This document shows, piece by piece, positions 1 through 64,000 of a stretch of 64,000 nucleotides of DNA. The stretch covers positions 13,917 through 77,916 of the IMG/VR virus record IMGVR_UViG_3300045988_065173; one strand, given 5' to 3'. The translations under genes and the position numbers were made by a program. This stretch comes from a virus. A model generated the notes under the pieces. It was given only the letters and a program-made list of their open reading frames with translations. It did no database searches and was not told the DNA's origin. The stretch's first letter is position 1, and the number at the start of each line of letters is the position of its first letter.

Positions 1-197
1 ATATGAACATCTACAGATGACCCATCCTTTTTATATAACTTTAATGTTTCATCTTCGTATATTCCACTTTCAATTACATTATTATCTAATTCTTCTATGT
101 TCCTACTTATATAATCTTCTACTTCCATTCCAGAATGACCGTCCCATTCTGTTTCTAAGCTAGTAATTTGATTAGGTAAATCTTCAAATTTTGCCAT
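1..197 (-). CDS. hypothetical late protein; ATG at 197-195, 3' end runs off the window
   Basis: Minus-strand ATG at 197-195 followed by a stop-free frame to the window edge (MAKFEDLPNQITSLETEWDGHSG...). Confidence 0.4.
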   Translation of the reverse strand, partial: MAKFEDLPNQITSLETEWDGHSGMEVEDYISRNIEELDNNVIESGIYEDETLKLYKKDGSSVDVH

Positions 198-202
198 TGT
201 TT

Positions 203-428
203 CAAATTAATTATTTTTCCATAAATCATCTTTTAACCAGGGTCTATCAGGTAACCATGTACCGCTACCAAAACAGCTTCTAACAGCATCATATACGGTA
301 AGCCAGACTAACTACGACCCTTTATATATAGCTCCAATGTTTTTTTGTACTCTTTGCTATACTTGGTCTACAAGTTCTAGAATATCTTTCTGAACCTACA
401 ATATTAATTTACCATTTCTATATATCAT
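203..428 (-). CDS. small late protein; 4 in-frame TAG codons read as sense
   Basis: ATG at 428-426 overlaps the TGA of the upstream gene (ATGA overlap). Frame is open to a TAA at ~203 only if TAG is decoded. Confidence 0.4.
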
Positions 429-778
429 AATTTAGCAAAATCTTCTTTGACTTTGGCTTTAATCTCTTTTAATTTACTGAGATATTCTTTGTATTCCAGT
501 AAAGCTTCGGAATCCTCTGTAGGATTCTCTGTATAACTGTTGTATGAATTGATTAAATCAAATTCTTCATCAACAGTAAGAAAACTTCTAACAATTGCCT
601 TTACACAATCCTTATAATTAGGTTGTCCGCTAAGTAAAACCTAGATAAAGTTATACTAAAGCTCTAATTTAGTATCTCCTTCCTAGTCCGTTACTTCAGC
701 TTCGACTTCTTTTATATCATAGTTATAGTAATAAGTACCGTTCCCAAGTTTTTGGATTGTCTGGGGCTAAACGTCCAT
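425..778 (-). CDS. small late protein; 4 in-frame TAG codons
   Basis: ATG at 778-776 and TGA at 427-425. Translation is protein-like (…LLEYKEYLSKLKEIKAKVKEDFAKL) and is interrupted only by TAG. Confidence 0.4.
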
Positions 779-1979
779 TTGTATTCTATTCGGTTCTAAC
801 ATAAGGTGTTACTTTAAAATTTATAGGAAATTTGTATCTAAGCAAAGAATAATGTAATTTCTTATTCTTGCTTTTAAAATAATAGGGTTTGTTGTTATAC
901 ATAAAGTGCACTCTAAAATGGCTATGATAATCAACTACCTCTATAATGTGAATATACTTATTATAAAACTTAGATATATTGACTTCCTTTCCATTCCAAT
1001 TTGAGAACTTCAAACCAGTCAAAGTTTCTATCTTTTTCAACAAATTCTTAGAATTACAGAATTTCATCCATCCGAAATAAGATCTCATTCTTCTTTCCAA
1101 TTCTTCTCTATCAATCTTATTTTGCTTATATAGATTTATAAGCTTAAACATTCTCATTTTTATAGATTTTCTTAATAGAACGTGAGTGTGGTAAAATTTA
1201 TAGCCTACAAAATCTACTCCTCTACTTTCTACTGGAAATATCTAGTAGTTAGGTTTTAATTCTAAATTAAGAACTTGTTTTAAATACAGTTTTATAGATA
1301 CTAATACATTTCTCAAATAATTCTTGTCATTACCAAGAATCACAATATCGTCAGCATATCGAAAGTAGTACTTACATTTTAACTCCTCTTTTATCCAGTG
1401 GTCAAAATATGTCAGATATAAATTTGCAAAGAACTATGATAGATAGTTCCCAATAGGAACTCCTTTGGCTGAATATATTATTTCCTTCAATAGACTTAAC
1501 AGTTTCTTATCCTTTATTTTCTTCTACAACATCTCATACAGGATGTCATGTGTTATAGATGGATAAAATTTTCTTATATCCATTTTTAGACAGTATTTAG
1601 TTTCATCTGAGTATTTCTACAATACCTTGAATAAATCATACTCTACCTTATGAATCCCTCTATTTCTTATAGAGGAATATGTCTAATCTATAAAAATGCT
1701 GGTCCAGATAGGTTCCATAATATTCATTATAGCATGATGAGTGATTCTATCAGGGTAGTATGGAAGTCTAAAGATTAATCTTTCTTTAGGCTCATATATT
1801 ACAAACGTACTATACTCAGAAGTCTAATAGATTAACTATTTTAATTTGTCTGATAATTTCTTATTTTCTTCTAATCTATTCTTATCATGCTACTTAATAC
1901 CACATCGAATTGATTTATTTCTTCTAGCCTTATCATCAGCTAATTCGATGTTTTTCAAATCATACACTCGTTCGTGCAA
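723..1979 (-). CDS. DGR-type reverse transcriptase with ~11 in-frame TAG codons; alternative GTG/TTG start likely
   Basis: Hand translation of the minus strand gives IYEPKERLIFRLPYYPDRITHHAIMNIMEPIW…TYSSIRNRGIHKV…SQFFANLYL…FRYADDIVILG…VDFVGYKF (RT motifs 1-7 including YADD, DGR-RT-like N-terminal block). The standard-code ORF 786-1157 is only its C-terminal piece and its apparent stop at 788-786 is TAG. The frame continues to TAA at 725-723. An upstream in-frame TAA at 2003-2001 bounds the N-terminus, and there is no ATG before motif 1. Confidence 0.8.
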
Positions 1980-2140
1980 ATATCCTACACGTTTCAATTT
2001 TTATATATTTCATCGGAAGCTTTCGAGATTTAACCTACTAACACCCTTCATTTAACACTACGTTGTCTTTTGCCTAGAGGCAAGGATATCACTTAACAAA
2101 CTAAAAAAAATAAAATAAATTGTTCTAAATATATAATAAC

Positions 2141-2237
2141 TCAACATTGGAATTGGCATTGCTGACGTCATTGTTAGAATTGAAATAGCTAAGACCTGCA
2201 TTGCTACCATTATTCGCATTGCTGCCTACTAGCAGTT
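2141..2237 (-). repeat. DGR template repeat (TR)
   Basis: Minus-strand sequence gaactgctagtaggcagcAATgcgAATAATggtagcAATgcaggtcttagctatttcAATtctAACAATgacgtcagcAATgccAATtccAATgttgag. It is ~85% identical to the two VR copies, and every TR/VR mismatch has an adenine in this copy. In the target reading frame it is rich in AAT/AAC codons. Confidence 0.8.
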
Positions 2238-2310
2238 CTTTTTGCCAACCAACGGCTTTTAGAAGTAATATCCCACGATTTATATCTAAATCGATTTCTA
2301 TATTTTATTC

Positions 2311-4130
2311 TTAAGATACTCTGTTTAGAGTCCTGAACCCAACATAGGAACCGGCATAGCCGACGCCAAGGCCAGAATAGAAATAGCCAAGACCCGCAGT
2401 GCCACCAGAAGCCGCAGTGCCGCCCACCAGCAGCATGCGAAGCGCTGTAGAGCTAGCGTTGCAAGAGTGGTAATCACACATATAAGTTGTAGTTGAGGCT
2501 CCAGTACAAGAAGATGGTATAATCTCTGCTGTCTCTCCCAAGTCAAACTCTTTAATGTATCCATCTTGCGCTACCTCATATCCTGCTATGGTCTTGCTGC
2601 CAATTACGTCAGTAAACTCTTCCTTATTTGTGGTAGTATATACACTACTGATTTCATTTGCCGCAGTTCTTTGAATAACTACTCCATCTAAGTTTGTCCA
2701 AATATCTCCAAATGGATTGTCAAAACCTCTCCAACGTGGTACTTTGAAAGTGTGAGTAGCTACTGTATCTGTTCCGTTTGTTGCAGTACATTCTGGAATA
2801 ACTAAATCTTTGACTCCAGTGAAATTACCAATATCATTACAATAACCACATGGAGTAATAGGATAAGTTCCATTATATCCAGACCAACTTGTAGCAGAGT
2901 TACTCCAGTCTGTAACTCCAGGACCAAGTCCTCCTTGACGATAACCATCAGAGGTAAGCTCGGCATTGTAGGCAGCCTGAGAGTTAAAGTTAGCGTATTC
3001 TATTACATAGTTCCAGTAGAATATCCATTTATAATATTCATAACACAATAATTCAGAGCCTGCATTTGTGGCATAAGTTCTCATATTAGCTCTAGAAACA
3101 TTAGTTCTAGGTTTTCCTAAATCGCTTCTAAAAGCATCTTTGGTATCAAGTTCAGTAGTTAGATACTTATCGAATTGTACTCTATTTCCACCGCCTCTAA
3201 ATGCTTCTGTAGTATTGACCACGGACACAGCTTTAGGGGTTTCTGACACAGTATTGTCAACTGTATTTCTATATGCGTCAATTAATAGTTCTGGTATTTC
3301 TGCCCACGAATCATCAAGCTTTACTAGAGAAATTCTAACCCATCTTTTATTTCCATTAGAGCCTGATTTACCATAAAATTTAGGAGTGTGGACTCTTACA
3401 GTTCCATCAGTTCCATCAAGCACAGAAGGAGTAATTCCATCTTCTTTGTAAGCCCAATCGTCTGGATATAAATAGTAATTTACTACACCGTTATTTGCTA
3501 CACATCCTCTGTAAGCAGACTAAATAGGAAGGGATTTATGTAACAGTGGATTTCCTATTCTAGTAAGGATAGGAGAAGATACAGTGATGTCCCATTCTAC
3601 TCCATAAGAGTATAAGTCTACGTTACTGCTTAACTCTGTGACTTGTTTGCTTAGACTCTATTGTTCTTTTTGTAATTCTTCCCAAGCAGTATTAAGAGCA
3701 TCAAATTGTTCCTCTAACTTAGTACTAGTATCTGCCCACTATGCAGTCCCATCTTCAGAAAAGGTTAAAATCTATCCAAGTGCTCCTCCAGCAGGTATGT
3801 GTTTATTTCCAGAAGTAGTTGGGTGTACATAATTATTTGCATTATCTGCAATACCACTAAGTTTCTGTTTTTCAGTTTCTGTGTAATTAGCTTCAGAAAG
3901 TCCTTTTCCTGATTCCTTATCTACCTTACTTTCCAACTCCGTTTTAGTAGCTAAACCACTTATATCCTAGTGTTCTTTTAAATAATTTTCATCATTCTAT
4001 AACTAAGACACTTTAGTTGGAATGGCACTAGATTTTGCGTATGTCTAATCTATAGCATTTCCAGAGCCATCATAGGTAGCCTTTAAGTCATATACGGTTT
4101 CTCCAACCTTTATAGATTTGATAGCTGCCA
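2311..4130 (-). CDS. tail fibre / receptor-binding protein, DGR target 1; ~8 in-frame TAG codons
   Basis: ATG at 4130-4128 right after the TAA of the upstream gene. N-terminus MAAIKSIKVGETVYDLKATYDGSGN…KVDKESGKGLSEANYTETEKQKLSGIADNANNYVHPTTSGNKHIPAGGALG(Q)ILTFSEDGTA(Q)WAD carries the widespread phage tail-fibre motif, with TAG at positions that are Q/E in that motif. The standard-code ORF 2311-3423 (370 aa, GTG start) is only the C-terminal part. An in-frame TAG sits at 3522-3520. VR1 lies at the C-terminus. Confidence 0.7.
2338..2436 (-). repeat. DGR variable repeat VR1 (C-terminal 33 codons of the tail-fibre gene)
   Basis: Aligned by hand to the TR. All ~15 mismatches are at TR adenines (c,g,t in VR versus a in TR). 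Confidence 0.8.
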
Positions 4131-4132
4131 TA

Positions 4133-7100
4133 TTATTGTATTATTAAAGTTTCTTCTTCTACATTATGATCTATTCTTTCTATGGAGGCAGTTAAGTCTT
4201 CAACAGCTTTCTACAGTTCAGCCTTGGTAGCGTAGTTCTTTAATGTATCTGGGTCTATTCCAGATCCTCCTACATTTCCTCCAACAACTTTTACTGGTTT
4301 TGCTGAGTTCTTAAACTACCCTTCAACCCAAATTGTTCCCATACTATTTAAAATATTAATTGTTCATTTTCTCCATCTACCTGTACATTACCAGAACCAG
4401 GCTATATTGCATCTATTTTCTTCTACAATTCGTCTACAGCAGCCTTTATTAATCCTTCCACCTCAGCTTTTGTATAGTAACGTTCTGTTAGATATTCACT
4501 TCTGACATATCCTGTATCCTATATATCTTTTTCTCCATAAGTACAATAGTACGTATCGTTCTCTGTCCTATTATTTTCAACTAGGTCATCATAATCTGTT
4601 TGTGGAAGACATACCAATTTAGGAACCTCTTCTGTAAGAGCAACTTGCTTTCCAGATGCTAATAATCTATCGTCTTCTGTAGTAAGTTTAACAGAACTTT
4701 CAATAGTCTGTTCAGTTGTTTCATCTTCTGAACTTTCTCCAGTTGTTCTCTATTGTACTTCTTTTTCGACAATTTTCTAAATAGTAATATCAGAAGTTTC
4801 TATAGAGGTTGATTTTAGAAGCTCTGTGCTAAATTCCTTAGAAGCGGCATCCTAATCTTCCTAATATTTCTTCTAAGTAACAAATATAAAATCGTCATCA
4901 CCGGTTTCAGGAGAATCTCCTCTCAAACTTTCTTTTGTCACATACTCCTCTGCTATCTAATTGGAAAGGTCAGTTAATGACTATTGAGTGGCGTATGTAG
5001 ATTGAGCATTTTCTTTTGTAAGAAACTTTTCATCTACCTACGAGCTAGTGTAGTATGCTTTAATATCTTCTGTAGTAACGTAGCTTCCTAGTTTCTATAA
5101 ACCAGAAACAATTTCATCAATCTATGTCTTTGAGTAATAATTAGTAGCAACCCAGGACTAATACTGATGTGTAGTATGGTAATTTTGATCTAAGTACTCC
5201 TTAGTAATATAGACTTTAGCATCATTTGTTACATCATACACATAGTAATATGTGTCAGGTTCTATAGCATCCTCTTCTACCAGTCTTAAATATTCCTCTT
5301 CAGTTAATGTAACCAGATTAGGAACATCTGACATCATGGCGAATTGGTCTTCTCCAACAAACAACCCATTAGATTTAACATCTACTACTAGCTAATCCTC
5401 TTCTCCTACTACTGGAGACTTTATCTATCCTACAGTAATACTTTCTAGGGAACCATCTCCATCTACCTTTAAAGTCTTATCTAGCTCATCTTGGATAGCC
5501 TATTGGTCTTCGTCATACTATTTCTTTGTAACAAAGACAAAATCATCTCCTTCCATTCCTTCTCCTCTAAGACTTTCTTTGGTAACAAATATGTCATCAG
5601 TTTCTTCCTTAGTGTAATGGTTAGACAAGGCTTTAGATAACAAGGATTCTGGGTCCTCTAAATCTAGGTCAGTTTTAGGGGCATAATTCTCAGTTAATTC
5701 TTCAAGGGTAGCATACTTGGAAAGGTTAGAGATTGTCTAGTCTAAATCCGTTCTAATCTGTACGACAGTAGTATTTAGAGCTTTCTATTTCAACTATTCC
5801 TCTATCTTTTTACCCCATTCTGCTGATAAATAAAACTAATCATCATCTAGGCTGTCTTCATATATGTAATAATATGTTTCTGCATGAAGATATGTTTTAC
5901 CTTCGTCTATAGGTTTAAAATCTTCTGTGGTATTCTCAGACCATTCCTTATATTCAGCCTCTGTACAGGTGATTATCTAAATAGATTCATAAGAAGCTTT
6001 CCAACCTTCTTTGTATTTAATCTTAGACTTATCTACTAACATATAAATATTTCCGTTATCTATATTTGAAACGGTCATGCCTTGATAAGCATATTTCTCC
6101 GGAATAGAATATAATTCGTCTAAATTATTGACTACTGTTCTATTATCAAGAGGTTTAGGAGTTTCTACGGTTAAAGCAACACCTAATGTAGCATCACCTG
6201 TATATTTAAATGCCATTATTGTGATAAAGTAAAGTTAATTTGATGAGGCAATGCTGAAGAATAAGTATCCTTCTTAGTCCATACTTTATAAGGAAATCCA
6301 TTTATCTATTCGGTAGAAGTTTCCCAGCCACTTAAATCAACATTTAAGTATCCCAGTCCTCCATCTACTGTAAATGAATTTAGCTAAGTATTACTTCCGG
6401 GTAATTTTATAATAGCCTTTCCACTTAATGAAAATGTAATAATTCCAGAAGATTGTCCAAATGGAACAAGACTCTATTTGATTAAACTATCTGTATTACC
6501 AGAATACCAAGGGTAGGTAGCAGTCACCTATGCTGTAGTTGATATTGAACCAGCTTCCACCCTCTTGTCTGTAGTTTCTCCTTTATTGTTAATAAGATAT
6601 TCTCCAGCAGCATAATTTACAGTACCAGAATGCACATAAACACCAATAGAATCATATATTTCAGATTCTACAGGAGAATCATTATAGGTAATAGTTTCTT
6701 CTCTATCAGTTTCCTCTCCAGCATCATTTTTTATAAATGTTAAGGTAGGGGTAAGTAAAGCGGATCCTACCTCCACAATCTAAGAGGTGAAGCTATAATA
6801 CAACTAAGGATAAACCAAATCTCTAACAACAGTAGGAAATAATAGAGTATCTATAATCTCATTAAACGGCTTTCCTTTCAATTTTTCAACTGTAGTTCCT
6901 TGAATAACAGCAGAAGTGGTATCATCTGGAAGTTCAGTTTGATAAGTAGCTATAGTTTCTAAACTTGTCTATATATTTGTGATATTCTCAGTATTAGAAT
7001 CTACTTTAGAATCAGTGTTCTTCTAAGCTTCCTATACTCCCTTAACTTCTTCCTTTACCTCTGTTAGAGATGGTTCCAGGTCTTTTACATATATTCCAGG

Positions 7101-10100
7101 TAGGACTACTGTAGAAGGCTCTCCTTCCTCCTCTACTGGAGGAATTTCCTACTAAATAAGATGTATTGCGTTATCCTCCTACTAGGATAGAATTACTTCT
7201 AGAGTATTATCATCCTTTATTTCTATGGTTTTGGAGTTTCTTAGACTATTAGTTATCCAATTCTAGATGTTTTTGTCAACATCTATATTTTTGATAGACT
7301 CGTTAATACCCTCTATTGCCTCATTAATCTCGACTATTTTCTCAGAAAGATTGTTTATGCCAGTTCTGTTAGATTCAATTTCTTCTTCAAGTTCTTCCTT
7401 AAGTACAGTAATAGAAGTTCTGATATTACTTATATCAACTTTTATTTCCTCTATTTCTTCTGTATTAGCTTTGTACTAACTTATAAAGAATAAAGCATAA
7501 TCTAAGGCATCTTTTACAGTATTGATATTCTCTGCAACATCACTAGTATAAGTCCATTTCTATTCTATGTACTATACTAAATCTTTCTAGGCTTCTATAG
7601 TTCCTTCTATATTTCCCCAAAGAAGACTCTACTCATCAGCGATACCTAGATTCTTTCTAACCTTAGCTCTTTCTAATTCAGTTCTATATTCTCCAAGATA
7701 GTTGTTTCTTAGGAGAGGTATAGGTTCACTTTTTATTAAATGTCCTTTCTTTCCACAAGGCTTTATATCAGCATTGCTTACCGAAGTGTAAATAGGCTGT
7801 ATCATTATGATTCAATAATTGCTATTTAATAAATTCGTGATTATCTAATTTTACGGGTAGGTTAATAAAACAAATTAGATTCAAAATATCCTAATAATCT
7901 GGTCTATATCCCTTTCTAACCCTTTTAAGGAAATCCTCATACCTTTTAATAGCCTTTCTTTTAAGAGCATCCACAACCTATACGTTTATGTTCATGGTGA
8001 TTGTCACAGAATCCACCGCAAGTGCGGAACATTGCTAACAATCTTTCAGCTTCCATGAATTGTTTAAAGCCTATTAAATAATCTATAATATTAAGTGTCA
8101 TCCAGATAAAATCTCTTGCAAATATATCTGCATCATGTTCTCTAGTTAGACACTTATTTAATAAAAAGTCAAAGAGTTTCTTACAGTAGTTAATATAACA
8201 CTATTGCAGATTTCCTGTAAAGAACACATCTACCTTACATTTTTTGATAGTAGTCCCTTCTATATTCCTTTCAAGGATTTCTTTTACAGTACATTCCTCT
8301 AGCTCTCCATCTACTTCTTTATATAGTTTCTCTCCATCAGTTATATAGATAGTTTCATAATACTCCTTGTATTCATCAGATGAATTTTCATACCATTTCA
8401 TATTAGGAAGAATTATGTGGTCTACTACATAATATCCATCTTCTTTTACCTTAAATGTACAAGAGTCTAAATCCTCTGTATGGTCATTGAGAAGTACGTC
8501 TATCAAAGTAGCATCTCCTATACTAACTTTTATGATAGTATTTAGGGTAGCACTTTCACTATACTTATAAGAATCATAGGAAGTTACTACCTCTAAATCT
8601 TCATCAATATACTATCCATATTCCTTTGAAAAGTCTTCAATAGTTATTTCCCCGTTAATCTGGGTATGTATATCAATACTAAATTCCATATTATAATAAT
8701 TAAGACTCAGTAGTAGGCCATTGACCATATTGAGCAGGGATAGAAAATGGTTTCCACTTACCTTCTTGTCGTATACGTCTAGACATAAAAACTGAACTAA
8801 ATGATAAACTAATATCTTGAGGATAGTCTGTCCATGTATATGACTAACCTTCAGGAGTCGGTGGTAGACTATTTAACTTACCAGCTGGTTCCCCATTCCA
8901 ATAATAATTATAGTCATATGCTTTAGTTGGAGTAACAGTTGTTGTTTCATGTCCTTCCGAATCTACATATAGAGGATTTCCCTCCTCATCTGTTTTCTAC
9001 TTATACTCAATAACTGGAGTTATTCCCTCAGTTCTAGTGTATATGTTCTAAATAATAGTAGAAACATCACTTGCTACAATCTCATAAATAGTAGTTCCCT
9101 GAGATTCGTCAGCTCCCTAGAAAGTAAATTTAGTTCTTTTCCAGATGTATGGATTCTCTTCAGTTGGAAGTTCAAAAGTATCAGTCCACTATTTATTAGA
9201 TAATTTTATCTCAGATTCGTCAGCAGTGTCAGCAGGTAAGTAATGAATCTTAATAATAATATTATTTACCGCCTCACTAGAACCAGAAAGGTCTGACACC
9301 TATTTAAATAGTTTCTTTAAATCTTCTTCCACATTTGATTTGGAACCAGAAGCATTACTAATAATTACTGAACCATCTGAAATAGGATAAATCTATTGCT
9401 AATCCTTATCATATACAATTGTTCCAGTTGCCATATTAATGTATTTGTCTTATTTTGTCATTATACGGATTTCCATCATGAAGCTAAGCCAACTCTATTT
9501 CAGTTCTCTTTTCTTCTATATCCATTTGTCTATCTTTATATGTAGAATCAGATTGAGCTTTGAGCCAGTTAACCTTATATTCTAACTATATTTTCTGCTA
9601 CTCTAATCCTAATCTCTATTCATCCAAGCTTTCTATCTTCTACTAAGCTTTCTATAGTTCTTGCTATAACTGCTGTGCCTATTGTGAAGTTTCTTCCAAT
9701 TTTTCCTATAGCTGCTATAGCTAATTGTTTTCTTCTTTACGAATCTATACTGCTTTCTTAACCTTATATTTAAGGTCTGTAAGACTCTTAGCAGTTAGTG
9801 CCTCAAATATAATGTCAGGATCCATTTGCTGACTTTTAACAAACTCTGGAATAATAGCTTTAATAGTTTGTAAATCTTCCATTACTTCAGAGCTAGAAGT
9901 TATATGGATGTCATAATCAGTAACCGTAAAATATTCTGGAAGCGCTGTAAATATCTGCTGGTATTTATCTCCAAGTATAATAGTACCAGTCAATCCTTTC
10001 TTATATGTTATTTTAGCCTAGTTTAGACTGTCCAATAATATCTCACAAGTGATCAGATCCATCTACTAGAAATAATGCTTGGTTACTATGTAAGAGTTAG

Positions 10101-11540
10101 TAACACCTTGCTTAATATTAGTTACAGCATCATGAGTTTCTATTCCATTTAATCTTTCTCTAAATACTCCAGTTATAGATGATGTAGTTTGTTCTACTGA
10201 TTGAATTGCTAATTCAATAGCCTATACAGCCTAAGCTTTTAAGGTATCATCAAATCCATTGTATATCTAGTTAGGTGCTTGCGCTCCATCATTTCTTCCC
10301 TCCTAAGTGGAATCAATCCACATGATACCACCCTTCTTGTATGCTAACCATTTCTACACTCTTTCTGGCCATTTTACGCCTAGGTTAGTAGGAAGCAATG
10401 ACATATCCATGATTACTCCAGCAGTACCGCTGTTAGCTATCAGGTTGTCCCTATAATAATTTAACAAGTCATATCTATCCTATAGATGTGCACATTTTAA
10501 TATCAGGGAGTATGGTTGTTGAGAACGATTTAAGAAATATACCCCATTTACAGACAAAGAGCAGAAATTAGGATTATCTTTTGACCTCATAACAGTCTTG
10601 TCTAGACCTCTCAGAATATATATTTCTTCTCCAATTCTAATGGTATTGTATCTCTACATTACAAAATCGTCATCAGTTTCTATCCACTCTACATCATAAA
10701 CAGGAATTAACTAAAATCTATGAGCACTATATTCATTATCTGGATATCCAGGAATAGTTTCATGATTCTAGTCTTCATTTACTATAGTACAAGTGTCACC
10801 ATAAACTCTTCTATAAACTGCAGCTGAATCATCGGCTCTCCATTCATCTTTTAGTCTTTTCAAATCTTCTCTAGAGATTTCTTTTCCGTATTTAGCTAAT
10901 ATCTAGCTTTTACTCATCCATTTTCTAACTACTACTCTATACGAATTTTTAACATATGGAGATTCTGGATTCCTATCTACGAAAGTATTTAAAGGATTCA
11001 GAACTTCTATTTCTATGTTAGTTCCAGAAGATGATGATTTTACTCTGAAAAATGTATAGCCAGTAATTAATAAATCTGTAAGTAACTATCGGAGTTTAGT
11101 TATTAAATCGGTTTCTCTAGACTGCATGATATAATGAATAATATTCTATGCAGCTATCTCATATTGAGAAATAAAAGACTAATCAATGTCTTGAATAATT
11201 TTATCTAACTAAGTCTTCACGGCTTTATCTGTAATATCTTTTCCGTCGATAAATTTCAGAATAGAATTACTTAAATGGTCTCTAAGAAATTTAACTATCC
11301 CTTTAGTTATTTCCAACTATTTTTCTCTGGTGATATTACTAATGGTATCTGAATCCTTACAAGAAATCTTCGGAAGGATAGGGGTTCCTAGATATTCCCC
11401 TACTAGAGCATCTACGTGCTTCTTTAGTAATGGTGTAAATTCTACAGAAGTAGGACTACCTATTCCGAAGTTTTCTTCCAGGTAACGAAACTATTCTGGA
11501 TCTCTCTTTCCGTTGTAGTAATTATAGGCTTTCTATAATT
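4133..11540 (-). other. late structural gene block (head/tail/portal genes presumed); minus-strand coding with TAG as sense, individual genes not resolved
   Basis: Dense minus-strand coding signal but only short standard-code ORFs (5158-5364, 5977-6216, 6528-6776, 8201-8506, 9745-9993). Every checked interruption is 'cta' on the plus strand, i.e. TAG on the minus strand. Confidence 0.5.
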
Positions 11541-11548
11541 CGTACTTA

Positions 11549-14165
11549 TCATATACAAGCTCCGCAATAGCCTCGTTCGTCTTGTCTATCAGTTCTTTTT
11601 CTTTCATAACATAAATTATGCTGTTCTGGAGGAAGTTTAGTTGCATTATAGTATTTAACTCTTTGTAACTTCCTACTTCTTAATTCTTCCTTTATAAATG
11701 GGAGAAATTCTTCATCAGGTAAATCAGCTATAATGACTAAAGGCATCTCTGACCTATCAAAGTTAAATGATACCTTATAACCAACTGGATCTAGGTTCTG
11801 AATTTCAAGCCCACCTACGTATTCCATTTTGTACAAGTCTCTCATATAACCTAGGATCACTTGTTTCAATTCTGTATGGGTCATCGTATTCATTTTTTTG
11901 TATGTTAGTTTCAAAAGTCTTAGAAGTTGGTATAACCCCAAATCTTTTGATTCCTCTCTCGTCGTAATAATAACCATAATCTTGGAATTGTTCAACTTCT
12001 TTTTCAACAAGCACTGGCTATCTTCCTGACAATTCCTAGTCTGCCAATTCTGTCATTCCTACAGCGGCTACAATATCGAATTTACCTTTATTCTCATCAT
12101 TATATCCAGTAAATTGGTCTAACATTTCTTCAAACCATATAGTATGACAGAAATCCTCAATAAAGGCTGCTGTCAAATCAGTATGTTGTTCTATAATAGT
12201 TTTGGTAGCGGGTGTTCCGTACTATTTAGTAGTTCCATTCTTGACGTCTGTTAGAGTAGCTCTAGGTCTTTTCATAAAGTAGTTTAAACAACCCTTTTCT
12301 CTAGCCCAGGTAATCATACCTACACGAGTAGCTTCTATGTTTATTCTACAATTATAGTATCTAGCTAAACACATAGCTATTTTATAGGCTTCTCTAATGT
12401 CATTAGGTCTGTCTTTATACATAGCAACATACTACGGTTCGTTTAGACCAAATGCTCTTCTTTTTATAGTTATACAGAAATCAGAAGGGTCTCTTGTTTC
12501 TTTTGAAGTTTGACTAGCTCCTATATCAATGCCGTCTATTCCTGCAACATATAAATCATGCATTTCTTTATACGCTGGAGATTCAAATTCTTCTCCCCTT
12601 TCCTCAGCTTCCTATCTAAGTTTATCCATCTACTCTTTATACAAATCAGACCATACAGGATGTTCAAGTATTTTTACTTTTCCGTTAATATTAGGAATCC
12701 ATTTAAAACCATCTATATTATCCTAGGTGTGTTTATTATTTTTATAGAAGTAGTCTATGTATCCAGATTCTGGTCTTGGTCCTATTTTCTTAAGTCTTAT
12801 ATTAGCTAATTGGTCTGCAATAAGAATCTTGTTGAACTTGTTAACACCTTCAAGATTAAATGCTTCTTCTGCATTCCAACATCGTTCGGCACACTTCTTT
12901 AGATAGTCGTCTGGAACTGCTAATAAATTGTCACGCTCTTCCTATAGATACTTTTTATATTCTACTGTATTACACACACCTCTATGGTCCATGTATTCTG
13001 AATTTAGAGACTAGACAAAATATGGAATGAAGAACCCACTTTCAATAGTAGTCCCATCCTGTGTATAATTATGTCTAAATGGAAGAACTTTGTAAGCTTT
13101 TGGATTATAATATATTTTCTTAAGACCTGCTAATGGAGCACCCATATCACCACCAGTACCTCCAAATAACATTGTTCCACGAGGTTTACCCTGAACTTCA
13201 CAAAGCTCTTGTCCCTGCACTACAGCAGTATCTAGTCCAGGCCAAGACCCTGCTTCATCATATATTAATAGGTCAACACGGTCTCCACGAATATTAGATG
13301 CCTTAGCTCCATTTATTCCAACTACTTCTGATTTAAACCCAACATCCTCAAACTGCCCGTTTACCTTAATCTGTTTACCGGACTTCTTTCTTAAGTCTTG
13401 GTCAATCAAACGTAGTTTGAAGAATCCTCCTCCTGTACAAGTATTCAAGAATGTTAAAGCATTATCAAACTTACTAAAAGTACCTTTAAGGAAGGTATCA
13501 TTAAAACAAGTAATCATTACTCTGCTTCTTCTGATTACTGAATACATTCTTGCAGATAAGGATGCATTTATTTCAGAGAATCCAATAGAACGAGCTTTCA
13601 TGAGAGCTGCGTGTTTATGCAGGACTCTAGCCATCTATAGATAATGAAAGAACATATAATGAGATGCGAAAAATATAGGAAAGTCACTACTTGTTCCTTC
13701 TCCAGATGCCTTGTTATCATCAATAATAGGAAGCTAGTAGAAGTTTAGGAAGAAATAGTTATCTCCAGTAATTGTATAACCATTAACAGTCATTCCATAT
13801 TTACATCTTCTATACTATTCCTTCCAAAACTCATTATATCTCTTACTATCTTTTAGATATGGACAATACTTTCCAGTTTTTCTATATACTTCTCTGGTCT
13901 CAGTAAACCAATCTGGGTCGAAGTCAAGACCGTGTGTTTCATCTATTGGTCTATATCCAGTTATTTCATAAGATAAAGTAGGGTCAAATACCTCTATCTT
14001 ATCTCCTCTTTTTACATCCCAATAATCAGCATTTTTGCCTCTTTCCTCTCTTATCTTCTATACTAGTTCTCTAGCTTCTTTGGCATCCTCTTTTTGTTCT
14101 TTCTCTCTTACCTAATCTACTATATTCTAGATTTCTTCAGGTAATATTTTTTTCTTTCTAGGCAT
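11549..14165 (-). CDS. terL: terminase large subunit (TerL), multiple in-frame TAG codons; boundaries approximate
   Basis: ATPase-domain fragment 13011-13634 has a Walker-B-like DLLIYDEAG and a Walker-A-like LMKARSIGFS. The frame reads through TAG at 13013-13011 into nuclease-domain fragments (12222-12422, 11549-12010), and also upstream through TAG at 13637-13635 to an ATG near 14165. Confidence 0.6.
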
Positions 14166-15547
14166 AATTAAAAGTCTCCTGGGTCAAAGCCGTCTATAGC
14201 TCCACCTCTTACAGTAGATTGTTCTGTAAGCTCTTTCTTAACCTGCTCTTCTAGTGTTACTAATTCTTCATGAACTTTATGAAGAGTAGCCATTTCTTTC
14301 ATTACCTTTTCAGCTTGAAAGACGGGTTTGCCATTATTATCACGTTCATTTAAATCTACTATAGTATCAAAATAATCAATAAACTAGTCAGCTGCTCTTT
14401 TAGCTGCTTCTAGAAGTTTTATTGATTTGTTAGAATCCTATAATGCTCGGTATTTTCTACAGGCTTCCCTGAATAATGGGTCATTAAATTCGGATTCAGA
14501 TAGTCCAGAGTCGCTAATAGCCTCATCATGTCTTTCATGTTCTGAATATTGGCTATAAGGACTCTTCCAATCAATAGCTAGATAAATGTAAGATAATTCT
14601 CTAGTTACTCGTTCCTTGTCAACAGATTTATCTCTCTGTATCAAAGCCTTAAACTCTTTAACTAGAAGAAGCTCTGGTTCATTTATTTCTAACTATTTAG
14701 TTAAAGTGTTATAATTAAATACATTCATACTCATCAATCATTAACATTAACATCTTTAATCTTTTTATTTCATTTTAGAACCGCATTTACTTACTTTCAT
14801 TTTAGAACCACAAGAATCCTTCTTAGCATACTTTGTTCTATCTGGAACCCATTTTCCATTTTTAAAGTTTCCTTTATGTCCCTTATTTGCCATGACCTCC
14901 TAGTCATTATATTTATTAATAGATACAGAATCTCTAGATGCTTCATCCTTTGCAGATTTCATATCCTTTCTATACTAAGCTCTTCCAGCCTTGAACTTGT
15001 CGACCTCATTAGCTTTCTTAGTAACCTTAGTTCCTTTCTATGCTTTTTGGCAAGCTTTGCAGATTCTTCCTCCCTGTTTAAAATAAACAAGTTCCTCTCC
15101 TTCTGGGCATACTCCTTTTAATTTTTTATAGTATTCTAGTTTAGCTCCAAGTCTAGCCATAACTCCGCCTTGCATCTTCTACATAAATTCTTGATACTTA
15201 GCTTTAATTCCATCTTCTCCAAGCTATTCAGCGTAAGCCTATAAATCTTGCTCTGATTGTAATTGTATTCCTTGTGCTTGGGCATCTTGTATCAAGTATG
15301 CCATGAATGCCTTCCGTAATTCTTCCTAATTAGCCATTACTCTTCTACTTTAATTAAATCCTTTGTATTAAATACTGCTTCCTGCATTAATCCAGAATCA
15401 GTAAACCATCTACATCTTAGTCCTCGTAATCCTTGGTTATCTTTAAATAAAGCTGCTTCTCTTCTTAGAACAAGCATAACTGGAGAGTGCATTACTTTAC
15501 ACTACCGTAAAGTAACACAATCCCCAGGCTTAAAATAAACTTTTTCA

Positions 15548-16150
15548 TCAATTGTTTCCATGCTTCAATTCGTCTCTTCTTTCAGTTAGTTTCTCATTAA
15601 CTACAGCCATGATTCTATTCTCATTAACTACTACAAATCCTAGTTTATAGAATGGAACCATACATTCACTAGCTATTGTATAAAATACAATATCTCCAGG
15701 CTTCAAGAACTCACACTTATGTCCTACTTCTATCACAGTTCCTACCTTAATAAATTGTTGCTCTTCTTCAATTTCTCCAGTCTCATTAGATTTATAAGTA
15801 GGAGTAAATCCACCTAAATCAGTAATAAGACCACTTTTAGTAGTTTTTATTTTTTGGAATGGGTTTTGTTCAAAAGGTTTAATTAATGCATACCCATACA
15901 TCGGCATAATTTCAAGTCCATTCATATCGTTAGATAATGACTTAGCGTAATCCTCTAGTGCCTGATTATGTTTGGAGAATTTATCTTCTAACTCATCTAC
16001 TGAGGTATTAAACTTCTCTTGTTTTTCTCTTAATAATGTTTGGTCTGCAGCCTCCCCATTTAAAATAAAATGTTCTCCCGTACCTTCCATTCCAGTTAAT
16101 GATAGCGCTAGTTTTTCGTTACTGTTTAATTCTGTTCTTAAAGTTTCCAT
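15548..16150 (-). CDS. hypothetical protein
   Basis: Intact 200-aa ORF with no TAG needed. Confidence 0.5.
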   Translation of the reverse strand: METLRTELNSNEKLALSLTGMEGTGEHFILNGEAADQTLLREKQEKFNTSVDELEDKFSKHNQALEDYAKSLSNDMNGLEIMPMYGYALIKPFEQNPFQKIKTTKSGLITDLGGFTPTYKSNETGEIEEEQQFIKVGTVIEVGHKCEFLKPGDIVFYTIASECMVPFYKLGFVVVNENRIMAVVNEKLTERRDELKHGNN

Positions 16151-16158
16151 AATTCATT

Positions 16159-16542
16159 TTACCATTTACATAAATCACAATGTTCATCTTCAATTCTTGT
16201 TTTATTCTCTAATATACAACCACATTCATCGCACACTTCCCCAACAGATGTTTGTAATTTATGGGAACAAGCGTTACAAATTTTTAATCTTTTGGTTGCC
16301 AAATCTTGATTTATTCCGAATATATTGAAATATATACTTTTCAATATTGTTAAAGGTTTAGTAAATATTGCTTTAATCCACTTCCATATCATATCTTTTT
16401 CCTCCTTTATTTCCCTATTTATGACAGTAAGTATATAATGCTTATCTGGTTTATATAATATAGGAGTTCCATAAATTACCATTTCCCTGCTGGACAATGT
16501 TTCTTTTCGTTTGGAATCTTCTTCTCTAGTAAACATCCACAT
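16159..16542 (-). CDS. small Cys-rich protein (CxxC pairs, ends …HCDLCKW)
   Basis: Intact ORF. It is paralogous to the overlapping ORF 16476-16691 (…HCPAGKW). Confidence 0.4.
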   Translation of the reverse strand: MWMFTREEDSKRKETLSSREMVIYGTPILYKPDKHYILTVINREIKEEKDMIWKWIKAIFTKPLTILKSIYFNIFGINQDLATKRLKICNACSHKLQTSVGEVCDECGCILENKTRIEDEHCDLCKW

Positions 16543-16691
16543 CCCTTTATATACCCTTCTTTAGGGCTTATACTTATATCATTATTCTTTGGATTTAGAT
16601 ACAAATGCCCATTACATAATCCATTATCTTGGTCACATATTGGGCAGCGTCTACATATCTCAAATCTTTCTTCTATTTCCTCTAGTGTCAT
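16476..16691 (-). CDS. small Cys-rich protein, paralog of 16159-16542
   Basis: Intact ORF that overlaps 16159-16542 by 67 nt in another frame. Same CxxC…C…HC…KW pattern. Confidence 0.35.
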   Translation of the reverse strand: MTLEEIEERFEICRRCPICDQDNGLCNGHLYLNPKNNDISISPKEGYIKGCGCLLEKKIPNEKKHCPAGKW

Positions 16692-16693
16692 AA

Positions 16694-17608
16694 TTAATAT
16701 TCAATACGTTGACGTTTTCTTTTATTTTCTGCCAATATAGATTCCTTCTTATAGAAGGCTAGCATTTTTATAACCTCATCTTTTAGATATGGTAAATGAT
16801 ATACTGTCATATTGTCATTATGGTCGAAATGTACCAAAACCAAATCCTCTATTTCAAACTCTGGATTTTTCTTTTGAATCATCCAAGCATAAGTACTTAA
16901 TTGTAAAGTATAGTGCCAGTAATTAACATCATCTAAATTATTTAGAGGATATTTCATCTTAACAGAAGTTTTGGTTTTAGAATTGAAGAAACTCTTAGTT
17001 TCTATTTTCTTATTGGTCTTCCAATCTCCTATAATTATCTTATTTCCCCTTTTAACTAATAAGTCAATCTGTCCTGCTATTCTTAGCTTTCCATCATCCG
17101 ATACTCTAGATATTAAATACTCAGGATATACACCATTCTCTAAGTCTAATTCATTGTGGTCTTTTATACACTCGAACTTACCACCTATTTGATATTTACT
17201 AAGGTCTATGTTCTGTTTCTTTTTATAGAAAGAGTTTTCCAAATCTGCATGGATTTTAGTTCCCCTCTCGCATGAGTTTCTATTCTCTAAATCCCAAGCA
17301 TCTAAGATAGCTTGTTGCTCTTTATTAAACTCGTCTTCTGTAATGTTATGAAGTTCAAGTAGAACTTTATCAAATTTCTTAGTGTTCAACAAAGACTTTT
17401 TTTCTATAGCCCAATCTTCTTTAGGTAAGAGTTTCTCTAGTGCTTTATATGCTGACCAGAACTCCTTATCAAATGGTTGGGTGAAAGAATGAATTAAAGT
17501 CGTTACAGATATAAACTTCTGTTCTGGCTTTGTAACATCATAATAAATATGAGCTTCTTCCTCAAAAGCTATGTTCCCATTTTGTTTTGTAATTTTACTT
17601 TTGTCCAT
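16694..17608 (-). CDS. PD-(D/E)XK exonuclease, YqaJ/lambda-exo-like
   Basis: Motifs IDLLV…IIIGDWKTNKK (D…D/ExK) and YTLQLSTYAWM (QxxxY). Confidence 0.6.
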   Translation of the reverse strand: MDKSKITKQNGNIAFEEEAHIYYDVTKPEQKFISVTTLIHSFTQPFDKEFWSAYKALEKLLPKEDWAIEKKSLLNTKKFDKVLLELHNITEDEFNKEQQAILDAWDLENRNSCERGTKIHADLENSFYKKKQNIDLSKYQIGGKFECIKDHNELDLENGVYPEYLISRVSDDGKLRIAGQIDLLVKRGNKIIIGDWKTNKKIETKSFFNSKTKTSVKMKYPLNNLDDVNYWHYTLQLSTYAWMIQKKNPEFEIEDLVLVHFDHNDNMTVYHLPYLKDEVIKMLAFYKKESILAENKRKRQRIEY

Positions 17609-17722
17609 TAGTCATAATTCATTTAATCATTTATCACATTTATCTATATTTATTTGATACTTTTCAAGTATATTAATATTCTTTGTAAGATACAAATCAA
17701 TAAATAATACATTATATTAAAA

Positions 17723-18065
17723 ATGTCTAACAGTAATAAAATTACAACATTTGGGTGTCCAATTTTTAAAAATGGGTCGGGCATTCACATTAAAGAGAAG
17801 AACAGAGGCAAATTTACAGCATCTGCTAAGGCTGCAGGATAGTCTGTACAGGAACATGCTAAATCTGTACTAAACAATCCTAATGCTACTCCTCTTCAGA
17901 AGAAGCGTGCTAACTTTGCTAGAAACGCGGCTAAATGGAAACACGAAGATGGAGCTAAGATACATAAACCAAGTGGACATAGATCTATTCTAGATAATGG
18001 ATGGATTCCTACTACTAGATTAAAGAAAGGAAATTATGGATTAATTAAAACAAGAAAGCAATGAA
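17723..18065 (+). CDS. hypothetical protein; 1 in-frame TAG
   Basis: ATG at 17723. Frame open to TGA at 18063-18065 except for one TAG (GGA TAG TCT). Confidence 0.45.
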
Positions 18066-18139
18066 CGCTGTAGTTAAATTAATTAAAGAATTTATACTTA
18101 AGATATATCTTTATTTACTATTTATATTTAATAAGTAAT

Positions 18140-18331
18140 ATGGACTATAATAGAGCAACTCTTTATGCGGCTACTGGTCGTACTTTATTACTCCCTGGCT
18201 GGAAAGGATATTTTTATTGGGACTATACTAAGAATGAATTAAATTTTAGAAATGGAGACTATCATTTAGATAACAAATAGCTCAAGGAGAAAGGAGTTAT
18301 GGAACGTAATGATTGGTATTATATAATATGA
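18140..18331 (+). CDS. small hypothetical protein; 1 in-frame TAG
   Basis: MDYNRATLYAATGRTLLLPGWKGYFYWDYTKNELNFRNGDYHLDNK(TAG)LKEKGVMERNDWYYII. Confidence 0.4.
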
Positions 18332-18382
18332 TAATTAAAGAGGTAATTAAAACAATTGTAGTAACTAAATATAGAATTACTT

Positions 18383-18847
18383 ATGAGTTGGTTTTCTGAA
18401 TTATTTACTTTGGCGGGCAGTCTTTTTAAAGATATTGATTAGAAAGAAGAACCTAAATTAATCTAGATGAAGTATTTTCCGTTTAATGGATTTTCTTATA
18501 TGTCTTGGTGCGGAAATATTATTTATAAAAAAGATAGATATGCTAATATAAAAGAATAGTCTTTGTGGCATGAGAAGATTCATATTCTATAGGCAGCTAA
18601 GAGTTATAAGAGATGGTATTAGTTCTATTTAAGCTATCTTAAATACTGGATTAAAGGTAATCCTATTAGTAATCCTTCTATTAGTGCTTACTATACTATT
18701 CCTTATGAAATGGAAGCCTATGCTAATGAGGACAATCCTAATTACTAGGTAACTAAAGATAGTTATAAAAGATATATTATAAAAGATAGAAAGAATACTT
18801 TTAGAAAGAACAGAAGTAATTGGATTAAGTTTATTAAATAGTTATAA
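18383..18847 (+). CDS. HExxH-motif protein (putative metallopeptidase-like); 6 in-frame TAG codons
   Basis: MSWFSELFTLAGSLFKDID(Q)KEEPKLI(Q)MKYFPFNGFSYMSWCGNIIYKKDRYANIKE(Q)SLWHEKIHIL(Q)AAKSY… contains a WHEKIH (HExxH) motif. Stop codon is TAA. Confidence 0.45.
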
Positions 18848-18854
18848 AAAAATA

Positions 18855-18898
18855 GGCGAGCCTAGAGATTAGGTTCGCCTATTTTTATTTAACATTAT
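18855..18898. terminator. bidirectional rho-independent terminator between convergent genes
   Basis: TAGGCGA…TCGCCTA, a perfect 7-bp stem, flanked by an A-run on the 5' side and TTTTATT on the 3' side. Confidence 0.6.
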
Positions 18899-19112
18899 AC
18901 TTTGTATCATAAGTACAAGTGATTCTATTTATACCATCCTCCCACCAAGGTTTATCTGATGGCTATCTAATACCACTTGGGATGGTTATTGTAGGAGTAG
19001 AAGTTTCTACTATAGCATCTAGTATTTTAAATAATGTATCCAAGTCAAATTCTGGAAATTCATTATGTAAGTTTGTCAATGTCTTTTTAAAGTCTATCAT
19101 ATTTAATATATC
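18885..19112 (-). CDS. small hypothetical protein; 1 in-frame TAG
   Basis: MIDFKKTLTNLHNEFPEFDLDTLFKILDAIVETSTPTITIPSGIR(TAG)PSDKPWWEDGINRITCTYDTKYNVK. Confidence 0.35.
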
Positions 19113-19265
19113 ACACTTAGTCTATTTAATTCATCTAGGTAATCTAGAAACCATTGTTCATTTTGTCTCCCTTCTTCTGCAACAATCTCAATTAAAGATT
19201 CTGCTGCTAGGAGTATAGTTTCAGATAACTCTTTTAAATTTGGCTTAGTTAGTTCGTTGTATTTA

Positions 19266-19580
19266 TCAGTCAAGTTTAACATAATCCATCCAATCTTTTA
19301 TATATGATTTACATTCCTCTAAATCTGGATAGATACTTGCTATAGTGCAACCTGTTTTTGGATTCCTAAAATGATGGAGTTTTGCTTCCTCATTTTTCTC
19401 CTCTTCTATATTTCTATTTAATGTTCTATTCCAGTAGTTGTATTTCTCATCTAGTATTTCCTTATCACATTCTTCCAATATTTTCATATTGGGATTACTC
19501 ATTATTTTGTCATACTTTCTTTTTAAATTAGAAACTTTGACAACATCATTACCATTCAATACGACTGCACACTGTTTCAT
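19266..19580 (-). CDS. hypothetical protein
   Basis: Intact 104-aa ORF. Confidence 0.5.
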   Translation of the reverse strand: MKQCAVVLNGNDVVKVSNLKRKYDKIMSNPNMKILEECDKEILDEKYNYWNRTLNRNIEEEKNEEAKLHHFRNPKTGCTIASIYPDLEECKSYIKDWMDYVKLD

Positions 19581-19804
19581 TTCAATACCTTATAAGTACA
19601 TATCTTACCTATCTGTTTTCCTTGAACTGTTATTTGTGGAAGAAAATAGCAGGCTTGATTCTCAAATTCTTGAGGTACAAAGATATAATCAAACTTACTT
19701 CCAACTACCTTCTCACAAACTTTATTCCAATCGTCTCCCTCCTCTATAATAAGAGTTTTAGCTCCTGTTGGAGTTATTACATAATTCTCATTTAATTTTA
19801 TCAT
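19577..19804 (-). CDS. hypothetical protein (MIKLNENYVITPTG…)
   Basis: Internal ATG of ORF 19577-19879. The longer N-terminus overlaps the tRNA and is rejected. Confidence 0.45.
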   Translation of the reverse strand: MIKLNENYVITPTGAKTLIIEEGDDWNKVCEKVVGSKFDYIFVPQEFENQACYFLPQITVQGKQIGKICTYKVLK

Positions 19805-19811
19805 AACTATT

Positions 19812-19883
19812 AATTTTGGCGTTGCCCTACTAGGATTCGAACCCAGACTAAATGATTTAGAGTCATCTGTGCTGACCATTACA
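19812..19883 (-). tRNA. tRNA-Sup(CTA), amber suppressor, glutamine-like
   Basis: Minus-strand sequence tgccctatggtgtaatggtcagcacaGATGActCTAaaTCATTtagtctgggttcgaatcctagtagggcaa. Full cloverleaf with anticodon loop c-u-CUA-a-a. The acceptor, D and T arms are near-identical to tRNA-Gln(TTG) at 33768-33839, including U1-A72. Confidence 0.85.
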
Positions 19884-19949
19884 CCATAGGGCAGTAACTT
19901 ATTTCTCTTTTAGAGATTTATTTTCTGCTGCCAATTTCTCTAGTTCTTT

Positions 19950-20432
19950 TCTTAATTGTTCATTTTCGTGAAATAAAGCCTGCATAGTAGCGTTGATATT
20001 AGCTAATAGTATTCTCATTTGAGCAACCTATTCATACATAAGCTTTCAGTTGTTCAATTCTCTTTTTAGCTATATCTGACAATGCCATTTTAAATTTAGC
20101 AATACCAGCTCTTACTGATTCCAATTTTCCACTTTCCAAACATTCTTGAATTTTATTCAATTCGGACTCTCCTAGATATTCGCAGACATCTATAAATAAA
20201 TCATCATCTAAAGATTCTAAGTATTTCTGGAATTTGCCTACTTCTTCATTAGCTAGACAGCTTTCCTCTTTCTATCTTTCATAAGATATTAATAAGAATA
20301 AAGAATCATCTGTGGATTCCGCTTTAATGGTTAGACCATTACTTGATAGATAATACTCCTAGTTCTTATTAATTGCATCAACGAGATTCTTAAACTCGTC
20401 CTAATTTAGTAATGTTTCTAAGTCTGTAATCA
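19950..20432 (-). CDS. first gene of the late transcription unit; several in-frame TAG codons
   Basis: ATG at 20432-20430 (MITDLETLLN(TAG)DEFKNLVDAINKN(TAG)EYY…). Frame is open to TGA at 19952-19950 only when TAG is read through. Confidence 0.45.
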
Positions 20433-20483
20433 TAATTGTTTCTTTTTTAGTTATATACAACAATACCTTCTGAAAAGTTAAAT

Positions 20484-20491
20484 ACAAAGTT
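20484..20491 (-). promoter_or_regulatory. Bacteroides-type -7 promoter element (TAnnTTTG) for the late transcription unit
   Basis: Minus-strand TAACTTTG sits ~50 nt upstream of the ATG at 20432. Confidence 0.3.
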
Positions 20492-20561
20492 AAAAAATTC
20501 TAATTCTAATATTATACATATTTCATTTAGTTATCCGTAAATGGGTACAGGTACTTTATAT

Positions 20562-20582
20562 AAATAGCCCCCTGGGGGTTTA
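20562..20582. terminator. hairpin terminator (CCCCCTGGGGG) downstream of the HNH gene
   Basis: agCCCCCtgGGGGGttt, followed by T/A-rich runs on both strands. Confidence 0.4.
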
Positions 20583-20595
20583 ATAAATTCGGAAT

Positions 20596-21447
20596 TTAGA
20601 AATTAGAAATATTATTATATAAATCAGAAATTAATTTTTTAAATTCTTCTGTGGTCATATCATTCTTAGCAACATTTACTCTGGTAGTTGTGATAACAAT
20701 ATTTCCTTCTACGTACCCCAAATTACTATCTATTCTATCTATTGAGTAATCTTCGTAATTTTCTGGAATTAATCCAGTATAATAATCCTTATATTCTTGC
20801 TTTAATAATAATGATTCAATATAATCTTCAGTAATTGAATATTCTATATATCTAGAACTTTTCTTTGCTCTATTTTCTGATTTATATCTTAAATGTTTTG
20901 CAATTTTCTCTGATTGTGTTTCAGATTTTTTATGTGCTTTTTCTTGGGAGGTAATTGATCGATACCCTTTATTTTCTATATAAACCGCATTCTCTGGAAT
21001 CAAAGAAATATATGAATAATTATTTAGTATTCCAAATATTGAAGACTCGTTATTATAAACTCGTAATATTCCATCTATTGTTCTTTTTAAATTTCCGCAG
21101 TTTTCATTCCCATTTACTCTTCTAGCTATTTCTTTTCTAGATAAATCTTCTGTTATATTCTGCTCTATACATCTTAACAAGAATCCCTTTTGAGCGTTAG
21201 TTAATTTTTCATTTAATATAAAGTTTGGACATGGATAATCCTTTAAAATTTTATATCTATTGTAAAAACCGTTAATAGTATGGTTCTCTACATAATTTAG
21301 ATCTACTAATTCTTTTAACATCTTAGGAATATCATTTTTTGATATTCCGAACTTTTTATTTAGTTCACAAGTACTAAAGTGAGCTAAATCTTCTTTTCCT
21401 TTGTATGCGTTTATTATCGCAAATAATAAATTTAGATTTCTTTTCAT
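20596..21447 (-). CDS. HNH homing endonuclease with N-terminal DNA-binding region
   Basis: C-terminal IDRIDSNLGYVEGNIVITTTRVNVAKNDMTTEEF (HNH-type H-N-N). Intact in the standard code. Confidence 0.65.
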   Translation of the reverse strand: MKRNLNLLFAIINAYKGKEDLAHFSTCELNKKFGISKNDIPKMLKELVDLNYVENHTINGFYNRYKILKDYPCPNFILNEKLTNAQKGFLLRCIEQNITEDLSRKEIARRVNGNENCGNLKRTIDGILRVYNNESSIFGILNNYSYISLIPENAVYIENKGYRSITSQEKAHKKSETQSEKIAKHLRYKSENRAKKSSRYIEYSITEDYIESLLLKQEYKDYYTGLIPENYEDYSIDRIDSNLGYVEGNIVITTTRVNVAKNDMTTEEFKKLISDLYNNISNF

Positions 21448-21722
21448 TTTTAATCAAATTTAATTGTTCAATATTTATCTATGCTAGATTACTCAAAATA
21501 TCCTGAGGGGTAAAGTTAAAATTTTCGAAATCAGGAATATGCTTCTAATGTTAATATTTTTATAACGGACTGGGCTTTTATCATAAACTATACATGTAAA
21601 ATTAACATAGTGGCTGTAGAGCCGGCCTACAACCCCTTTAGTCCCCCCCTGTATATTGATATAAAACTAAAACAAAAACAAAAGTAACTCATAGTAATAA
21701 CAAATTAAAAATTTTTAGTATT

Positions 21723-22169
21723 ATGACACTCGAAGAATTAAAGAACAGTAATCTCAGCGTAGAAGAACGTGCTAAATCAGTGGTAAACTCATTAGGTTTG
21801 GAAGGTAATGAACGTTCAGTTGTTGTCGGCTTGAAGAAAGGCGATAAGTTCCAGATTGTTGCTATGAATAAAATGGAACTGACAAACAATACACAAAGAG
21901 AAGGACAAGCAAAGTTTGTGCCTATCACTTTCACAACTGACAGTGGTGCATCAATCGGAGCTAAACACTTCGCTGGCGTGACTATCGACGACGAAGCTCC
22001 TGCTATTGGTTCTACTCCTTTGGAAAATGCAAATTTCCTTGTTTGGTGCATAGACCACAAAGTAACATTTGTGGTTAAAAGCATCACCTCTGAGGACATC
22101 GAAGCACACGGAAATGTTCCGGCTTATACCAAAAGAACTTACAAACTTGAGGTTGAGGATTACGAGTAA
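21723..22169 (+). CDS. hypothetical protein (first gene of the plus-strand block)
   Basis: 148-aa ORF ending in TAA. Confidence 0.55.
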   Translation: MTLEELKNSNLSVEERAKSVVNSLGLEGNERSVVVGLKKGDKFQIVAMNKMELTNNTQREGQAKFVPITFTTDSGASIGAKHFAGVTIDDEAPAIGSTPLENANFLVWCIDHKVTFVVKSITSEDIEAHGNVPAYTKRTYKLEVEDYE

Positions 22170-22178
22170 AAGATTGGG

Positions 22179-22200
22179 GAGAAATCCCCTTTCTTTTATA
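22179..22200 (+). terminator. rho-independent terminator
   Basis: GGGGAGAAATCCCC followed by TTTCTTTTAT. Confidence 0.5.
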
Positions 22201-22220
22201 TACAAATAGTCTTTGTAGTT

Positions 22221-40240: not shown

Positions 40241-40774
40241 AGAGCTTTTTGCTGAATCCTCCCTACTTTGTAGGCAATAGTAATCCAGCATCATTCTTGG
40301 AAGATGTGAGGAAGAGAGTAGCCAAGACGTTAGCTAGCAACGTAGTACGCAATAATGGAATAGAAACGGCTAGTATCCATATCGTAATTCATTAGTTAGG
40401 TCTTTAACTGGTAAAGAGTTTACCACCGAGAAATCGGGCTTATTAAGAATTAGAAACTTACCTAATGAAAGATTACGCTGTTAATAATTTCAGTAATAAA
40501 TTATTCGTCTCAAGTAATAGACGTTAAATGATTGCTTAGCAGATTTGCTTGTTACTGGATTGGATAATTTTATTGTTCAGCTAAAAACAAGGAACTAATA
40601 CAGTTGTAGGGAAGCAAATGTGTATTAGCAGCTCGGCACTGAGCTATACGGTTACGTAACAATTCCGTATGATGTGCATCCCCATTACGCTATTCTTAAA
40701 ATTGTTACTGTGAGAAACTTAGGAGGGTTTTGAGGAGAGTAGTAATAGTTGTATATTTATATAGTTATGGTTCG

Positions 40775-40815
40775 GAAAGGCAGTCGAAAGACATCTCCTT
40801 GCCTTTCTTTTTATG
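40775..40815 (+). terminator. rho-independent terminator
   Basis: ggAAAGGCAgtcgaaagacatctccTTGCCTTTCTTTTTA. Confidence 0.4.
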
Positions 40816-41332
40816 ATTTAAATATATGCATCAGTGTGAATATTGCTGTTGGTATTACAATGGAAATTGTGATTGTCCATATGTAATGAAGAAACAAGCG
40901 TGTGAAAACGCTTTGAAAACTAAAGAGAGAAATGAAAGACCTATTAGAAAAGTACAAAATGTTTCAAACTCCGAAACTAGCTAATGAGATTTCATGGAAA
41001 GACATGAAAGAATTTAACTCTTATATGAAAGAAGTAGTTCGTGATTATAAGATTAAACAGGCTAAATCAATTCAGAGTGCTAGAAACGTAATAATATCCT
41101 GACCTGGCAAGGTAAAAATCCATTCGGGGTTTAAGTTGAAGCCAGTCCCTGCGGAATCATAAAGACCTTTTCTGACACGAGAACCGATGAACTGAGAGAG
41201 TAGTATGGTTGCGGACTTATGCTACTAGAACATGATTCAAACAAAAAAAACTTATCTGGTGTTGTTAAGTTATGGAATCTTAACAGTGGAAATTTATGGG
41301 TATGTCACCAATTAAAAAGAAAATCCCAAAAA

Positions 41333-41405
41333 TGGGCCGTTAGCTCAAATGGCTAGAGCGCTGGTTTTGCACACCGGAAGATAGGGTTCGAGTCCCTGCG
41401 TGTCC
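41333..41405 (+). tRNA. tRNA-Ala(TGC)-like (acceptor stem pairs poorly)
   Basis: Anticodon loop uuUGCac on a CTGGT/ACCGG stem, with canonical D and T arms. Only 4 of 7 acceptor pairs. Confidence 0.45.
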
Positions 41406-41426
41406 ACAAACTTTATTTAAAGAATT

Positions 41427-41612
41427 ATGAAAGTATATGTAGTTGTAGTAAATTATCACCCAGCTAATGCTCCTCAAAATTACGAAACTGATTGTCAAAT
41501 CTTTTTAGATAGGAAACAGGCAGAGAAGTATAAGGAGGCTAAGGAAAAAGAGTTTCCCATTAGATGGGGAGGGGAGTATAATCATTGTAAACTAATTAAA
41601 AAGCATTTGTAA
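41427..41612 (+). CDS. small hypothetical protein
   Basis: 61-aa ORF. Confidence 0.4.
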   Translation: MKVYVVVVNYHPANAPQNYETDCQIFLDRKQAEKYKEAKEKEFPIRWGGEYNHCKLIKKHL

Positions 41613-41617
41613 TATCG

Positions 41618-41690
41618 CGGGATGATAGCAGAGGTAGCTAGTCAGGCTCATAACCTGAAGGTCGTCGGTTCGAATCCGAGTGGGGGATCT
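41618..41690 (+). other. tRNA-like element with CAU anticodon loop (cuCAUaa, TCAGG/CCTGA stem), canonical D-arm and T-loop but no pairable acceptor
   Basis: gcgggatgaTAGCagaggtaGCTAgTCAGGctcataaCCTGAaggtcgtcggttcgaatccgagtgggggat. Confidence 0.25.
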
Positions 41691-41711
41691 ATTATTAATT
41701 AGATTAATTAT

Positions 41712-42383
41712 ATGACTAGATTAGAAAAGTATTTATTAGCGACAGCTTCTGAGATTATCGAAGCTGAAACCACTGTTTCTCGTTATTTTGTTATAGGTAA
41801 TGTAAAAATACGAGTATCAGACCATTGGAGTAAAAATAGTGATGCAGATTTGCACGTTCTTGTTCCTTATAATGGAGGAACTAAGTATATAGTAACTACT
41901 AAAGATAGTCCTGGAAAATTTCTAGTTTGGAACGCTAACCAAATCAAGGATTTTATTCCGTCATTGCAAATAATGAAAGGACTTAAAGAGTCTGTTACTT
42001 CTGCACCAAAACCGAAAGATTCTGCTGTACAGAAGATTCAACTGGCTTTAAATAATACAAATCCAGATACAAATTCCTTAGAATTTGATGGAAATATTAT
42101 TGAATCCAGATTGAAGGAGAAAAATCTTACTGCAAAGCAGAGAGAAGTATTAAGAAGAGCTAAATCAACTTGGGATATTTCTCAGATTGGAACATTGCCT
42201 AGCATGGTAAAAGTAGACCTAGGACTAAGTAATGGTTCTATAAATGAGGATGTCCAGATTTTCTTAACTTGTACTTCATTGACTTACAATGAGTTTTTGA
42301 ACATTTACAAAATAATTGTTGTAGATAATCATAAGACTCCAACTATTAAATTACTGCAAGAGGCTTATAGTCTTATTGCGTAA
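41712..42383 (+). CDS. hypothetical protein
   Basis: 223-aa ORF. Confidence 0.55.
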   Translation: MTRLEKYLLATASEIIEAETTVSRYFVIGNVKIRVSDHWSKNSDADLHVLVPYNGGTKYIVTTKDSPGKFLVWNANQIKDFIPSLQIMKGLKESVTSAPKPKDSAVQKIQLALNNTNPDTNSLEFDGNIIESRLKEKNLTAKQREVLRRAKSTWDISQIGTLPSMVKVDLGLSNGSINEDVQIFLTCTSLTYNEFLNIYKIIVVDNHKTPTIKLLQEAYSLIA

Positions 42384-42390
42384 TCTGGAT

Positions 42391-42462
42391 AGCGCCATCA
42401 TCTAAGGGTTAGGATACAAGATTTTCATTCTTGGCATACGGGTTCGAATCCCGTTGGCGTTA
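42391..42462 (+). tRNA. tRNA-Glu(TTC)
   Basis: Anticodon loop uuUUCau. Confidence 0.7.
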
Positions 42463-42513
42463 CTATGTACCCCAGCAGCGAAAGTTGTTGGGGTATTTTT
42501 TGTTTAATTTAAT

Positions 42514-42840
42514 TTGTGTTTAATGCGAAAAACATTTGAATTTGTAAAAGTGGGAGGAGTCTGGTTTTATTGGTGGCCAGATTTCGATGGAGACCCAGGA
42601 GAGCTAGCTATGGTTGGCGGGGCTGACGATCTTCTTGATTCTCTTGATGATAGATTTGTTAGGTTGCAGATGGTTGATCCTCCTGTAGCTAAGATTGTTC
42701 TATCTAAGATTGAAGAAGATGAGAATGGAGCTACTTACTTGTGTAAGAGTAAGAACTATAACGATAGAGTTTGGATTTGTCCGGTAACTCTACTAGTATT
42801 TAACGAATATCCTCAAAATATTTACTTGTCTGAATTATAA
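42514..42840 (+). CDS. hypothetical protein
   Basis: 108-aa ORF. Confidence 0.5.
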   Translation: MCLMRKTFEFVKVGGVWFYWWPDFDGDPGELAMVGGADDLLDSLDDRFVRLQMVDPPVAKIVLSKIEEDENGATYLCKSKNYNDRVWICPVTLLVFNEYPQNIYLSEL

Positions 42841-43292
42841 TGAAAACATTAGATGAAATCGTAAACAATTACAAAGAATGGTCTGTATTTCTTGACGATA
42901 GATTTGGAGTTAGGTTAGCTCAATTTCTGACACAGGAACAGTTAGAGAAAATAGGTTTTAAGTGGAATAGCGATGAACCTTATCCCGAACCCAAAGAGTG
43001 GACTAGAGAGAATGTTCTTTCCCAACTTAAAGAAGATGTAGAGTTCGGATTTGAAAAAGCCCTTGACAAGAGAGGTATTTCTGCAAGTCTGATGTTTGCT
43101 GTAGTTCTTAGATGGAATAGAGTTCTTGAGGAAGGCTTGGAGGATTATCCAGAGGATAACTATGCTATGTATGGATTGCCATTATTTAAGGCTACTGCGG
43201 AAAAGTATGGCTGGGAGAATCCTATCGGAGACGATAGTGGAAGCGAGGACTATTATAACGAAGAGTATGATGAAGGATTGTACTGCGATTAA
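42840..43292 (+). CDS. hypothetical acidic protein
   Basis: 150-aa ORF. Confidence 0.5.
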   Translation: MKTLDEIVNNYKEWSVFLDDRFGVRLAQFLTQEQLEKIGFKWNSDEPYPEPKEWTRENVLSQLKEDVEFGFEKALDKRGISASLMFAVVLRWNRVLEEGLEDYPEDNYAMYGLPLFKATAEKYGWENPIGDDSGSEDYYNEEYDEGLYCD

Positions 43293-43615
43293 AGTCATTG
43301 CTGAAGCTCTGGAAGAATACGAGAATAATTTCAACCATAAGATAAGTATCTTAGAAAGTAAAATTATCTTTTATGAAAAGGAGAGGAAAGCTATTATAAG
43401 ACATCTTAAGGAAGGGAATATAGAATTATTAAAGAGTTATTTTGGAATTGAAAAATGAAGGAATACTACCTGATTAAGTGCAGAAATAATATCCCATTCA
43501 TTATAGGTCAGTATGATACCGAAGAAGATGCCAGGAAGGCGAAGAATCGTGAGAATCCTAATTCCGAGCTTATGATAGTAGTTAACATAGAAAAGGATAA
43601 GCCTGAGAAAACATC

Positions 43616-43912
43616 ATGATTACTAAGATTTCATACAATAAGGACTTATTAGGAAATGAAGTTAGGGGTACAAATACCTCCTACTGGGGTATATCAGCTC
43701 TACAGGCAGGCCACGATGACATCTGCCAAGATATTTCAAAGTATTTATTTAGAGACTGTGTGGTAGATAGTGGACATAAAGGGATAATTATAGGGTTCGA
43801 AGATAATAACCAATTCTTTGATTACTATTATATAGTCTATGTCCCAGAACTTGATAAAGTTGTTTATCAATTATGCAATGATGCAAGATTTATTAATTCT
43901 ATTGAGATATGA
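43616..43912 (+). CDS. hypothetical protein
   Basis: 98-aa ORF. Confidence 0.45.
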   Translation: MITKISYNKDLLGNEVRGTNTSYWGISALQAGHDDICQDISKYLFRDCVVDSGHKGIIIGFEDNNQFFDYYYIVYVPELDKVVYQLCNDARFINSIEI

Positions 43913-44406
43913 AAAAGAGAGTTTTAATTATTTTAATGATTAGTATTGTATTCGGATTTGCAACTGGTTATTCCTTGCACCACTGGATACATTCTGCGAG
44001 GTTTCTAGAGGAGAAAATTATGCTGATGCCGGAACATCCATTCTATTTGATGGAGGAGGTGAATGAGGAAGTATTATATAATACCCTTAAACACTATGAT
44101 TTCCCAAGCCCTGCTATTATAACAGCTCAAGCTGTTCTAGAATCTGGTAACTTCAAGTCTAAACTTTGTAAGGACAACAATAATTTGTTCGGATTGTATA
44201 ATTCAAGAACGATGTCCTATTTCAAGTTTGACAGTTGGATAAGCTGTGTATTTGCTTATAAGCAATTTATTCTAAGTAGGTACGATCCAGAAGAGGACTA
44301 TTATAGATTCCTGGATAGAATTGGATATGCCGAAGATTCTCTATATGAGAGTAAAGTTAAAGAATTAGAGTTAGATATTATTAACAAGTATGGAAGTTCA
44401 GATTGA
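43909..44406 (+). CDS. peptidoglycan hydrolase (glucosaminidase/FlgJ-type domain) with N-terminal membrane anchor; probable endolysin
   Basis: AQAVLESGNFKSKLCKDNNNLFGLY matches the glucosaminidase-domain core. An N-terminal hydrophobic helix is present. Confidence 0.6.
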   Translation: MKKRVLIILMISIVFGFATGYSLHHWIHSARFLEEKIMLMPEHPFYLMEEVNEEVLYNTLKHYDFPSPAIITAQAVLESGNFKSKLCKDNNNLFGLYNSRTMSYFKFDSWISCVFAYKQFILSRYDPEEDYYRFLDRIGYAEDSLYESKVKELELDIINKYGSSD

Positions 44407-44622
44407 AAAAGCTATTAAGCTTAGAGAACAAGCTAACTTTAAGATTTTAACTAGACTAGCTCAAATCATAGAATGTAGTCCACATTTGCGATTCCAGCAA
44501 ATATTATCTAATTACAAAGTCTGTGAATTAGGTAAGGACAAATTCTATGAGGAGAGTATAGAAACTCTTAGGAATTTAGAGGGAGAAATGAACAAAAAGT
44601 TGAACACTTAATAGATTTAAAA

Positions 44623-46638
44623 ATGGAATTTAAGAATTTTAAGAAAGATGTAGAAGCTGCTTTCAACAATATGATTGCAGAAAACCTGTTTGTTGCTAAT
44701 GTTGATAAAGACCTCCTTTGGATGGGCTACCTTCTGTCGTTTGAGGACGAAACTGTTAGACAAGACCATAACTGCAATGCTTGTAAATCTTTTATCCGGC
44801 ATTATGGTAAAGTTGTAGCGATTGACCCTCAAACTTATAAGATTAAAACATTCTGGGATGATGTGCATACTCCTGGATATGAGAAAACAGCACAGGCTTT
44901 AGCTAAATTAGTTAAGGAAGCTGGAATAGGAGACGTCTTTATTCAAGATGTGAATGAATTTCATGGTTGTGACCATAATGTTCAATTGCTTCCTGATGGA
45001 ACAACCAGGACTTGGACGCATCTGTACGTAACTATTCCGAATAGCTTCAAATTCAACAGGCGAGTTCATGGTTTTGACTCTGCTGCCGGTTACAGGGGAG
45101 ATGTCAGAGCAAGAGCTGGGGTATTTGAACGCTCTATCAGCGAGCTTAAGCTGGAGGCAGTTGAAACTGTTATTGAGCTTATAGAAGGAAACAATCTCTA
45201 TAGAGGTGCGGAGTTCTTGAAGAGTTTGGAGGAATTTAGAAGAACACTAGTTACTGCTCAAACTCTGAGTCCAGAAGTAAGAACTAACTATTGCTGGTTA
45301 AACTTTAAGTCTCCTATAGCTAAGATTAGAAATACGGCTATGGGAACTTTACTTATTGACCTAAGCAATGGTGTAGATCTGGAGAAAGCCGTAAGAGCGT
45401 ATGAAAACATCATGGCTCCTGCTAATTATAAGAGACCTACTGCTCTTATTACTAAGAAACAAATTGAAGCCGCTCAGAAGAAGGTAGAAGAGCTAGGTCT
45501 TACTGATGCACTTCCTCGTCGTCATGCTCATGTGGAAGATATTTCTGTGAATGATGTTCTATTCGTAAATAGAGATACTAGAGCAAAGATGAAGGGAGGA
45601 ATGTTTGATATGCTCTCTGAGACTTCTACAGTAAATCCAAAAGAGTTTACCAAAGCCCAAGAGGTTTCTGCTGATGCCTTTGTCAAGAATATACTTCCTG
45701 GAGCTAAGGAGGTTTCTATCTTGGTAGAGAACAGACACATTCCCAACTTTGTTACTCTGACTGCTCCTGAGAATCCGGATGCTGGACAGTTGTTTAAGTG
45801 GAATAACAACTTTGCTTGGGTTTATAATGGTTCTGTAGCTGATTCTTTCAAGGAGAAGGTAAAGGCTGCTGGTGGAAATGTAGACGGCTTCATGAGATGC
45901 TCTCTTCACTGGTTTAACTATGATGACCTGGACCTTCATGTAACCGAGCCTAGTGGAAGAGAAATCTATTTTGGAAGTAAAACTGGTCATACTGGAGGGA
46001 CTCTTGATGTTGACATGAACGCAGGCTCTGGAAAAACTAGAGATGCTGTTGAGAACATCATATGGACAGACCCTAGCAGACTAAGACCGGGAGATTATGT
46101 GGTAAGAGTGCACAACTTCAATAAGAGAGAAAGTATTGATTTTGGTTTCGAAATGGAAATTGAGATTAATGGAGAACTTCACAAATTCCAGTATGGAAAA
46201 GTAGTTCCGAACGATGAATATGTTGAAGTTGCTCGTATCCATGTTGATGGACAAAGAAACATTTCCATGACTCCTACCATTAAAGAGGGTTCTACATCGT
46301 TCAAATCTATTAACGAGTGGGGAATTGATACAATGAAATTCCAGAAGGTTTCTTGTATTATGTTCTCTCCTAACCATTGGGAAGGCAATGCTATAGGAAA
46401 CAAGCATCTGTTCTTTATGATAGACGGATGTAAGAATCCAGATCCTGTTAGAGGTTTCTTTAATGAATATCTGAGAGCTGACCTTGAAAAGGAGCATAAA
46501 AGAGTGTTTGAAGCTCTTGGTTCTAGAGCAAAAGCTGAGTACAGTGATGACCAGTTAAGTGGATTGGGATTTTCTAGCACATCACACAATGATGTTGTTG
46601 TAAAAGTTGATAATAAATCATTTAAAATTATTTTCTAA
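44623..46638 (+). CDS. large hypothetical protein (671 aa)
   Basis: Long intact ORF. No family recognised by eye. Confidence 0.55.
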   Translation: MEFKNFKKDVEAAFNNMIAENLFVANVDKDLLWMGYLLSFEDETVRQDHNCNACKSFIRHYGKVVAIDPQTYKIKTFWDDVHTPGYEKTAQALAKLVKEAGIGDVFIQDVNEFHGCDHNVQLLPDGTTRTWTHLYVTIPNSFKFNRRVHGFDSAAGYRGDVRARAGVFERSISELKLEAVETVIELIEGNNLYRGAEFLKSLEEFRRTLVTAQTLSPEVRTNYCWLNFKSPIAKIRNTAMGTLLIDLSNGVDLEKAVRAYENIMAPANYKRPTALITKKQIEAAQKKVEELGLTDALPRRHAHVEDISVNDVLFVNRDTRAKMKGGMFDMLSETSTVNPKEFTKAQEVSADAFVKNILPGAKEVSILVENRHIPNFVTLTAPENPDAGQLFKWNNNFAWVYNGSVADSFKEKVKAAGGNVDGFMRCSLHWFNYDDLDLHVTEPSGREIYFGSKTGHTGGTLDVDMNAGSGKTRDAVENIIWTDPSRLRPGDYVVRVHNFNKRESIDFGFEMEIEINGELHKFQYGKVVPNDEYVEVARIHVDGQRNISMTPTIKEGSTSFKSINEWGIDTMKFQKVSCIMFSPNHWEGNAIGNKHLFFMIDGCKNPDPVRGFFNEYLRADLEKEHKRVFEALGSRAKAEYSDDQLSGLGFSSTSHNDVVVKVDNKSFKIIF

Positions 46639-46640
46639 TT

Positions 46641-47015
46641 ATGTTTAAACAAGCATCAAAAATGAAGTTGCGTTTCGCAACTAGTAAAGGTAATCTGAGT
46701 GTAGAAGATTTGTGGGACTTGAGCCTGCCAGTATTGGATAAATTAGCTGTTTCTTATGATGAGGAACTAGCTAAAAGTCCAAGAAAGTCTTTCATAACTA
46801 ATGATACTCCTAGCAATACCGAACTTGAATTGAAGTTCAATATTGTGAAGGAGATTATAACGGATAAACTAAAAGAGAAGGCTGACAGAGAGACAGCTAA
46901 GAATAAGGCTGCTGAGAAAGCTCGCTTAACGGAACTGTTAGCTAAGAAACAATCTGAGAAGTTAGAAAGCTTGTCCGAAGATGAAATCAAACGGAGACTC
47001 GCCGAACTCGGGTAA
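46641..47015 (+). CDS. hypothetical protein
   Basis: 124-aa ORF. Confidence 0.5.
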   Translation: MFKQASKMKLRFATSKGNLSVEDLWDLSLPVLDKLAVSYDEELAKSPRKSFITNDTPSNTELELKFNIVKEIITDKLKEKADRETAKNKAAEKARLTELLAKKQSEKLESLSEDEIKRRLAELG

Positions 47016-47478
47016 GTGTGTAGTATTAAAGACTGTTAGTCCACAAATCTTAGACAAACTGAGAGAAAGCGGATTAACAGTTTGTATTTGTTGTGAGTTT
47101 GAAGGGACAGCCTGGTTGGTATTTAGACCTGGCTTGCCCTTTGATGTTCATGGAGAGGGTTACGATTCTGAAGAGCTTGGGTTAATTGGTATAGAATCTA
47201 ATCTAAGATACTTTGAAAAAGTTACTCCAAACTATATTGATTGTGGAACTGATGTTGATAAGTTTATTAACACCTGTCTACAATTTAAGTAAGTTAACAG
47301 TTTTTAACTTTGAATTTAACAATTCGGAGACTAATCTAGTAAGAAGATTAGAAAAATGATACTTTAGGTTATCTCTCGGTAGCGGTTCGTGAGAATAGAA
47401 AATTTACAATTACTCTGTCCAAATTGTCATGCTTTTACTGATAATTACCGTGGCAAGAACATAAGTAAATAAAAGGAT

Positions 47479-47573
47479 GGCGCAGTGTCGGAACTGGTAT
47501 ACGAAACGCACTTAAAATGCGTTGCCCTTTATGGGATTGAGGGTTCGACTCCCTTCTGCGTCACTGCAGTTAA
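47479..47573 (+). tRNA. tRNA-Leu(TAA), type II
   Basis: Anticodon loop cuUAAaa, long variable arm, acceptor ggcgcag/ctgcgtc. Confidence 0.75.
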
Positions 47574-47591
47574 TATTTAAAGAATATAAAA

Positions 47592-48506
47592 ATGAAAGAA
47601 AGTGTATTTTTTGGAAACGAAGGATTGACTTCTACATCTGCTAACTATTATGCTAATGTTGCGCAGGAAATGATTCAGGCTGCTACTGAGCGTCTGAATA
47701 GTGTGAAGTTCTATCAAGTATCTGTAGCCTCTATAGGAGGTGGAGAGAAGCAATTAATGACAGTAGGTCAAACTTCTCTAGACTTTATTAAGGACGACTT
47801 AGAAAAGTCAGCGGAAATGAATAGCTTCTGTGCTTGGGTGCGGGAGGCTATTAAGAAAAAGGAGGAATTGATTTCCTATACTGCTGCTTGCTCTATCGAA
47901 AAATGGGCTAGAGAAAACAATGTTGAAATTCCAGAACAACCTCAATATCCAGATTCACCTATTAAGGCGGACGAAAAAGAGGTAATGGATTCATGGGATG
48001 CCAATAAGAGAAACAAGTACCTAAGACTTGAAGCATTTGCTTCTACTTATGGGAAATATATTCACCCAAAAGGAGCTTTTAGTAAAGCTAGAAAAGATGT
48101 TCATGCTGCTGAAAACTGCCCAATCTACAAGGAAGGAACTGGTAGAGACTTGATTCTCTATTACCAAGACCCGACTATTAAGGTAGAGGACGTCGATGCG
48201 ATGTTTATGTCTCTTCAAGATACGTATCGTTCTTATGAAAAAGAACTAAACGCTATGAAGGCAGAACTTAAAGAGACTGTAAATAAACTTGATATGACTA
48301 GAGAAAGGGAATATCAAGACAGGGTGGCAGAATTTAAGGCTAACTATGAGAGATATAATTCTAAAATGCAAGAGTTTAGAAGTCAGTTTAATAACTGGAG
48401 AACATCTGAACAGGAGAGAATCTCTCAACTAAAGATTACCTTGCCAACGAATCTTCTAGGAATTTTCGAAGAGATTAGGAAACAAGGCGATCCCTCCTCT
48501 AAGTAA
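47592..48506 (+). CDS. hypothetical protein
   Basis: 304-aa ORF. Confidence 0.55.
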   Translation: MKESVFFGNEGLTSTSANYYANVAQEMIQAATERLNSVKFYQVSVASIGGGEKQLMTVGQTSLDFIKDDLEKSAEMNSFCAWVREAIKKKEELISYTAACSIEKWARENNVEIPEQPQYPDSPIKADEKEVMDSWDANKRNKYLRLEAFASTYGKYIHPKGAFSKARKDVHAAENCPIYKEGTGRDLILYYQDPTIKVEDVDAMFMSLQDTYRSYEKELNAMKAELKETVNKLDMTREREYQDRVAEFKANYERYNSKMQEFRSQFNNWRTSEQERISQLKITLPTNLLGIFEEIRKQGDPSSK

Positions 48507-49150
48507 TTAGAGGAATTTTTTGTAGGAAGCTAACAATTTATATATACGTTAGGAATAATATATGAATCTTTATTTGGAAATCTAAGGATTTCTGACTTGC
48601 ACATTCGCTGGTCTCACAAAAATCTTGAAATTACTCTCTTATTGAGAGTCTTTGTCTTAGTCTTCGCTAGTGTGACCAGGTCTTTGACTTTGATTTCATC
48701 TTTGCCTGCGTGTTAGCTTCCTACTATAGCTCACCAACCAAGTTGTTGGAGGAGTTACGAAGCCCTGCTAAGGGTTTCAGCATTTGCTTCAGTTACAAGT
48801 AATCTTTAAACTTGGTGACTATTATCCCAAATTCTCAACAAGATGAAGAGGGAGGTTGGCCGACCTAATAACGGTACAAGCTCTTCGGAGTGATAGGAGT
48901 GGGGAAAGTATCTGAGAAGCACAGATACTGGAACCACTCTTTTTTTGATAGATAAAATGTTTAACTAATTAAAATTATTGAAAATGAAGAAGTTACTATT
49001 GCTTTTTGTGTTAGTTGCTGCTATGTCAGCTTGCACACACAAGACTCAACCGGCAACTGTAGTTGCAGAGGACTCTGTTGTAGTCGTTGAGAATGTTGTA
49101 GACACAACTGCTGTCGATTCTATAGTATCTAACGATAGTATTCAGTAAGT

Positions 49151-50199
49151 ATGGATTTCATCGCAACTAGAGTTAGTGAACTCCTAGAAAAGGTTTCACC
49201 CATTAGACGATGGCTTATTTCTGATGTTGCGAATGAATACTACCGTGAAGGTTATCAAGATGGTCAGAAGCTAGTCTATAGAAATGTATTGAAAGGTAAC
49301 GCATTGAAAGAGTTTATTGAAATTCTTAATCATTGCGGAATCAAATTGAGTTACAATCTGCGGAAAGGAGGTTTAATTGTCAGTGTGAGACCTGACAAAC
49401 TTCCCAATCTGCAACGTCTCGTTGAATGTTATAAAAATGAAAGTAAAGAAGACAAGAAATTTCAGTGATGCCCCACCTCTTGATGTTCAGTATAACTACA
49501 TCATGGAGAACTTTGACTTTGACAAGGTTCTAGAATATATGAGTTGGGACAAGAGTCATAGAACATATGACGATGATGGGAAATGTGTAGGAAAGTCTCC
49601 TTGGAGGATGTATATAAGTCCTGGAGAGTATAGAGTTCCATCTATTTCTGACCTAAGAACACTAGCTAGAGACTTACTTACGCAAGTAATAAGAAATTAT
49701 AGAAACAGTAAATCAACATTTGTTTCTATATCTACTGGACCATTTAAGGCTATGTGTAGATATGGTATGCTAGAGTTGGTTGGTGTTATAGAATCTTGGA
49801 GCGATGATTGAGTTCAATGAAGTGTTCTGTTTAGATTTAAAAGATGATTTTGAGGAATTAGGAAGGCATGAGAGAAATTTCGAGCTAGATGAGTTCATTC
49901 AGAAGGATTTGAGTAGAGCTTTTGCTTTTGGTTATTGTCACTTAGATTGGATAAAAGAAAAAATGTGGTTTCCAGTCTCTATTAGAAAAGCCTTGAGGCA
50001 TCTTGGGGATAACTTGGAAGACTTCATTCCACAAATTAAGTGGCTTAATGAGAAGTATGGAGCTGTAGGAAAGAGAGTTAGAATAAGTGATTATGCAAAC
50101 TATATTTTAGATAATATATTTTGTGATAATCAAGACGACCTGCTAAAGATAGCAATACTACTAGGAACTAATCTCAGGACTAATACTCAGAATGAGTAA
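49151..50199 (+). other. three consecutive small hypothetical genes (49151-49468, 49422-49811, 49804-50199)
   Basis: Intact overlapping ORFs of 105, 129 and 131 aa. Confidence 0.45.
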
Positions 50200-50653
50200 T
50201 TTAGAGGTCTTTACTGATGGAGCTTTTAGTTCATCTAGAAACACAGGAGGAGTAGGAGTTGTATTCGTAATTGATGGGAAAAAGTCCTATGAATTTAGCA
50301 AGATGATTCCAAATACTACTAACAACAAATGTGAGTTGTTAGCTGTAATATATGCTCTTAATGCAGTAAGTCGTAAGATAGAATCTCTTACCATCTATTC
50401 AGATTCTCAGTATGTCATAGGATGTGCTACAAAAGGATGGAAAAGAAAAAAGAATGTAGAGTTGTGGAACTTATATGACAAAGTCTTTGCTAAGGCAAGC
50501 CAGTTTTGTCCTGACATAAAATTTTGTTGGGTTAAAGGACACACTTCAAATTCCGATTTCTTTTCTGAAATGAACAATTTAGCAGATAAATTAGCAGTTG
50601 AAGCAAGTCAAGAATATGAAACTAAGAAAGAACAAAAACAAGAGACTCATTAA
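50192..50653 (+). CDS. rnhA: ribonuclease H (RNase HI)
   Basis: TDGA…NN.CELLAV..AL…IYSDSQYV…KGW…W…VKGH…N..AD.LA pattern. Confidence 0.75.
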   Translation: MSNLEVFTDGAFSSSRNTGGVGVVFVIDGKKSYEFSKMIPNTTNNKCELLAVIYALNAVSRKIESLTIYSDSQYVIGCATKGWKRKKNVELWNLYDKVFAKASQFCPDIKFCWVKGHTSNSDFFSEMNNLADKLAVEASQEYETKKEQKQETH

Positions 50654-51032
50654 AGAGGCTATGAAGTTCTATCCGTTTGATTATGGTTTTGTTCTCTCCC
50701 TAGAGAAACAAGCTTTAGTTAGAATGTATGAATACTTCAAGGTATCTAGAATTGCTGAAGGTAATGAAGTTGTTGAAAAGAATCTAAAACTCGCACTAGA
50801 ACTTTTAGATATTGTTCTAGAGATAGATTCTGCCTATCATTGCGATTTCAGACCTGGGTCTGAAGGATTTGTAGATAGGCACATAAACATTAAGAACTGG
50901 AAGCGATTCTGTCCTAAAGCTGCTGATCTTGATTTGGGTAAACCTATTCTTCAAGACCATTTGAGAAGAGAAAAAGCCTGGTACTTGTACAATAAACTTA
51001 GGTTTGAACGTATGAGAACTTGGTGGGATTAA
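50598..51032 (+). CDS. hypothetical protein
   Basis: 144-aa ORF. Confidence 0.45.
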   Translation: MKQVKNMKLRKNKNKRLIKEAMKFYPFDYGFVLSLEKQALVRMYEYFKVSRIAEGNEVVEKNLKLALELLDIVLEIDSAYHCDFRPGSEGFVDRHINIKNWKRFCPKAADLDLGKPILQDHLRREKAWYLYNKLRFERMRTWWD

Positions 51033-51608
51033 TTTAATTAATTTAATTATGAAGAAGGCTCTGATTAGCTACGGTGCTCCAGAGGATAAATTGGTTGTTA
51101 AGGGATGTGGAATTACCACTGAATTTGGAGATAATGAATTTAATCGTATTGTAATAATTTCTGAACAATGAAATATAAGAAAAAAGTAGCTTGGTTAAAA
51201 GCAAAGCAGGCGTGGTGGGATAAACAAGGAGAAGACTTTCAGGCTGCAACTACCAGACCTGGGTCTATTAAAACTCGATAAATCATGGTTGCATTTATAA
51301 TTGTGTGCGTAATGTTTGCCGCGTATATTTATTATGACCCGTATGTAGATATTACAGAGGATAATGTACTACTATGGTATAATAAAAGTGGCAATAGAGA
51401 ATATATTATTCTATGGTCGAGAAAAACTTAATTAAGGCATTTGTTGCCGTTCTATTAATCGTTGTAATTTACAACGTCAGCTTATGGTTATTATCCGAAT
51501 CATTGTATGCTGCAAATATCTTGGGGTTGTTACTATTACTAGTGGCAATCCCAAGTTTAGTTTATAGGATATTCAAATATATTAAGAAACATTATTTAAA
51601 TAAGGAAA

Positions 51609-52436
51609 ATGAAGACAATTATTAAGCTTTTGTGTGTATTAACTTTGGTGTTTGGCTTGTCTAGTTGTGGCTACGAGAGAATTGATGCTGGTTACGAAGG
51701 CATTAAGGTGAATCTATACGGAGACGGTAAAGGAGTAGATGATGTGTCTCTTGTCACTGGTGCAGTATGGTATAACCCTGTTACTACAGCTGTATACGAA
51801 TATCCGACATTCGTACAGACTGTGGACTATCCTCCATTTAGTATTAATGCTAAAGATGGATCATCATTTACTGTAGACCCTACAATTTCTTTGAAGATTG
51901 TTGACGGGAAATCACCAGAAGTATTTAAGAAGTATAGAAAGGAAGATATTGTAGAGGTAATTAATACTACTTTGTATAACTACGTAAAGAATGCTTTTCG
52001 TATTCAGCTGAATAACTATACTACTGATGAACTAGTAAGTAAACGTGAGGAGTTTGAGAAGTCCATAGAAGATAGACTGACAAAGGAACTTTTGGCTGAG
52101 AACTTTCAGCTTGAACAAATGACTTCTGGTCTTCAATATCCACAGACGCTAGTCAATTCTATTGATGCTAAGAATGCTGCAATTCAACAGGCTTTGAAGG
52201 CAGAGAATGAAGTTAAGACTATTGAGGCAGAAGCTAAAAAGAAAGTAGCAGCCGCACAAGGAGAAGCAGAAGCTCTTAAGATTAAGGGTGATGCAGAAGC
52301 TGAATATAATAGAAAGATTTCAGCATCTTTGTCAGTTCTCATAGTTCAGCAGGATATGATTAAGAAGTGGGATGGAAAACTTCCTACTTATGGTCAGGTT
52401 CCCACCTTATTTAAAGACGTAGCTAATAACAAATGA
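51609..52436 (+). CDS. SPFH/band-7 domain lipoprotein
   Basis: MKTIIKLLCVLTLVFGLSSCG is a signal peptide with a lipobox. An SPFH-like body and a C-terminal coiled coil follow. Confidence 0.65.
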   Translation: MKTIIKLLCVLTLVFGLSSCGYERIDAGYEGIKVNLYGDGKGVDDVSLVTGAVWYNPVTTAVYEYPTFVQTVDYPPFSINAKDGSSFTVDPTISLKIVDGKSPEVFKKYRKEDIVEVINTTLYNYVKNAFRIQLNNYTTDELVSKREEFEKSIEDRLTKELLAENFQLEQMTSGLQYPQTLVNSIDAKNAAIQQALKAENEVKTIEAEAKKKVAAAQGEAEALKIKGDAEAEYNRKISASLSVLIVQQDMIKKWDGKLPTYGQVPTLFKDVANNK

Positions 52437-52780
52437 TGTATCTAGTAATATGCACTGTGATGGTAATCATCACGGTGCTTATCTTGAAAGATACCCATGT
52501 AACCGTTTATTACAATTGGTATAGCAGAAGTGGGCCACATATAGAAGAAGACTATGACCTTAAAGTTCCAGTGTGGCTAGTTTTAGTAATACTAATCCTA
52601 GGATTTATTCCAGTACTGAACATTATGCTATACACAGTAGGATATTTATTCTATATAGTTCATGCTGTGTGGAATCCAGATAAGTTGTTTGGATATACAC
52701 ATAAGTTCAATCTAAGAGGAAATAATTTTCTAACTAGAATAGTGAAGAAGATATGGAAATTCTTAAATGTATGTGTATAA
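52433..52780 (+). CDS. small polytopic membrane protein downstream of the SPFH lipoprotein
   Basis: Several hydrophobic helices. Confidence 0.45.
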   Translation: MMYLVICTVMVIITVLILKDTHVTVYYNWYSRSGPHIEEDYDLKVPVWLVLVILILGFIPVLNIMLYTVGYLFYIVHAVWNPDKLFGYTHKFNLRGNNFLTRIVKKIWKFLNVCV

Positions 52781-53277
52781 CACTGAAACATCTTAGGCGA
52801 ATACTTAGACATAAGTTTTGGGTAGCTTATTACTGTTTTCAGTTAGGTCTATACAAACAGGGTATCTTGCACGACTTATCTAAATTCGGATGGTATGAGT
52901 TCTCTCGTTCTGTAAAATTTTACGATGATGACACATCTCCCTTAAACAAGGAAAAAGAAATTCTAGGATATTCTAGGTCTTATTTACATCACAGAGGAAG
53001 AAATCCACATCACTACGAGTACTGGGTAACTAAGCTAGACATTGGAGGCGTTCCAGTGAAGATGCCTAAAGAGTATGCTCTGGAATTAGTATGCGATTAT
53101 CTAGCTGCCGGCAAAGTATATAATGGTAATAGTTTTCAAGGAGAATATAACTGGTGGATTAAGTATATAAGTTCTCCTAGGGCTATCCATCCAGAAACTA
53201 AGGAATTTATCACTCAGTGCTTTAAGAATTTAGCTAGTGGTAAAGGCATGAAAAGTTTATTAACAATTAGTTATTAA
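52753..53277 (+). CDS. hypothetical His-rich (HD-like?) protein
   Basis: HDLSK…LHHRGRNPHH. Confidence 0.4.
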   Translation: MEILKCMCITLKHLRRILRHKFWVAYYCFQLGLYKQGILHDLSKFGWYEFSRSVKFYDDDTSPLNKEKEILGYSRSYLHHRGRNPHHYEYWVTKLDIGGVPVKMPKEYALELVCDYLAAGKVYNGNSFQGEYNWWIKYISSPRAIHPETKEFITQCFKNLASGKGMKSLLTISY

Positions 53278-53290
53278 AATAATTTTTAGA

Positions 53291-54853
53291 ATGGAAATAA
53301 TTAATGCAACAGATGGCTATAAATTGGGCCACCACAGAATGTACCCAGAAGGTACTGAACAAGTTTACAGTAATTGGACTCCAAGAAGTAACAAATACTT
53401 TCCAGAAGCCACTGAAGGTTCTGTAGTATTCGGAATCCAGTATTTAATTAAAAAGTATCTGATTGACGAATTTAACAAGAATTTCTTTGAGTTGCCTAAA
53501 GAGAAAGCTGTAGAAATGTTTTATCGAAGAGTTCACAACTTCGTGGGAATTGAATCTGTAGGGTATAGACATATTGAAGCCTTGTATGATTTGGGTTATC
53601 TTCCTATTCGCATTAAAGCGTTGCCAGAAGGTTCAGTATGCCCTATCAGAGTTCCCATGATGACTATTACTAATACAAAGTCAGAGTTCTTCTGGTTAAC
53701 TAATTATCTAGAGACTTTGATTAGTTGTACTCTGTGGATGCCTTGTACCTCTGCTACTAGAGCAAGACTCTATAAGAAGGAACTTAAAAGACACGCAGTA
53801 TATACTGGATTTCCAGAAGATATAAATCTGGATTTCTTGTGTCATGACTTCTCTATGAGAGGAATGGCTGGTTTAGAGGCTGCTATCATTTCTGGTATGG
53901 CACATATGACTTCGTTTGTTGGAAGTGAGACCATTCCAGCTATTGCTGCTCTAGAAGAATATTATGGTGCAAATTCTGACAATGAATTAATTGCTGCTAC
54001 TGTTCCAGCCACAGAACATTCTGTAATGTGTGCTGGCGGAGAAGAGGATGAACTTCAAACCTTTAAGCGATTAATTAATGAATTGTATCCATCTGGGTTC
54101 GTTTCTATAGTTTCTGATACTTGGGACTTCTGGAATGTTATTGAAAACTTCCTTCCCAAATTAAAGAAGGATATTATGGCTCGTGATGGACGTGTAGTTA
54201 TTCGTCCAGATAGCGGAGACCCTGTTGATATTATTTGTGGTTTAAGAACTAATCCTCACCTCCATACTAGGATGAAAGAGGGTAAGTATTATTGTTGCTA
54301 TGCTCCATTTAACGATGATGCTGAGTATGTAGAAGTTTCAGAAGGTCAATATTACGGAGCATATTATATGCTTGGTAAAATATTCGGCTGGAATACTACT
54401 TCTAAGGATTATCGCTATCCTAGTACGAAAATAGGTTTGTTGTATGGTGATTCTATTACTCTTGAACGTCAGAAGCAAATCTATATGCGACTTGAGAACG
54501 CTCATATGGCAGCTTGCAATCTTGTTCTAGGAGTAGGTTCATTTTCATATCAGTATGCAAGTAGAGACAGCTTAGGATTTGCAATTAAGGCTACTGCTTG
54601 TGTAATTAATGGAGAATTGAAAGAAATATTCAAACATCCTAAGACTGATGATGGAACTAAGAACTCTTTGAAAGGTCTGATTGCAGTATATCAGGATGTC
54701 AATGGTGTCTACTATGCTGAAGACCAAGTAACCCCTGAAGTAGAGGATGGAGGTTGTCTAGAAACTGTATTTGAAGACGGTGTTCTTAAGAAGGAATACA
54801 CTCTTAAAGAAATTAGACAGCGAATTAATGAAGGGCTTTATGGAAAGTTTTAA
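53291..54853 (+). CDS. nadV: nicotinamide phosphoribosyltransferase (NadV/NAMPT)
   Basis: N-terminal INATDGYKLGHH (TDSYK-like NAMPT signature). 520 aa. Confidence 0.75.
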   Translation: MEIINATDGYKLGHHRMYPEGTEQVYSNWTPRSNKYFPEATEGSVVFGIQYLIKKYLIDEFNKNFFELPKEKAVEMFYRRVHNFVGIESVGYRHIEALYDLGYLPIRIKALPEGSVCPIRVPMMTITNTKSEFFWLTNYLETLISCTLWMPCTSATRARLYKKELKRHAVYTGFPEDINLDFLCHDFSMRGMAGLEAAIISGMAHMTSFVGSETIPAIAALEEYYGANSDNELIAATVPATEHSVMCAGGEEDELQTFKRLINELYPSGFVSIVSDTWDFWNVIENFLPKLKKDIMARDGRVVIRPDSGDPVDIICGLRTNPHLHTRMKEGKYYCCYAPFNDDAEYVEVSEGQYYGAYYMLGKIFGWNTTSKDYRYPSTKIGLLYGDSITLERQKQIYMRLENAHMAACNLVLGVGSFSYQYASRDSLGFAIKATACVINGELKEIFKHPKTDDGTKNSLKGLIAVYQDVNGVYYAEDQVTPEVEDGGCLETVFEDGVLKKEYTLKEIRQRINEGLYGKF

Positions 54854-55268
54854 CCATCCATTCGGAAAAGAGGCTTGCAAGAAGCGACTATTAGAAGAGT
54901 ATAAAAAATACGGAAAGCTAATAGTCGCTTTCGATTATGACAACACTATTTTTGACTACCATAATAATGGAGGAGACTATAGTTGTGTCGTCAACTTATT
55001 GAGACATTGTACTATGCTAGGTTTTGAAATGATTTTATTTTCCACTGAAGAAGATGAAGATAGAATTATAGAGAAACAAGTGGAGTGTGTTCAAATGAGG
55101 GTAGGGAATCTTATCAATGATATGATCATACCTCCCTTTACAAGTAGTAGACTATTCCCAAATTCTAAAAAGCCCTATTATAATATTTTACTGGATGATA
55201 GAGCAGGCTTAGAAGAAAGTTACGAAATTTTAAAATATGTTGTAGATGAAATTATTAAACTTAATTAA
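54831..55268 (+). CDS. HAD-superfamily hydrolase
   Basis: LIVAFDYDNTIFDY is the DxDxT motif I. The start is taken at an internal Met to avoid overlap with nadV. Confidence 0.5.
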   Translation, partial: KGFMESFNHPFGKEACKKRLLEEYKKYGKLIVAFDYDNTIFDYHNNGGDYSCVVNLLRHCTMLGFEMILFSTEEDEDRIIEKQVECVQMRVGNLINDMIIPPFTSSRLFPNSKKPYYNILLDDRAGLEESYEILKYVVDEIIKLN

Positions 55269-56058
55269 CTTGGACAAGAGTGAGATTAAGTATAACCTCA
55301 CTAGATTTCCTGACGGAGAACCTCAGATAAGTTTTCCTGACGAATTTGATAGGAAAGATTCAGTAAAGGTTATATGTAGAATTACTTCTGCTGAAGAATT
55401 ATTTATTCTAACTCAAGTCGGAGACATTCTTGATAGACAAGAGATTGAGTGGGATTTGTTTATTACCTATCTAATGTCTATGCGTATGGATAGAGTAATG
55501 GACTTTAACCGACCATTTTCTCTAAAAGTGGTTTGTAGTATCTTGAATACTATGAACTATCGTTATATTATGATTTTGGAACCTCATTCGGAAAGAACTA
55601 AGGGATTGTTAGGAACTAGATGCTATCCTCAAAAGTTTAACTTTGAATCGCATTTGGATGTTCAATCTAATATTGTATTTCCAGATGCTGGAGCTTACCA
55701 AAGGTACAAAATTCTCTCTAATAATTGGGGACATATTGTGTTCAATAAGGTGAGAGATTTGGAAACTGGTAAGATTAAGGAGTTTTCCATTGGAAGAGAG
55801 GTTAATTGTTATTATCCGACCTTTACTTTTATTGATGATTTGTGTGACGCTGGAGGAACATTCCTTGGGGAGCTTAAAGTTCTTAAAGAGAGATATCCAG
55901 ACTCTAAATTCGAGATTATAGTTTGTCATGCTGTAAATATCAAAGGCTTGGTAAAGCTGTGTAACAATTTTGATCGTGTTATAATAACTAATTCATATTG
56001 TGATTATGGATATAAGCCTAGTAATAATAATTTAACAGTGATAGATGTATGCGGATAG
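55246..56058 (+). CDS. prs: ribose-phosphate pyrophosphokinase (PRPP synthetase)
   Basis: FIDDLCDAGGTF is the PRPP-binding loop (DDxxDTGGT-like). Ends TAG-TAA. Confidence 0.7.
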   Translation: MKLLNLINLDKSEIKYNLTRFPDGEPQISFPDEFDRKDSVKVICRITSAEELFILTQVGDILDRQEIEWDLFITYLMSMRMDRVMDFNRPFSLKVVCSILNTMNYRYIMILEPHSERTKGLLGTRCYPQKFNFESHLDVQSNIVFPDAGAYQRYKILSNNWGHIVFNKVRDLETGKIKEFSIGREVNCYYPTFTFIDDLCDAGGTFLGELKVLKERYPDSKFEIIVCHAVNIKGLVKLCNNFDRVIITNSYCDYGYKPSNNNLTVIDVCG

Positions 56059-56295
56059 TAATTTAAAAAGAGATGGTAATTGAAGGTCCATTTTACAGGT
56101 TAACCCCAATTAACGATTCATCTCCTCGTTTCGACTTGGAGTTGTTATGTGATATTGGTGGTAAAAATCCGAGAAAAGAGTTTAAGGTAGTAGGATATGG
56201 ATTCCTGCTAGAATCTGCAGTGGAGAGATGTATCCACTATGCAGTTAGAAGAAAATTCGGAAAAGATGAAATTGTAACTTTAGGTAAGTACTTGG

Positions 56296-56769
56296 ATGAG
56301 TTTAAAAAAGCAAAGGAGGAGATTGAACTCCAAATCTACGGAAGTACAAGAAATTCTAGCGGAGAGGCTGAATAAACTTTGTAGGTTTCTAGATGAAGAG
56401 TACGATATTAACGCTGGAGGGTGTTGCTATGTAGCATATTGCCTGGCAAAACTTCTTAGTAAGGACAAGTTCAAGTTTAGAGTAATAATATACGAAGATT
56501 ATGAGTTAGAAGATAGATTTAGTGAAATTTCTGGAAGTCACTATCATTACGCTATTGGTATCGGAAATTATACAATAAATTCTGCTGAATGTGATGAAGA
56601 CGAAAGCTTTTGCAGAAATATATATTATAATGTAAGAGCTTCTGAAATTCTAGACCACTATAAAAATCGTAGCTGGAACGAATGTTACAATTCAGAAAAG
56701 AATAAATTTATCTTTAGAACTATTCAAGTATTTTATGACGACCTTACGGAAGACTTACGAGAAAGATAG
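56296..56769 (+). CDS. hypothetical protein; apparent genuine TAG stop
   Basis: 157-aa ORF ending in TAG. The protein-like ORF 56735-57022 overlaps it in another frame. Confidence 0.4.
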   Translation: MSLKKQRRRLNSKSTEVQEILAERLNKLCRFLDEEYDINAGGCCYVAYCLAKLLSKDKFKFRVIIYEDYELEDRFSEISGSHYHYAIGIGNYTINSAECDEDESFCRNIYYNVRASEILDHYKNRSWNECYNSEKNKFIFRTIQVFYDDLTEDLRER

Positions 56770-57002
56770 ACAGATTGTGCATACGCACGACAAGTTTATC
56801 TACTGTAGTTCGGTTTATCAAATGTGGGGATGGGGAGCAGCCCTTATGGAAGAAAAGTATTATGCTTCTGATAAGCCTATTACACTTAAAAAGAAAAATT
56901 TAATCTCTGTAAAGAGAAAAAACTATTCATTGCATAGATTTTTCGAATTACAGTTTGCTCCAGAAGAATATTTAATTAATAACGGTTTTAAAATTGTAGA
57001 AA

Positions 57003-57593
57003 ATGAAACAGGATGTAGCTGAGTATTTGATTGACTCGTTTGTAGACTTTAAAGGTGAGGAACACAAAATTGTAGCGTGTGCTTTGAGCCAATCTCCAGA
57101 AGAGAGTGAGGATGGTTACAAACTTGCAGTAGGTTGGGTGAACGAAATGGACGAATTTGTCTGTGTAGATGATCCAGATTACGCAGAAGTTTGTAGAGTC
57201 GTATCTGTTGGTATCAGTGTGTGTCACCCAACTGATACGTTTGACAAGGAGAGAGGTAAAGCTAATGCCTACAATAAAGCTTTGCACGACCCTAAATGTC
57301 CTACTATCTATACTAGAGATAGAGGAGTAGCTAGTAAGACTTTGGTAAAGGCTTTCTTGAAGCAGGAGGTTAATTTCCTTAAAGAGAATCCAGAGAGAAT
57401 TATCAAGGGTTATAATCAGATGAAAGCTCGTTTCGACAAAAAGCAAGCTCTAAAAGCTAAGGTGGAGGGTCTCTCTGATAATGAGAAACTTGTTGTGAAA
57501 CTGGCAATGAAGGAAGGTGTGGATGTAGTCGGATGCGTTAAGCTCGTAGAAGAGGCTAAGGCTGCAGGTATTGAGATAAATGAACAAGACTAA
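57003..57593 (+). CDS. hypothetical protein
   Basis: 196-aa ORF. Confidence 0.5.
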   Translation: MKQDVAEYLIDSFVDFKGEEHKIVACALSQSPEESEDGYKLAVGWVNEMDEFVCVDDPDYAEVCRVVSVGISVCHPTDTFDKERGKANAYNKALHDPKCPTIYTRDRGVASKTLVKAFLKQEVNFLKENPERIIKGYNQMKARFDKKQALKAKVEGLSDNEKLVVKLAMKEGVDVVGCVKLVEEAKAAGIEINEQD

Positions 57594-58672
57594 GTTTTGC
57601 TATATTTTAATTGTCATAATGGGATTAATAATTATATATTTGTCTATCCCTAAGAGAGATAGTAATCCTAGCACTCCTAATGTGCAAGAGATTGTAAGGG
57701 ATTCTATCATTAGAGATAGCATTTATATAGTTAATGATTCCATTGTTGAGAAAATTAAATATATAGACAAGGAGTATGATGAGAAAGTATCTACTATTAT
57801 GTCTAGTTCTGATAGCATCAATTTGTGCTTTTTCTCAGAATACATCGACCGTTACAATAACCGGCGAACAGTTAAAGACAACTAATCTGATATTTGCTGA
57901 ACATCAGAAATTGTCCGAAACTGTTCCTTTATTGAAGAGTCAAATAACTAATTTAGAACTTATAAACAAAAGTTGGGAGAAAACGGATTCTGTTCGCAGA
58001 GTCCAGTTACTGTATTATGGAAACATAATTGAAGATAAAAATAGATCAATTGAAGGTCTTAATAAGTCTTTAAAGAAGAAGCAGAACGTAATCAAATATG
58101 GAGCTGCTGGCTCATGTGTATTAATATTATTATGCCTATTACTGAAGTAATGTTTAAGGACAAAGATGGTTTTCACTATAAACATCCTGAACGTAGCTGT
58201 ACTAGGTGTAAGAACTATCCCTGTTTGCCAAATATGGACAAACTACAAGGGGACTTTGCCTCTTATGGTTGCAGAAAGTTCGAGGATATTAATACCTTTG
58301 AGGTGTGGAAACCAAAGAAGTAACTTACCATGTTAAGTTTGTAGCTGAATGTGAGGACGGAATGGGTTATGCAAATTATGTCTTTGAACGTCTAGAATAT
58401 GATAATCTAGATTACAAAGACATAATGTGTGTTCGATTTCCGAATTGGAACCAGTGTTCTATGAAATTAGGCGATGTCGGATATGTATCTCTAAGATATG
58501 TAGAAGAAGGCATCGATAAATGGTACGATGGTACAGATTTCGTTCCATATAAGGAGACAAATATAATTTTCCTGAAATTTATTCATGAAAAACCGTCTCT
58601 AGAATGTGGACAAATATTATTAGATTAACATTAAAATTAGATGAACTATGAAGTATTTTTAAAGAATAATTT

Positions 58673-59536
58673 ATGACTGTATTAGGAGATAAGCTGAGAG
58701 AGGCTTTGAATGATAAAGCAAACGATGTTAATAGCTATGTATGGAAAGGACCTAAAGTAAACGGAGTCCAGGAGGAAATAAAGTTAGTGGATGCTGATTA
58801 TGACCAGCTGAAACGCTTCTATAACCACTGTGAACAAATGTTGTACAACTCGGATACCAAGAATCCAGGTCGTTTAACATTACTAGATATAGTGTCCGAT
58901 CAAATACAGAGATGTCGAGCAGAGCTTCTTATTAGATGGCTTAGAGCTGAGAAACAATACACAAACACTCGCTGTTTGGAAGACCTGAGAATTACCATCA
59001 AGAATAATAAAGAGATTTTGACCAATGAGGCTATTAAAGTTTATCCTATTGGAAATATTCTTAATGGTATCCCTGTAGAGTTTAGAGAAGTACCTGTAAG
59101 TTTAGTTATGGACGCTTGTCTGGATTCTTTGGGATTGTTTGATAACTCTCATTTGACGTTGAATTTCATTGTCAAGATGGGACTTTGGTTTACACAGCAA
59201 GAAATGCAAAAGGACTTATATCGTAAAGACCCTGTAACAGGTAAAGCTGTCAATAGACTTTTGGTGGTAAGCAAGGAACTTCGTTTGAATCCTTCTATTG
59301 CTCTTAAAATCTGTGATACTGGATTAAGTTATGCTGAGTTTAGATCAATGTGTAGACTAAAACGAGATAAATATGCAAACTTAACTAGTGATCAGTTGAG
59401 ACTGTTGTCGAGCAAGGTTCTTTATCGCTTCCAGAATCAATGCGAAAGTCAAGCCAAACAGTGGAAGGACAAAATGGAAGAAATTAAGAAAGTTGCCGAA
59501 CTTAAAGGTTGGGACATCACTAGAAATATAGACTAA
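58673..59536 (+). CDS. hypothetical protein
   Basis: 287-aa ORF. Confidence 0.55.
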   Translation: MTVLGDKLREALNDKANDVNSYVWKGPKVNGVQEEIKLVDADYDQLKRFYNHCEQMLYNSDTKNPGRLTLLDIVSDQIQRCRAELLIRWLRAEKQYTNTRCLEDLRITIKNNKEILTNEAIKVYPIGNILNGIPVEFREVPVSLVMDACLDSLGLFDNSHLTLNFIVKMGLWFTQQEMQKDLYRKDPVTGKAVNRLLVVSKELRLNPSIALKICDTGLSYAEFRSMCRLKRDKYANLTSDQLRLLSSKVLYRFQNQCESQAKQWKDKMEEIKKVAELKGWDITRNID

Positions 59537-60813
59537 TGAAGGACCTTTTTACTCCTGTCACTCGTGATGAGCGGCAGGAGGAGTCCGTCAAAAAGTGGAT
59601 TAAGTCCAAAGGAAGAGGTACAATAGTTGCTTGTACTGGGTATGGAAAGACTAGGGTTGCTACTATTATTATAGGAAAACTTATTTCTAAGTACCCTTCT
59701 ATCAGGGTATTAGTAGTCGTTCCAAATTCTACTTTGCAAGAACAATGGTCTGGAATCCTAGACAGTTTGGGATATGGATTGAATGTCGAAGTTGGAATTA
59801 TTAATTCCATGGCAAAGAACGGGTATGATTGTGACCTTCTGATTCTGGATGAAATTCACAGATGTCCTGCTGATACTTTCTCTTCTGTATTTACTAAGGT
59901 AAAATATAAACTTATTCTTGGTTTAACTGCTACTATAGAGAGACTCGATGGAAAGCACAGTATCATAGAAAAATACTGTCCAGAGATTGATAATATTTCT
60001 ATAGAAGTAGCCAAAGCCAATGGTTGGGTATCAAACTTTTCAGAATATCAAGTTATAATAACGGTGGACGATATAGACTTGTATAGAAAATATAACAAGG
60101 AGTTTGTTCAACATTTTGAATATTTTAACTTTGATTTTGACTTAGTTATGAGTATGTTAGGTCCAAACGGATTTGTCAATAGGGCTAAGTATAGGGACGA
60201 ACTATGTAACCGAAACAGCAAGCTGGATAGGAAAGAAGTTTTCAAGGAAATTACTTTTCATGCTACGGCGTTCATGAGAGCTTTGCAGAGTAGGAAAAAG
60301 TTCATATACAATCATGCTAAGAAGCTAGAAATAGCCAAGGAGATAATCAAGTATAGGTCTGATAAGAAAATCATTACCTTTTCAGCTAATGTGAAAATGG
60401 CTGAAAGCATAGGTATAGGATATGTTTATACTGGAAGAGAGAGTAAAAAGAAAAACAGAATAACCATAGAAGAATTTTCCACACTTAGTTCTGGAGTGCT
60501 TAATAGCGTCCAGCTAGCTAATGAGGGTTTAGACTGTAAGGGTTTATCTGTTGGTATTGTTCTTGGTTTAGATTCCAGTCCTATAAAGAGTAAGCAGAGA
60601 ACTGGTAGGGTAATACGAAAGGAAGAACCTACTAAGTATGCCGAAATGTTCACAATTGTTATTGAAAACACTGTAGAGTGTGAATGGTACAAGAAATCAC
60701 ACGAAGGAGTGAATTATATAACTATTGATGAAGAGAATCTTATGAAAGTTCTAAGGGGAGAACCCTATGAGCCTTATAAGAAGAAAATACAAAATTTTAC
60801 TTATCGTTTTTAA
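59536..60813 (+). CDS. SF2 DEAD/DExH-box helicase
   Basis: ACTGYGKT (Walker A), LILDEIH (DExH), QRTGRVIR (motif VI). Confidence 0.7.
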   Translation: MKDLFTPVTRDERQEESVKKWIKSKGRGTIVACTGYGKTRVATIIIGKLISKYPSIRVLVVVPNSTLQEQWSGILDSLGYGLNVEVGIINSMAKNGYDCDLLILDEIHRCPADTFSSVFTKVKYKLILGLTATIERLDGKHSIIEKYCPEIDNISIEVAKANGWVSNFSEYQVIITVDDIDLYRKYNKEFVQHFEYFNFDFDLVMSMLGPNGFVNRAKYRDELCNRNSKLDRKEVFKEITFHATAFMRALQSRKKFIYNHAKKLEIAKEIIKYRSDKKIITFSANVKMAESIGIGYVYTGRESKKKNRITIEEFSTLSSGVLNSVQLANEGLDCKGLSVGIVLGLDSSPIKSKQRTGRVIRKEEPTKYAEMFTIVIENTVECEWYKKSHEGVNYITIDEENLMKVLRGEPYEPYKKKIQNFTYRF

Positions 60814-61070
60814 TTATGGAAACTTATTACACTAAGAAAGAGTATAATGAGATGAAATCTGCACTTACTAAGAAATGTAAGTCGCTAGAAACTAAAGTTA
60901 GTAAACTGACATCTGAGTTGAAGGAATTAAAGAAGGATTATGCAGTACTTCTTGAAACCGCCAACGAAAAAGTTGAGGACTAAAGTTTATCACGTAACTA
61001 AGTTTTAACACCTTAACAGGTAAACTAGACTTAGTGTATAGATTAGTAGAAAATCTATTAATTTGTACAC

Positions 61071-61676
61071 GTGAGAAATCTTGAATTGAAACAACAGCTT
61101 CTGTTTTGTGAGAAATATAGTATAAATCCGAGCGAGTTGTTGTTGTTAGAAATTATTCTTATTGCCCAAGAAGGCGACGAACCAGAAATTGTCCATGAGT
61201 ATTTCTCCTCTAGAGTATGTGCTCGTGGTTTTACAATAGAACTATTAACTGGACTTCGCGATGCTGGAATTATTCATAAATCCTATAAAATTCCTGAAAA
61301 AGGAAGTGTATTTAATCCCTTAGATATTCCACTAAACAAAAATGTGGTTAAAGATTTCTACAAATGCTCATTTGAGCTAGGTAAGGAATTATGGGATACC
61401 TATCCTCAATTCGGGATAGTTAATAATTCACAAGTAGGTCTTAGAAGCGTGTCTAAGAAATTTGACACCATCGAAGACTTCTATAGGTTTTATGGTAGGA
61501 CTATCAGATGGAAGCCAGAAGTTCATAATCAAATTATAGAGCTAGTAAAGTGGGCTAGAGAGCACAATATTCTATGTACCACTATTGCCAACTTTGTAAT
61601 AGACCATAAGTGGGAAGAACTTGAAGCACTAAAAGATGAAGGCGGAGTTAATTATGATTCCATGAGATTGCTATGA
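61071..61676 (+). CDS. hypothetical replication-associated protein
   Basis: 201-aa ORF directly upstream of the DnaB-like gene. Confidence 0.45.
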   Translation: MRNLELKQQLLFCEKYSINPSELLLLEIILIAQEGDEPEIVHEYFSSRVCARGFTIELLTGLRDAGIIHKSYKIPEKGSVFNPLDIPLNKNVVKDFYKCSFELGKELWDTYPQFGIVNNSQVGLRSVSKKFDTIEDFYRFYGRTIRWKPEVHNQIIELVKWAREHNILCTTIANFVIDHKWEELEALKDEGGVNYDSMRLL

Positions 61677-62767
61677 TTTCTGAGAAACTTCTTTACGAAA
61701 TTGATAGAGGTAGATTGGGGTTAAATCATGGTATATCTATGAAACTTCCTAAGCTAGAGAGCATTATTGATGGAGTCACTAGGGAAACCTATACACTGAT
61801 TCTATCTAACTCTGGTGCGGGTAAAACTTCATTTGCCCTTTATGCTTATGTTTATAGACCACTAATGGAACATCTTGATGATGATGATTTTAAGGTATTG
61901 TATTTTAGTCTAGAGATGGGAGAAGTAGCCTTATATATCAAGCTATTATCCATATATATCTTCGAAACGTATGGAATACAATTATCTTTTAAGAAGATTC
62001 TTTCAAGAGAAAAGGAATATATTTTGTCAGAGGAACATTATGACCTAGTTAAGCAATGTATGCCCTGGGTAGATAAGATTAGTAAAAAGCTGGAAATCTA
62101 TGACAAGAAAGTGTCTCCAAAAAAGGTGTATGCTATCTTGAAAACTAGGTTAGAAGAAATGGGAACTTTTTCTGAAAGTGAGACAAGACTTCTATATAAG
62201 CCTAATAATCCTAATCTTATCTATAATATCGTAGTAGACCATATTGGTCTGGTTGGTACTAAACCTGACATAGACTTACTTTCTAGCTATCTTCTATTCT
62301 TTAGAGATAAGTGTGGCGTTAGTCCTGTAGTAATACAGCAAGCTAATAGAGAGCAAGGAAATATTGAAAGGTTTAAGCAGGGAAAGAGTGCGTTTACTAT
62401 TCACGATGCTAAAGACTCTGGTAATACTGTGCAGGATTGTAATATCATGATTGCACTGTATAATCCACACAGGGATGGATTGAAAACTTATAAACATTAT
62501 AATATTGAGTATCTAAAGTCTTATTTTAGAAGCATAATGGTACTTAAGAACCGATATGGTGATTGTGATGTTGAAGTTGGAGTAAACTTCTTTGGCTGGA
62601 TTAATATGTTCCACGAGCTTCCAAAGCCCGATGAAATTTATGATTATGAAAGGTATACAAATCCAAATTATATACTAGAAGATAATAGTTCTATAGTAGA
62701 ACAGGAGCTAGATGATATTACAGAATTAGATGATTCGAATGAAAACTTTAATTTTGCATTAGAATAA
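61673..62767 (+). CDS. DnaB-like replicative helicase (RecA-fold C-terminal domain)
   Basis: LILSNSGAGKTSFAL (H1), IVVDHIGLV (H2-like), VVIQQANRE (H3-like). Confidence 0.55.
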   Translation: MISEKLLYEIDRGRLGLNHGISMKLPKLESIIDGVTRETYTLILSNSGAGKTSFALYAYVYRPLMEHLDDDDFKVLYFSLEMGEVALYIKLLSIYIFETYGIQLSFKKILSREKEYILSEEHYDLVKQCMPWVDKISKKLEIYDKKVSPKKVYAILKTRLEEMGTFSESETRLLYKPNNPNLIYNIVVDHIGLVGTKPDIDLLSSYLLFFRDKCGVSPVVIQQANREQGNIERFKQGKSAFTIHDAKDSGNTVQDCNIMIALYNPHRDGLKTYKHYNIEYLKSYFRSIMVLKNRYGDCDVEVGVNFFGWINMFHELPKPDEIYDYERYTNPNYILEDNSSIVEQELDDITELDDSNENFNFALE

Positions 62768-63462
62768 TGGCTGCTGAAACAATTGCTATCGTAGGTGAAT
62801 CAGGTACTGGAAAGAGTACAAGTTTAAGAAATCTTAATCCCGAAGAGACTTTTATTATAAGTACTACGGGTAAACCGCTCCCCTTTAGAGCATGGAAAAA
62901 GAAGTATATCCCTATTAAAATAGAGGGAAAGAACGTAAGTGGTAACTATTACATTAGTTCCAAATGGGATCAAATTCTGAAAATTCTTCAAATTATTGAC
63001 AAGATGATGCCTCAGATTAAACAGGTAATTATCGATGACTTCCAATATGTTCTCTCTTATGAGTTCGTTGACAGAGCAACAGAAGTTGGTTATACCAAAT
63101 TTAGTGAGCTGGCTCAACACGCTATGGAAATTCTGAGATATTCAGAAAAGATGAGAGAGGATTGTAAGATGATTTTCTTGACACACTCGGAGAATGTTGG
63201 AGACAATGTAAATCCTAAGTTTGTCATTAAAACTGTTGGAAAGTTGTTGTCTGAAAAGGTAACACTGGAAGGTCTGTTTACTTATATTTTCTTCACTAAG
63301 GTAAGTGAAGGAGATTCTGGTAGAATGGAGTACAAGTTAATCACTAATAATGACGGTACTTGTGTGGCTAAGACATCCTTTGGTATGTTTGAAGACCTAG
63401 AGATTGACAATGATTTGAATGAGATTATCCATGTTATTGACGCTTATAATGAAGGAGAGTAA
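62767..63462 (+). CDS. AAA/RecA-like ATPase
   Basis: IAIVGESGTGKSTS (Walker A), IIDDFQYV (Walker B-like). Confidence 0.55.
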   Translation: MAAETIAIVGESGTGKSTSLRNLNPEETFIISTTGKPLPFRAWKKKYIPIKIEGKNVSGNYYISSKWDQILKILQIIDKMMPQIKQVIIDDFQYVLSYEFVDRATEVGYTKFSELAQHAMEILRYSEKMREDCKMIFLTHSENVGDNVNPKFVIKTVGKLLSEKVTLEGLFTYIFFTKVSEGDSGRMEYKLITNNDGTCVAKTSFGMFEDLEIDNDLNEIIHVIDAYNEGE

Positions 63463-64000
63463 TGAAGTTAGACATACTGTTTCACTACGAGGTGAATGAA
63501 CAAACTGGTGAAATCACCTATATTGGGAAAGAAGAAATTTCTGTTGACACTAAGGCAACGAAAAGTGCTACCAAGACATCTACTAAGGCTTCTGCAGCCA
63601 AGGTAGATGCTAATCCAGATCCTATTATTACGCTTGATTCCAACAAGTTAATATTAACTCAGGGAGCTGTAGACCTGTTACAGGTTTGTGCAGATTGTCG
63701 AGTAGACATCAAGTATAAGAAAAAGGATAAGAAAGCAGTTCCTATTATTGGAACTGATGCCGCTTTCGGAACTAAAAGTGGAAACAAGTTAACGAAGAGT
63801 AATACTGTAAGTTATAGAGGTGCAGCTAATGAAAAGCTCTCAGCTTATGGTACTACCTTTAAACTAGAGCCTACAGAGGATAAAGGAATTTATTATCTAG
63901 TAGGAGATAAGGTACAAGAAGAAAACTCTGTACCTGATGAGATAATTGATATCGAGAATGAACTCGATATAGAATCATTAGATAATATAAACATAGACGA
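63462..64000 (+). CDS. hypothetical protein (3' partial at window edge)
   Basis: ATG at 63462. Frame is open to the end of the window. Confidence 0.4.
   Translation, partial: MKLDILFHYEVNEQTGEITYIGKEEISVDTKATKSATKTSTKASAAKVDANPDPIITLDSNKLILTQGAVDLLQVCADCRVDIKYKKKDKKAVPIIGTDAAFGTKSGNKLTKSNTVSYRGAANEKLSAYGTTFKLEPTEDKGIYYLVGDKVQEENSVPDEIIDIENELDIESLDNINID

Follow-up and report, generated by a model that had tools for sequence, protein, structure and literature searches.

The window, that is, the whole stretch of 64,000 nucleotides analyzed here, consists of two divergent arms of phage genes. The genes of the left arm, called with TAG as a sense codon, are as follows.

207-428, minus strand: small late-block gene (73 aa, three in-frame TAGs, TAA stop)
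425-802, minus strand: gene 3' of the reverse transcriptase (RT) gene (125 aa, four in-frame TAGs, TGA stop)
723-2000, minus strand: DGR reverse transcriptase ORF (Pfam RVT_1, nine in-frame TAGs)
2311-4131, minus strand: tail-fibre gene, the DGR target (606 aa, eight in-frame TAGs, TAA stop)
4348-6216, minus strand: structural gene (622 aa, 23 in-frame TAGs)
6216-7805, minus strand: tail protein (phrog_788, 529 aa, 19 in-frame TAGs)
7961-8689, minus strand: gene of 242 aa (two in-frame TAGs)
8700-9434, minus strand: gene of 244 aa (eight in-frame TAGs)
9436-11607, minus strand: portal protein (Pfam P22_portal, 723 aa, 33 in-frame TAGs)
11805-14165, minus strand: large terminase TerL (786 aa, 15 in-frame TAGs, TGA stop)
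14168-14734, minus strand: gene of 188 aa (phrog_16390, three in-frame TAGs)
14765-15337, minus strand: gene of 190 aa (seven in-frame TAGs, the first at codon 3)
15548-17608, minus strand: three TAG-free genes within the block, for a GroES-like protein, a small Cys-rich protein and a PD-(D/E)XK-type exonuclease
17723-18064, plus strand: gene with one in-frame TAG
18140-18331, plus strand: gene with one in-frame TAG
18383-18847, plus strand: phrog_15610 (protease), seven in-frame TAGs
20032-20433, minus strand: gene of 133 aa (three in-frame TAGs), beyond which no left-arm gene has TAG
20596-21447, minus strand: TAG-free gene of the left block

Under code 11 the ORFs of this arm are fragmentary, the longest has 402 codons, and stop-free frames of at least 100 codons cover 0.23 of the bases at positions 1-15400. 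On the same measure the coverage is 0.95 once TAG is sense and only 0.28 with TGA as sense, and with TAG as sense the ORFs have 792, 747, 628, 609, 531 and 425 codons. An earlier sequence-only reading of this DNA, which had proposed that TAG is a sense codon in the left block, had recommended this re-calling against code 11, and the longer ORFs and higher coverage agree with it. The five interruptions which it quoted (5158-5160, 13011-13013, 13635-13637, 3520-3522 and 786-788) are all plus-strand CTA, in frame with minus-strand genes, and its statement that frames are broken by TAG alone is true of all the TAG-containing genes: none of the 16 at 207-20433 is interrupted by TAA or TGA. These two codons still act as stops in the recoded genes, of which 11 end with TAA and five with TGA, again as had been claimed. 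The eight TAGs and the motifs GALG-TAG-ILT and GTA-TAG-WAD of the tail fibre were likewise found, as were the in-frame TAGs of the plus-strand genes of 17723-18847 (1, 1 and 7), but 11 TAGs had been claimed for the RT and nine were counted in its ORF.

Code 11 splits conserved phage genes into pieces, and reading TAG as sense makes them whole; TerL and the portal protein regain their full length in this way, and the Pfam and PHROG family matches of the recoded proteins span TAG positions. The 16 genes contain 146 in-frame TAGs versus 110 CAA/CAG (80 CAA and 30 CAG), that is, 57% of the Gln codons of the TAG-containing genes are TAG, and in every one of them the first TAG lies within 80 codons of the start. 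A Pfam search gave no match for TerL, so its identity comes from tblastn to annotated crAss-like terminases: 26-29% identity to the TerL of cr-series crAss-like phages over 70-84% of the protein, with E values from 1e-31 to 3e-40. No lysis cassette was identified within the window.

The left arm includes a DGR. The RT ORF matches Pfam RVT_1 with an E value of 2e-18 and carries the GxxxSQ motif, TR lies at 2138-2235, and VR (2336-2433) is at the 3' end of the tail-fibre target gene. All 24 mismatches between TR and VR are at plus-strand T of TR, that is, at A on the coding strand, so that the differences are adenine-limited. The GxxxSQ motif, which has been described for Zeta phages (PMC12386605), reads IGNYLSQ in this RT, and its Gln is a TAG (1434-1436). 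The encoding of this invariant Gln by TAG is strong internal proof of recoding.

For the amino acid inserted at TAG, the window was compared at the codon level with 57 related loci, which gave 137 columns with TAG in the window. The codons that relatives have there instead of TAG are CAA (89), CAG (77), GAA (42) and AAA (34); among the one-base neighbours of TAG, CAG with its 77 stands against GAG 18, AAG 17, TAT/TAC 12, TGG 5 and TTG 4, and TAA is opposite the window TAG in no column of the 57 loci. Forty columns are made up of TAG, CAA and CAG alone, and each of the 33 TAG columns of the portal gene shows CAA or CAG in at least one relative. In a BLOSUM-based likelihood with all relatives, Gln ranks first (-1212, as compared with -1347 for Glu, a margin of 135 log units); with standard-code homologues only, Gln leads Glu by 44 log units, and each control codon returned its own amino acid. 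In addition, in five standard-code homologues that lack TAG, Gln occupies 46% of the window TAG positions versus 3% elsewhere. The assignment of TAG to Gln by the sequence-only reading is borne out by these partners, likelihoods and homologues, according to which TAG acts as a Gln sense codon in the late genes. That reading had named alignment of TAGs to gaps or termini as the sign of pseudogenisation; gaps in the five homologues amount to 9% at TAG positions versus 14% on average and, since they are rarer there, a refutation of this type fails. A protein-level tally at TAG positions (mostly Q) was dropped in favor of the codon-level comparison and the TAG-free homologues, because it is circular: TAG also occurs in the genes of the database homologues, whose proteins were predicted by reading it as Gln.

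Transfer RNAs were detected with ARAGORN, whose default label for CUA tRNAs is "Pyl", and with Rfam. The window has 24 tRNAs, two with the anticodon CUA and 22 ordinary ones, and the following three are concerned here.

19821-19893, minus strand: amber suppressor tRNA A, anticodon CUA (ARAGORN; Rfam tRNA, 66.3 bits)
23289-23359, plus strand: amber suppressor tRNA B, anticodon CUA (ARAGORN; Rfam tRNA, 59.6 bits)
33768-33840, plus strand: ordinary phage tRNA-Gln(UUG), the closest paralogue of suppressor A

The phage-encoded CUA suppressor tRNAs expected for code 15 are therefore present, and their genes lie near the divergence point of the two arms. When compared with the other 23 tRNAs, suppressor A comes closest to tRNA-Gln(UUG), at 78% identity, and the identical suppressor sequence occurs in 30 related loci. 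Among the TAG-recoded loci examined, only L026, L030-L033 and L039 lack suppressor A, and none of the TAG-free loci L001, L049 and L054-L056 has it; in L026 and L031, which are TAG-recoded, no suppressor tRNA was found in the 10-kb flanks examined. Suppressor B has a short, unusual D-arm. The bodies of both suppressors are related to tRNA-Gln, and we infer that either suppressor is charged with Gln. U1-A72 was considered as a Gln-specific mark of suppressors and is weak, as the tRNA-Leu(AAG) and tRNA-Asn of the window share it. In E. coli, the supE (glnV44) amber and supB (glnU) ochre suppressors are tRNA-Gln species with one anticodon base changed (CUG to CUA and UUG to UUA, respectively) and insert Gln at stops. 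The orthologues of suppressor B form the very same series on one near-identical body: the anticodon is CUG (Gln) in L045, UUA in nine other relatives (e.g., L005) and CUA in the copy of the window. However, supE and supB are weak informational suppressors of a cellular genome, whereas those of the window are phage-encoded and would be essential for about 146 sense TAGs within the window alone.

The right arm is different in its use of TAG. Between 24.5 and 64 kb, two homing-endonuclease genes apart, there is no internal TAG in 7564 codons versus 222 CAA/CAG, and the chance of this at the TAG share of the late genes is about 1e-81. Its genes include those for DnaB, an SNF2-type helicase, RNase H, Sak4 and NAD-salvage enzymes. 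The two exceptions are as follows.

35489-36133, plus strand: GIY-YIG homing endonuclease (three in-frame TAGs, two within the Pfam GIY-YIG domain)
39818-40240, plus strand: HNH endonuclease (two in-frame TAGs)

A few right-arm genes stop at TAG; in two of them TAA is the next codon, and read-through of others would add 33-40 codons. The TAG-TAA tandem ends look like insurance against read-through. Helpers of a code change (RF2, GlnRS or another release factor or aminoacyl-tRNA synthetase) were not found by Pfam and PHROGs among about 40 right-arm proteins of the window, which is 64 kb of a genome of about 187 kb. The boundary between the code blocks is not clean. The claim that TAG is sense throughout the left block holds for 16 genes and not for four TAG-free minus-strand genes (15548-16150, 16159-16542, 16694-17608 and 20596-21447); similarly, the claim that recoding is regional and not strand-specific stands in that both strands use TAG, and is qualified by these TAG-free genes and by the two endonuclease genes of the other arm. 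The gene-by-gene TAG pattern is kept across relatives, and the exonuclease, GroES-like and small Cys-rich genes likewise lack TAG in 29-44 of 39-45 of them.

As to the identity of the phage, megablast of positions 1-20500 against GenBank phages gave a single 89-nt match and no annotated close relative. Inteins occur in the TerL of relatives, and the window has GIY-YIG and HNH genes. Bacteroidota promoters are unlike the sigma-70 type. An RNA polymerase of their own has been reported for crAss-like phages of this kind (Yutin 2021, PMC7886860). The features given there for the Zeta type, namely a genome of 145-192 kb, many tRNAs, inteins and mobile elements, are all found, and the phage is a large (approximately 185-190 kb) crAss-like phage with the traits of the published Zeta group. 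The Zeta phages ctoVY1, cthgQ11, 3717_85572 and ctHMy13 (PMC12386605, Table 1) have genomes of 176-189 kb (183-192 kb for the contigs of the near-identical relatives here), a GC content of 34.5-35.1% (34.9% here) and about 23-27 tRNAs (24 in the window), a likeness of features to that table in which the named genomes were compared by description only. Zeta phages and the window share structural genes under amber suppression and a suppressor tRNA with the anticodon CUA (PMC12386605, PMC7886860), as well as a DGR whose target is a tail fibre and whose RT gene encodes GxxxSQ and contains amber codons, and the two-arm layout and the inteins in TerL of relatives are common to Zeta phages and the group of the window. 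However, that table gives one CUA suppressor per genome, whereas the window has two, on different scaffolds.

We consider it very probable that this is a dual-code crAss-like phage, in which TAG of the late arm is Gln by means of phage amber suppressor tRNAs and the replication arm uses the standard code. The results show that TAG is sense and is Gln, that the tRNAs exist and that TAG use is compartmentalized and conserved gene by gene in relatives. The minus-strand arm (approximately 200-20400) encodes virion, packaging and DGR proteins with TAG as a Gln codon, which CUA suppressors on tRNA-Gln bodies would decode with the logic of E. coli supE, presumably in competition with host release factor 1. 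Genes for replication, recombination and nucleotide metabolism are on the plus-strand arm together with the 22 ordinary tRNAs; since this arm avoids TAG, the two endonuclease genes apart, it should be translatable by an unmodified host. Following published models, the late proteins would be incomplete until suppressor tRNA accumulates, so that recoding may be a translational timer or safety lock, and read-through of host TAG stops may also harm the host.

There is next to no chance that the TAGs are real stops of a pseudogenised block or of a faulty or chimeric assembly. The fragmentary code 11 ORFs are what it would give, but TAG only, never TAA or TGA, breaks the frames, TAG is kept or exchanged with CAA/CAG over 57 independent loci, the TAG-as-Gln TerL sequence is on at least 1000 public contigs and family matches run across TAG positions; the conservation data already refute it. 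If TAG is sense for another residue (Glu, Lys, Tyr, Leu, Trp or pyrrolysine), the position of Glu and Lys as second and third commonest partners, the odd D-arm of suppressor B and the indirect assignment of Gln charging would be accommodated. However, Glu and Lys are normal substitutions for Gln, CAA/CAG control columns give the same profile, Gln exceeds Glu in both likelihood comparisons, and the TAT/TAC, TGG and TTG neighbours are rare; moreover, both suppressor bodies are tRNA-Gln-related, the GxxxSQ Gln is TAG and Pyl machinery was not seen in the window, so another residue is very unlikely.

The remaining alternatives accept TAG as Gln and concern its role. TAG might be Gln constitutively, by host decoding or an immediate suppressor, and the TAG-free replication arm a matter of history or composition and not of timing. 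The suppressor genes head the two divergent arms, which makes early transcription plausible, and TAG is sense in two right-arm endonuclease genes. This reading is nevertheless improbable in view of the lack of internal TAG among the right-arm Gln codons, the conserved TAG-free genes of the late arm, TAA right after TAG in two right-arm genes and hosts reported to use the standard code (Borges 2021, bioRxiv 10.1101/2021.08.26.457843). It is also rather unlikely, to a somewhat lesser degree, that the suppressors mainly damage the host by read-through of its TAG stops as an anti-defence measure, with late sense TAGs as a tolerated by-product, as was proposed in Yutin 2021 (PMC7886860) and the Zeta paper (PMC12386605). 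Some Zeta phages retain CUA suppressors without recoding (PMC12386605), and the second locus of relatives has UUA or CUG without TAA recoding, but TAG makes up more than half of the late-gene Gln codons and comes early in every TAG-containing gene, and such heavy, conserved and early use is not passive drift. A host-damaging role is compatible with the timer model.

The dual-code reading has close parallels. Metaproteomics of a crAss-like phage of similar size (191 kb) showed Gln at its TAG codons (Peters 2022, PMC9523058). The phages of Peters 2022 and Borges 2021 (bioRxiv 10.1101/2021.08.26.457843) resemble it in structural genes with TAG as Gln, encoded suppressor tRNAs and standard-code replication genes. 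Borges 2021 also reports a lysis-specific bias of recoding and, in the early region of TGA-recoded Agate phages, a homing endonuclease with recoded stops, comparable to the TAG-containing endonucleases of the window. Block-wise dual coding as detected by Mgcod (bioRxiv 10.1101/2022.06.29.495998) divides a genome into differently coded blocks, as here, though the block boundary of the window is not clean.

The TAG-to-Gln recoding is real, yet already known as a well-documented trait of the phage group: late-gene recoding in crAss-like and Zeta phages, CUA suppressors and amber-containing DGR RT genes have all been published (Yutin 2021, PMC7886860; PMC12386605). The window is a clean textbook case of a dual-code phage genome and adds no new principle. 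Its correct annotation requires recognition of the recoding, because code 11 leaves about three quarters of the structural arm outside long ORFs and misses TerL, the portal, the tail fibres and the DGR RT.

Minor new leads are the second suppressor locus with its variable anticodon and the conserved RAGATH-14 structured RNA upstream. This RNA lies just before suppressor B, about 25-55 nt from the tRNA, and a literature search on RAGATH-14 gave no match; 330 nt further downstream, the window has a pistol ribozyme. TAA recoding in the relatives with a UUA tRNA was considered and rejected, as their TAA/TGA-bounded ORF lengths match those of the window. It is conceivable, as a long shot, that the locus is a tunable code-switch cassette of RAGATH-14 RNA and tRNA, with an anticodon toggling between CUA (amber), UUA (ochre and amber) and CUG (ordinary Gln), and that the RNA might control the timing of suppressor processing or release and hence the translatability of late genes. 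The anticodon varies among these three in phages whose TerL proteins are 93-100% identical.

TAG is used as a sense codon in the left arm, the minus-strand late block (about 200-20400). This had been proposed by the sequence-only reading, with Gln as the most likely amino acid; the comparison confirms what was observed and, with refinements, supports how it was interpreted. Over 1-15400, stop-free frames of 100 codons or more cover only 23% of bases under code 11, compared with 95% when TAG is sense, and a control with TGA as sense gave only 28%. The minus strand is tiled by TAG-sense ORFs of 792, 747, 628, 609, 531, 425, 303 and 249 codons, and every TAG position quoted in the earlier reading is a plus-strand CTA in frame with its gene. 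After ORFs were cut back to start codons, 146 in-frame TAGs were counted in 5216 codons of 16 genes between 207 and 20433. The Gln codons of the same genes are CAA (80) and CAG (30), and TAG would add 57% of the Gln total. The first TAG is codon 3 to 79 in each of the 16 genes, and all end as had been claimed, with TAA (11/16) or TGA (5/16). Plus-strand genes inside the block (17723-18064, 18140-18331 and 18383-18847) also contain TAG, as noticed earlier. The tail fibre has the eight TAGs first counted, and the RT ORF has 9, not 11; the portal gene contains 33 and the gene for a 622-aa protein 23.

It is very probable that these codons are read as Gln through the suppressors of the phage. A protein search with TAG positions masked gave more than 2400 homologues, many of them of 786 aa with 73-91% identity on 170-195 kb contigs, and the masked positions were mostly Q in the database proteins. 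The homologues' own genes hold 16-21 TAGs and have no code-11 translation to their database protein, so this protein-level count is circular and was discarded as evidence for Gln. At the codon level, 57 related loci (3 from assemblies and 54 from IMG/VR) were compared, including the GenBank contig L001, which is also in the ORF database and is one of five TAG-free comparators. Non-TAG codon types in the relatives were tabulated at 137 window TAG columns of 13 ORFs.

Partner codons in relatives at window TAG columns (number of columns)
CAA: 89
CAG: 77
GAA: 42
AAA: 34
GAG: 18
AAG: 17
TAT: 8
TGG: 5
TAC: 4
TTG: 4
TCG: 1
TAA: 0

A BLOSUM62-based likelihood placed Gln at the top (-1212 versus -1347 for Glu), and the same procedure assigned control columns of CAA/CAG, GAA/GAG, AAA/AAG, TAT/TAC, TGG and TTA/TTG to Q, E, K, Y, W and L, respectively. 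TAG, CAA and CAG occur exclusively in 40 columns, and none of the 137 is all gap in the codon alignment of the relatives. Homologues align across the TAG positions, contrary to the pseudogene reading that would have refuted the earlier proposal: in the five more distant relatives with zero TAG in the compared genes (L001, L049, L054, L055 and L056) Gln stands opposite 58 of 127 window TAGs (46%, versus 3% at other positions), and gaps amount to 9% at TAG positions versus 14% overall. In the DGR RT motif GxxxSQ (here IGNYLSQ), a motif reported for RTs of Zeta phages (PMC12386605), the invariant Gln is encoded by TAG at 1434-1436, an internal proof of TAG as Gln that stands out.

Both ARAGORN and Rfam find two tRNAs with anticodon CUA in the window, and two structured RNAs lie beside the second:
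19821-19893 (-): suppressor A, anticodon CUA
23289-23359 (+): suppressor B, anticodon CUA, with a body different from that of A
23042-23233 (+): RAGATH-14 RNA (Rfam RF03145), adjoining the tRNA at 23289-23359
23692-23765 (+): pistol self-cleaving ribozyme, 62.3 bits versus a gathering score of 34.5

Of the other 23 tRNAs, the closest to suppressor A is the tRNA-Gln(UUG) that the phage encodes at 33768-33840 (78% identity, with one mismatch in the D-arm and two in the T-arm). An identical copy of suppressor A is found in 30 related loci; TAG-recoded relatives at a greater distance have variants in which the stems show compensatory changes. It was not found in the flanks of the five TAG-free relatives. 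At the second suppressor locus, the anticodon differs among phages whose TerL proteins are 93-100% identical; the close relatives with variant orthologues of suppressor B span 91-100% TerL identity. A near-identical orthologue of suppressor B in the related locus L045 (116-186) has the anticodon CUG and is an ordinary tRNA-Gln, and nine close relatives have UUA (ochre) orthologues (L005 707-777, L016 69-139, L017, L021, L022, L043, L046, L047 and L051); TAA recoding is not apparent in the late genes of these UUA carriers. Orthologues in L011 and L012 (both 2174-2243) have an odd anticodon loop, and a swapped D-arm also occurs in some of the orthologues. The CUG/CUA/UUA series on one body has a parallel in supE and supB, the classical glutamine suppressors of E. 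coli, and supports a probable Gln identity for B as well.

RAGATH-14 was also found in five relatives (L005 804-1010, L006 1052-1245, L009 1245-1418, L023 1451-1623 and L047 2085-2255). It scores 150-183 bits and lies 25-55 nt upstream of the B-type tRNA on the same strand, whether the anticodon is CUA or UUA, in the window and the five relatives examined. A search for RAGATH-14 found no paper in the literature collection covered. About 330 nt separate suppressor B from the pistol ribozyme downstream of it, in a part of the right arm's head that is poor in ORFs; the ribozyme was detected in the window only and in none of the seven relatives scanned.

The window (64 kb, GC 34.9%) has two arms. 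Over 1-21 kb the genes are on the minus strand and the GC skew is negative; from 22 kb on, both change, with plus-strand genes and a positive skew. The right arm codes for a DnaB-type helicase, a SNF2/ResIII helicase, RNase H and a Sak4-like annealing protein, and also for NAMPT, PRPP synthetase, SPFH proteins and an AAA ATPase. Genes located in the two arms include:
723-2000: reverse transcriptase (RT)
6216-7805: tail protein (PHROG match)
9436-11607: P22-type portal
11805-14165: large terminase (TerL), by tblastn to annotated crAss-like TerL
31022-32983 and 51600-52436: two SPFH/Band-7 proteins, replication arm
53264-54853 (+): NAMPT/NAPRTase, first member of a NAD-salvage pair
55246-56058 (+): ribose-phosphate pyrophosphokinase-like gene, second member of the pair, ending TAG-TAA

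By tblastn, TerL shares 26-29% identity with the TerL annotated in many crAss-like phages and 42-45% with two unannotated human-gut phage contigs. It has no intein, unlike that of some close relatives (Pfam PF05204, PF05203 and PF14528 matches in the 1131-aa TerL protein P0003 and in loci L045, L053 and L034). Ordinary tRNA genes number 22, dispersed over 25555-47564 (+), with Tyr, Cys, Met and Gly duplicated; two weak Rfam matches without an ARAGORN call (41334-41406 and 41625-41680) may be degenerate or intron-containing tRNAs.

The 29 large right-arm ORFs have no internal TAG in 7564 codons, with 222 CAA/CAG; were TAG used there at its late-gene share, such an outcome would have a probability of about 1e-81. 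In the right arm, 49 stops are TAA, 12 are TGA and 6 are TAG. Two of the six TAG stops are immediately followed by TAA, in the AAA ATPase gene (36367-37119, +) and the PRPP-synthetase-like gene, and the tandem would let an active suppressor add no more than one Gln. TAG also ends 35633-36010 and 56296-56769, with possible extensions of 33-40 codons, the former being really the GIY-YIG gene (35489-36133) read through. Exceptions occur in both arms:
15548-17608 (-): three consecutive TAG-free left-arm genes, for a GroES-like protein, a small Cys-rich protein and a PD-(D/E)XK exonuclease
19266-19589 (-): a further TAG-free left-arm entry
20596-21447 (-): TAG-free HNH/EndoVII-like gene, left arm
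35489-36133 (+): GIY-YIG homing endonuclease with 3 sense TAGs, two of them within the Pfam domain
39818-40240 (+): HNH homing endonuclease with 2 sense TAGs

The two TAG-containing endonuclease genes are therefore the only right-arm genes in need of the suppressor. The GroES-like, Cys-rich and exonuclease genes are TAG-free in 29-44 of 39-45 relatives, in which structural genes have medians of 3-31 TAGs, and this kept status suggests an earlier expression class. The recoding had been described as regional; decoding by a tRNA works in trans on every message in the cell, and because of the exceptions in both arms, what is regional is codon usage by expression class.

At the level of sequence, it is shown that TAG is a sense codon for Gln, that the CUA tRNAs are dedicated and of Gln type, that TAA and TGA stay stops, and that TAG avoidance is conserved in the replication-arm genes for DnaB, the SNF2-type helicase, RNase H, Sak4 and the NAD-salvage enzymes. 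After Yutin 2021 (PMC7886860), Borges 2021 (bioRxiv 10.1101/2021.08.26.457843) and Peters 2022 (PMC9523058), we infer the following timing. In a host with the standard code, TAG-free genes would be translated first; the suppressor tRNA would build up and beat RF1 in competition, and products of the virion, packaging and DGR genes, which are rich in TAG, could then reach full length. With a TAG near the start of each late gene, premature synthesis would be stopped, and harm to the host by read-through may be an additional, non-exclusive role. We regard such a timing function as an even bet or slightly better.

The RT belongs to a complete-looking DGR (723-4131) whose target gene is the tail fibre (2311-4131), and no avd-like gene was identified there. 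The template repeat of 98 nt (2138-2235) and the variable repeat at the 3' end of the tail-fibre gene (2336-2433) differ at 24 positions, all of them template adenines on the coding strand, and the diversified part is the C-terminus of the tail fibre.

The window is matched by its features to the published Zeta group of crAss-like phages, which have genomes of 145-192 kb, many tRNAs, introns and inteins, reassign TAG to Gln or TGA to Trp mostly in late genes, and encode suppressor tRNAs (Yutin 2021). Zeta genomes published in 2025 are of 176-189 kb with 34.5-35.1% GC, 23-27 tRNAs, a CUA suppressor, amber suppression and a DGR, and amber codons were found in seven Zeta DGR RT genes (PMC12386605). 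For those Zeta phages whose features match this one, the same paper predicts Prevotella, Phocaeicola or Lachnospira as hosts. TAG was shown by metaproteomics to be read as Gln in structural proteins of a 191-kb crAss-like phage (Peters 2022). When TAG is translated as Gln, the window TerL is found among public proteins from at least 1000 contigs (NCBI, ENA and Logan), and an identical TerL occurs in five IMG/VR genomes of 106-192 kb. Therefore, the phage and the phenomenon are already known, and noting the recoding is correct and matters for annotation but is not a discovery. Anticodon switching, RAGATH-14 and the pistol ribozyme are the sole elements that might go beyond published descriptions.

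Follow-up and report, generated by a model that had tools for sequence, protein, structure and literature searches.

The 64-kb window analysed here, a stretch of 64,000 nt from a larger phage genome, very probably carries an active diversity-generating retroelement (DGR) of a putatively Zeta-type crAss-like gut phage, in which one template repeat (TR) serves at least two target genes. The tail-fibre target adjoins the cassette; the second target, a small gene, lies 26.5 kb from it on the other strand.

Template repeat, variable repeats and their variation among relatives

The DGR components and the two targets were located as follows:
723..1967, minus strand: DGR reverse transcriptase (RT) gene, 414 aa, identified from its translation and its Pfam, PHROG and PDB matches
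1999..2087, minus strand: structured RNA element in the TR–RT spacer, resembling Rfam RT-17/RT-18
2138..2235, minus strand: TR, non-coding, with 30 adenines, 170 nt upstream of the RT start
2336..2433, minus strand: variable repeat 1 (VR1), C-terminal part of the tail-fibre gene, codons 567–599 of 606
2311..4131, minus strand: target gene 1, tail (fibre) protein, 606 aa, phrog_5302
2318..2331, minus strand: weak 5-bp hairpin ACTCT-AAAC-AGAGT, beginning 5 nt after VR1
28419..28979, plus strand: target gene 2, 186 aa, no in-frame TAG, phrog_11581 of unknown function
28764..28861, plus strand: variable repeat 2 (VR2), a second variable repeat from the same TR

Read on the minus strand, the TR (2235..2138) and VR1 (2433..2336) aligned without gaps over 98 nt, and the repeats proved real, within 2–3 nt of the coordinates given in a first-pass annotation of this DNA. 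The ~85% identity and ~15 differences estimated there were replaced by 75.5% identity (74/98) and 24 mismatches. The tabulation of mismatches that it had proposed placed all 24 at TR adenines, just as it had claimed, with 24 of the 30 TR adenines changed (hypergeometric p = 1.3e-17). In the target frame, the TR holds 10 AAY codons, in agreement with the AAT/AAC richness noted earlier, plus 7 single-A codons in which mutation changes the amino acid; the 3 other adenines occupy third codon positions and are silent. None of the codons containing a TR adenine can mutate to a stop in this frame, and ~9e15 peptides are theoretically encodable per VR.

VR1 had been described as the last 33 codons of a tail-fibre gene. 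Its C-terminal position was upheld, but it is not literally the end, as 7 more codons (RTLNRVS) lie downstream of it. The assignment of the target as a tail-fibre gene was supported by a match to the PHROG family phrog_5302, 'tail protein' (1.8e-84, residues 133–602). A sequence search of its C-terminus against the PDB returned chance matches only (E>1), which says nothing on a lectin fold. The canonical order of target with VR, TR and RT was found as claimed. The first-pass annotation made no mention of the RT and target genes being amber-recoded, of the RT-17-like RNA or of the remote VR2.

Among related genomes, the TR sequence was identical in 23 of 30, while VR1 was distinct in 31 of 31 and VR2 in 28 of 29. 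Mismatches to the TR numbered 583 at A sites vs. 20 at non-A sites for VR1 (27 genomes), and 553 vs. 3 for VR2 (25 genomes). Across 39 genomes, 29 of the 30 TR-A columns of VR2 were variable and the flanks were invariant. At TR-A sites, the base spectra of the two targets agree (G 49/48%, A 27/26%, T 15/17%, C 8/8%). Further, at four T/C polymorphic positions the TR and the two VRs vary together, as (C,C,C) in 23–25 genomes and (T,T,T) in 2, and a G-to-A change in the TR of one relative (L001) is mirrored in its VR1. These comparative data show, at the level of sequence, the transfer of information from TR to VR and its adenine specificity. VR variability at TR-A positions, named in the first-pass annotation as the sign to look for, was thus found in ~30 genomes, with a conserved TR and every VR1 different almost only at TR-A. 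The near-constancy of the TR, combined with VR1 copies that all differ and do so almost solely at A positions, marks the element as evidently active, as inferred from comparing assembled genomes. In the proposed mechanism, cDNA would replace VR1 at the C-terminus of the adjoining tail-fibre gene, and would also replace VR2 in the small gene on the other strand, within a non-recoded and presumably non-structural block.

A relic DGR, now inactive and with the present VR differences as frozen history, is very improbable. Loss of targeting does happen, as the VR2 of the relatives L072/L034 has decayed (13 non-A mismatches and an indel); PMC12386605 poses the question of inactivity for some TR–VR pairs, and activity is deduced here from genome comparison. 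However, under the phage's own genetic code the RT reading frame is unbroken, both in the window and in dozens of related genomes, and the ~30 genomes, with RTs 87–96% identical and TRs near-identical, each carry a different VR1 and VR2. In addition, two 90%-identity clusters of target 2 comprise 1393 and 235 distinct sequences, the former thus within a single cluster, and 30 aligned members vary essentially only at 11 VR codons. Non-A changes are almost absent, as the VR2 counts above illustrate, which would not be the case in old frozen sequence.

A second variable repeat in a small protein gene

In the core of VR2 (28769–28859), 22 A-site mismatches to the TR and no non-A mismatch were found. 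Its edges carry 3 non-A mismatches at the 5′ side and 1 at the 3′ side, the same in nearly all genomes, so that its boundaries are unlike those of VR1. VR2 encodes residues 116–148 of target 2, and 38 residues come after it. Within the window, VR1 and VR2 differ at about a dozen A sites.

VR2 might instead be a passive copy, kept like VR1 by recombination or gene conversion rather than being a retrohoming target of its own; the common 98-nt repeat makes homologous exchange conceivable, and hhalign found the two target proteins alike only in the VR-coded 37 residues. Nevertheless, this reading is extremely improbable, given that the VR1 and VR2 of any one genome disagree at many A sites, that each genome's VR2 carries A-site substitutions of its own, that its edges differ from those of VR1, and that similar small proteins occupy the primary-target position in two more distant DGRs (L116 and L120), where proteins of the same architecture are encoded directly upstream of TR–RT. 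The active, two-target reading is also supported by a sister lineage that has a different TR, in which matching VRs were found in homologues of the small protein.

The family of target 2 comprises proteins of about 150–215 aa in 210 clusters at 50% identity, with the signature KTFEDA...ALN.G...YYPW...[VR]...G.L.C.SxEIA. An AlphaFold2 (AF2) model built with 37 close homologues reached a pLDDT of 46 and was discarded, and a diverse 43-sequence alignment gave a pLDDT of 91. The latter model matched none of the PDB structures it was compared with, including C-type lectin and Ig folds. Target 2 is located outside the recoded structural block, and its surroundings contain tRNA genes, homing-endonuclease-like genes and a weak Tad2-like gene. 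From codon usage, strand and neighbours, we infer that target 2 may be an early or non-structural protein. A tentative reading, less likely than not, is that it represents a widespread family of small DGR variable proteins whose scaffold departs from both the C-type lectin and the Ig fold and which is encoded outside the structural recoded module. This second target family appears to be undescribed.

Relative to a putative replication origin at the GC-skew minimum (~20–22 kb), VR1 and VR2 are oriented alike. This was rejected as a meaningful signal, because nearly every gene in the two divergent blocks is oriented likewise, which makes VR orientation uninformative.

Neither a GC-rich initiation of mutagenic homing (IMH) element nor a significant hairpin was found 3′ of VR1 or VR2; DNA hairpins sought 3′ of VR1, VR2 and the TR did not score above shuffled sequence, with none after VR2. 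The hairpin 3′ of VR1 folds at −2.8 kcal/mol as DNA, again no better than shuffles, and one relative (L055) keeps the stem with a different loop, making it a possible, unproven target-recognition element. The only consistent 3′ difference between VR and TR is GTYGGG in the VRs examined vs. GTYGAG in the TR, at the one TR-A column that is invariant across 39 VR2 copies; this difference may mark IMH vs. IMH*.

Reverse transcriptase, amber codons and spacer RNA

The RT gene starts with GTG at 1967, or alternatively with a conserved in-frame TTG at 1979. Its translation contains the DGR-like motifs reported initially (IYEPKERLI, DRITHHAI and YADD), plus IGNYLSQ, which is of the GxxxSQ type. DGR-clade RTs carry [I/L/V]GxxxSQ where those of introns and retrons have QGxxxSP. 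The protein matched phrog_1423 (2e-110) and, as best PDB match, the 328-aa RT of 8ub7 (7.4e-45, residues 37–318), which we take to be the bRT of Bordetella phage BPP-1; ~96 aa extend at the C-terminus past the bRT-aligned region. The retron and group II intron RTs in the PDB scored 2e-15/1e-15 or weaker. The initial call of a DGR-type RT is therefore supported, 8ub7 being far closer than group II intron, retron or defence RTs. The chance that the enzyme is instead a group II intron, retron or defence/anti-defence RT, with the A-biased repeat a coincidence, is practically negligible: the best NCBIfam model is indeed a group II intron RT/maturase (112.7 bits) and Pfam says only RVT_1 (2e-18), but all NCBIfam scores (group II, retron and Drt) are far below the family cut-offs (112.7 vs. 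300; 69 vs. 235; 59 vs. 200), the match to 8ub7 surpasses that to every intron or retron RT by 30 orders of magnitude, the protein has the GxxxSQ motif, the adenine pattern has p = 1e-17, and the TR–VR–RT arrangement is kept among relatives.

Nine in-frame TAG codons were found in the RT gene and eight in target gene 1, and neither frame is open unless TAG is decoded as Gln. In the RT, the Q of the IGNYLSQ hallmark, at the catalytic site, is itself encoded by a TAG codon. TAG accounts for 9 of the 11 Gln codons of the RT, vs. 0 TAG in the plus-strand genes. ARAGORN predicted 24 tRNAs in the window, including two with the anticodon CUA:
19821..19893, minus strand: suppressor tRNA, anticodon CUA
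23289..23359, plus strand: second suppressor tRNA, anticodon CUA

The suppressor tRNAs are predicted to be needed for translating the RT and target 1, and the nine RT codons would be read as Gln by these amber suppressors of the phage itself. Since the RT is translatable only with amber suppression, its activity is probably limited to the recoded, late phase of infection, as codon usage, strand and neighbouring genes suggest.

The TR–RT spacer contains a P1 hairpin (CCUUGCC-UCUA-GGCAAAA) followed by a conserved GUGUUAGUA...GAAA module. It matched Rfam RT-17 over the full length with 29.7 bits (E=4e-4), below the gathering score of 40.4, and RT-18 with 23.7 bits, while the positional homologue in one relative (L118) passes the RT-17 gathering score with 42.6 bits. 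Like RT-17/RT-18 (RF03020, RF03021), the element lies just upstream of an RT gene and combines a hairpin, an A-run and a UGGUAG-like box that a short helix encloses; unlike them, the window copy stays below the gathering score and has a weak internal hairpin. Compensatory stem variants occur among relatives according to a crude regex count, which is not formal covariation and in which the TTTGC/GCAAA class is an A-run artefact. The spacer RNA was treated as a divergent relative of RT-17, not as a curated member. An RNA comprising the TR and this structured 3′ spacer would be made from the minus strand. In BPP-1, a 'cPRT stop' duplex has been described (bioRxiv 10.1101/2023.10.23.563531); among ~70 loci, no comparable duplex between the sequence upstream of the TR and the spacer rose above shuffled controls.

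The bRT of BPP-1 needs Avd. Here, no Avd (PF05635) was found in the cassette-flanking ORFs or in the 33 plausible small ORFs of the window, with ~125 kb of the genome lying outside it, and the earlier statement that the stretch from target to TR contains no avd-like ORF was borne out, the gap being only 75 nt. An ORF downstream of the RT (425–802) was rejected as an Avd substitute, as it had no Pfam, NCBIfam or PDB support and matched only phrog_11557, of unknown function. According to PMC12386605, Avd is absent from most Zeta crAss DGRs, indicating that it is not a universal DGR requirement. Speculatively, what Avd does elsewhere may here fall to the RT's C-terminal extension, to the spacer RNA or to both.

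Related systems and implications

The terminase large subunit (TerL) is 26–29% identical to crAss-like TerLs and 42–45% to those of unannotated gut phages. A megablast search of window positions 1–8000 against a phage collection gave no match. As described in PMC12386605, Zeta crAss-like phages (proposed Echekviridae) have genomes of about 155–190 kb, many tRNAs and frequent stop-codon recoding, and Avd-less DGRs that pair an amber-recoded RT of 414 aa with a tail-fibre target were published for them in 2025. A cassette of this type is thus already known for this phage group. The layout of a tail-fibre target with C-terminal VR, TR and RT is the same there, as are the 414-aa RT with GxxxSQ, the amber codons in the RT, the tRNA-CUA suppressors and the lack of Avd. 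Compared by description rather than by sequence, the ctoVY1 group of that report (~182–189 kb, GC ~34.5–34.8%) resembles the phage studied here (complete-length relatives 185–193 kb, GC 34.9%). In contrast, the text searched there describes one target per cassette for these phages and no remote VR, and here a second VR lies 26.5 kb off in a small gene that is not a fibre gene.

The prototype DGR of BPP-1 (mtd-avd-TR-brt) has the same adenine-specific transfer from TR to VR in a tail-fibre C-terminus, a homologous RT (presuming that 8ub7 is bRT) and, likewise, a structured TR–RT spacer RNA. The system here differs in that no Avd was found, the RT has the ~96 extra C-terminal residues, there are two targets, neither the 14-bp GC-rich IMH nor a strong cruciform follows the VR, and stop codons must be suppressed for the RT and target genes to be translated. 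In phages with 'tentaclins' (PMC10743442), one DGR likewise acts on two functionally different genes. Both targets there have C-type lectin domains, to which tentaclins add Ig domains, whereas target 2 here is a 186-aa protein far from the cassette, with a confident model lacking any lectin or Ig match.

By itself, the cassette adds little, because crAss-like tail-fibre DGRs with an amber-recoded RT and no Avd were already published. The combination of an apparent lack of Avd, an RT with a long C-terminal extension and a spacer RNA akin to RT-17 offers a natural system for questions of Avd-less cDNA priming and restriction, and a strict dependence of the RT on suppressor tRNAs would tie hypermutation to the recoded late phase. 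One TR serves two scaffolds that are unrelated, and the small protein among them is very abundant and without a recognisable lectin or Ig fold. If the tentative reading of target 2 is true, a phage DGR would diversify a non-virion protein alongside the tail fibre, and target 2 could, for example, act inside the cell or early on by binding host factors that vary, such as defence proteins. If target 2 is not receptor-binding, phage DGRs would serve more than host-range switching.

Adenine-specific variation of the tail-fibre target

The template repeat (TR) and the variable repeat of the tail-fibre gene (VR1, in target 1) were aligned without gaps over 98 nt.

2235..2138, minus strand: TR
2433..2336, minus strand: VR1

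The alignment contained 24 mismatches (75.5% identity), so that the ~85% identity given in the first-pass annotation was too generous and its ~15 differences too few. Its statement that every difference lies at a TR adenine proved exact, as all 24 mismatches, and 24 of the 30 TR adenines, were of this kind, with none elsewhere (hypergeometric p = 1.3e-17). In the target frame (CTG CTA GTA GGC AGC AAT GCG AAT AAT GGT AGC AAT GCA ...), the TR, described earlier as rich in AAY, holds 10 AAY codons, seven single-A codons in which mutation alters the amino acid, and three further adenines at silent third positions. A stop codon is unreachable by mutation from any of these A-bearing codons, from which ~9.4e15 possible peptides were computed.

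When IMG/VR was scanned with the TR pattern (A replaced by N), two contigs emerged whose TR was the same and whose VR1 sequences differed. A search with the reverse transcriptase (RT) protein returned 79 loci; 30 related genomes with a locatable TR were used for the activity comparison. The TR was identical in 23 of the 30, and VR1 was distinct in all 31 copies, window included. Over 27 genomes, 583 TR–VR1 mismatches fell at adenines and 20 elsewhere. Further, the VRs of each genome matched its TR at four T/C polymorphisms, the TR/VR pattern being (C,C,C) in 23–25 genomes and (T,T,T) in two, the window among them, and a G-to-A change in the TR of one related locus (L001) recurred in its own VR1. 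Repeated TR-to-VR transfer, unlike ordinary divergence, leaves such a pattern, and the proposed diversity-generating retroelement (DGR) is, on these comparisons, evidently genuine and active.

In L056, another related locus, the TR match was limited to the 3′ ~60 nt of VR1 and the 5′ part of the target C-terminus differed, indicating, at the sequence level, that VR length differs among target alleles. In two relatives, VR-like A-to-N changes affect even the TR, upstream of the RT (~3230–3330 in locus coordinates); those of L049 lie at its 5′ end and those of L071 in its 3′ half, which suggests occasional cDNA or VR-to-TR transfer that would erode the template.

Reverse transcriptase in a recoded gene block

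The RT and target genes were both broken up under the standard code. Reading TAG as sense turned the minus-strand block (1..~15350) into a row of long TAG-rich ORFs. Genes of the late/structural block carry 8–33 in-frame TAG each, and TAG accounts for a large share of their Gln codons, the majority in most (9/11 in the RT, 19/25 and 33/57 in neighbouring genes). The plus-strand block from ~20 kb (20000–64000) is essentially TAG-free and follows the standard code, the genes checked there taking no Gln from TAG except in one 696-codon ORF, which contains a single TAG. Among the 24 tRNA genes of the window, two have the anticodon CUA (amber suppressors).

19821-19893, minus strand: suppressor tRNA, anticodon CUA
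23289-23359, plus strand: suppressor tRNA, anticodon CUA
GTG at 1967 (or conserved TTG at 1979) to TAA at 723, minus strand: RT gene, 414 aa, with IGNYLSQ and YADD

In Pfam the RT matched RVT_1 only, its scores were far under the cut-offs of the NCBIfam group II intron, retron and Drt RT models, and PHROG 1423 matched it at 2e-110. Its best match among all PDB sequences was the 328-aa RT of 8ub7-8ube (7.4e-45, RT residues 37–318), 30 orders of magnitude ahead of the retron and group II RTs (1e-15 or worse). The length of 8ub7, together with an SQ motif and a YMDD box, leads us to take it to be the RT of Bordetella phage BPP-1 (bRT). Together with the GxxxSQ motif (IGNYLSQ) and the YADD box, this match bears out the earlier call of a DGR-type RT; compared with bRT, the RT carries ~96 extra C-terminal residues without a counterpart.

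The conserved Gln of the bRT GxxxSQ motif aligns with a TAG codon of the RT (window 1435–1437 region, inside IGNYLSQ), giving independent support to TAG as Gln; the late/structural block, as read from its codons, is recoded from TAG to Gln. Since TAG encodes the Gln of this DGR-defining motif, suppression is required to make the RT, and a standard-code reading stops ahead of the YADD catalytic box.

The DGR accessory protein Avd, whose complex with bRT and RNA is the subject of a structure preprint (bioRxiv 10.1101/2023.10.23.563531), is absent from the 64 kb window. Pfam scans found none, either among 33 plausible small ORFs taken from the whole window or in the ORFs near the second target, and the gap between target 1 and the TR, where no avd-like ORF had been seen before, is only 75 nt. 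The ORF 425-802 downstream of the RT gave no informative match. An RNase H gene at 50192-50653 (plus strand; Pfam 4.6e-25) is probably replicative, and could process DGR RNA:cDNA hybrids.

The TR–RT gap of 170 nt contains an RNA element.

1999-2087, minus strand: RT-17-like RNA element, full-length match to Rfam RT-17

Its score of 29.7 bits (E=4e-4) is below the gathering score of 40.4, and its RT-18 match was weaker; the homologous element of a DGR with a 57% identical RT (L118) scored 42.6 bits, above the RT-17 threshold. In a crude tabulation of 37 distinct spacers, the hairpin stem TTGCC/GGCAA had the compensatory variants TTGGC/GCCAA, TTACC/GGTAA, TTTCC/GGAAA and TAACC/GGTTA, and a short helix around a conserved TGTTRGTA box varied as GGG/(T)CC, CTG/CGG, TAG/CTA, TCG/CGA and ACG/CGT. 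No duplex was detectable at this DGR between the upstream and downstream flanks of the TR.

A remote second target

A window-wide scan with the TR, adenines ignored, found one further match (VR2), in a gene designated target 2.

28764-28861, plus strand: VR2
28419-28979, plus strand: target 2 gene, 186 aa, no TAG codons, phrog_11581 (unknown function), containing VR2

VR2 differs from the TR at 22 A sites and four non-A sites, all four at the extreme edges, so that the core (28769-28859) has no non-A mismatch; over 25 genomes, the core had 553 A-site and three non-A mismatches. The protein was found on 39 IMG/VR contigs at 70–91% identity. Their alignment showed variation in 29 of the 30 TR-A columns, most with all four bases, and almost invariant flanks; variable non-A columns were mainly the TR's own T/C polymorphisms. 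The base spectrum at A sites was the same in VR2 (G 48%, A 26%, T 17%, C 8%) and VR1 (49/27/15/8%). In one related genome (L034/L072, IMGVR_UViG_3300045988_058615), the TR and VR1 are intact, with 13 non-A mismatches plus an indel in VR2; judging by these changes, targeting of the second gene seems lost.

The protein database holds 832 target 2 clusters at 90% identity, one with 1393 distinct sequences, and 30 members from two clusters differed essentially only at 11 VR-coded positions. At 50% identity, an exhaustive search gave 210 clusters, whose proteins are nearly all 150–215 aa long. In a sister lineage (RT ~70% identical, different TR), target 2 homologues carry VRs matching that lineage's TR, including two family genes 4.8 kb apart on one contig (L125; 107-153 and 4908-4954). 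In more distant DGRs (RT 52–56% identical), small proteins with the target 2 signature lie directly upstream of TR–RT, the primary-target position. Profile comparison of target 1 with the target 2 family found only 37 VR-coded residues in common, therefore the same variable segment is borne on two unrelated scaffolds; that of target 2, as modelled, shows no recognisable C-type lectin or Ig fold.

Target 2 is surrounded by tRNA genes and the following genes.

26123-26521, plus strand: PD-(D/E)XK (PDDEXK_5) endonuclease-like gene, flanking the target 2 region
27373-27567, plus strand: 64-aa Tad2-like (Thoeris anti-defence 2) ORF, weak Pfam match (20.2 bits, cut-off 25)
27843-28307, plus strand: gene just upstream of target 2, sharing an N-terminal region with its family
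29622-30014, plus strand: PD-(D/E)XK (PDDEXK_5) endonuclease-like gene, flanking the target 2 region

By hhalign (probability 83%, E 9e-6), the gene at 27843-28307 aligned with the target 2 family; its C-terminus differs and a VR is absent, so that it may be a non-diversified paralogue. The weak Tad2-like ORF hints at an accessory or anti-defence region. A membrane-protein gene overlaps the target 2 stop codon, and the gene context showed no sign of a virion component and none against. The endonuclease-like gene at 26123-26521 has an in-frame TAG despite its otherwise unrecoded strand. A membrane protein gene at 30489-31007 (plus strand) is followed by one for a 652-aa protein (31025-32983, plus strand) whose long coiled region is rich in Ala/Glu/Lys; by eye it resembles flotillin/band-7 proteins, an unusual phage cargo. 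The cumulative GC-skew minimum (window ~18000–22000) falls at the switch point of the two divergent gene blocks, relative to which VR1 and VR2 are oriented alike, as are nearly all genes. One target 2 variant (P0271, P0088 cluster) is listed at NCBI as a hypothetical protein from Gemmiger formicilis (WP_370841506.1) and occurs on a 484 kb contig. This either hints at the host (Clostridia, not Bacteroidota) or reflects an integrated copy or contamination in assembly or binning.

Relation to described cassettes

The window's TerL is 26–29% identical to crAss-like terminases. According to one study (PMC12386605, 2025), 18 of 43 Zeta crAss-like genomes carry DGRs; the GxxxSQ motif is present, seven RT genes contain amber codons, the targets are tail fibres for which C-type lectin domains were modelled, and only two phages have Avd. 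In three of its phages, ctoVY1, cthgQ11 and 3717_85572, the RT is 414 aa long, the genome 182–189 kb and the GC ~34.5–34.8%, and amber recoding and tRNA-CUA both occur; the window (GC 34.9%, RT 414 aa) fits with these phages. The cassette is thus of a kind described before and ordinary for its phage group; in the searched text of that study, a remote second target is not mentioned for these phages. PMC10743442 describes two-target phage DGRs with lectin and Ig proteins, and, according to a large survey (PMC8241571), most DGR targets lack annotation. The search covered open literature, and the small target 2 family may already have been described elsewhere. What is added to the known cassette is the remote second target on an unrecognised scaffold and, further, the dependence of the RT on suppression combined with the absence of Avd.

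Follow-up and report, generated by a model that had tools for sequence, protein, structure and literature searches.

The window analysed in this study, a stretch of 64,000 nucleotides, carries on its minus strand a block of structural and packaging genes rich in in-frame TAG codons, in which a tail protein gene ending in a variable repeat (VR), a template repeat (TR), a spacer and a reverse transcriptase (RT) gene make up a DGR. The positions of these features, of the individual TAG codons of the RT gene and of the relevant tRNA genes are compiled in Table 1, where codons are compared across six orthologous loci (L001/L002, L003, L004, L005, L006 and L007).

Table 1. Positions of the DGR, the in-frame TAG codons of its RT gene and associated features in the window (TAG codons are numbered along the RT gene)
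Feature	Position	Strand	Remarks
TAG-recoded structural/packaging block (TerL, portal, tail proteins, DGR)	1..15349	-	131 TAG versus 104 CAA+CAG codons in ORFs
117-aa acidic protein	425..778	-	phrog_11557; pI 4.4; 4 TAGs; downstream of RT
DGR reverse transcriptase CDS	723..1997	-	424 codons plus stop when TAG is read as Gln; colinear with full-length homologues
TAA, true stop of RT	723..725	-	same TAA ends the gene in L001, L004, L005 and L006
TAG codon 404	786..788	-	AAG in L003, L004 and L007; TAG in L001, L005 and L006
TAG codon 252 (NYQIFPV)	1242..1244	-	CAA in five orthologues; TAG in L005
TAG codon 188, Q of IGNYLSQ	1434..1436	-	TAG in L004, L005 and L006; CAA in L001 and L003; CAG in L007
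TAG codon 158	1524..1526	-	TAG in L001, L004 and L005; CAA in L003
TAG codon 127	1617..1619	-	TAG in L001 and L006; CAG in L003
TAG codon 105	1683..1685	-	CAA/CAG in L001, L004, L005 and L007; TAG in L006
TAG codon 58	1824..1826	-	CAA or CAG in L001, L004, L005 and L006
TAG codon 54	1836..1838	-	variable site; D, N or K in orthologues
TAG codon 36	1890..1892	-	CAG in L001, CAA in L005, AAA/AAG elsewhere
TTG start codon of RT	1995..1997	-	aligns with M1 of MKRIGYLHE in most homologues
TR-RT spacer	1998..2137	-	140 nt; conserved sequence block in alignment of 7 loci
Template repeat (TR)	2138..2235	-	98 nt, 30 adenines
DGR target gene (tail protein)	2311..4131	-	phrog_5302 tail protein, 1.8e-84; 8 in-frame TAGs
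Variable repeat (VR)	2336..2433	-	3' end of target gene; 24 mismatches to TR
Amber suppressor tRNA(CUA) 'supA'	19821..19893	-	ARAGORN; Rfam tRNA model 66 bits; upstream of recoded block
Second tRNA(CUA) 'supB'	23289..23359	+	ARAGORN; Rfam tRNA model 60 bits; 58% identical to tRNA-Gln
Phage tRNA-Gln(UUG)	33768..33840	+	closest relative of supA in window

Read as an open reading frame, the minus strand from position 1997 down to 723 contains no TAA or TGA codon and nine TAG codons, and under the standard code the same region splits into pieces of at most 123 aa. In this window of 35% GC, approximately 4.8% of the codons counted over all six frames are TAA or TGA, and the chance of a run of 425 codons devoid of both is roughly 1e-9, while TAG is present in the RT gene at its background rate of 2.1%; the reading frame is thus real and TAG alone is tolerated inside it. 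When TAG was treated as X, the product matched Pfam RVT_1 (4e-18) and PHROG 1423 'reverse transcriptase' (1e-107), and among solved structures the top match by sequence was the Bordetella phage DGR RT 8ub7 (1.6e-43). The latter was also ranked first by Foldseek (E 4.5e-22) using an AlphaFold model of the orthologue P0001, which is 92% identical to the RT of the window (mean pLDDT 80.9). The catalytic YADD occupies codons 214-217, between TAG 188 and TAG 252. With TAG read as Gln, the dN/dS ratio of the gene is 0.043 relative to L001, 0.037 relative to L004 and 0.065 relative to L005, and the RT gene is under strong purifying selection. The proposal in an earlier note on this DNA that the RT gene is written in the recoded dialect is therefore substantiated, and the alignment with TAG as X, which it had suggested, places the product among RTs of the DGR type, with Gln aligned to TAG sites; its estimate of some eleven in-frame TAG codons, on the other hand, is to be reduced to nine.

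Both ends of the gene required revision. The earlier note had remarked that the ORF lacks an ATG upstream of motif 1 and had suggested a GTG or TTG start; this is upheld as regards the absence of the ATG and the use of TTG, which is however located at 1997..1995, 18 nt upstream of the end coordinate 1979 given there. TTG is likewise the start codon in L001, L003, L004, L005 and L007, and ATG that in L006. An ATG at 2013..2011 was considered as an alternative start and rejected, since its frame differs from that of the RT gene both in the window and in L005; an upstream ATG is in frame with the TTG in L001 and L004 only, the sequence just upstream of the TTG being different. The run of adenines preceding the RT start measures five nucleotides in the window, six in L005 and seven in L001, and L004 has five adenines and two extra thymines. 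At the opposite end, the TAG at 788..786, which had been taken as the apparent stop, was rejected as such. The 20 codons that follow it (NTNGRLAPDNPKTWERYLLL) are kept in P0001-P0007 and P0014, the conserved tail running to the TAA at 725..723, and in L004, where the TAG is replaced by AAG (Lys), the gene ends at the same TAA. Such differences in the reading of the start codon and of TAG explain why this one protein figures in public gene calls with lengths of 334, 406 or 430 aa.

The identity of the residue specified by TAG can be deduced from the orthologues. The window TAG sites 36, 58, 105, 127, 158, 188 and 252 alternate with CAA or CAG across them, and in the TAG-free orthologues 4/9 and 3/9 of the window TAG sites are occupied by Gln, as against approximately 0.2 expected from a Gln content of 2.2%. 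The columns of codons 188 and 252 are invariantly Gln in 35 homologues, the former aligning with Q187 and the latter with a Gln of the Bordetella enzyme (bRT). The TAG codons lying in frame in each RT orthologue amount to four in L001/L002, seven in L004, nine in L005, five in L006 and zero in both L003 and L007. The RT gene of the window has eleven Gln codons (nine TAG, two CAA and no CAG), giving an overall Gln content that is normal. Judged from these alignments, TAG in the RT gene means Gln.

The window encodes 24 tRNA genes, two of which were found by ARAGORN to have a CUA anticodon. One of these, supA, has 78% identity with the tRNA-Gln(UUG) of the phage; the two agree in their D and T arms and in the U1:A72 pair, a resemblance which indicates that supA is derived from tRNA-Gln. 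The second, supB, is not Gln-like by overall identity, yet the U1:A72 pair is common to supA, supB and tRNA-Gln. A tRNA(CUA) of tRNA-Gln origin would carry Gln, presumably through the action of the host GlnRS as is the case for E. coli supE, and once charged with Gln would decode the TAG codons of the RT gene.

The TAG at codon 188 merits consideration since it falls within a signature motif of the enzyme. The RT motif I-G-N-Y-L-S-TAG becomes [I/V/L]GxxxSQ if TAG is Gln, and it is this form that characterises DGR RTs, while the SP version (QGxxxSP) is that of RTs from group II introns and retroviruses (PMC7826257); either form can be recognised when the product is aligned to solved structures. 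The earlier note correctly located the TAG (S-TAG-FFANLYL) but expected S-P-L at this point, whereas DGR RTs have SQ, and reading TAG as Gln consequently gives the residue diagnostic of DGR RTs, with no proline being replaced. It had further argued that the decoded residue matters for function. Gln is indeed invariant in the family, but the Q187P substitution in BPP-1 left the misincorporation frequency at adenines unchanged (PMC7826257), and we conclude that Gln 188 is conserved while the case for its importance in function is weaker than first claimed.

The repeats provide information on the activity of the element. Mismatches between TR and VR are confined to adenine positions of the TR, with adenine/non-adenine counts of 24/0 in the window, 23/0 in L001, 18/0 in L004 and 21/0 in L005. 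The TRs of the different lineages also differ at non-adenine positions (4, 8 and 4 sites), and all of these substitutions (16/16) are mirrored in the cognate VR, which implies that transfer from TR to VR continued after the lineages had split, in phages whose RT genes carry TAG. Based on this co-variation of TR and VR between lineages, the retroelement appears to be complete and to have been active. The TAG codons of the target gene are all situated in its N-terminal third, and a Pfam scan identified no domain in the target gene product. Mutagenesis at the adenines of the TR codons (AAT, AAC, AGC and others) yields neither a stop codon nor TAG, and recoding can for this reason proceed without interaction with the VR.

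Additional components of the cassette were sought in the sequences adjoining the RT gene. RNAalifold predicted 16 pairs in the spacer between TR and RT across seven loci, none of them (0) compensatory, and thus no covarying RNA structure was found there. The gene of the 117-aa protein overlaps the 3' end of the RT gene by 56 nt and is syntenic in L001, L004 and L005. Avd was searched for among the small ORFs flanking the RT gene using PHROGs and Pfam and was not found, and neither was an HRDC-type protein: none of the small proteins had a Pfam match and their sole PHROG match was to phrog_11557, for which a function is not annotated. Avd is common but not universal in DGR cassettes, and its absence does not, therefore, exclude membership of the DGRs.

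Within the recoded block, TerL and portal were assigned by PHROGs. The plus-strand block that extends from approximately 20.6 kb onwards consists of well-defined ORFs without internal TAG and encodes an SF2 helicase, NAMPT and a radical SAM protein, together with a DnaB-like ATPase recognised by eye. The boundary between the early and late codes is not perfectly clean, since TAG occurs in a gene at 20032..20433, upstream of supA and sharing its strand, and the plus strand too has a few ORFs rich in TAG. An ORF at 22813..23223 with seven TAG codons was examined as a possible recoded plus-strand gene and turned out to be a RAGATH-14 RNA. A 'code-change module' of release factor and aminoacyl-tRNA synthetase genes was not encountered among the 20 window proteins scanned, a set from which the smaller plus-strand ORFs were left out.

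The consequences of this arrangement for expression can be outlined as follows. The RT cannot be made unless TAG is read, since TAG occurs as early as codon 36, ahead of the catalytic residues, and in this respect, given the two tRNA(CUA) genes, the requirement for amber suppression put forward in the earlier note holds. The yield of full-length RT would scale with approximately the ninth power of the per-codon suppression efficiency, amounting to about 39% at an efficiency of 0.9 and 0.2% at 0.5, and since it would fall so steeply, functional RT would be absent until the suppressor is abundant. The same dependence on the suppressor would apply to TerL, portal, the tail proteins and the DGR target. 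That diversification would in this way be coupled to the late phase, as had also been proposed, is in keeping with the position of the RT gene in a TAG-rich structural block opposite a TAG-free block on the other strand; a coupling peculiar to the RT finds no support. It is plausible that late-phase coupling is a property of the recoded block and not of the RT itself, and it is best seen as a by-product, because the RT gene sits in the recoded late module. Late expression gated by suppression is a model for recoded phages in general (10.1101/2021.08.26.457843; PMC7886860), so the timing hypothesis is already in the literature and no new principle emerges here.

Taking the above findings together, we consider it highly probable that the locus encodes an intact and active DGR RT of a large (~184 kb), probably Zeta-group crAss-like phage of the gut, the late module of which is written in code 15 with TAG as Gln. 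Three other explanations were weighed against this one. The first, which we regard as unlikely, holds that the TAG load of the RT gene, with the TAG in the catalytic-core motif included, was itself selected as a means of confining mutagenic retrohoming to the late phase or of adjusting its dosage, over and above the effect of operon placement. No other gene of the block has so large a part of its Gln codons written as TAG (9/11 in the RT gene), 7/9 of the TAG codons of the RT gene fall within its first 45%, invariant Gln positions are written as TAG in several orthologues, and the yield would follow the ninth-power relationship described above. The proportion of 9/11 is, however, not significantly higher than the 131/235 of the block (binomial p about 0.07, calculated by hand), and per codon TAG is less frequent in the RT gene (2.1%) than in the portal gene (4.4%) and in the tail protein genes (about 3.6%). 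Moreover, the orthologues range from zero to nine TAG codons at shifting sites, the exchanges being mostly synonymous swaps between CAR and TAG, and L003 and L007, which use the standard code in the stretch sequenced, retain the order of target, TR and RT, the TR of L007 being normal and adenine-rich.

Secondly, decoding might be mixed or might involve a residue other than Gln, either because supB inserts a different amino acid or because TAG 404 acts as a leaky stop, with RT isoforms (403/424 aa; SQ/SX) as the outcome. This would accommodate the presence of two dissimilar tRNA(CUA) genes, the acceptance of K, E, D and N at variable TAG sites in orthologues, and the properties of the residues past 404, which are modelled at a pLDDT of 50-63 and overlap the next gene. 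Yet Gln occupies sites 188 and 252 in all homologues that lack TAG, both tRNA(CUA) genes have the U1:A72 pair of the phage tRNA-Gln, the gene of L004, with Lys at 404, terminates at the TAA used in the window, and the last 20 residues are conserved as protein, and we deem this explanation very unlikely. A composite of these two proposals, whereby the amber load of the RT gene represents a selected dosage or timing gate for mutagenic retrohoming to which supB may add variants of the SQ motif, is likewise distinctly improbable. If such a gate existed, TR-derived cDNA would be produced only at saturating suppressor levels, that is, late and with many genome copies present, and lineages would tune the activity of their DGR through the gain or loss of TAG codons, the orthologues ranging from none to nine.

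Thirdly, the notion that the TAG codons are nonsense mutations in a decaying RT pseudogene of a dead DGR, to which the 123-aa limit of the longest standard-code piece might lend some appeal and for which the earlier note would have had the TAG positions correspond to the termini of homologues, is scarcely credible in view of 425 codons free of TAA, TGA or frameshift, a dN/dS of 0.04-0.07, TAG sites that align with Gln instead of protein termini, neighbouring essential genes (TerL and portal) that bear TAG likewise, and a purely adenine-type TR/VR pair with homing after divergence.

Concerning the origin of the phage, the RT is 73% identical to P0012 (DAN43601.1), for which a cluster member lies on a contig of 184,175 bp, and the closest homologues of the RT come from contigs about 184 kb in length. 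To crAss-like RTs it shows an identity of 49-59%, and the TerL is 42-45% identical to those of unannotated gut phage contigs and 26-29% identical to crAss-like TerL. A megablast search of the phage collection with positions 1-12000 of the window returned no near-identical record. On the basis of the 184-kb homologue contigs and the identity to DAN43601.1, the phage probably belongs to the Zeta group of crAss-like phages. DGRs have been described in 18/43 Zeta crAss-like genomes, and DGR-positive genomes of 182-189 kb with a GC content of ~35% and a CTA-suppressor are reported (PMC12386605). The published Zeta RTs (PMC12386605, Int J Mol Sci 2025) have the GxxxSQ motif and in-frame TAG codons in common with the window RT. 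The arrangement in the structural block is also the same, comprising a tail-fibre target, TR and RT in this order and without Avd, which was present in only two of the Zeta phages, as are the GC content of about 35%, the complement of about 24 tRNAs and the presence of a tRNA(CUA) (PMC12386605). In contrast, the longest RT in that collection is 414 aa (PMC12386605), as compared to 424 aa for the window RT with its TTG start and ninth TAG.

A comparable system was reported for the ~99.6-kb code-15 Bacteroides crAss-like 'persister' phages, where an RT with multiple in-frame TAG codons adjoins a recoded tail-protein target with a changing VR (10.1101/2023.08.07.552389). The RTs even share stretches of sequence, EPKERIIFKLPYYPDRIVHHAIMNILEPIW there corresponding to EPKERLIFRLPYYPDRITHHAIMNIMEPIW in the window, although the lineage and genome size are different and the change of the VR was directly observed in a time series (10.1101/2023.08.07.552389), whereas the activity of the window element is deduced from TR/VR co-variation. 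Amber-recoded DGR RTs of crAss-like phages have thus already been published (2023, 2025), and the window represents a further instance.

The prototype with a solved structure, the bRT of BPP-1 (8ub7), is the best match both by sequence and by structure, with the [I/V/L]GxxxSQ and YxDD motifs, and BPP-1 shares the adenine-specific TR-to-VR mutagenesis and a TR-RT spacer of about 140 nt. The identity is nevertheless only about 33%, and bRT is written in the standard code, is 328 aa long and needs Avd, while the window RT has an additional C-terminal region of ~95 aa, rich in beta-strands according to the P0001 model, and no Avd gene nearby. With respect to the code itself, crAss-like phages, a 145-192 kb group among them, were previously described as using TAG for Gln in their late genes (Yutin 2021, PMC7886860), and Gln decoding in other crAss-like phages has been addressed by proteomics (PMC9523058). 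The window agrees with the code-15 phages of these reports in using TAG for Gln mainly in structural genes, with standard-code early genes and a suppressor tRNA, and there is no essential difference between it and the late-gene recoding described for them (PMC7886860; 10.1101/2021.08.26.457843; PMC9523058).

The reading of the locus as an intact DGR RT in a code-15 late module has implications for the detection and study of such elements. Gene callers that apply the standard code or favour ATG break or truncate RTs of this kind, and because they split a 424-aa protein in this manner, as the divergent database entries for it illustrate, DGR finders can miss recoded RTs. The natural orthologues, with between zero and nine TAG codons, constitute a built-in comparison, and the locus is a clear and well-controlled case of a code-15 phage in which even the catalytic signature residue of the DGR RT is written as TAG.

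The start of the RT gene is bordered by an upstream ATG that lies out of the RT frame in the window, where a 5-nt A-run comes after it. This run extends to 6 nt in the orthologous locus L005 and to 7 nt in L001, while the orthologous locus L004 carries two extra Ts behind a 5-nt run, and only in L001 and L004 is the ATG in the RT frame. Since the frame of this codon varies among loci, the RT has been called as 430-, 406- and 334-aa versions. Between the template repeat (TR) and the RT start, three identical or near-identical blocks emerged when seven loci, with RT identities of 71-92% to that of the window, were aligned. This spacer may play a functional part in the DGR RNA; compensatory covariation was sought in the seven-locus alignment and none was found.

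Features discussed in this section (window positions unless a locus is named)
Feature	Position	Strand	Detail
Upstream ATG	2013..2011	-	A-run follows, within 1998-2013
Conserved spacer block	within 1998-2100	-	CCTTGCC-NNNN-GGCAAAA
Conserved spacer block	within 1998-2100	-	AACGTAGT
Conserved spacer block	within 1998-2100	-	GGGTGTTAGTAGGTTAA-N-TCTCGAA
RT C-terminal extension	723-1010	-	residues ~330-424
RT/downstream gene overlap	723-778	-	last 56 nt of RT gene
117-aa gene	425-778	-	conserved; frame differs from RT
ORF	18365-18847	+	7 TAGs, 0 CAA/CAG, HExxH motif
ORF	20032-20433	-	3 TAGs; upstream of supA (Gln-derived tRNA(CUA)), same strand
ORF	38122-38913	+	8 TAGs
ORF	36346-37122	+	TAG 2 codons ahead of closing TAA
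ORF	55234-56061	+	TAG 2 codons ahead of closing TAA
RAGATH-14 RNA	23042-23233	+	150.2 bits vs gathering score 149.1
supB, second amber suppressor tRNA	23289-23359	+	directly downstream of RAGATH-14 RNA
Pistol self-cleaving ribozyme	23692-23765	+	62.3 bits; ~330 nt downstream of supB
L006 RT	L006:3001-4269		TAG at codon aligned to window residue 388
L003 TR position	L003:5755-5852		98 nt
L003 VR	L003:5553-5650		

At its other end, the RT bears a C-terminal extension of approximately 95 aa which the RT of Bordetella phage BPP-1 (8ub7) lacks, and which is predicted, in the model of an orthologue, to fold as a small domain rich in beta-strands (pLDDT ~85), after which comes a tail modelled with low confidence. 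Avd is absent from the DGR cassette of the window. The end of the RT gene also encodes the start of the 117-aa gene, an overlap that recurs in L001, L004 and L005. In the RT, the TAG of the L006 orthologue occupies a site that is Tyr (TAT/TAC) in all other orthologues, and would represent either substitution of Gln for Tyr or a true nonsense variant.

TAG-rich ORFs also occur beyond the main recoded block, so the two codes do not meet at a clean boundary. Two further ORFs, delimited stop-to-stop with only TAA and TGA taken as stops, look like genes of the standard-code block that end at a TAG with a TAA as backup. Because RAGATH-14 RNA and a Pistol ribozyme flank supB, processing of its transcript in association with ribozymes is suggested.

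In L003, a standard-code relative, the sequence at the TR position contains no adenines and differs from its own variable repeat (VR) at 13 positions, all non-adenine; the related L007 possesses a normal TR with 31 adenines. From these sequences, mutagenised cDNA appears to have replaced the original TR of L003, in which case the DGR of this locus would be frozen. TAG is absent, whether internally or as a stop, from all eight complete called genes of this 13-kb locus, each of which terminates in TAA or TGA, and on this codon usage the locus is in a TAG-depleted state, the proposed precursor of recoding.

Follow-up and report, generated by a model that had tools for sequence, protein, structure and literature searches.

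The window analysed here, a 64,000-nt stretch of phage DNA, carries on its minus strand a tRNA gene with the anticodon CUA, hereafter Sup1, which very probably is the phage's own glutamine-type amber suppressor and the decoder of UAG codons in its late genes (code 15). A decoder of the Sup1 type is a known kind of element in a known phage group. Late-gene CUA suppressors have already been published, together with the idea that they affect timing (Yutin 2021; Borges 2021/22; zeta survey 2025, PMC12386605), and the main finding adds little conceptually. The moderate interest lies in the side findings, namely a split form of the gene in relatives and the alleles of a second suppressor, Sup2.

The suppressor tRNA and its relation to tRNA-Gln

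Sup1 is recognized both by ARAGORN, which places it at 19821-19893 on the minus strand as one of 24 tRNA genes in the window, and by the Rfam tRNA model (RF00005), which matches 19822-19893 on the same strand with 66.3 bits (E 3e-12; gathering score 29). Read on the minus strand, the gene has the sequence TGCCCTA-TG-GTGT-AATGGTCA-GCAC-A-GATGA-CTCTAAA-TCATT-TAGT-CTGGG-TTCGAAT-CCTAG-TAGGGCA-A. It specifies a canonical cloverleaf, with a 7-bp acceptor stem that includes U1-A72 and G2-C71, a 4-bp D stem with G10, an 8-nt D loop that includes G18G19, a 5-bp anticodon stem, a 4-nt variable loop, the T-loop UUCGAAU, in keeping with the general GTTCRANYC pattern, and the discriminator A73; CCA is not encoded in the gene. 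In ARAGORN and Infernal alike, CUA occupies positions 34-36 (C34-U35-A36) of the 7-nt loop CUCUAAA, between U33 and A37. This loop is said to be the optimal one for amber suppressors in Yarus's concept of the "extended anticodon." The agreement between the two programs bears out the complete cloverleaf with anticodon CUA that had been proposed in an earlier note on this DNA. Neither of the outcomes that the note regarded as fatal to the proposal, failure of the covariance model to recognize a tRNA or a shift of the anticodon to another triplet, has occurred. The interval given there, 19812-19883, lies 10 nt away from the gene; as it has the same length as the true interval, a 10-nt counting slip is indicated.

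The structure is also backed by covariation. Eight distinct Sup1-type sequences of relatives and three tRNA-Gln(UUG) sequences could be aligned over 73 columns without gaps. In these 11 sequences, standard pairs fill 99.6% of the cells, and both sides have changed in 11 of the 21 pairs. None of 500 shuffles matched this covariation, and structures slid by one to three columns pair at 44-49% only. The Sup1 cloverleaf is thus far beyond chance. The anticodon CUA is kept in all 11 distinct Sup1 sequences, which represent 51 loci, and the exact sequence of the window is found in 30 loci.

Among the 23 other tRNAs of the window, tRNA-Gln(UUG) is the closest to Sup1 (78% identity in global alignment); Sup2 reaches 70% and the other isotypes at most 65%. 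Overall, Sup1 and tRNA-Gln(UUG) are 75-78% identical; in a gap-free alignment, the identity is 84% outside the anticodon arm and 47% inside it. Outside this arm, the identity of Sup1 to tRNA-Gln of the phage and of Bacteroidales-labelled sequences is 79-84%. To call the acceptor, D and T arms near-identical to those of tRNA-Gln(UUG) is an overstatement. The description suits the D arm, in which the stem is identical and one loop base differs, but the T arm has two changes and, in the acceptor, pairs 3:70 and 4:69 are swapped in a compensatory manner. In the anticodon arm, three of the five stem pairs are replaced, and loop positions 32, 34, 36, and 38 differ. In the clade at 74% TerL identity, the Sup1 and Gln(UUG) lineages are both present and separately conserved (Gln(UUG) in locus L229), indicating that any duplication must be ancient. 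By sequence comparison, Sup1 is an old paralog of tRNA-Gln with a remodelled anticodon arm. The simpler history of a duplication plus an anticodon mutation finds no support in the low identity of that arm or in the separate conservation of the two lineages.

The identity set of E. coli-type GlnRS consists of a weak 1:72 pair, G2-C71, G3-C70, G10, U35, G36, and G73. Against this set, which the rules of the host may not follow, Sup1 has U1-A72, G2-C71, G10, and U35 and lacks G3-C70, G36, and G73: it has C-G at 3:70, A at position 36, as a CUA anticodon requires, and A at position 73. The U1-A72 and G2-C71 pairs and A73, and likewise G10, are common to Sup1, the phage tRNA-Gln and the Bacteroidales-labelled tRNA-Gln. 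In the Sup1 sequences of the L033 clade, even the 2:71 pair is C-G. A 20-mer of the D arm was scanned over 185,579 GTDB species genomes, and the 116 matches comprise 98 tRNA-His(GUG) genes of Patescibacteria, 14 tRNA-Gln genes and 4 genes for CUA tRNAs. The D arm alone is therefore not diagnostic of isotype, and the search was dropped as proof of the isotype of Sup1. Of the four CUA tRNAs, three match Sup1 exactly or almost exactly; their contigs bear the labels of bacterial MAGs, and one of these contigs, 186 kb in length, is labelled Bacteroides. These contigs are suspected to be phage contigs.

Further evidence on the amino acid inserted at TAG is provided by the relatives of the recoded proteins. 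For seven late proteins, Q is found in at least one relative at 89 of the 108 TAG sites, and the residues aligned to those sites include 1300 Q versus 221 E, the runner-up (about 6:1), with K also among the next most common. On this alignment evidence, TAG behaves as Gln in the late genes of the window. The proposal of a Gln-type amber suppressor is upheld by these sites, which align mainly with Q, and by the position of tRNA-Gln(UUG) as the nearest tRNA of the window. In crAss-like phages, the recoding of TAG to Q has been confirmed by metaproteomics (PMC9523058).

Features of the window around Sup1 and in the recoded block
Feature	Position	Strand	In-frame TAGs	Evidence or remark
Sup1, tRNA(CUA)	19822..19893	-		ARAGORN, Rfam tRNA model, sequence read, covariation
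Phage tRNA-Gln(UUG)	33768..33840	+		closest Sup1 paralog; ARAGORN, Rfam, alignment
Sup2, second tRNA(CUA)	23289..23359	+		ARAGORN; Rfam 59.6 bits
HNH/endonuclease VII-like gene	20596..21447	-	0	PHROG hits; synteny
Intergenic region, 162 nt	20434-20595
Promoter-like motif TTTTTAACTTTG	20485..20496	-		contains TAACTTTG (TAnnTTTG match); 51 nt upstream of ORF133 ATG
ORF133	20032..20433	-	3	first conserved gene of terminase-strand block
ORF46	19899..20039	-	1	coiled-coil-like small protein
ORF75	19577..19804	-	0	first gene after Sup1; ATG 17 nt downstream of Sup1
ORF75, ORF104, ORF59	19103-19804	-	0 each
ORF71	18885-19100	-	1
Island of recoded genes	17723-18847	+	1, 1, 7
Exonuclease, two Zn-finger proteins, GroES-like protein	15548-17608	-	0 each
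ORF74, then heavily recoded block	from 15561 down	-	1 (ORF74), then many
TAG-recoded late block	723..15561	-		ORF74, ORF190, ORF188, TerL, portal, further virion and fibre genes, DGR-type reverse transcriptase
TerL	11805-14165	-	15	PHROG match 1e-61
Portal	9436-11646	-	33
Reverse transcriptase	723-1727	-		Pfam RVT_1

Late-gene recoding and the operon that harbours Sup1

From its sequence features, the window is part of a ~187-kb zeta crAss-like phage. This assignment follows from its size, layout, DGR, tRNA array, and amber recoding, which match the description of the group in the literature (PMC7886860). Within the group, these features agree in particular with the "CTA, amber, DGR+" entries of Table 1 of PMC12386605, whose genomes measure 182-189 kb. 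A search with TerL gave 64 related IMG/VR loci, mostly on contigs of ~180-190 kb. No close relative was found in the INPHARED phage collection by megablast or blastn, which returned only fragments of 89 nt or of ~69% identity.

Read-through of TAG turns the minus strand between ~15.5 kb and position 1 into a series of long ORFs. The share of TAG among Gln codons is 33-76% in the recoded late genes and 0% in interspersed genes; a decoder that serves such a share has to work efficiently and be plentiful. About half of all Gln codons are UAG in the packaging, virion, and DGR genes. The plus strand from ~24.5 kb carries 22 tRNAs and genes for SNF2-like and DnaB-like helicases, NAMPT, and SPFH proteins. 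This replication/tRNA block hardly uses TAG, which ends 4 of its 59 ORFs and is directly followed by TAA in 2 of the 4, and the GC skew changes sign at ~21-22 kb. In-frame TAG is thus a feature of the packaging and structural genes, and the replication genes can be read with the standard code, which is the pattern of code-15 late-gene recoding. A scan of 20 plus-strand proteins of the window revealed neither a release factor nor an aaRS, and a "code-change module" was rejected as a candidate on these grounds.

In the terminase-strand operon, Sup1 comes third, after ORF133 and ORF46. It is preceded at 5 nt by the TAA stop of ORF46, a gene conserved in L001, L010, L013, L014, and L038, and separated by 17 nt from the next gene. 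These spacers leave no room for a promoter of its own, and no terminator-like hairpin is present between ORF133 and Sup1; co-transcription with the flanking ORFs, followed by processing, is therefore the simplest reading. Searches of PHROG and Pfam gave no significant match for ORF133, ORF46, ORF75, ORF104, ORF59, or ORF71. The HNH/endonuclease VII-like gene, which sits in the divergent intergenic region, is absent from this site in L001 and others and, judging by synteny, is a lineage-specific insertion.

The placement of the tRNA after the first conserved gene, ORF133, is kept in 51 of the 64 related loci. It is conserved down to 67% TerL identity, with the ORF133 homologue first on the terminase strand, followed by the tRNA. 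The location that the earlier note gave for Sup1, at the head of the block and just downstream of the first late gene, is thus right as to position, but nothing shows that ORF133 is a "late" gene. It is also true that Sup1 lies on the same strand as the TAG-rich genes and upstream of them, but ORF133 and ORF46, which precede it, already hold three TAGs and one TAG, respectively, and the ~4.5 kb that follow it are mostly TAG-free, the heavy TAG block beginning only at 15561/15337. The ORF133 homologues of the distant clades L033, L042, and L060 contain no TAG.

A Bacteroides-type -7 box had been proposed to precede the unit. The sequence TAACTTTG is indeed present at 20485-20492 on the minus strand, one base off, and its TTTTTTAACTT core is conserved, being invariant at this site in nine aligned relatives, but motifs of this class occur at chance frequency. 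There are 76 occurrences of TAnnTTTG in the window versus 74.5 expected, and TTTTTAACTT is likewise found at chance frequency. A Bacteroidota promoter would also have a -33 TTTG about 19-21 nt upstream of the -7 box, but none is visible upstream of TAACTTTG, and in L033, L042, and L060 the site upstream of ORF133 lacks the TTG with which the Bacteroidota -7 consensus ends. A near-identical copy, TTTTTAACTTTG[A/T]ATTTAAC, is located at 47301 in the plus block, so that the motif, if it is a promoter, is not specific to the late strand. A sigma-70 scan of the window gave a result below expectation; the sigma-70 model is irrelevant for Bacteroidota.

A second suppressor and split copies of the first

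Sup2 heads the replication/tRNA block on the opposite strand. It has the same CUCUAAA loop as Sup1 and an atypical D loop that lacks G18G19. In the window, it lies 55 nt downstream of a RAGATH-14 RNA, and across the subclade in which it occurs this distance is always 26-55 nt. A general association between RAGATH-14 and tRNAs was considered and rejected, as the RAGATH-14 core pattern has no adjoining tRNA in any of the 25 unrelated contigs, outside the zeta-like phages, in which it was examined. No paper on RAGATH-14 turned up in the literature collection searched. Sup2 is restricted to a subclade of 89-98% TerL identity. Its sequences fall into three main alleles and a divergent variant in L025, with the alleles shuffled among TerL clades. 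The anticodon UUA belongs to allele C, found in nine loci, and a derivative of this allele with a 6-nt loop is carried by L007 and L008. One copy of type A has the anticodon CUG, and the L025 variant has an 8-nt loop. Near-identical genomes thus carry a Sup2 with CUA, UUA, CUG or a broken loop. No TAA recoding of TerL was found in the carriers of a UUA Sup2. The series of CUA, UUA, and CUG alleles may be new.

A detectable Sup1 is missing in 13 loci. In L024, whose TerL is 86% identical and contains 24 TAGs, and in L030/L031, at 74%, Sup1 is present at the syntenic site and is interrupted behind U35 by an insert of 1000 nt in L024 and 969 nt in L030. The insert consists of a leader of 21 nt (L024) or 15 nt (L030), an HNH ORF and a 3' core of ~160 nt. 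The HNH ORFs encode 272 or 265 aa, are 79% identical and contain no TAG. Several features identified by hand point to a group-I-like intron. The last base of the 5' exon is U and that of the insert is G. There is a P7-like pairing, GACUA...UAGUC, and a P3-like one, CCCUCU...AGAGGG, whose counterpart in L030 is the covarying CUCUCU...AGAGAG. Covariation is also seen in the anticodon stem of the tRNA predicted after splicing (GATGA/TCATT versus GAGGT/ACCTT). Neither the split tRNA nor the intron was detected by ARAGORN or Rfam, and the Rfam model Intron_gpI gave no match to the L024 insert at E <= 1. The copy of Sup1 in the window itself is intact, and the intron core is absent from the rest of the window.

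The location of the insert in the anticodon loop of a tRNA recalls known group I introns, such as those of tRNA-Leu(UAA) in cyanobacteria, of tRNA-Ile in Azoarcus and of tRNAs in Patescibacteria (PMC13011429). In contrast with these introns, the inserts of L024 and L030 have their HNH ORF just after the 5' splice site and are unrecognized by Intron_gpI, and their splicing is a prediction. The observation of an intron-split suppressor may be new.

Function, alternative readings and known systems

According to the preferred model, Sup1 would read in-frame UAG as Gln in the packaging, virion, and DGR genes. It would be transcribed from the promoter region upstream of ORF133 as part of the terminase-strand polycistron, released from the mRNA by RNase P and 3' processing enzymes of the host, provided with CCA and charged by host GlnRS. 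That Sup1 would, in addition, delay the synthesis of late proteins is plausible as a secondary effect and is put forward tentatively.

The earlier note went further and regarded Sup1 as a built-in temporal switch, made at the start of the late transcript and licensing the translation of everything downstream. In such a model, late proteins would be delayed until the operon has produced its own tRNA, and recoding and placement together would time assembly and lysis. The general model has been published (Borges et al., bioRxiv 10.1101/2021.08.26.457843) and is found in the abstract of PMC7886860. In every clade examined, the tRNA is the second or third gene of the terminase-strand block, as a switch would have it, and in L033, L042, and L060 the sole gene upstream of Sup1 on its strand has no TAG. 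The L033 clade has no second suppressor between Sup1 and the tRNA array, and it is in the Sup2-carrying subclade that upstream TAGs are found, three or four in ORF133 and one in ORF46. This correlation between Sup2 and upstream TAGs, however, amounts essentially to one evolutionary event, and synteny is generally conserved in the clade, so that position alone proves nothing about a switch. In the window, four TAGs precede Sup1 in the same operon, and TAG content tracks gene class rather than distance, the downstream exonuclease, Zn-finger, and GroES-like genes having none. With these upstream TAGs, the many TAG-free genes downstream and the recoded genes on the opposite strand at 17723-18847, the idea that Sup1 licenses everything that follows it is not supported. 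Nor is that of a single switch, as Sup2 stands at the head of the opposite, standard-code block, and the promoter-like motif is found at chance frequency and in the plus block too. The switch reading restates a published and still hypothetical model that the layout of the window fits only imperfectly, and we consider it possible but doubtful. A broader view is that suppression in this lineage is layered and evolvable, with an operon-embedded tRNA-Gln(CUA), intron-gated copies in relatives and a recombining cassette of RAGATH-14 and a tRNA. The place of Sup1 ahead of the TAGs would then matter, TAGs upstream of it being found only in the subclade with a second suppressor, and some relatives would make Sup1 only once its anticodon loop has been freed of a group-I-like intron of ~1 kb that bears an HNH ORF. 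This view seems rather unlikely.

Other readings give Sup1 another target, a lesser share of the work or another amino acid. It has been proposed in PMC12386605 and PMC7886860 that such suppressors are weapons against the host or competitors, read-through of host UAG stops damaging host proteins, including those of defence, and recoding being secondary. Zeta phages that have a CUA suppressor and no recoding do exist (PMC12386605), and the UUA alleles of Sup2, which would also read the common TAA stop, occur in nine loci whose TerL is not TAA-recoded. It is only Sup2 that varies, however, and the anticodon of Sup1 is invariant. As about every second Gln codon of the essential late genes is TAG, the decoding of phage genes is a sufficient and a necessary role, which makes the weapon hypothesis quite improbable for Sup1. 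Part, or even most, of the decoding could fall to Sup2. It shares the CUCUAAA loop with Sup1, reaches 59.6 bits and stands at the head of the plus-strand block. That it is the main or early suppressor, with Sup1 a redundant booster kept by synteny, is nevertheless highly improbable: Sup2 is limited to the subclade of 89-98% TerL identity, its anticodon is variable, its alleles are shuffled and that of the window lacks G18G19, whereas Sup1 is present and invariant wherever the late genes are recoded and is kept, in intron-split form, in L024 and L030. Lastly, Sup1 might not be a glutamine tRNA at all. ARAGORN labels any tRNA with the anticodon CUA "tRNA-Pyl," the D arm is common to patescibacterial tRNA-His, and E and K are the next residues at TAG-aligned sites, so that pyrrolysine or a different residue, His, Glu or Lys for example, might be considered. 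A tRNA-Pyl has a compact D loop, a 6-bp anticodon stem, a 3-nt variable loop and no G18G19/TψC, with pylS/pylBCD nearby. Sup1 was rejected as one on structural grounds, its 5-bp anticodon stem, 4-nt variable loop, G18G19, and TTCGAAT being canonical, and no pyl genes or pyl-like proteins were found among the window proteins scanned. As to His, the G-1/C73 signature is absent, and the tRNA-His of the window is not among the eight tRNAs nearest to Sup1. With Q ahead of E by about 6:1 at TAG sites, a decoder that does not insert Gln is scarcely credible.

The preferred reading of Sup1 as the Gln-type decoder of the late genes can be set beside known suppressors. The supE suppressor of E. coli is glnV, a tRNA-Gln in which a single point mutation has changed the CUG anticodon of a cellular tRNA to CUA. 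The amber suppressors engineered by Kleina, Normanly, and Miller reportedly have the CUCUAAA loop. Sup1 resembles supE in being of the Gln type, supE inserting Gln, and its loop is identical to that of the engineered suppressors. Unlike in supE, the anticodon stem of Sup1 has been remodelled throughout (47% identity to Gln(UUG)), and Sup1 appears to be a fixed and essential phage gene. In alpha-group crAss-like phages, a suppressor has arisen from tRNA-Gln by a TTG to TTA mutation, according to Yutin 2021 (PMC7886860). Gln ancestry is common to both cases, and the Sup2 alleles CUA, UUA, and CUG are each one step from Gln anticodons. In contrast with the alpha-group case, a recent point mutation without recoding, Sup1 is an ancient paralog that would serve heavy recoding.

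The arrangement of published recoded-phage modules is also recognizable, in that the suppressor adjoins the recoded late genes and lies upstream of them, and the replication genes fit the standard code. Unlike a suppressor in a clean standard-code module, Sup1 is located inside a recoded operon, after two TAG-containing ORFs, and no aaRS or release factor was seen among the scanned proteins. The best comparison is with the suppressors of zeta crAss-like phages described in Yutin et al. 2021 (PMC7886860) and in PMC12386605 (ctoVY1, cthgQ11, 3717_85572; 182-189 kb). The window and the zeta genomes of PMC12386605 have in common the divergent two-block layout, the tRNA array, the DGR reverse transcriptase with TAGs and the CUA suppressor, as well as the genome size, ~185-190 kb in relatives, and an amber recoding that affects mainly late genes. 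The listings of PMC12386605 and PMC7886860 give one "CTA" per genome, and the operon-embedded site, the second cassette with CUA, UUA or CUG and the intron-split copies are not described there.

For annotation, these results mean that the minus-strand block needs code 15 (TAG = Gln), with Sup1 named as the decoder. The CUA/UUA/CUG allelic series of Sup2 is a handle on the evolution of the code in phages. According to published surveys, many recoded phages have no detectable suppressor, and only ~40% of TAG-recoded phages have one. Split genes of the Sup1 type, which are invisible to ARAGORN and Rfam, would partly explain the recoded phages in which a suppressor is not detected.

The second suppressor tRNA and its RNA neighbours

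The window encodes, on the strand opposite to the glutamine-type amber suppressor tRNA(CUA) Sup1, a second tRNA with anticodon CUA, whose anticodon loop (CUCUAAA) is the same as that of Sup1 and whose D loop comprises 6 nt and lacks GG. The anticodon of this second suppressor differs among near-identical relatives, in which it reads CUA, UUA (nine loci) or CUG (L047), and its anticodon loop is malformed in the related loci L007/8 and L025. These alleles are shuffled among the clades defined by the large terminase TerL. A RAGATH-14 RNA lies 55 nt upstream of the tRNA, and downstream of it come a small ORF (23415-23690) and then a Pistol ribozyme. The pairing of RAGATH-14 with the tRNA is kept throughout the subclade of the window, and none of 25 contigs that do not belong to these zeta-like phages showed it.

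The same strand carries a non-coding element whose counterpart in cr272_1, a phage of a different family, is an unannotated intergenic stretch. It contains a hairpin and a UAUAAAUAAG linker, and a possible pairing between its loop and downstream sequence is reminiscent of pistol. The element has no match in Rfam, and its folding z-score is only -1.8.

The gene for a radical-SAM-like protein, which may act in the modification of tRNA or nucleotides, is found directly 5' of the array of 22 tRNA genes. Two weak tRNA matches could represent members of this array that are degenerate or split.

Features of the window and of related loci
Feature	Position	Strand	Remarks
Reverse transcriptase	723-1727	-	Pfam RVT_1; YADD motif; 6 in-frame TAGs
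Fibre-like protein, 606 aa	2311-4131	-	adjoins reverse transcriptase
Island of three ORFs	17723-18847	+	inside minus-strand block; local GC-skew reversal
HNH/endonuclease VII-like gene	20596-21447	-	no TAG; upstream of ORF133, in divergent intergenic region
Non-coding element, ~89 nt	22415-22503	+	87% identity to crAss-like phage cr272_1 (NC_055903 6730-6821)
RAGATH-14 RNA	23042-23233	+	150.2 bits, barely over gathering score 149.1
Second tRNA(CUA)	23289-23359	+	Rfam 59.6 bits
Pistol ribozyme	23692-23765	+	62.3 bits
Radical-SAM-like protein	24543-25502	+	weak Pfam hit; CxxxCxxC motif
Weak Rfam tRNA match	41334-41406	+	39.5 bits; no ARAGORN call
Weak Rfam tRNA match, partial	41625-41680	+	32.9 bits; no ARAGORN call
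Split Sup1 gene	L024 1885-2957; L030 3053-4094; L031		L031: 3' half only

Sup1 in other genomes and the HNH genes

In the relatives L024, L030 and L031 (of which L031 shows only the 3' half), the Sup1 gene is interrupted after U35 by an insert of approximately 1 kb, in which an ORF for an HNH endonuclease occurs together with a group-I-like core. Neither ARAGORN nor Rfam detected the split tRNA in these relatives; covariation between the two split-gene clades involves the exon halves and a P3-like pairing. The window has an HNH gene of its own, inserted upstream of ORF133, the first conserved gene of the terminase-strand block; this gene is not related to the HNH carried by the L024 and L030 introns. 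Because close relatives lack it at the same site, it probably encodes a free-standing homing endonuclease.

Sup1-type tRNA(CUA) genes were also found on contigs that GTDB lists among bacterial MAGs, with labels including 'Bacteroides sp. HRGM_Genome_0403' and an 'uncultured Tenericutes'. The tRNA is identical to Sup1 in L140 and L146, differs from it by two bases in L164, and is a more divergent relative in L103 (82% identity). One such contig, DXLM01000001.1 (186,052 bp), carries both the Sup1-type tRNA (L140) and the phage tRNA-Gln (L118). We suspect that these contigs are mis-binned phage genomes.

Recoding and a putative retroelement

Recoding extends to the plus-strand island, where TAG accounts for all seven glutamine codons of one protein (154 aa, HExxH motif). 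In relatives, the corresponding site is occupied by analogous islands, likewise on the opposite strand and heavily recoded. Two plus-strand genes are terminated by TAG followed immediately by TAA (37117-37122 and 56056-56061), and their products are essentially the same with or without TAG suppression. Such gene ends have also been reported in other zeta phages (PMC12386605).

The reverse transcriptase and its fibre-like neighbour probably form a diversity-generating retroelement, similar to those reported in zeta crAss-like phages.

Follow-up and report, generated by a model that had tools for sequence, protein, structure and literature searches.

Depletion of NAD+ is among the commonest anti-phage strategies of bacteria, and the NARP1 pathway is the commonest answer of phages to it. 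Two known accessories widen what NARP1 can recycle: the Macro-domain protein Adpp, acting against RES phosphorylases, and RyDEP, acting against cyclic-ADPR signals. The core pathway consists of Adps and Namat, and produces NAD+ from ADP-ribose (ADPR) and nicotinamide (Osterman 2024, bioRxiv 10.1101/2024.02.11.579819). It has been described from the phages Bas63, SpbetaL1, Fado and ICP1 (bioRxiv 10.1101/2024.02.11.579819; structures in PMC12774641 and PMC13586617). In the NARP1-AP system of Vibrio phage Gary the gene order is Adps-Adpp-Namat; Adpp is a validated ADPR-1''-phosphate phosphatase of the Macro-domain (Poa1p-like) type, and the system counters RES-type NAD+ phosphorylases (Osterman et al. 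2026, bioRxiv 10.64898/2026.01.28.702374). In mycobacteriophage DyoEdafos, RyDEP turns 2'/3'cADPR into linear ADPR for Adps (PMC13232231). Phage-encoded restoration of NAD+ against NAD+-depleting immunity is also achieved by NARP2 (Nampt and Nmnat) and NARP3 (PnuC and NadR).

Here we describe a locus from a 64-kb window, the whole stretch of DNA that was analysed, out of a phage of roughly 186 kb. The locus is probably a NARP1 NAD+ reconstitution operon to which a HAD-family phosphatase has been added; the phage is a crAss-like one from the gut, with a Bacteroidales host. Four genes are of concern:

52753-53277, plus strand: DUF5662 protein (174 aa); Pfam match, membership of the pathway uncertain
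53291-54853, plus strand: Namat, nicotinamide ADP-ribose transferase of the NAMPT family (520 aa); predicted second NARP1 enzyme
54828-55268, plus strand: predicted cap-less HAD-superfamily phosphatase (146 aa), between Namat and Adps
55246-56058, plus strand: Adps, ADP-ribose pyrophosphokinase of the PRPS fold (270 aa); predicted first NARP1 enzyme

An earlier sequence-only reading had recognised these four ORFs, and their presence, positions and common strand were confirmed. The HAD gene overlaps the Namat gene by 26 nt and the Adps gene by 23 nt, which is consistent with a single operon in which it would apparently be translationally coupled to both. Namat and Adps are encoded on the same strand one gene apart, within the distance of at most 10 genes by which NARP1 is called (Osterman 2024).

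The Namat sequence matched the Pfam families NAPRTase (1.1e-33) and NAMPT_N (4.2e-10), the NCBIfam model NF006629 (524 bits; cut-off 405) and phrog_448 (1.7e-182). Its best matches in the PDB were the SpbetaL1 Namat structures 9W5X/9W5W (E 1.7e-150, 505 bits), compared with about 222 bits for human and bacterial NAMPT. The Namat-specific adenine clamp is recognised by an SCH motif GSXphiXphiXphiTRD with aromatics at positions 3 and 7, together with a basic SCL residue. This motif (GSxFxFxFTRD) is present as G416-S-F418-S-Y-Q-Y422-A-S424-R425-D426 (GSFSYQYASRD), with T replaced by S, and K35 aligns with the basic R40. Taking SpbetaL1 Namat as reference (D13, Y15, F189, R192, D215, the catalytic His, R306 and D308), mapping by hand from the alignment showed that the catalytic core is kept as D8, Y10, F187, R190, H243, R305 and D307. 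The exception is the nicotinamide-binding D215, conservatively substituted by E213; the crAss-like relatives L003, L138 and L273 have an identical GSETIPA sequence at this position. This substitution, together with about 27 aa inserted after residue 317, distinguishes the window Namat from those of the described NARP1 systems.

The protein encoded at 55246-56058 has a Prs fold and matched phrog_619 (1e-52), a family that fails to tell Adps from Prs. Its score against TIGR01251 was 58.7 bits (cut-off 113), compared with 98.2 and 99.9 bits for the validated Adps of ICP1 and Gary, 66 bits for BPS13 Adps and 422.7 bits for E. coli Prs. All scores against nine NCBIfam PRPS models were far below the cut-offs, and no Pfam PRPS domain (Pribosyltran_N, Pribosyl_synth) was found at E <= 0.1. 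For a reciprocal test, 43 distant Adps encoded next to Namat were made into an HMM, with which the window protein scored 184.4 bits and E. coli Prs 137.6 bits. The failed curated PRPS models, together with this test, argue against a canonical PRPP synthetase. The catalytic and acceptor residues of ICP1 Adps (R87, H121, D161, K185, D212, D213 and D216) are kept as R80, H114, D147, K168, D197, D198 and D201. The protein lacks the C-terminal alpha11-alpha12 regulatory module of PRPS and ends about 40 residues short of E. coli Prs. It is highly diverged from the described NARP1 enzymes: its identity is about 24% with the ICP1 and Gary Adps, both validated, and about 23% with E. coli Prs. Among the aromatic adenine/ATP contacts of ICP1 Adps (F18, F92, F221 and F223), F21 and F206 are kept while F92 is replaced by M85 and F223 by G208; these positions are neither fully conserved nor diagnostic, and the equivalent of F18 is also found in E. 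coli Prs.

The clamp and the scores of Namat, the position of Adps below the PRPS cut-offs and the reciprocal HMM test make it highly likely that the pair is NARP1, with the enzymatic activities of both proteins predicted from their sequences. Published phage surveys place Namat homologues accompanied by Adps in a NARP1 clade, and those of Adps-less phages in an Nmnat-associated clade. Alternatively, an ordinary NAMPT supplied with PRPP by a Prs could make NMN, leaving host NMNAT to finish NAD+ in a NARP2-like or salvage pathway, with the HAD protein as a nucleotidase or regulator. We regard this as scarcely credible. Both proteins do belong to the NAMPT and PRPS fold families, and the PP loop of the window Adps (DAGGT) is nearer to that of PRPS (DTGGT) than to that of ICP1 (DGAAS). 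Against this stand the Namat-specific clamp, a Namat-structure score more than twice the NAMPT score, the failure of every PRPS threshold with the reciprocal test grouping the protein with Adps, and the co-encoding of Namat with Adps that marks the NARP1 clade. The names NadV and Prs given in the sequence-only reading thus hold for the fold families, while domain searches reassigned the enzymes themselves to Namat and Adps, and the dedicated PRPP supply that had been proposed falls away with the latter.

In the NARP1 pathway as we envisage it here, a host defence NADase would split NAD+ into nicotinamide and ADPR. Adps would then convert ADPR and ATP to ADPR-PP and AMP, and Namat would combine ADPR-PP with nicotinamide, yielding NAD+ and PPi, so that NAD+ rebuilding would need neither NMNAT nor a PRPP supply. 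The 64-kb window has 78 ORFs that reach 70 aa or more when read in code 11, a set that leaves aside the large TAG-recoded ORFs, and none of the 78 had a Pfam match to CTP_transf_like, NUDIX or Macro. The absence of NMNAT noted by eye in the sequence-only reading therefore held up in this set; it is what is expected, since NARP1 rebuilds NAD+ without NMNAT, and is no novelty. The intervals 52753-53277 and 56073-56769 had been suggested as places where an NMNAT or Nudix domain might lie; the former encodes DUF5662, and the ORFs 56073-56375 and 56296-56769 of the latter had no match in Pfam or NCBIfam. Homologues of PnuC and NadR were likewise not found in the window. The locus shares with NARP2 and NARP3 the restoration of NAD+ by phage genes, and with NARP2 the use of a NAMPT-family enzyme. 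Unlike it, both require NMN adenylyltransferase activity, which none of the 78 scanned ORFs encodes.

The first ~15 kb of the window are TAG-recoded, and the large recoded ORFs resemble, by eye, structural genes or a reverse transcriptase. The window also encodes a 2H phosphoesterase at 34467-34874 (tRNA_lig_CPD, 32.4 bits; cut-off 23).

The earlier proposal, of a module for NAD+ reconstitution such as phages use against NAD+-depleting defences, is thus upheld by the presence of Adps and Namat. As in described NARP1, a PRPS-fold pyrophosphokinase and a clamp-bearing NAMPT-fold transferase stand in one operon, their catalytic residues are conserved apart from the Namat substitution, and NMNAT was not found in the window. 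The locus was also rightly suspected to be a variant, the source of the variation being the HAD gene: unlike in described NARP1, the order starts with Namat and ends with Adps, a third gene lying in between. The system furthermore differs in being carried by a crAss-like phage with a Bacteroidales host; we found no mention of crAss-like or Bacteroides phages in the text of the 2024 NARP1 preprint.

The HAD protein has no match in Pfam or NCBIfam. The catalytic motifs are invariant, with motif I (DxDxT), motif II (S/T), motif III (K) and motif IV (DD) all present, and a confident predicted model has the Rossmannoid HAD fold. From sequence and model together we predict a HAD phosphatase that lacks a cap and has a complete catalytic site. 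Among characterised proteins, the nearest structural relative of the model is the 3'-phosphatase of T4 polynucleotide kinase (PNK). The window protein is 17-21% identical to this domain (1ltq, 5uj0) and to BT_0820 (PDB 2obb); T4 PNK acts on DNA and RNA 3'-phosphates, and neither protein is tied to NAD+ metabolism.

Homologues of the HAD gene adjoin those for Namat and/or Adps in crAss-like phages, Lak megaphages and Bacillus Wphvirus phages, as well as in Flavobacteriia, Saprospiraceae and Paenibacillaceae. This contiguity spans six or more distant lineages in four different gene orders, bacterial chromosomes included. Namat lies directly upstream and Adps directly downstream in about 72 of 78 viral loci with a HAD homologue. 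The order Adps-HAD-Namat occurs in L076, L081, L082 and Saprospiraceae, Adps-Namat-HAD in the Bacillus phages BPS13 and DIGNKC, and HAD-Adps-Namat in Paenibacillus and Cohnella. All three genes were present in 45 of 78 bacterial-genome loci, adjacent in most. The counts come from loci gathered by homology to HAD, DUF5662 or Adps, among which one gut phage lineage predominates. In Lak megaphages HAD-Adps is present, with no Namat found within 6 kb. About a third of the bacterial homologues (25/78), the more distant ones, and a few of the phage homologues (L079 and L087) have no NARP1 gene within 6-8 kb. The gene is missing from the near-identical relatives L088 and L089, so that it behaves as an accessory.

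We consider it very likely that the HAD enzyme has a function within the NARP1 pathway. Bacteroides has HAD-family pyrophosphatases such as BT2127, and the protein could instead be a passenger, a generic small phage phosphatase without a specific feeding role that settled in a hot spot of gene insertion, for example a nucleotidase for dNMP or NMP, or an inorganic pyrophosphatase whose only effect would be to draw the Namat reaction forward. The DNA at and around the Namat-Adps junction does vary, with AAA ATPase, HNH or intron insertions in relatives, and both the homologues standing apart from NARP1 and the loss in L088 and L089 fit a passenger. Chance in a hot spot fails, however, to explain contiguity over so many distant lineages and gene orders, and the alternative occupant of the slot is a homologue of a validated ADPR-1''-phosphate phosphatase. 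A passenger role is therefore very unlikely.

This alternative occupant is found in sister crAss-like phages (L138, L140, L142-151 and L156), where the slot between Namat and Adps holds a Macro-domain protein with 37% identity to the validated Adpp of Gary (E 2.4e-27). The Namats of these loci are 74-78% identical to that of the window (partial tblastn matches in four), and in a neighbour-joining tree of Namat they nest among HAD-bearing loci. Among 88 distinct NARP1 loci, phage-derived and including the window, 70 have HAD, 14 Macro, four neither and none both; the corresponding numbers for an Adps-seeded sample of 43 loci are 28, eight, seven and zero. That the two alternate so cleanly at a single position among closely related Namats is most readily accounted for by equivalent function. 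A Macro gene and a HAD homologue do occur together with Adps on one bacterial MAG contig (L242), which speaks against strict redundancy of the two and departs from NARP1-AP.

We propose that the HAD enzyme acts as a feeder that would strip phosphate off phospho-ADPR species unusable by NARP1, giving ADPR, and that it may be the non-homologous functional counterpart of Adpp. Judged by the slot swap, ADPR-1''-phosphate is the most likely candidate substrate, held tentatively and at somewhat less than even probability; it would be produced by RES-domain NAD+ phosphorylases (aRES). These occur in 4.74% of Bacteroidota genomes, and the published genome table includes a Bacteroides thetaiotaomicron strain and Prevotella species, making aRES a plausible target. 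Like NARP1-AP, the window has an operon of three genes, the one between both NARP1 genes encoding a small phosphatase-type protein of about 150 aa, and the defence addressed is present in Bacteroidota. Unlike Adpp, the window accessory has a HAD fold, of the Asp-nucleophile, Mg2+-dependent type, unrelated to Macro in sequence and fold, and its ADPR-1''-phosphatase activity is predicted. Six Adpp/Macro queries gave no tblastn match in the window. The HAD fold and the lack of a Macro match make the operon NARP1-AP-like at best, not NARP1-AP as defined. RyDEP is likewise an accessory enzyme within a NARP1 operon; it is a RyR-domain glycosidase of unrelated fold that acts on cyclic ADPR signals, and no phosphatase.

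The equivalence suggested by the alternation is also the first argument against a further reading, in which NARP1 holds and the HAD substrate differs from that of Adpp, the enzyme recycling leakage from the pathway or broadening its substrate range and not being specific to aRES. Candidate substrates are 2'-phospho-ADPR, from NADase cleavage of NADP+, and ADPR-1''-phosphate from opened ADPR-1'',2''-cyclic phosphate, a product of spontaneous ADPR-PP decay. The opener could be a phosphodiesterase, for example the HD-like DUF5662 protein or the 2H phosphoesterase encoded in the window. In favour of this reading, infection leads to the breakdown of ADPR-PP to ADPR-cyclic phosphate inside the cell (Osterman 2024), T4 PNK 3'-phosphatase acts on nucleotide ribose phosphates, and the co-occurrence of Macro and HAD in L242 suggests non-identical roles.

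DUF5662 bears on this point too. The ORF matched Pfam DUF5662 (E 1.7e-28), and its homologues point to a start at ATG 52771, giving 168 aa. As described in the sequence-only reading the protein is His-rich, with invariant H20, H40-D41, H79-H80, H86-H87 and D115; the HD-like label drew weak support, and a HD-like metal-dependent hydrolase is possible from sequence. The gene flanks HAD-bearing and Macro-bearing operons alike and lies within the operon in L071 and L152, which favours this reading. It is, however, also found without NARP1, its position looks like conserved backbone synteny, it is at most a putative hydrolase, and HAD-NARP1 operons outside crAss-like phages lack it. Its link to the pathway is uncertain, and a HAD substrate different from that of Adpp is on balance unlikely. 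We give a similarly low probability to the HAD enzyme representing a third class of NARP1 feeder, for a phospho-ADPR handled by no characterised phage enzyme, possibly 2'-phospho-ADPR or the opening products of ADPR-1'',2''-cyclic phosphate with DUF5662 as partner phosphodiesterase. If true, it would point to a new chemistry by which defences deplete NAD(P)+, or else to a repair route for decayed ADPR-PP that is built into the pathway; either would concern Bacteroidales, Flavobacteriia, Bacillus and Paenibacillaceae.

NARP1 itself was published in 2024; we found no description in the literature of NARP1 with a HAD feeder phosphatase, and a small HAD phosphatase in a NARP1 operon is apparently undescribed. 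A third unrelated accessory would, if true, mean that phages have repeatedly and independently solved the feeding of ADPR into NARP1, and would draw the Bacteroidales-crAss system, for which knowledge of defence and counter-defence is small, into the NAD+ arms race. The phosphatase has a wide distribution: it occurs in crAss-like phages abundant in the human gut, in Lak megaphages, in Bacillus phages and in chromosomal NARP1 operons of several bacterial phyla. Its family, for which Pfam and NCBIfam have no model and which PHROGs and RefSeq mislabel 'phosphoheptose isomerase', would allow such operons to be recognised by sequence during annotation.

The module lies in a window that is from a crAss-like phage, and the four ORFs considered are these.

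52753-53277, + strand: DUF5662 protein
53291-54853, + strand: Namat (NAMPT fold)
54828-55268, + strand: HAD ORF
55246-56058, + strand: Adps (ADP-ribose (ADPR) pyrophosphokinase, Prs fold)

The sequence-only reading had taken these for NadV, a PRPP synthetase, a HAD hydrolase and an HD-like ORF, with NMNAT absent. All four ORFs were found exactly where it had placed them, and none of the 78 window ORFs (code 11, at least 70 aa) matched CTP_transf_like, Nudix or Macro in Pfam, so the observation is confirmed. Both enzymes had been mislabelled: "NadV" is Namat, as judged by its selectivity clamp and its match scores, and "Prs" is Adps. It has been shown that phage "Prs" homologues adjoining "NadV" homologues are Adps, and that the NadV homologue Namat converts ADPR-PP and nicotinamide directly to NAD+ (Osterman et al. 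2024, 10.1101/2024.02.11.579819). From their sequences, the Namat/Adps pair is very probably this system, NARP1. The finding is real; the module core is the already known NARP1, and the apparently new part is the HAD phosphatase embedded in it.

Namat has Pfam matches to NAPRTase and NAMPT_N and the PHROG label "nicotinamide phosphoribosyl transferase". Its top PDB matches, 9W5X and 9W5W, are both SpbetaL1 Namat (E 1.7e-150, 505 bits), whereas NAMPTs of human, rodent and bacteria reach only ~222 bits. The selectivity clamp described in the SpbetaL1 structure paper consists of the motif GSXphiXphiXphiTRD, with aromatics at positions 3 and 7, and the basic loop residue R40. In the alignment to the PDB match the clamp reads G416-S-F418-S-Y-Q-Y422-A-S424-R425-D426, with K35 at the R40 position. 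The catalytic core is kept (D8, Y10, F187, R190, H243, R305 and D307), the sole deviation being the nicotinamide-binding Asp (SpbetaL1 D215, human D219), which is E213 in the window. Glu at this position is common to the crAss-like relatives L003, L138 and L273 ("GSETIPA"; L and P numbers denote phage or bacterial loci from the homology scans and homologues of the HAD ORF, respectively). Residues 318-355 hold a Tyr/Cys-rich insertion of ~27 aa, "KEGKYYCCYAPFNDDAEYVEVSEGQYY", missing from SpbetaL1 Namat. In the crAss-like loci L273 (1010-4599) and L275, Namat is in three pieces, with inserts that include a 318-aa ORF resembling a homing endonuclease by eye, which suggests self-splicing introns or inteins; Adps follows the split gene directly, with no accessory gene.

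Adps has no Pfam match and is labelled "ribose-phosphate pyrophosphokinase" in PHROG. Percent identity is uninformative, since the protein is nearly equidistant from the Adps of ICP1 and Gary (~24%) and from E. coli Prs (23%). The PHROG family phrog_619 could not separate Adps from Prs either, E. coli Prs scoring higher (193 bits) than the window protein (180 bits), and the assignment was therefore based on NCBIfam cut-offs and on an HMM test in the reverse direction. Against TIGR01251 (cut-off 113) the window protein scored 58.7 bits, BPS13 Adps 66, and the experimentally validated Adps of ICP1 and Gary 98.2 and 99.9, versus 422.7 for E. coli Prs; the curated PRPS models do discriminate Adps from Prs. 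An HMM of 43 Prs-like proteins encoded next to Namat, all of them <37% identical to that of the window, gave the window protein 184.4 bits versus 137.6 for E. coli Prs. The dedicated PRPP supply proposed earlier is thus unsupported. Seven ICP1 Adps residues of importance from mutagenesis or structure (R87, H121, D161, K185, D212, D213 and D216) correspond to R80, H114, D147, K168, D197, D198 and D201, and the protein lacks the alpha11-alpha12 regulatory module found at the C-terminus of PRPS. Two ICP1 aromatic contacts are changed (F92 to M85 and F223 to G208).

The start of the HAD ORF was set at ATG 54828, giving 146 aa, from homologue lengths (P0001, 99% identical, is 146 aa); its overlaps with Namat and Adps are 26 and 23 nt, respectively. 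It had no match in Pfam, NCBIfam or PADLOC, and the best profile-search match was 2obb at E 0.06. A search of 5.8 billion proteins returned 456 candidates, 446 of them at E <= 0.001. The HAD Pfam domain was found in none of the 120 homologues listed, and an AAA domain alone in three; P0055, P0059 and P0061, annotated PF00004 AAA, are 210-225 aa long. In an alignment of 37 homologues, motif I (D36-x-D38-x-T40), motif III (K115) and motif IV (D123-D124) are invariant, and motif II (position 72) is by eye always S or T. AlphaFold gives a confident model (pLDDT 90.5). Judged by motifs and model, 54828-55268 is a cap-less HAD phosphatase, predicted to be catalytically competent. PHROG assigns it to phrog_1238, "phosphoheptose isomerase" (8.8e-14), a label that the NARP1-associated HAD family also carries in the RefSeq records of BPS13, DIGNKC and cr126_1. 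Because it conflicts with the HAD phosphatase motifs and fold, the label is probably a propagated misannotation.

An IMG/VR scan with the HAD alignment gave 78 loci, and in ~72 of these the HAD gene is flanked immediately by Namat upstream and Adps downstream. This layout persists at 40-45% HAD identity and 26-45% Adps identity. Scanning a single genome for each GTDB species also gave 78 loci, 45 of which contain all three genes, mostly adjacent. Further arrangements are listed below.

Gene orders around HAD homologues
Adps-HAD-Namat: loci L076, L081, L082
Adps-(HNH)-Namat-HAD: Bacillus Wphvirus phages BPS13, DIGNKC
HAD-Adps: Lak megaphages (L085, L086 = Prevotella phages Lak-B1, Lak-A1)
Namat-HAD-Adps: Flavobacteriia including Tamlana, Tenacibaculum, Winogradskyella
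Adps-HAD-Namat: Saprospiraceae
HAD-Adps-Namat: Paenibacillus, Cohnella

No Namat was found within 6 kb of the HAD-Adps pair in the ~545-kb genomes of Lak-B1 and Lak-A1. The Adps-Namat pair of Paenibacillus foliorum has been biochemically validated, and the validating paper names no third gene. No NARP1 gene was found near 25 more distant bacterial HAD homologues or in the phage loci L079 and L087. Clustering the neighbours of these bacterial "HAD-alone" homologues revealed neither a conserved partner that was informative nor any Tpt1/KptA, RES or NAD genes. In L088 and L089, with Namat 94% identical, Adps follows Namat directly and the HAD gene is absent; its presence is thus polymorphic, the pattern to be expected if it is an accessory gene for counter-defence. 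The operon flanks appear to be an insertion hot spot: L003 (MT836666.1) has a Walker-A stretch at 3801-4420 (~210 aa, AAA+-like by eye) between DUF5662 and Namat, in the Namat frame, and L023-like loci have a similar gap of ~800 nt there.

Inspection of DUF5662 neighbourhoods revealed crAss-like loci (L138, L140, L142-151 and L156) with the order DUF5662-Namat-X-Adps and no HAD match. Their Namats are 74-78% identical to that of the window (the best tblastn match being partial in four), and X encodes a Macro-domain protein of 164 aa that shares 37% identity (E 2.4e-27) with the Adpp of Vibrio phage Gary. Adpp dephosphorylates ADPR-1''-phosphate and lets NARP1, then named NARP1-AP, beat the RES-type NAD+ phosphorylase aRES (Osterman et al. 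2026, 10.64898/2026.01.28.702374). In a neighbour-joining Namat tree the Macro loci are nested in a clade that also contains the HAD-bearing L048, L049 and L050, which implies that the slot changed occupant within a narrow lineage. Once duplicates were removed, the window and the phage-derived loci together made up 88 distinct NARP1 loci, of which 70 have HAD, 14 Macro, four neither and none both. A sample of 43 loci seeded on Adps alone, and thus unbiased as to HAD, held HAD in 28, Macro in eight, neither in seven and both in none.

The accessible part of the published NARP1-neighbour table contains Macro proteins only, and no link between a HAD protein and NARP1 was found in the literature searched. 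Only one paper there contains both "NARP1" and "haloacid dehalogenase", and it is an unrelated study of the Metis defence protein MisB. To judge from the accessible literature, the embedded HAD phosphatase would be an undescribed, widely distributed NARP1 accessory in the Adpp slot.

The simplest reading is a non-orthologous displacement of Adpp, in which the HAD enzyme would take over the conversion of ADPR-1''-P to ADPR. Hydrolysis of sugar phosphates via an aspartyl-phosphate intermediate is ordinary HAD chemistry, and ADPR-1''-P dephosphorylation would therefore be chemically ordinary for such an enzyme. A substantial alternative is that it acts on another phospho-ADPR, either 2'-phospho-ADPR from NADP+ or ADPR-1''-P from opened ADPR-cyclic phosphate. 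ADPR-PP converts spontaneously to ADPR-cyclic phosphate in infected cells (Osterman et al. 2024, 10.1101/2024.02.11.579819). The MAG contig DAORGW010000032.1 (L242, 6139-8200) encodes Macro (6139-6699), Adps (6699-7508), two small ORFs and a HAD homologue cut by the contig end. It is the only locus found with all three together; the co-occurrence counts against strict equivalence of HAD and Adpp, and the alternative is kept for this reason. An ORF of calcineurin-like phosphoesterase type, by eye, lies 2 kb upstream. The defence that Adpp counters, aRES, is present in 4.74% of genomes from Bacteroidota, and the genome table includes Prevotella species and one strain of B. thetaiotaomicron (Osterman et al. 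2026).

The ORF at 52753-53277 is Pfam DUF5662 (1.7e-28), strongly conserved (64% mean column identity) with the pattern H / HD / HH / HH / D. It adjoins NARP1 in 65 of 80 viral loci and is inside the operon in L071/L152. Four loci (L135, L137, L153 and L154) have DUF5662 and the downstream ORFs without NARP1, and DUF5662 was not found in HAD-NARP1 operons outside crAss-like phages. Its position is probably backbone synteny, and a functional link to NARP1 is unlikely. The ORFs at 56073-56375 and 56296-56769, suggested earlier as places to look for NMNAT or Nudix, had no match in Pfam or NCBIfam; they occur with DUF5662 in phages lacking NARP1 as well, and are treated as backbone genes outside the module.

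Among deposited phages, the closest DNA to the module is that of Bacteroides phages DAC15 and DAC17, which match part of the NAMPT-like gene at ~72% identity, and IMG/VR contigs of ~145-190 kb, e.g. IMGVR_UViG_3300045988_060496, encode module proteins 98-99% identical. From ~22 kb to 64 kb every gene is on the + strand. Sigma-70 promoter and terminator counts in 51-58 kb equalled shuffled expectation, in a scan whose coverage excludes Bacteroides promoters. The module is immediately preceded by an SPFH/Band-7 gene (51609-52436, 275 aa, lipoprotein-like), after which comes a gene for a membrane protein of 115 aa (52433-52780); a second SPFH/Band-7 protein is encoded at 31025-32983 (652 aa). The + strand ORF at 34467-34874 (135 aa), 20 kb from the operon, matches Pfam tRNA_lig_CPD, a 2H cyclic phosphodiesterase (32.4 bits, cut-off 23), and its product could serve in RNA repair, as a cyclic-nucleotide-signal nuclease or in opening ADPR-cyclic phosphate.

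Some crAss-like phages recode stop codons. The NARP1 region uses the standard genetic code, and the late/structural block at 700-15400 on the minus strand shows readthrough of in-frame TAG codons, each ORF having 2-33 of them (8-33 in the six larger). Under code 11, this block's stop-to-stop ORFs of 150 aa or more come to 1887 aa, versus 6473 aa with TAG read through, and TGA recoding gives only a small gain (2450 aa). By eye, TAG-recoded minus-strand ORFs resemble a terminase large subunit (11805-14183) and a portal protein (9436-11679). Another, at 723-2000 (~425 aa), is reverse-transcriptase-like with a YADD motif ("RYADDIVILG"), and may be a candidate reverse transcriptase of a diversity-generating retroelement or group II intron.
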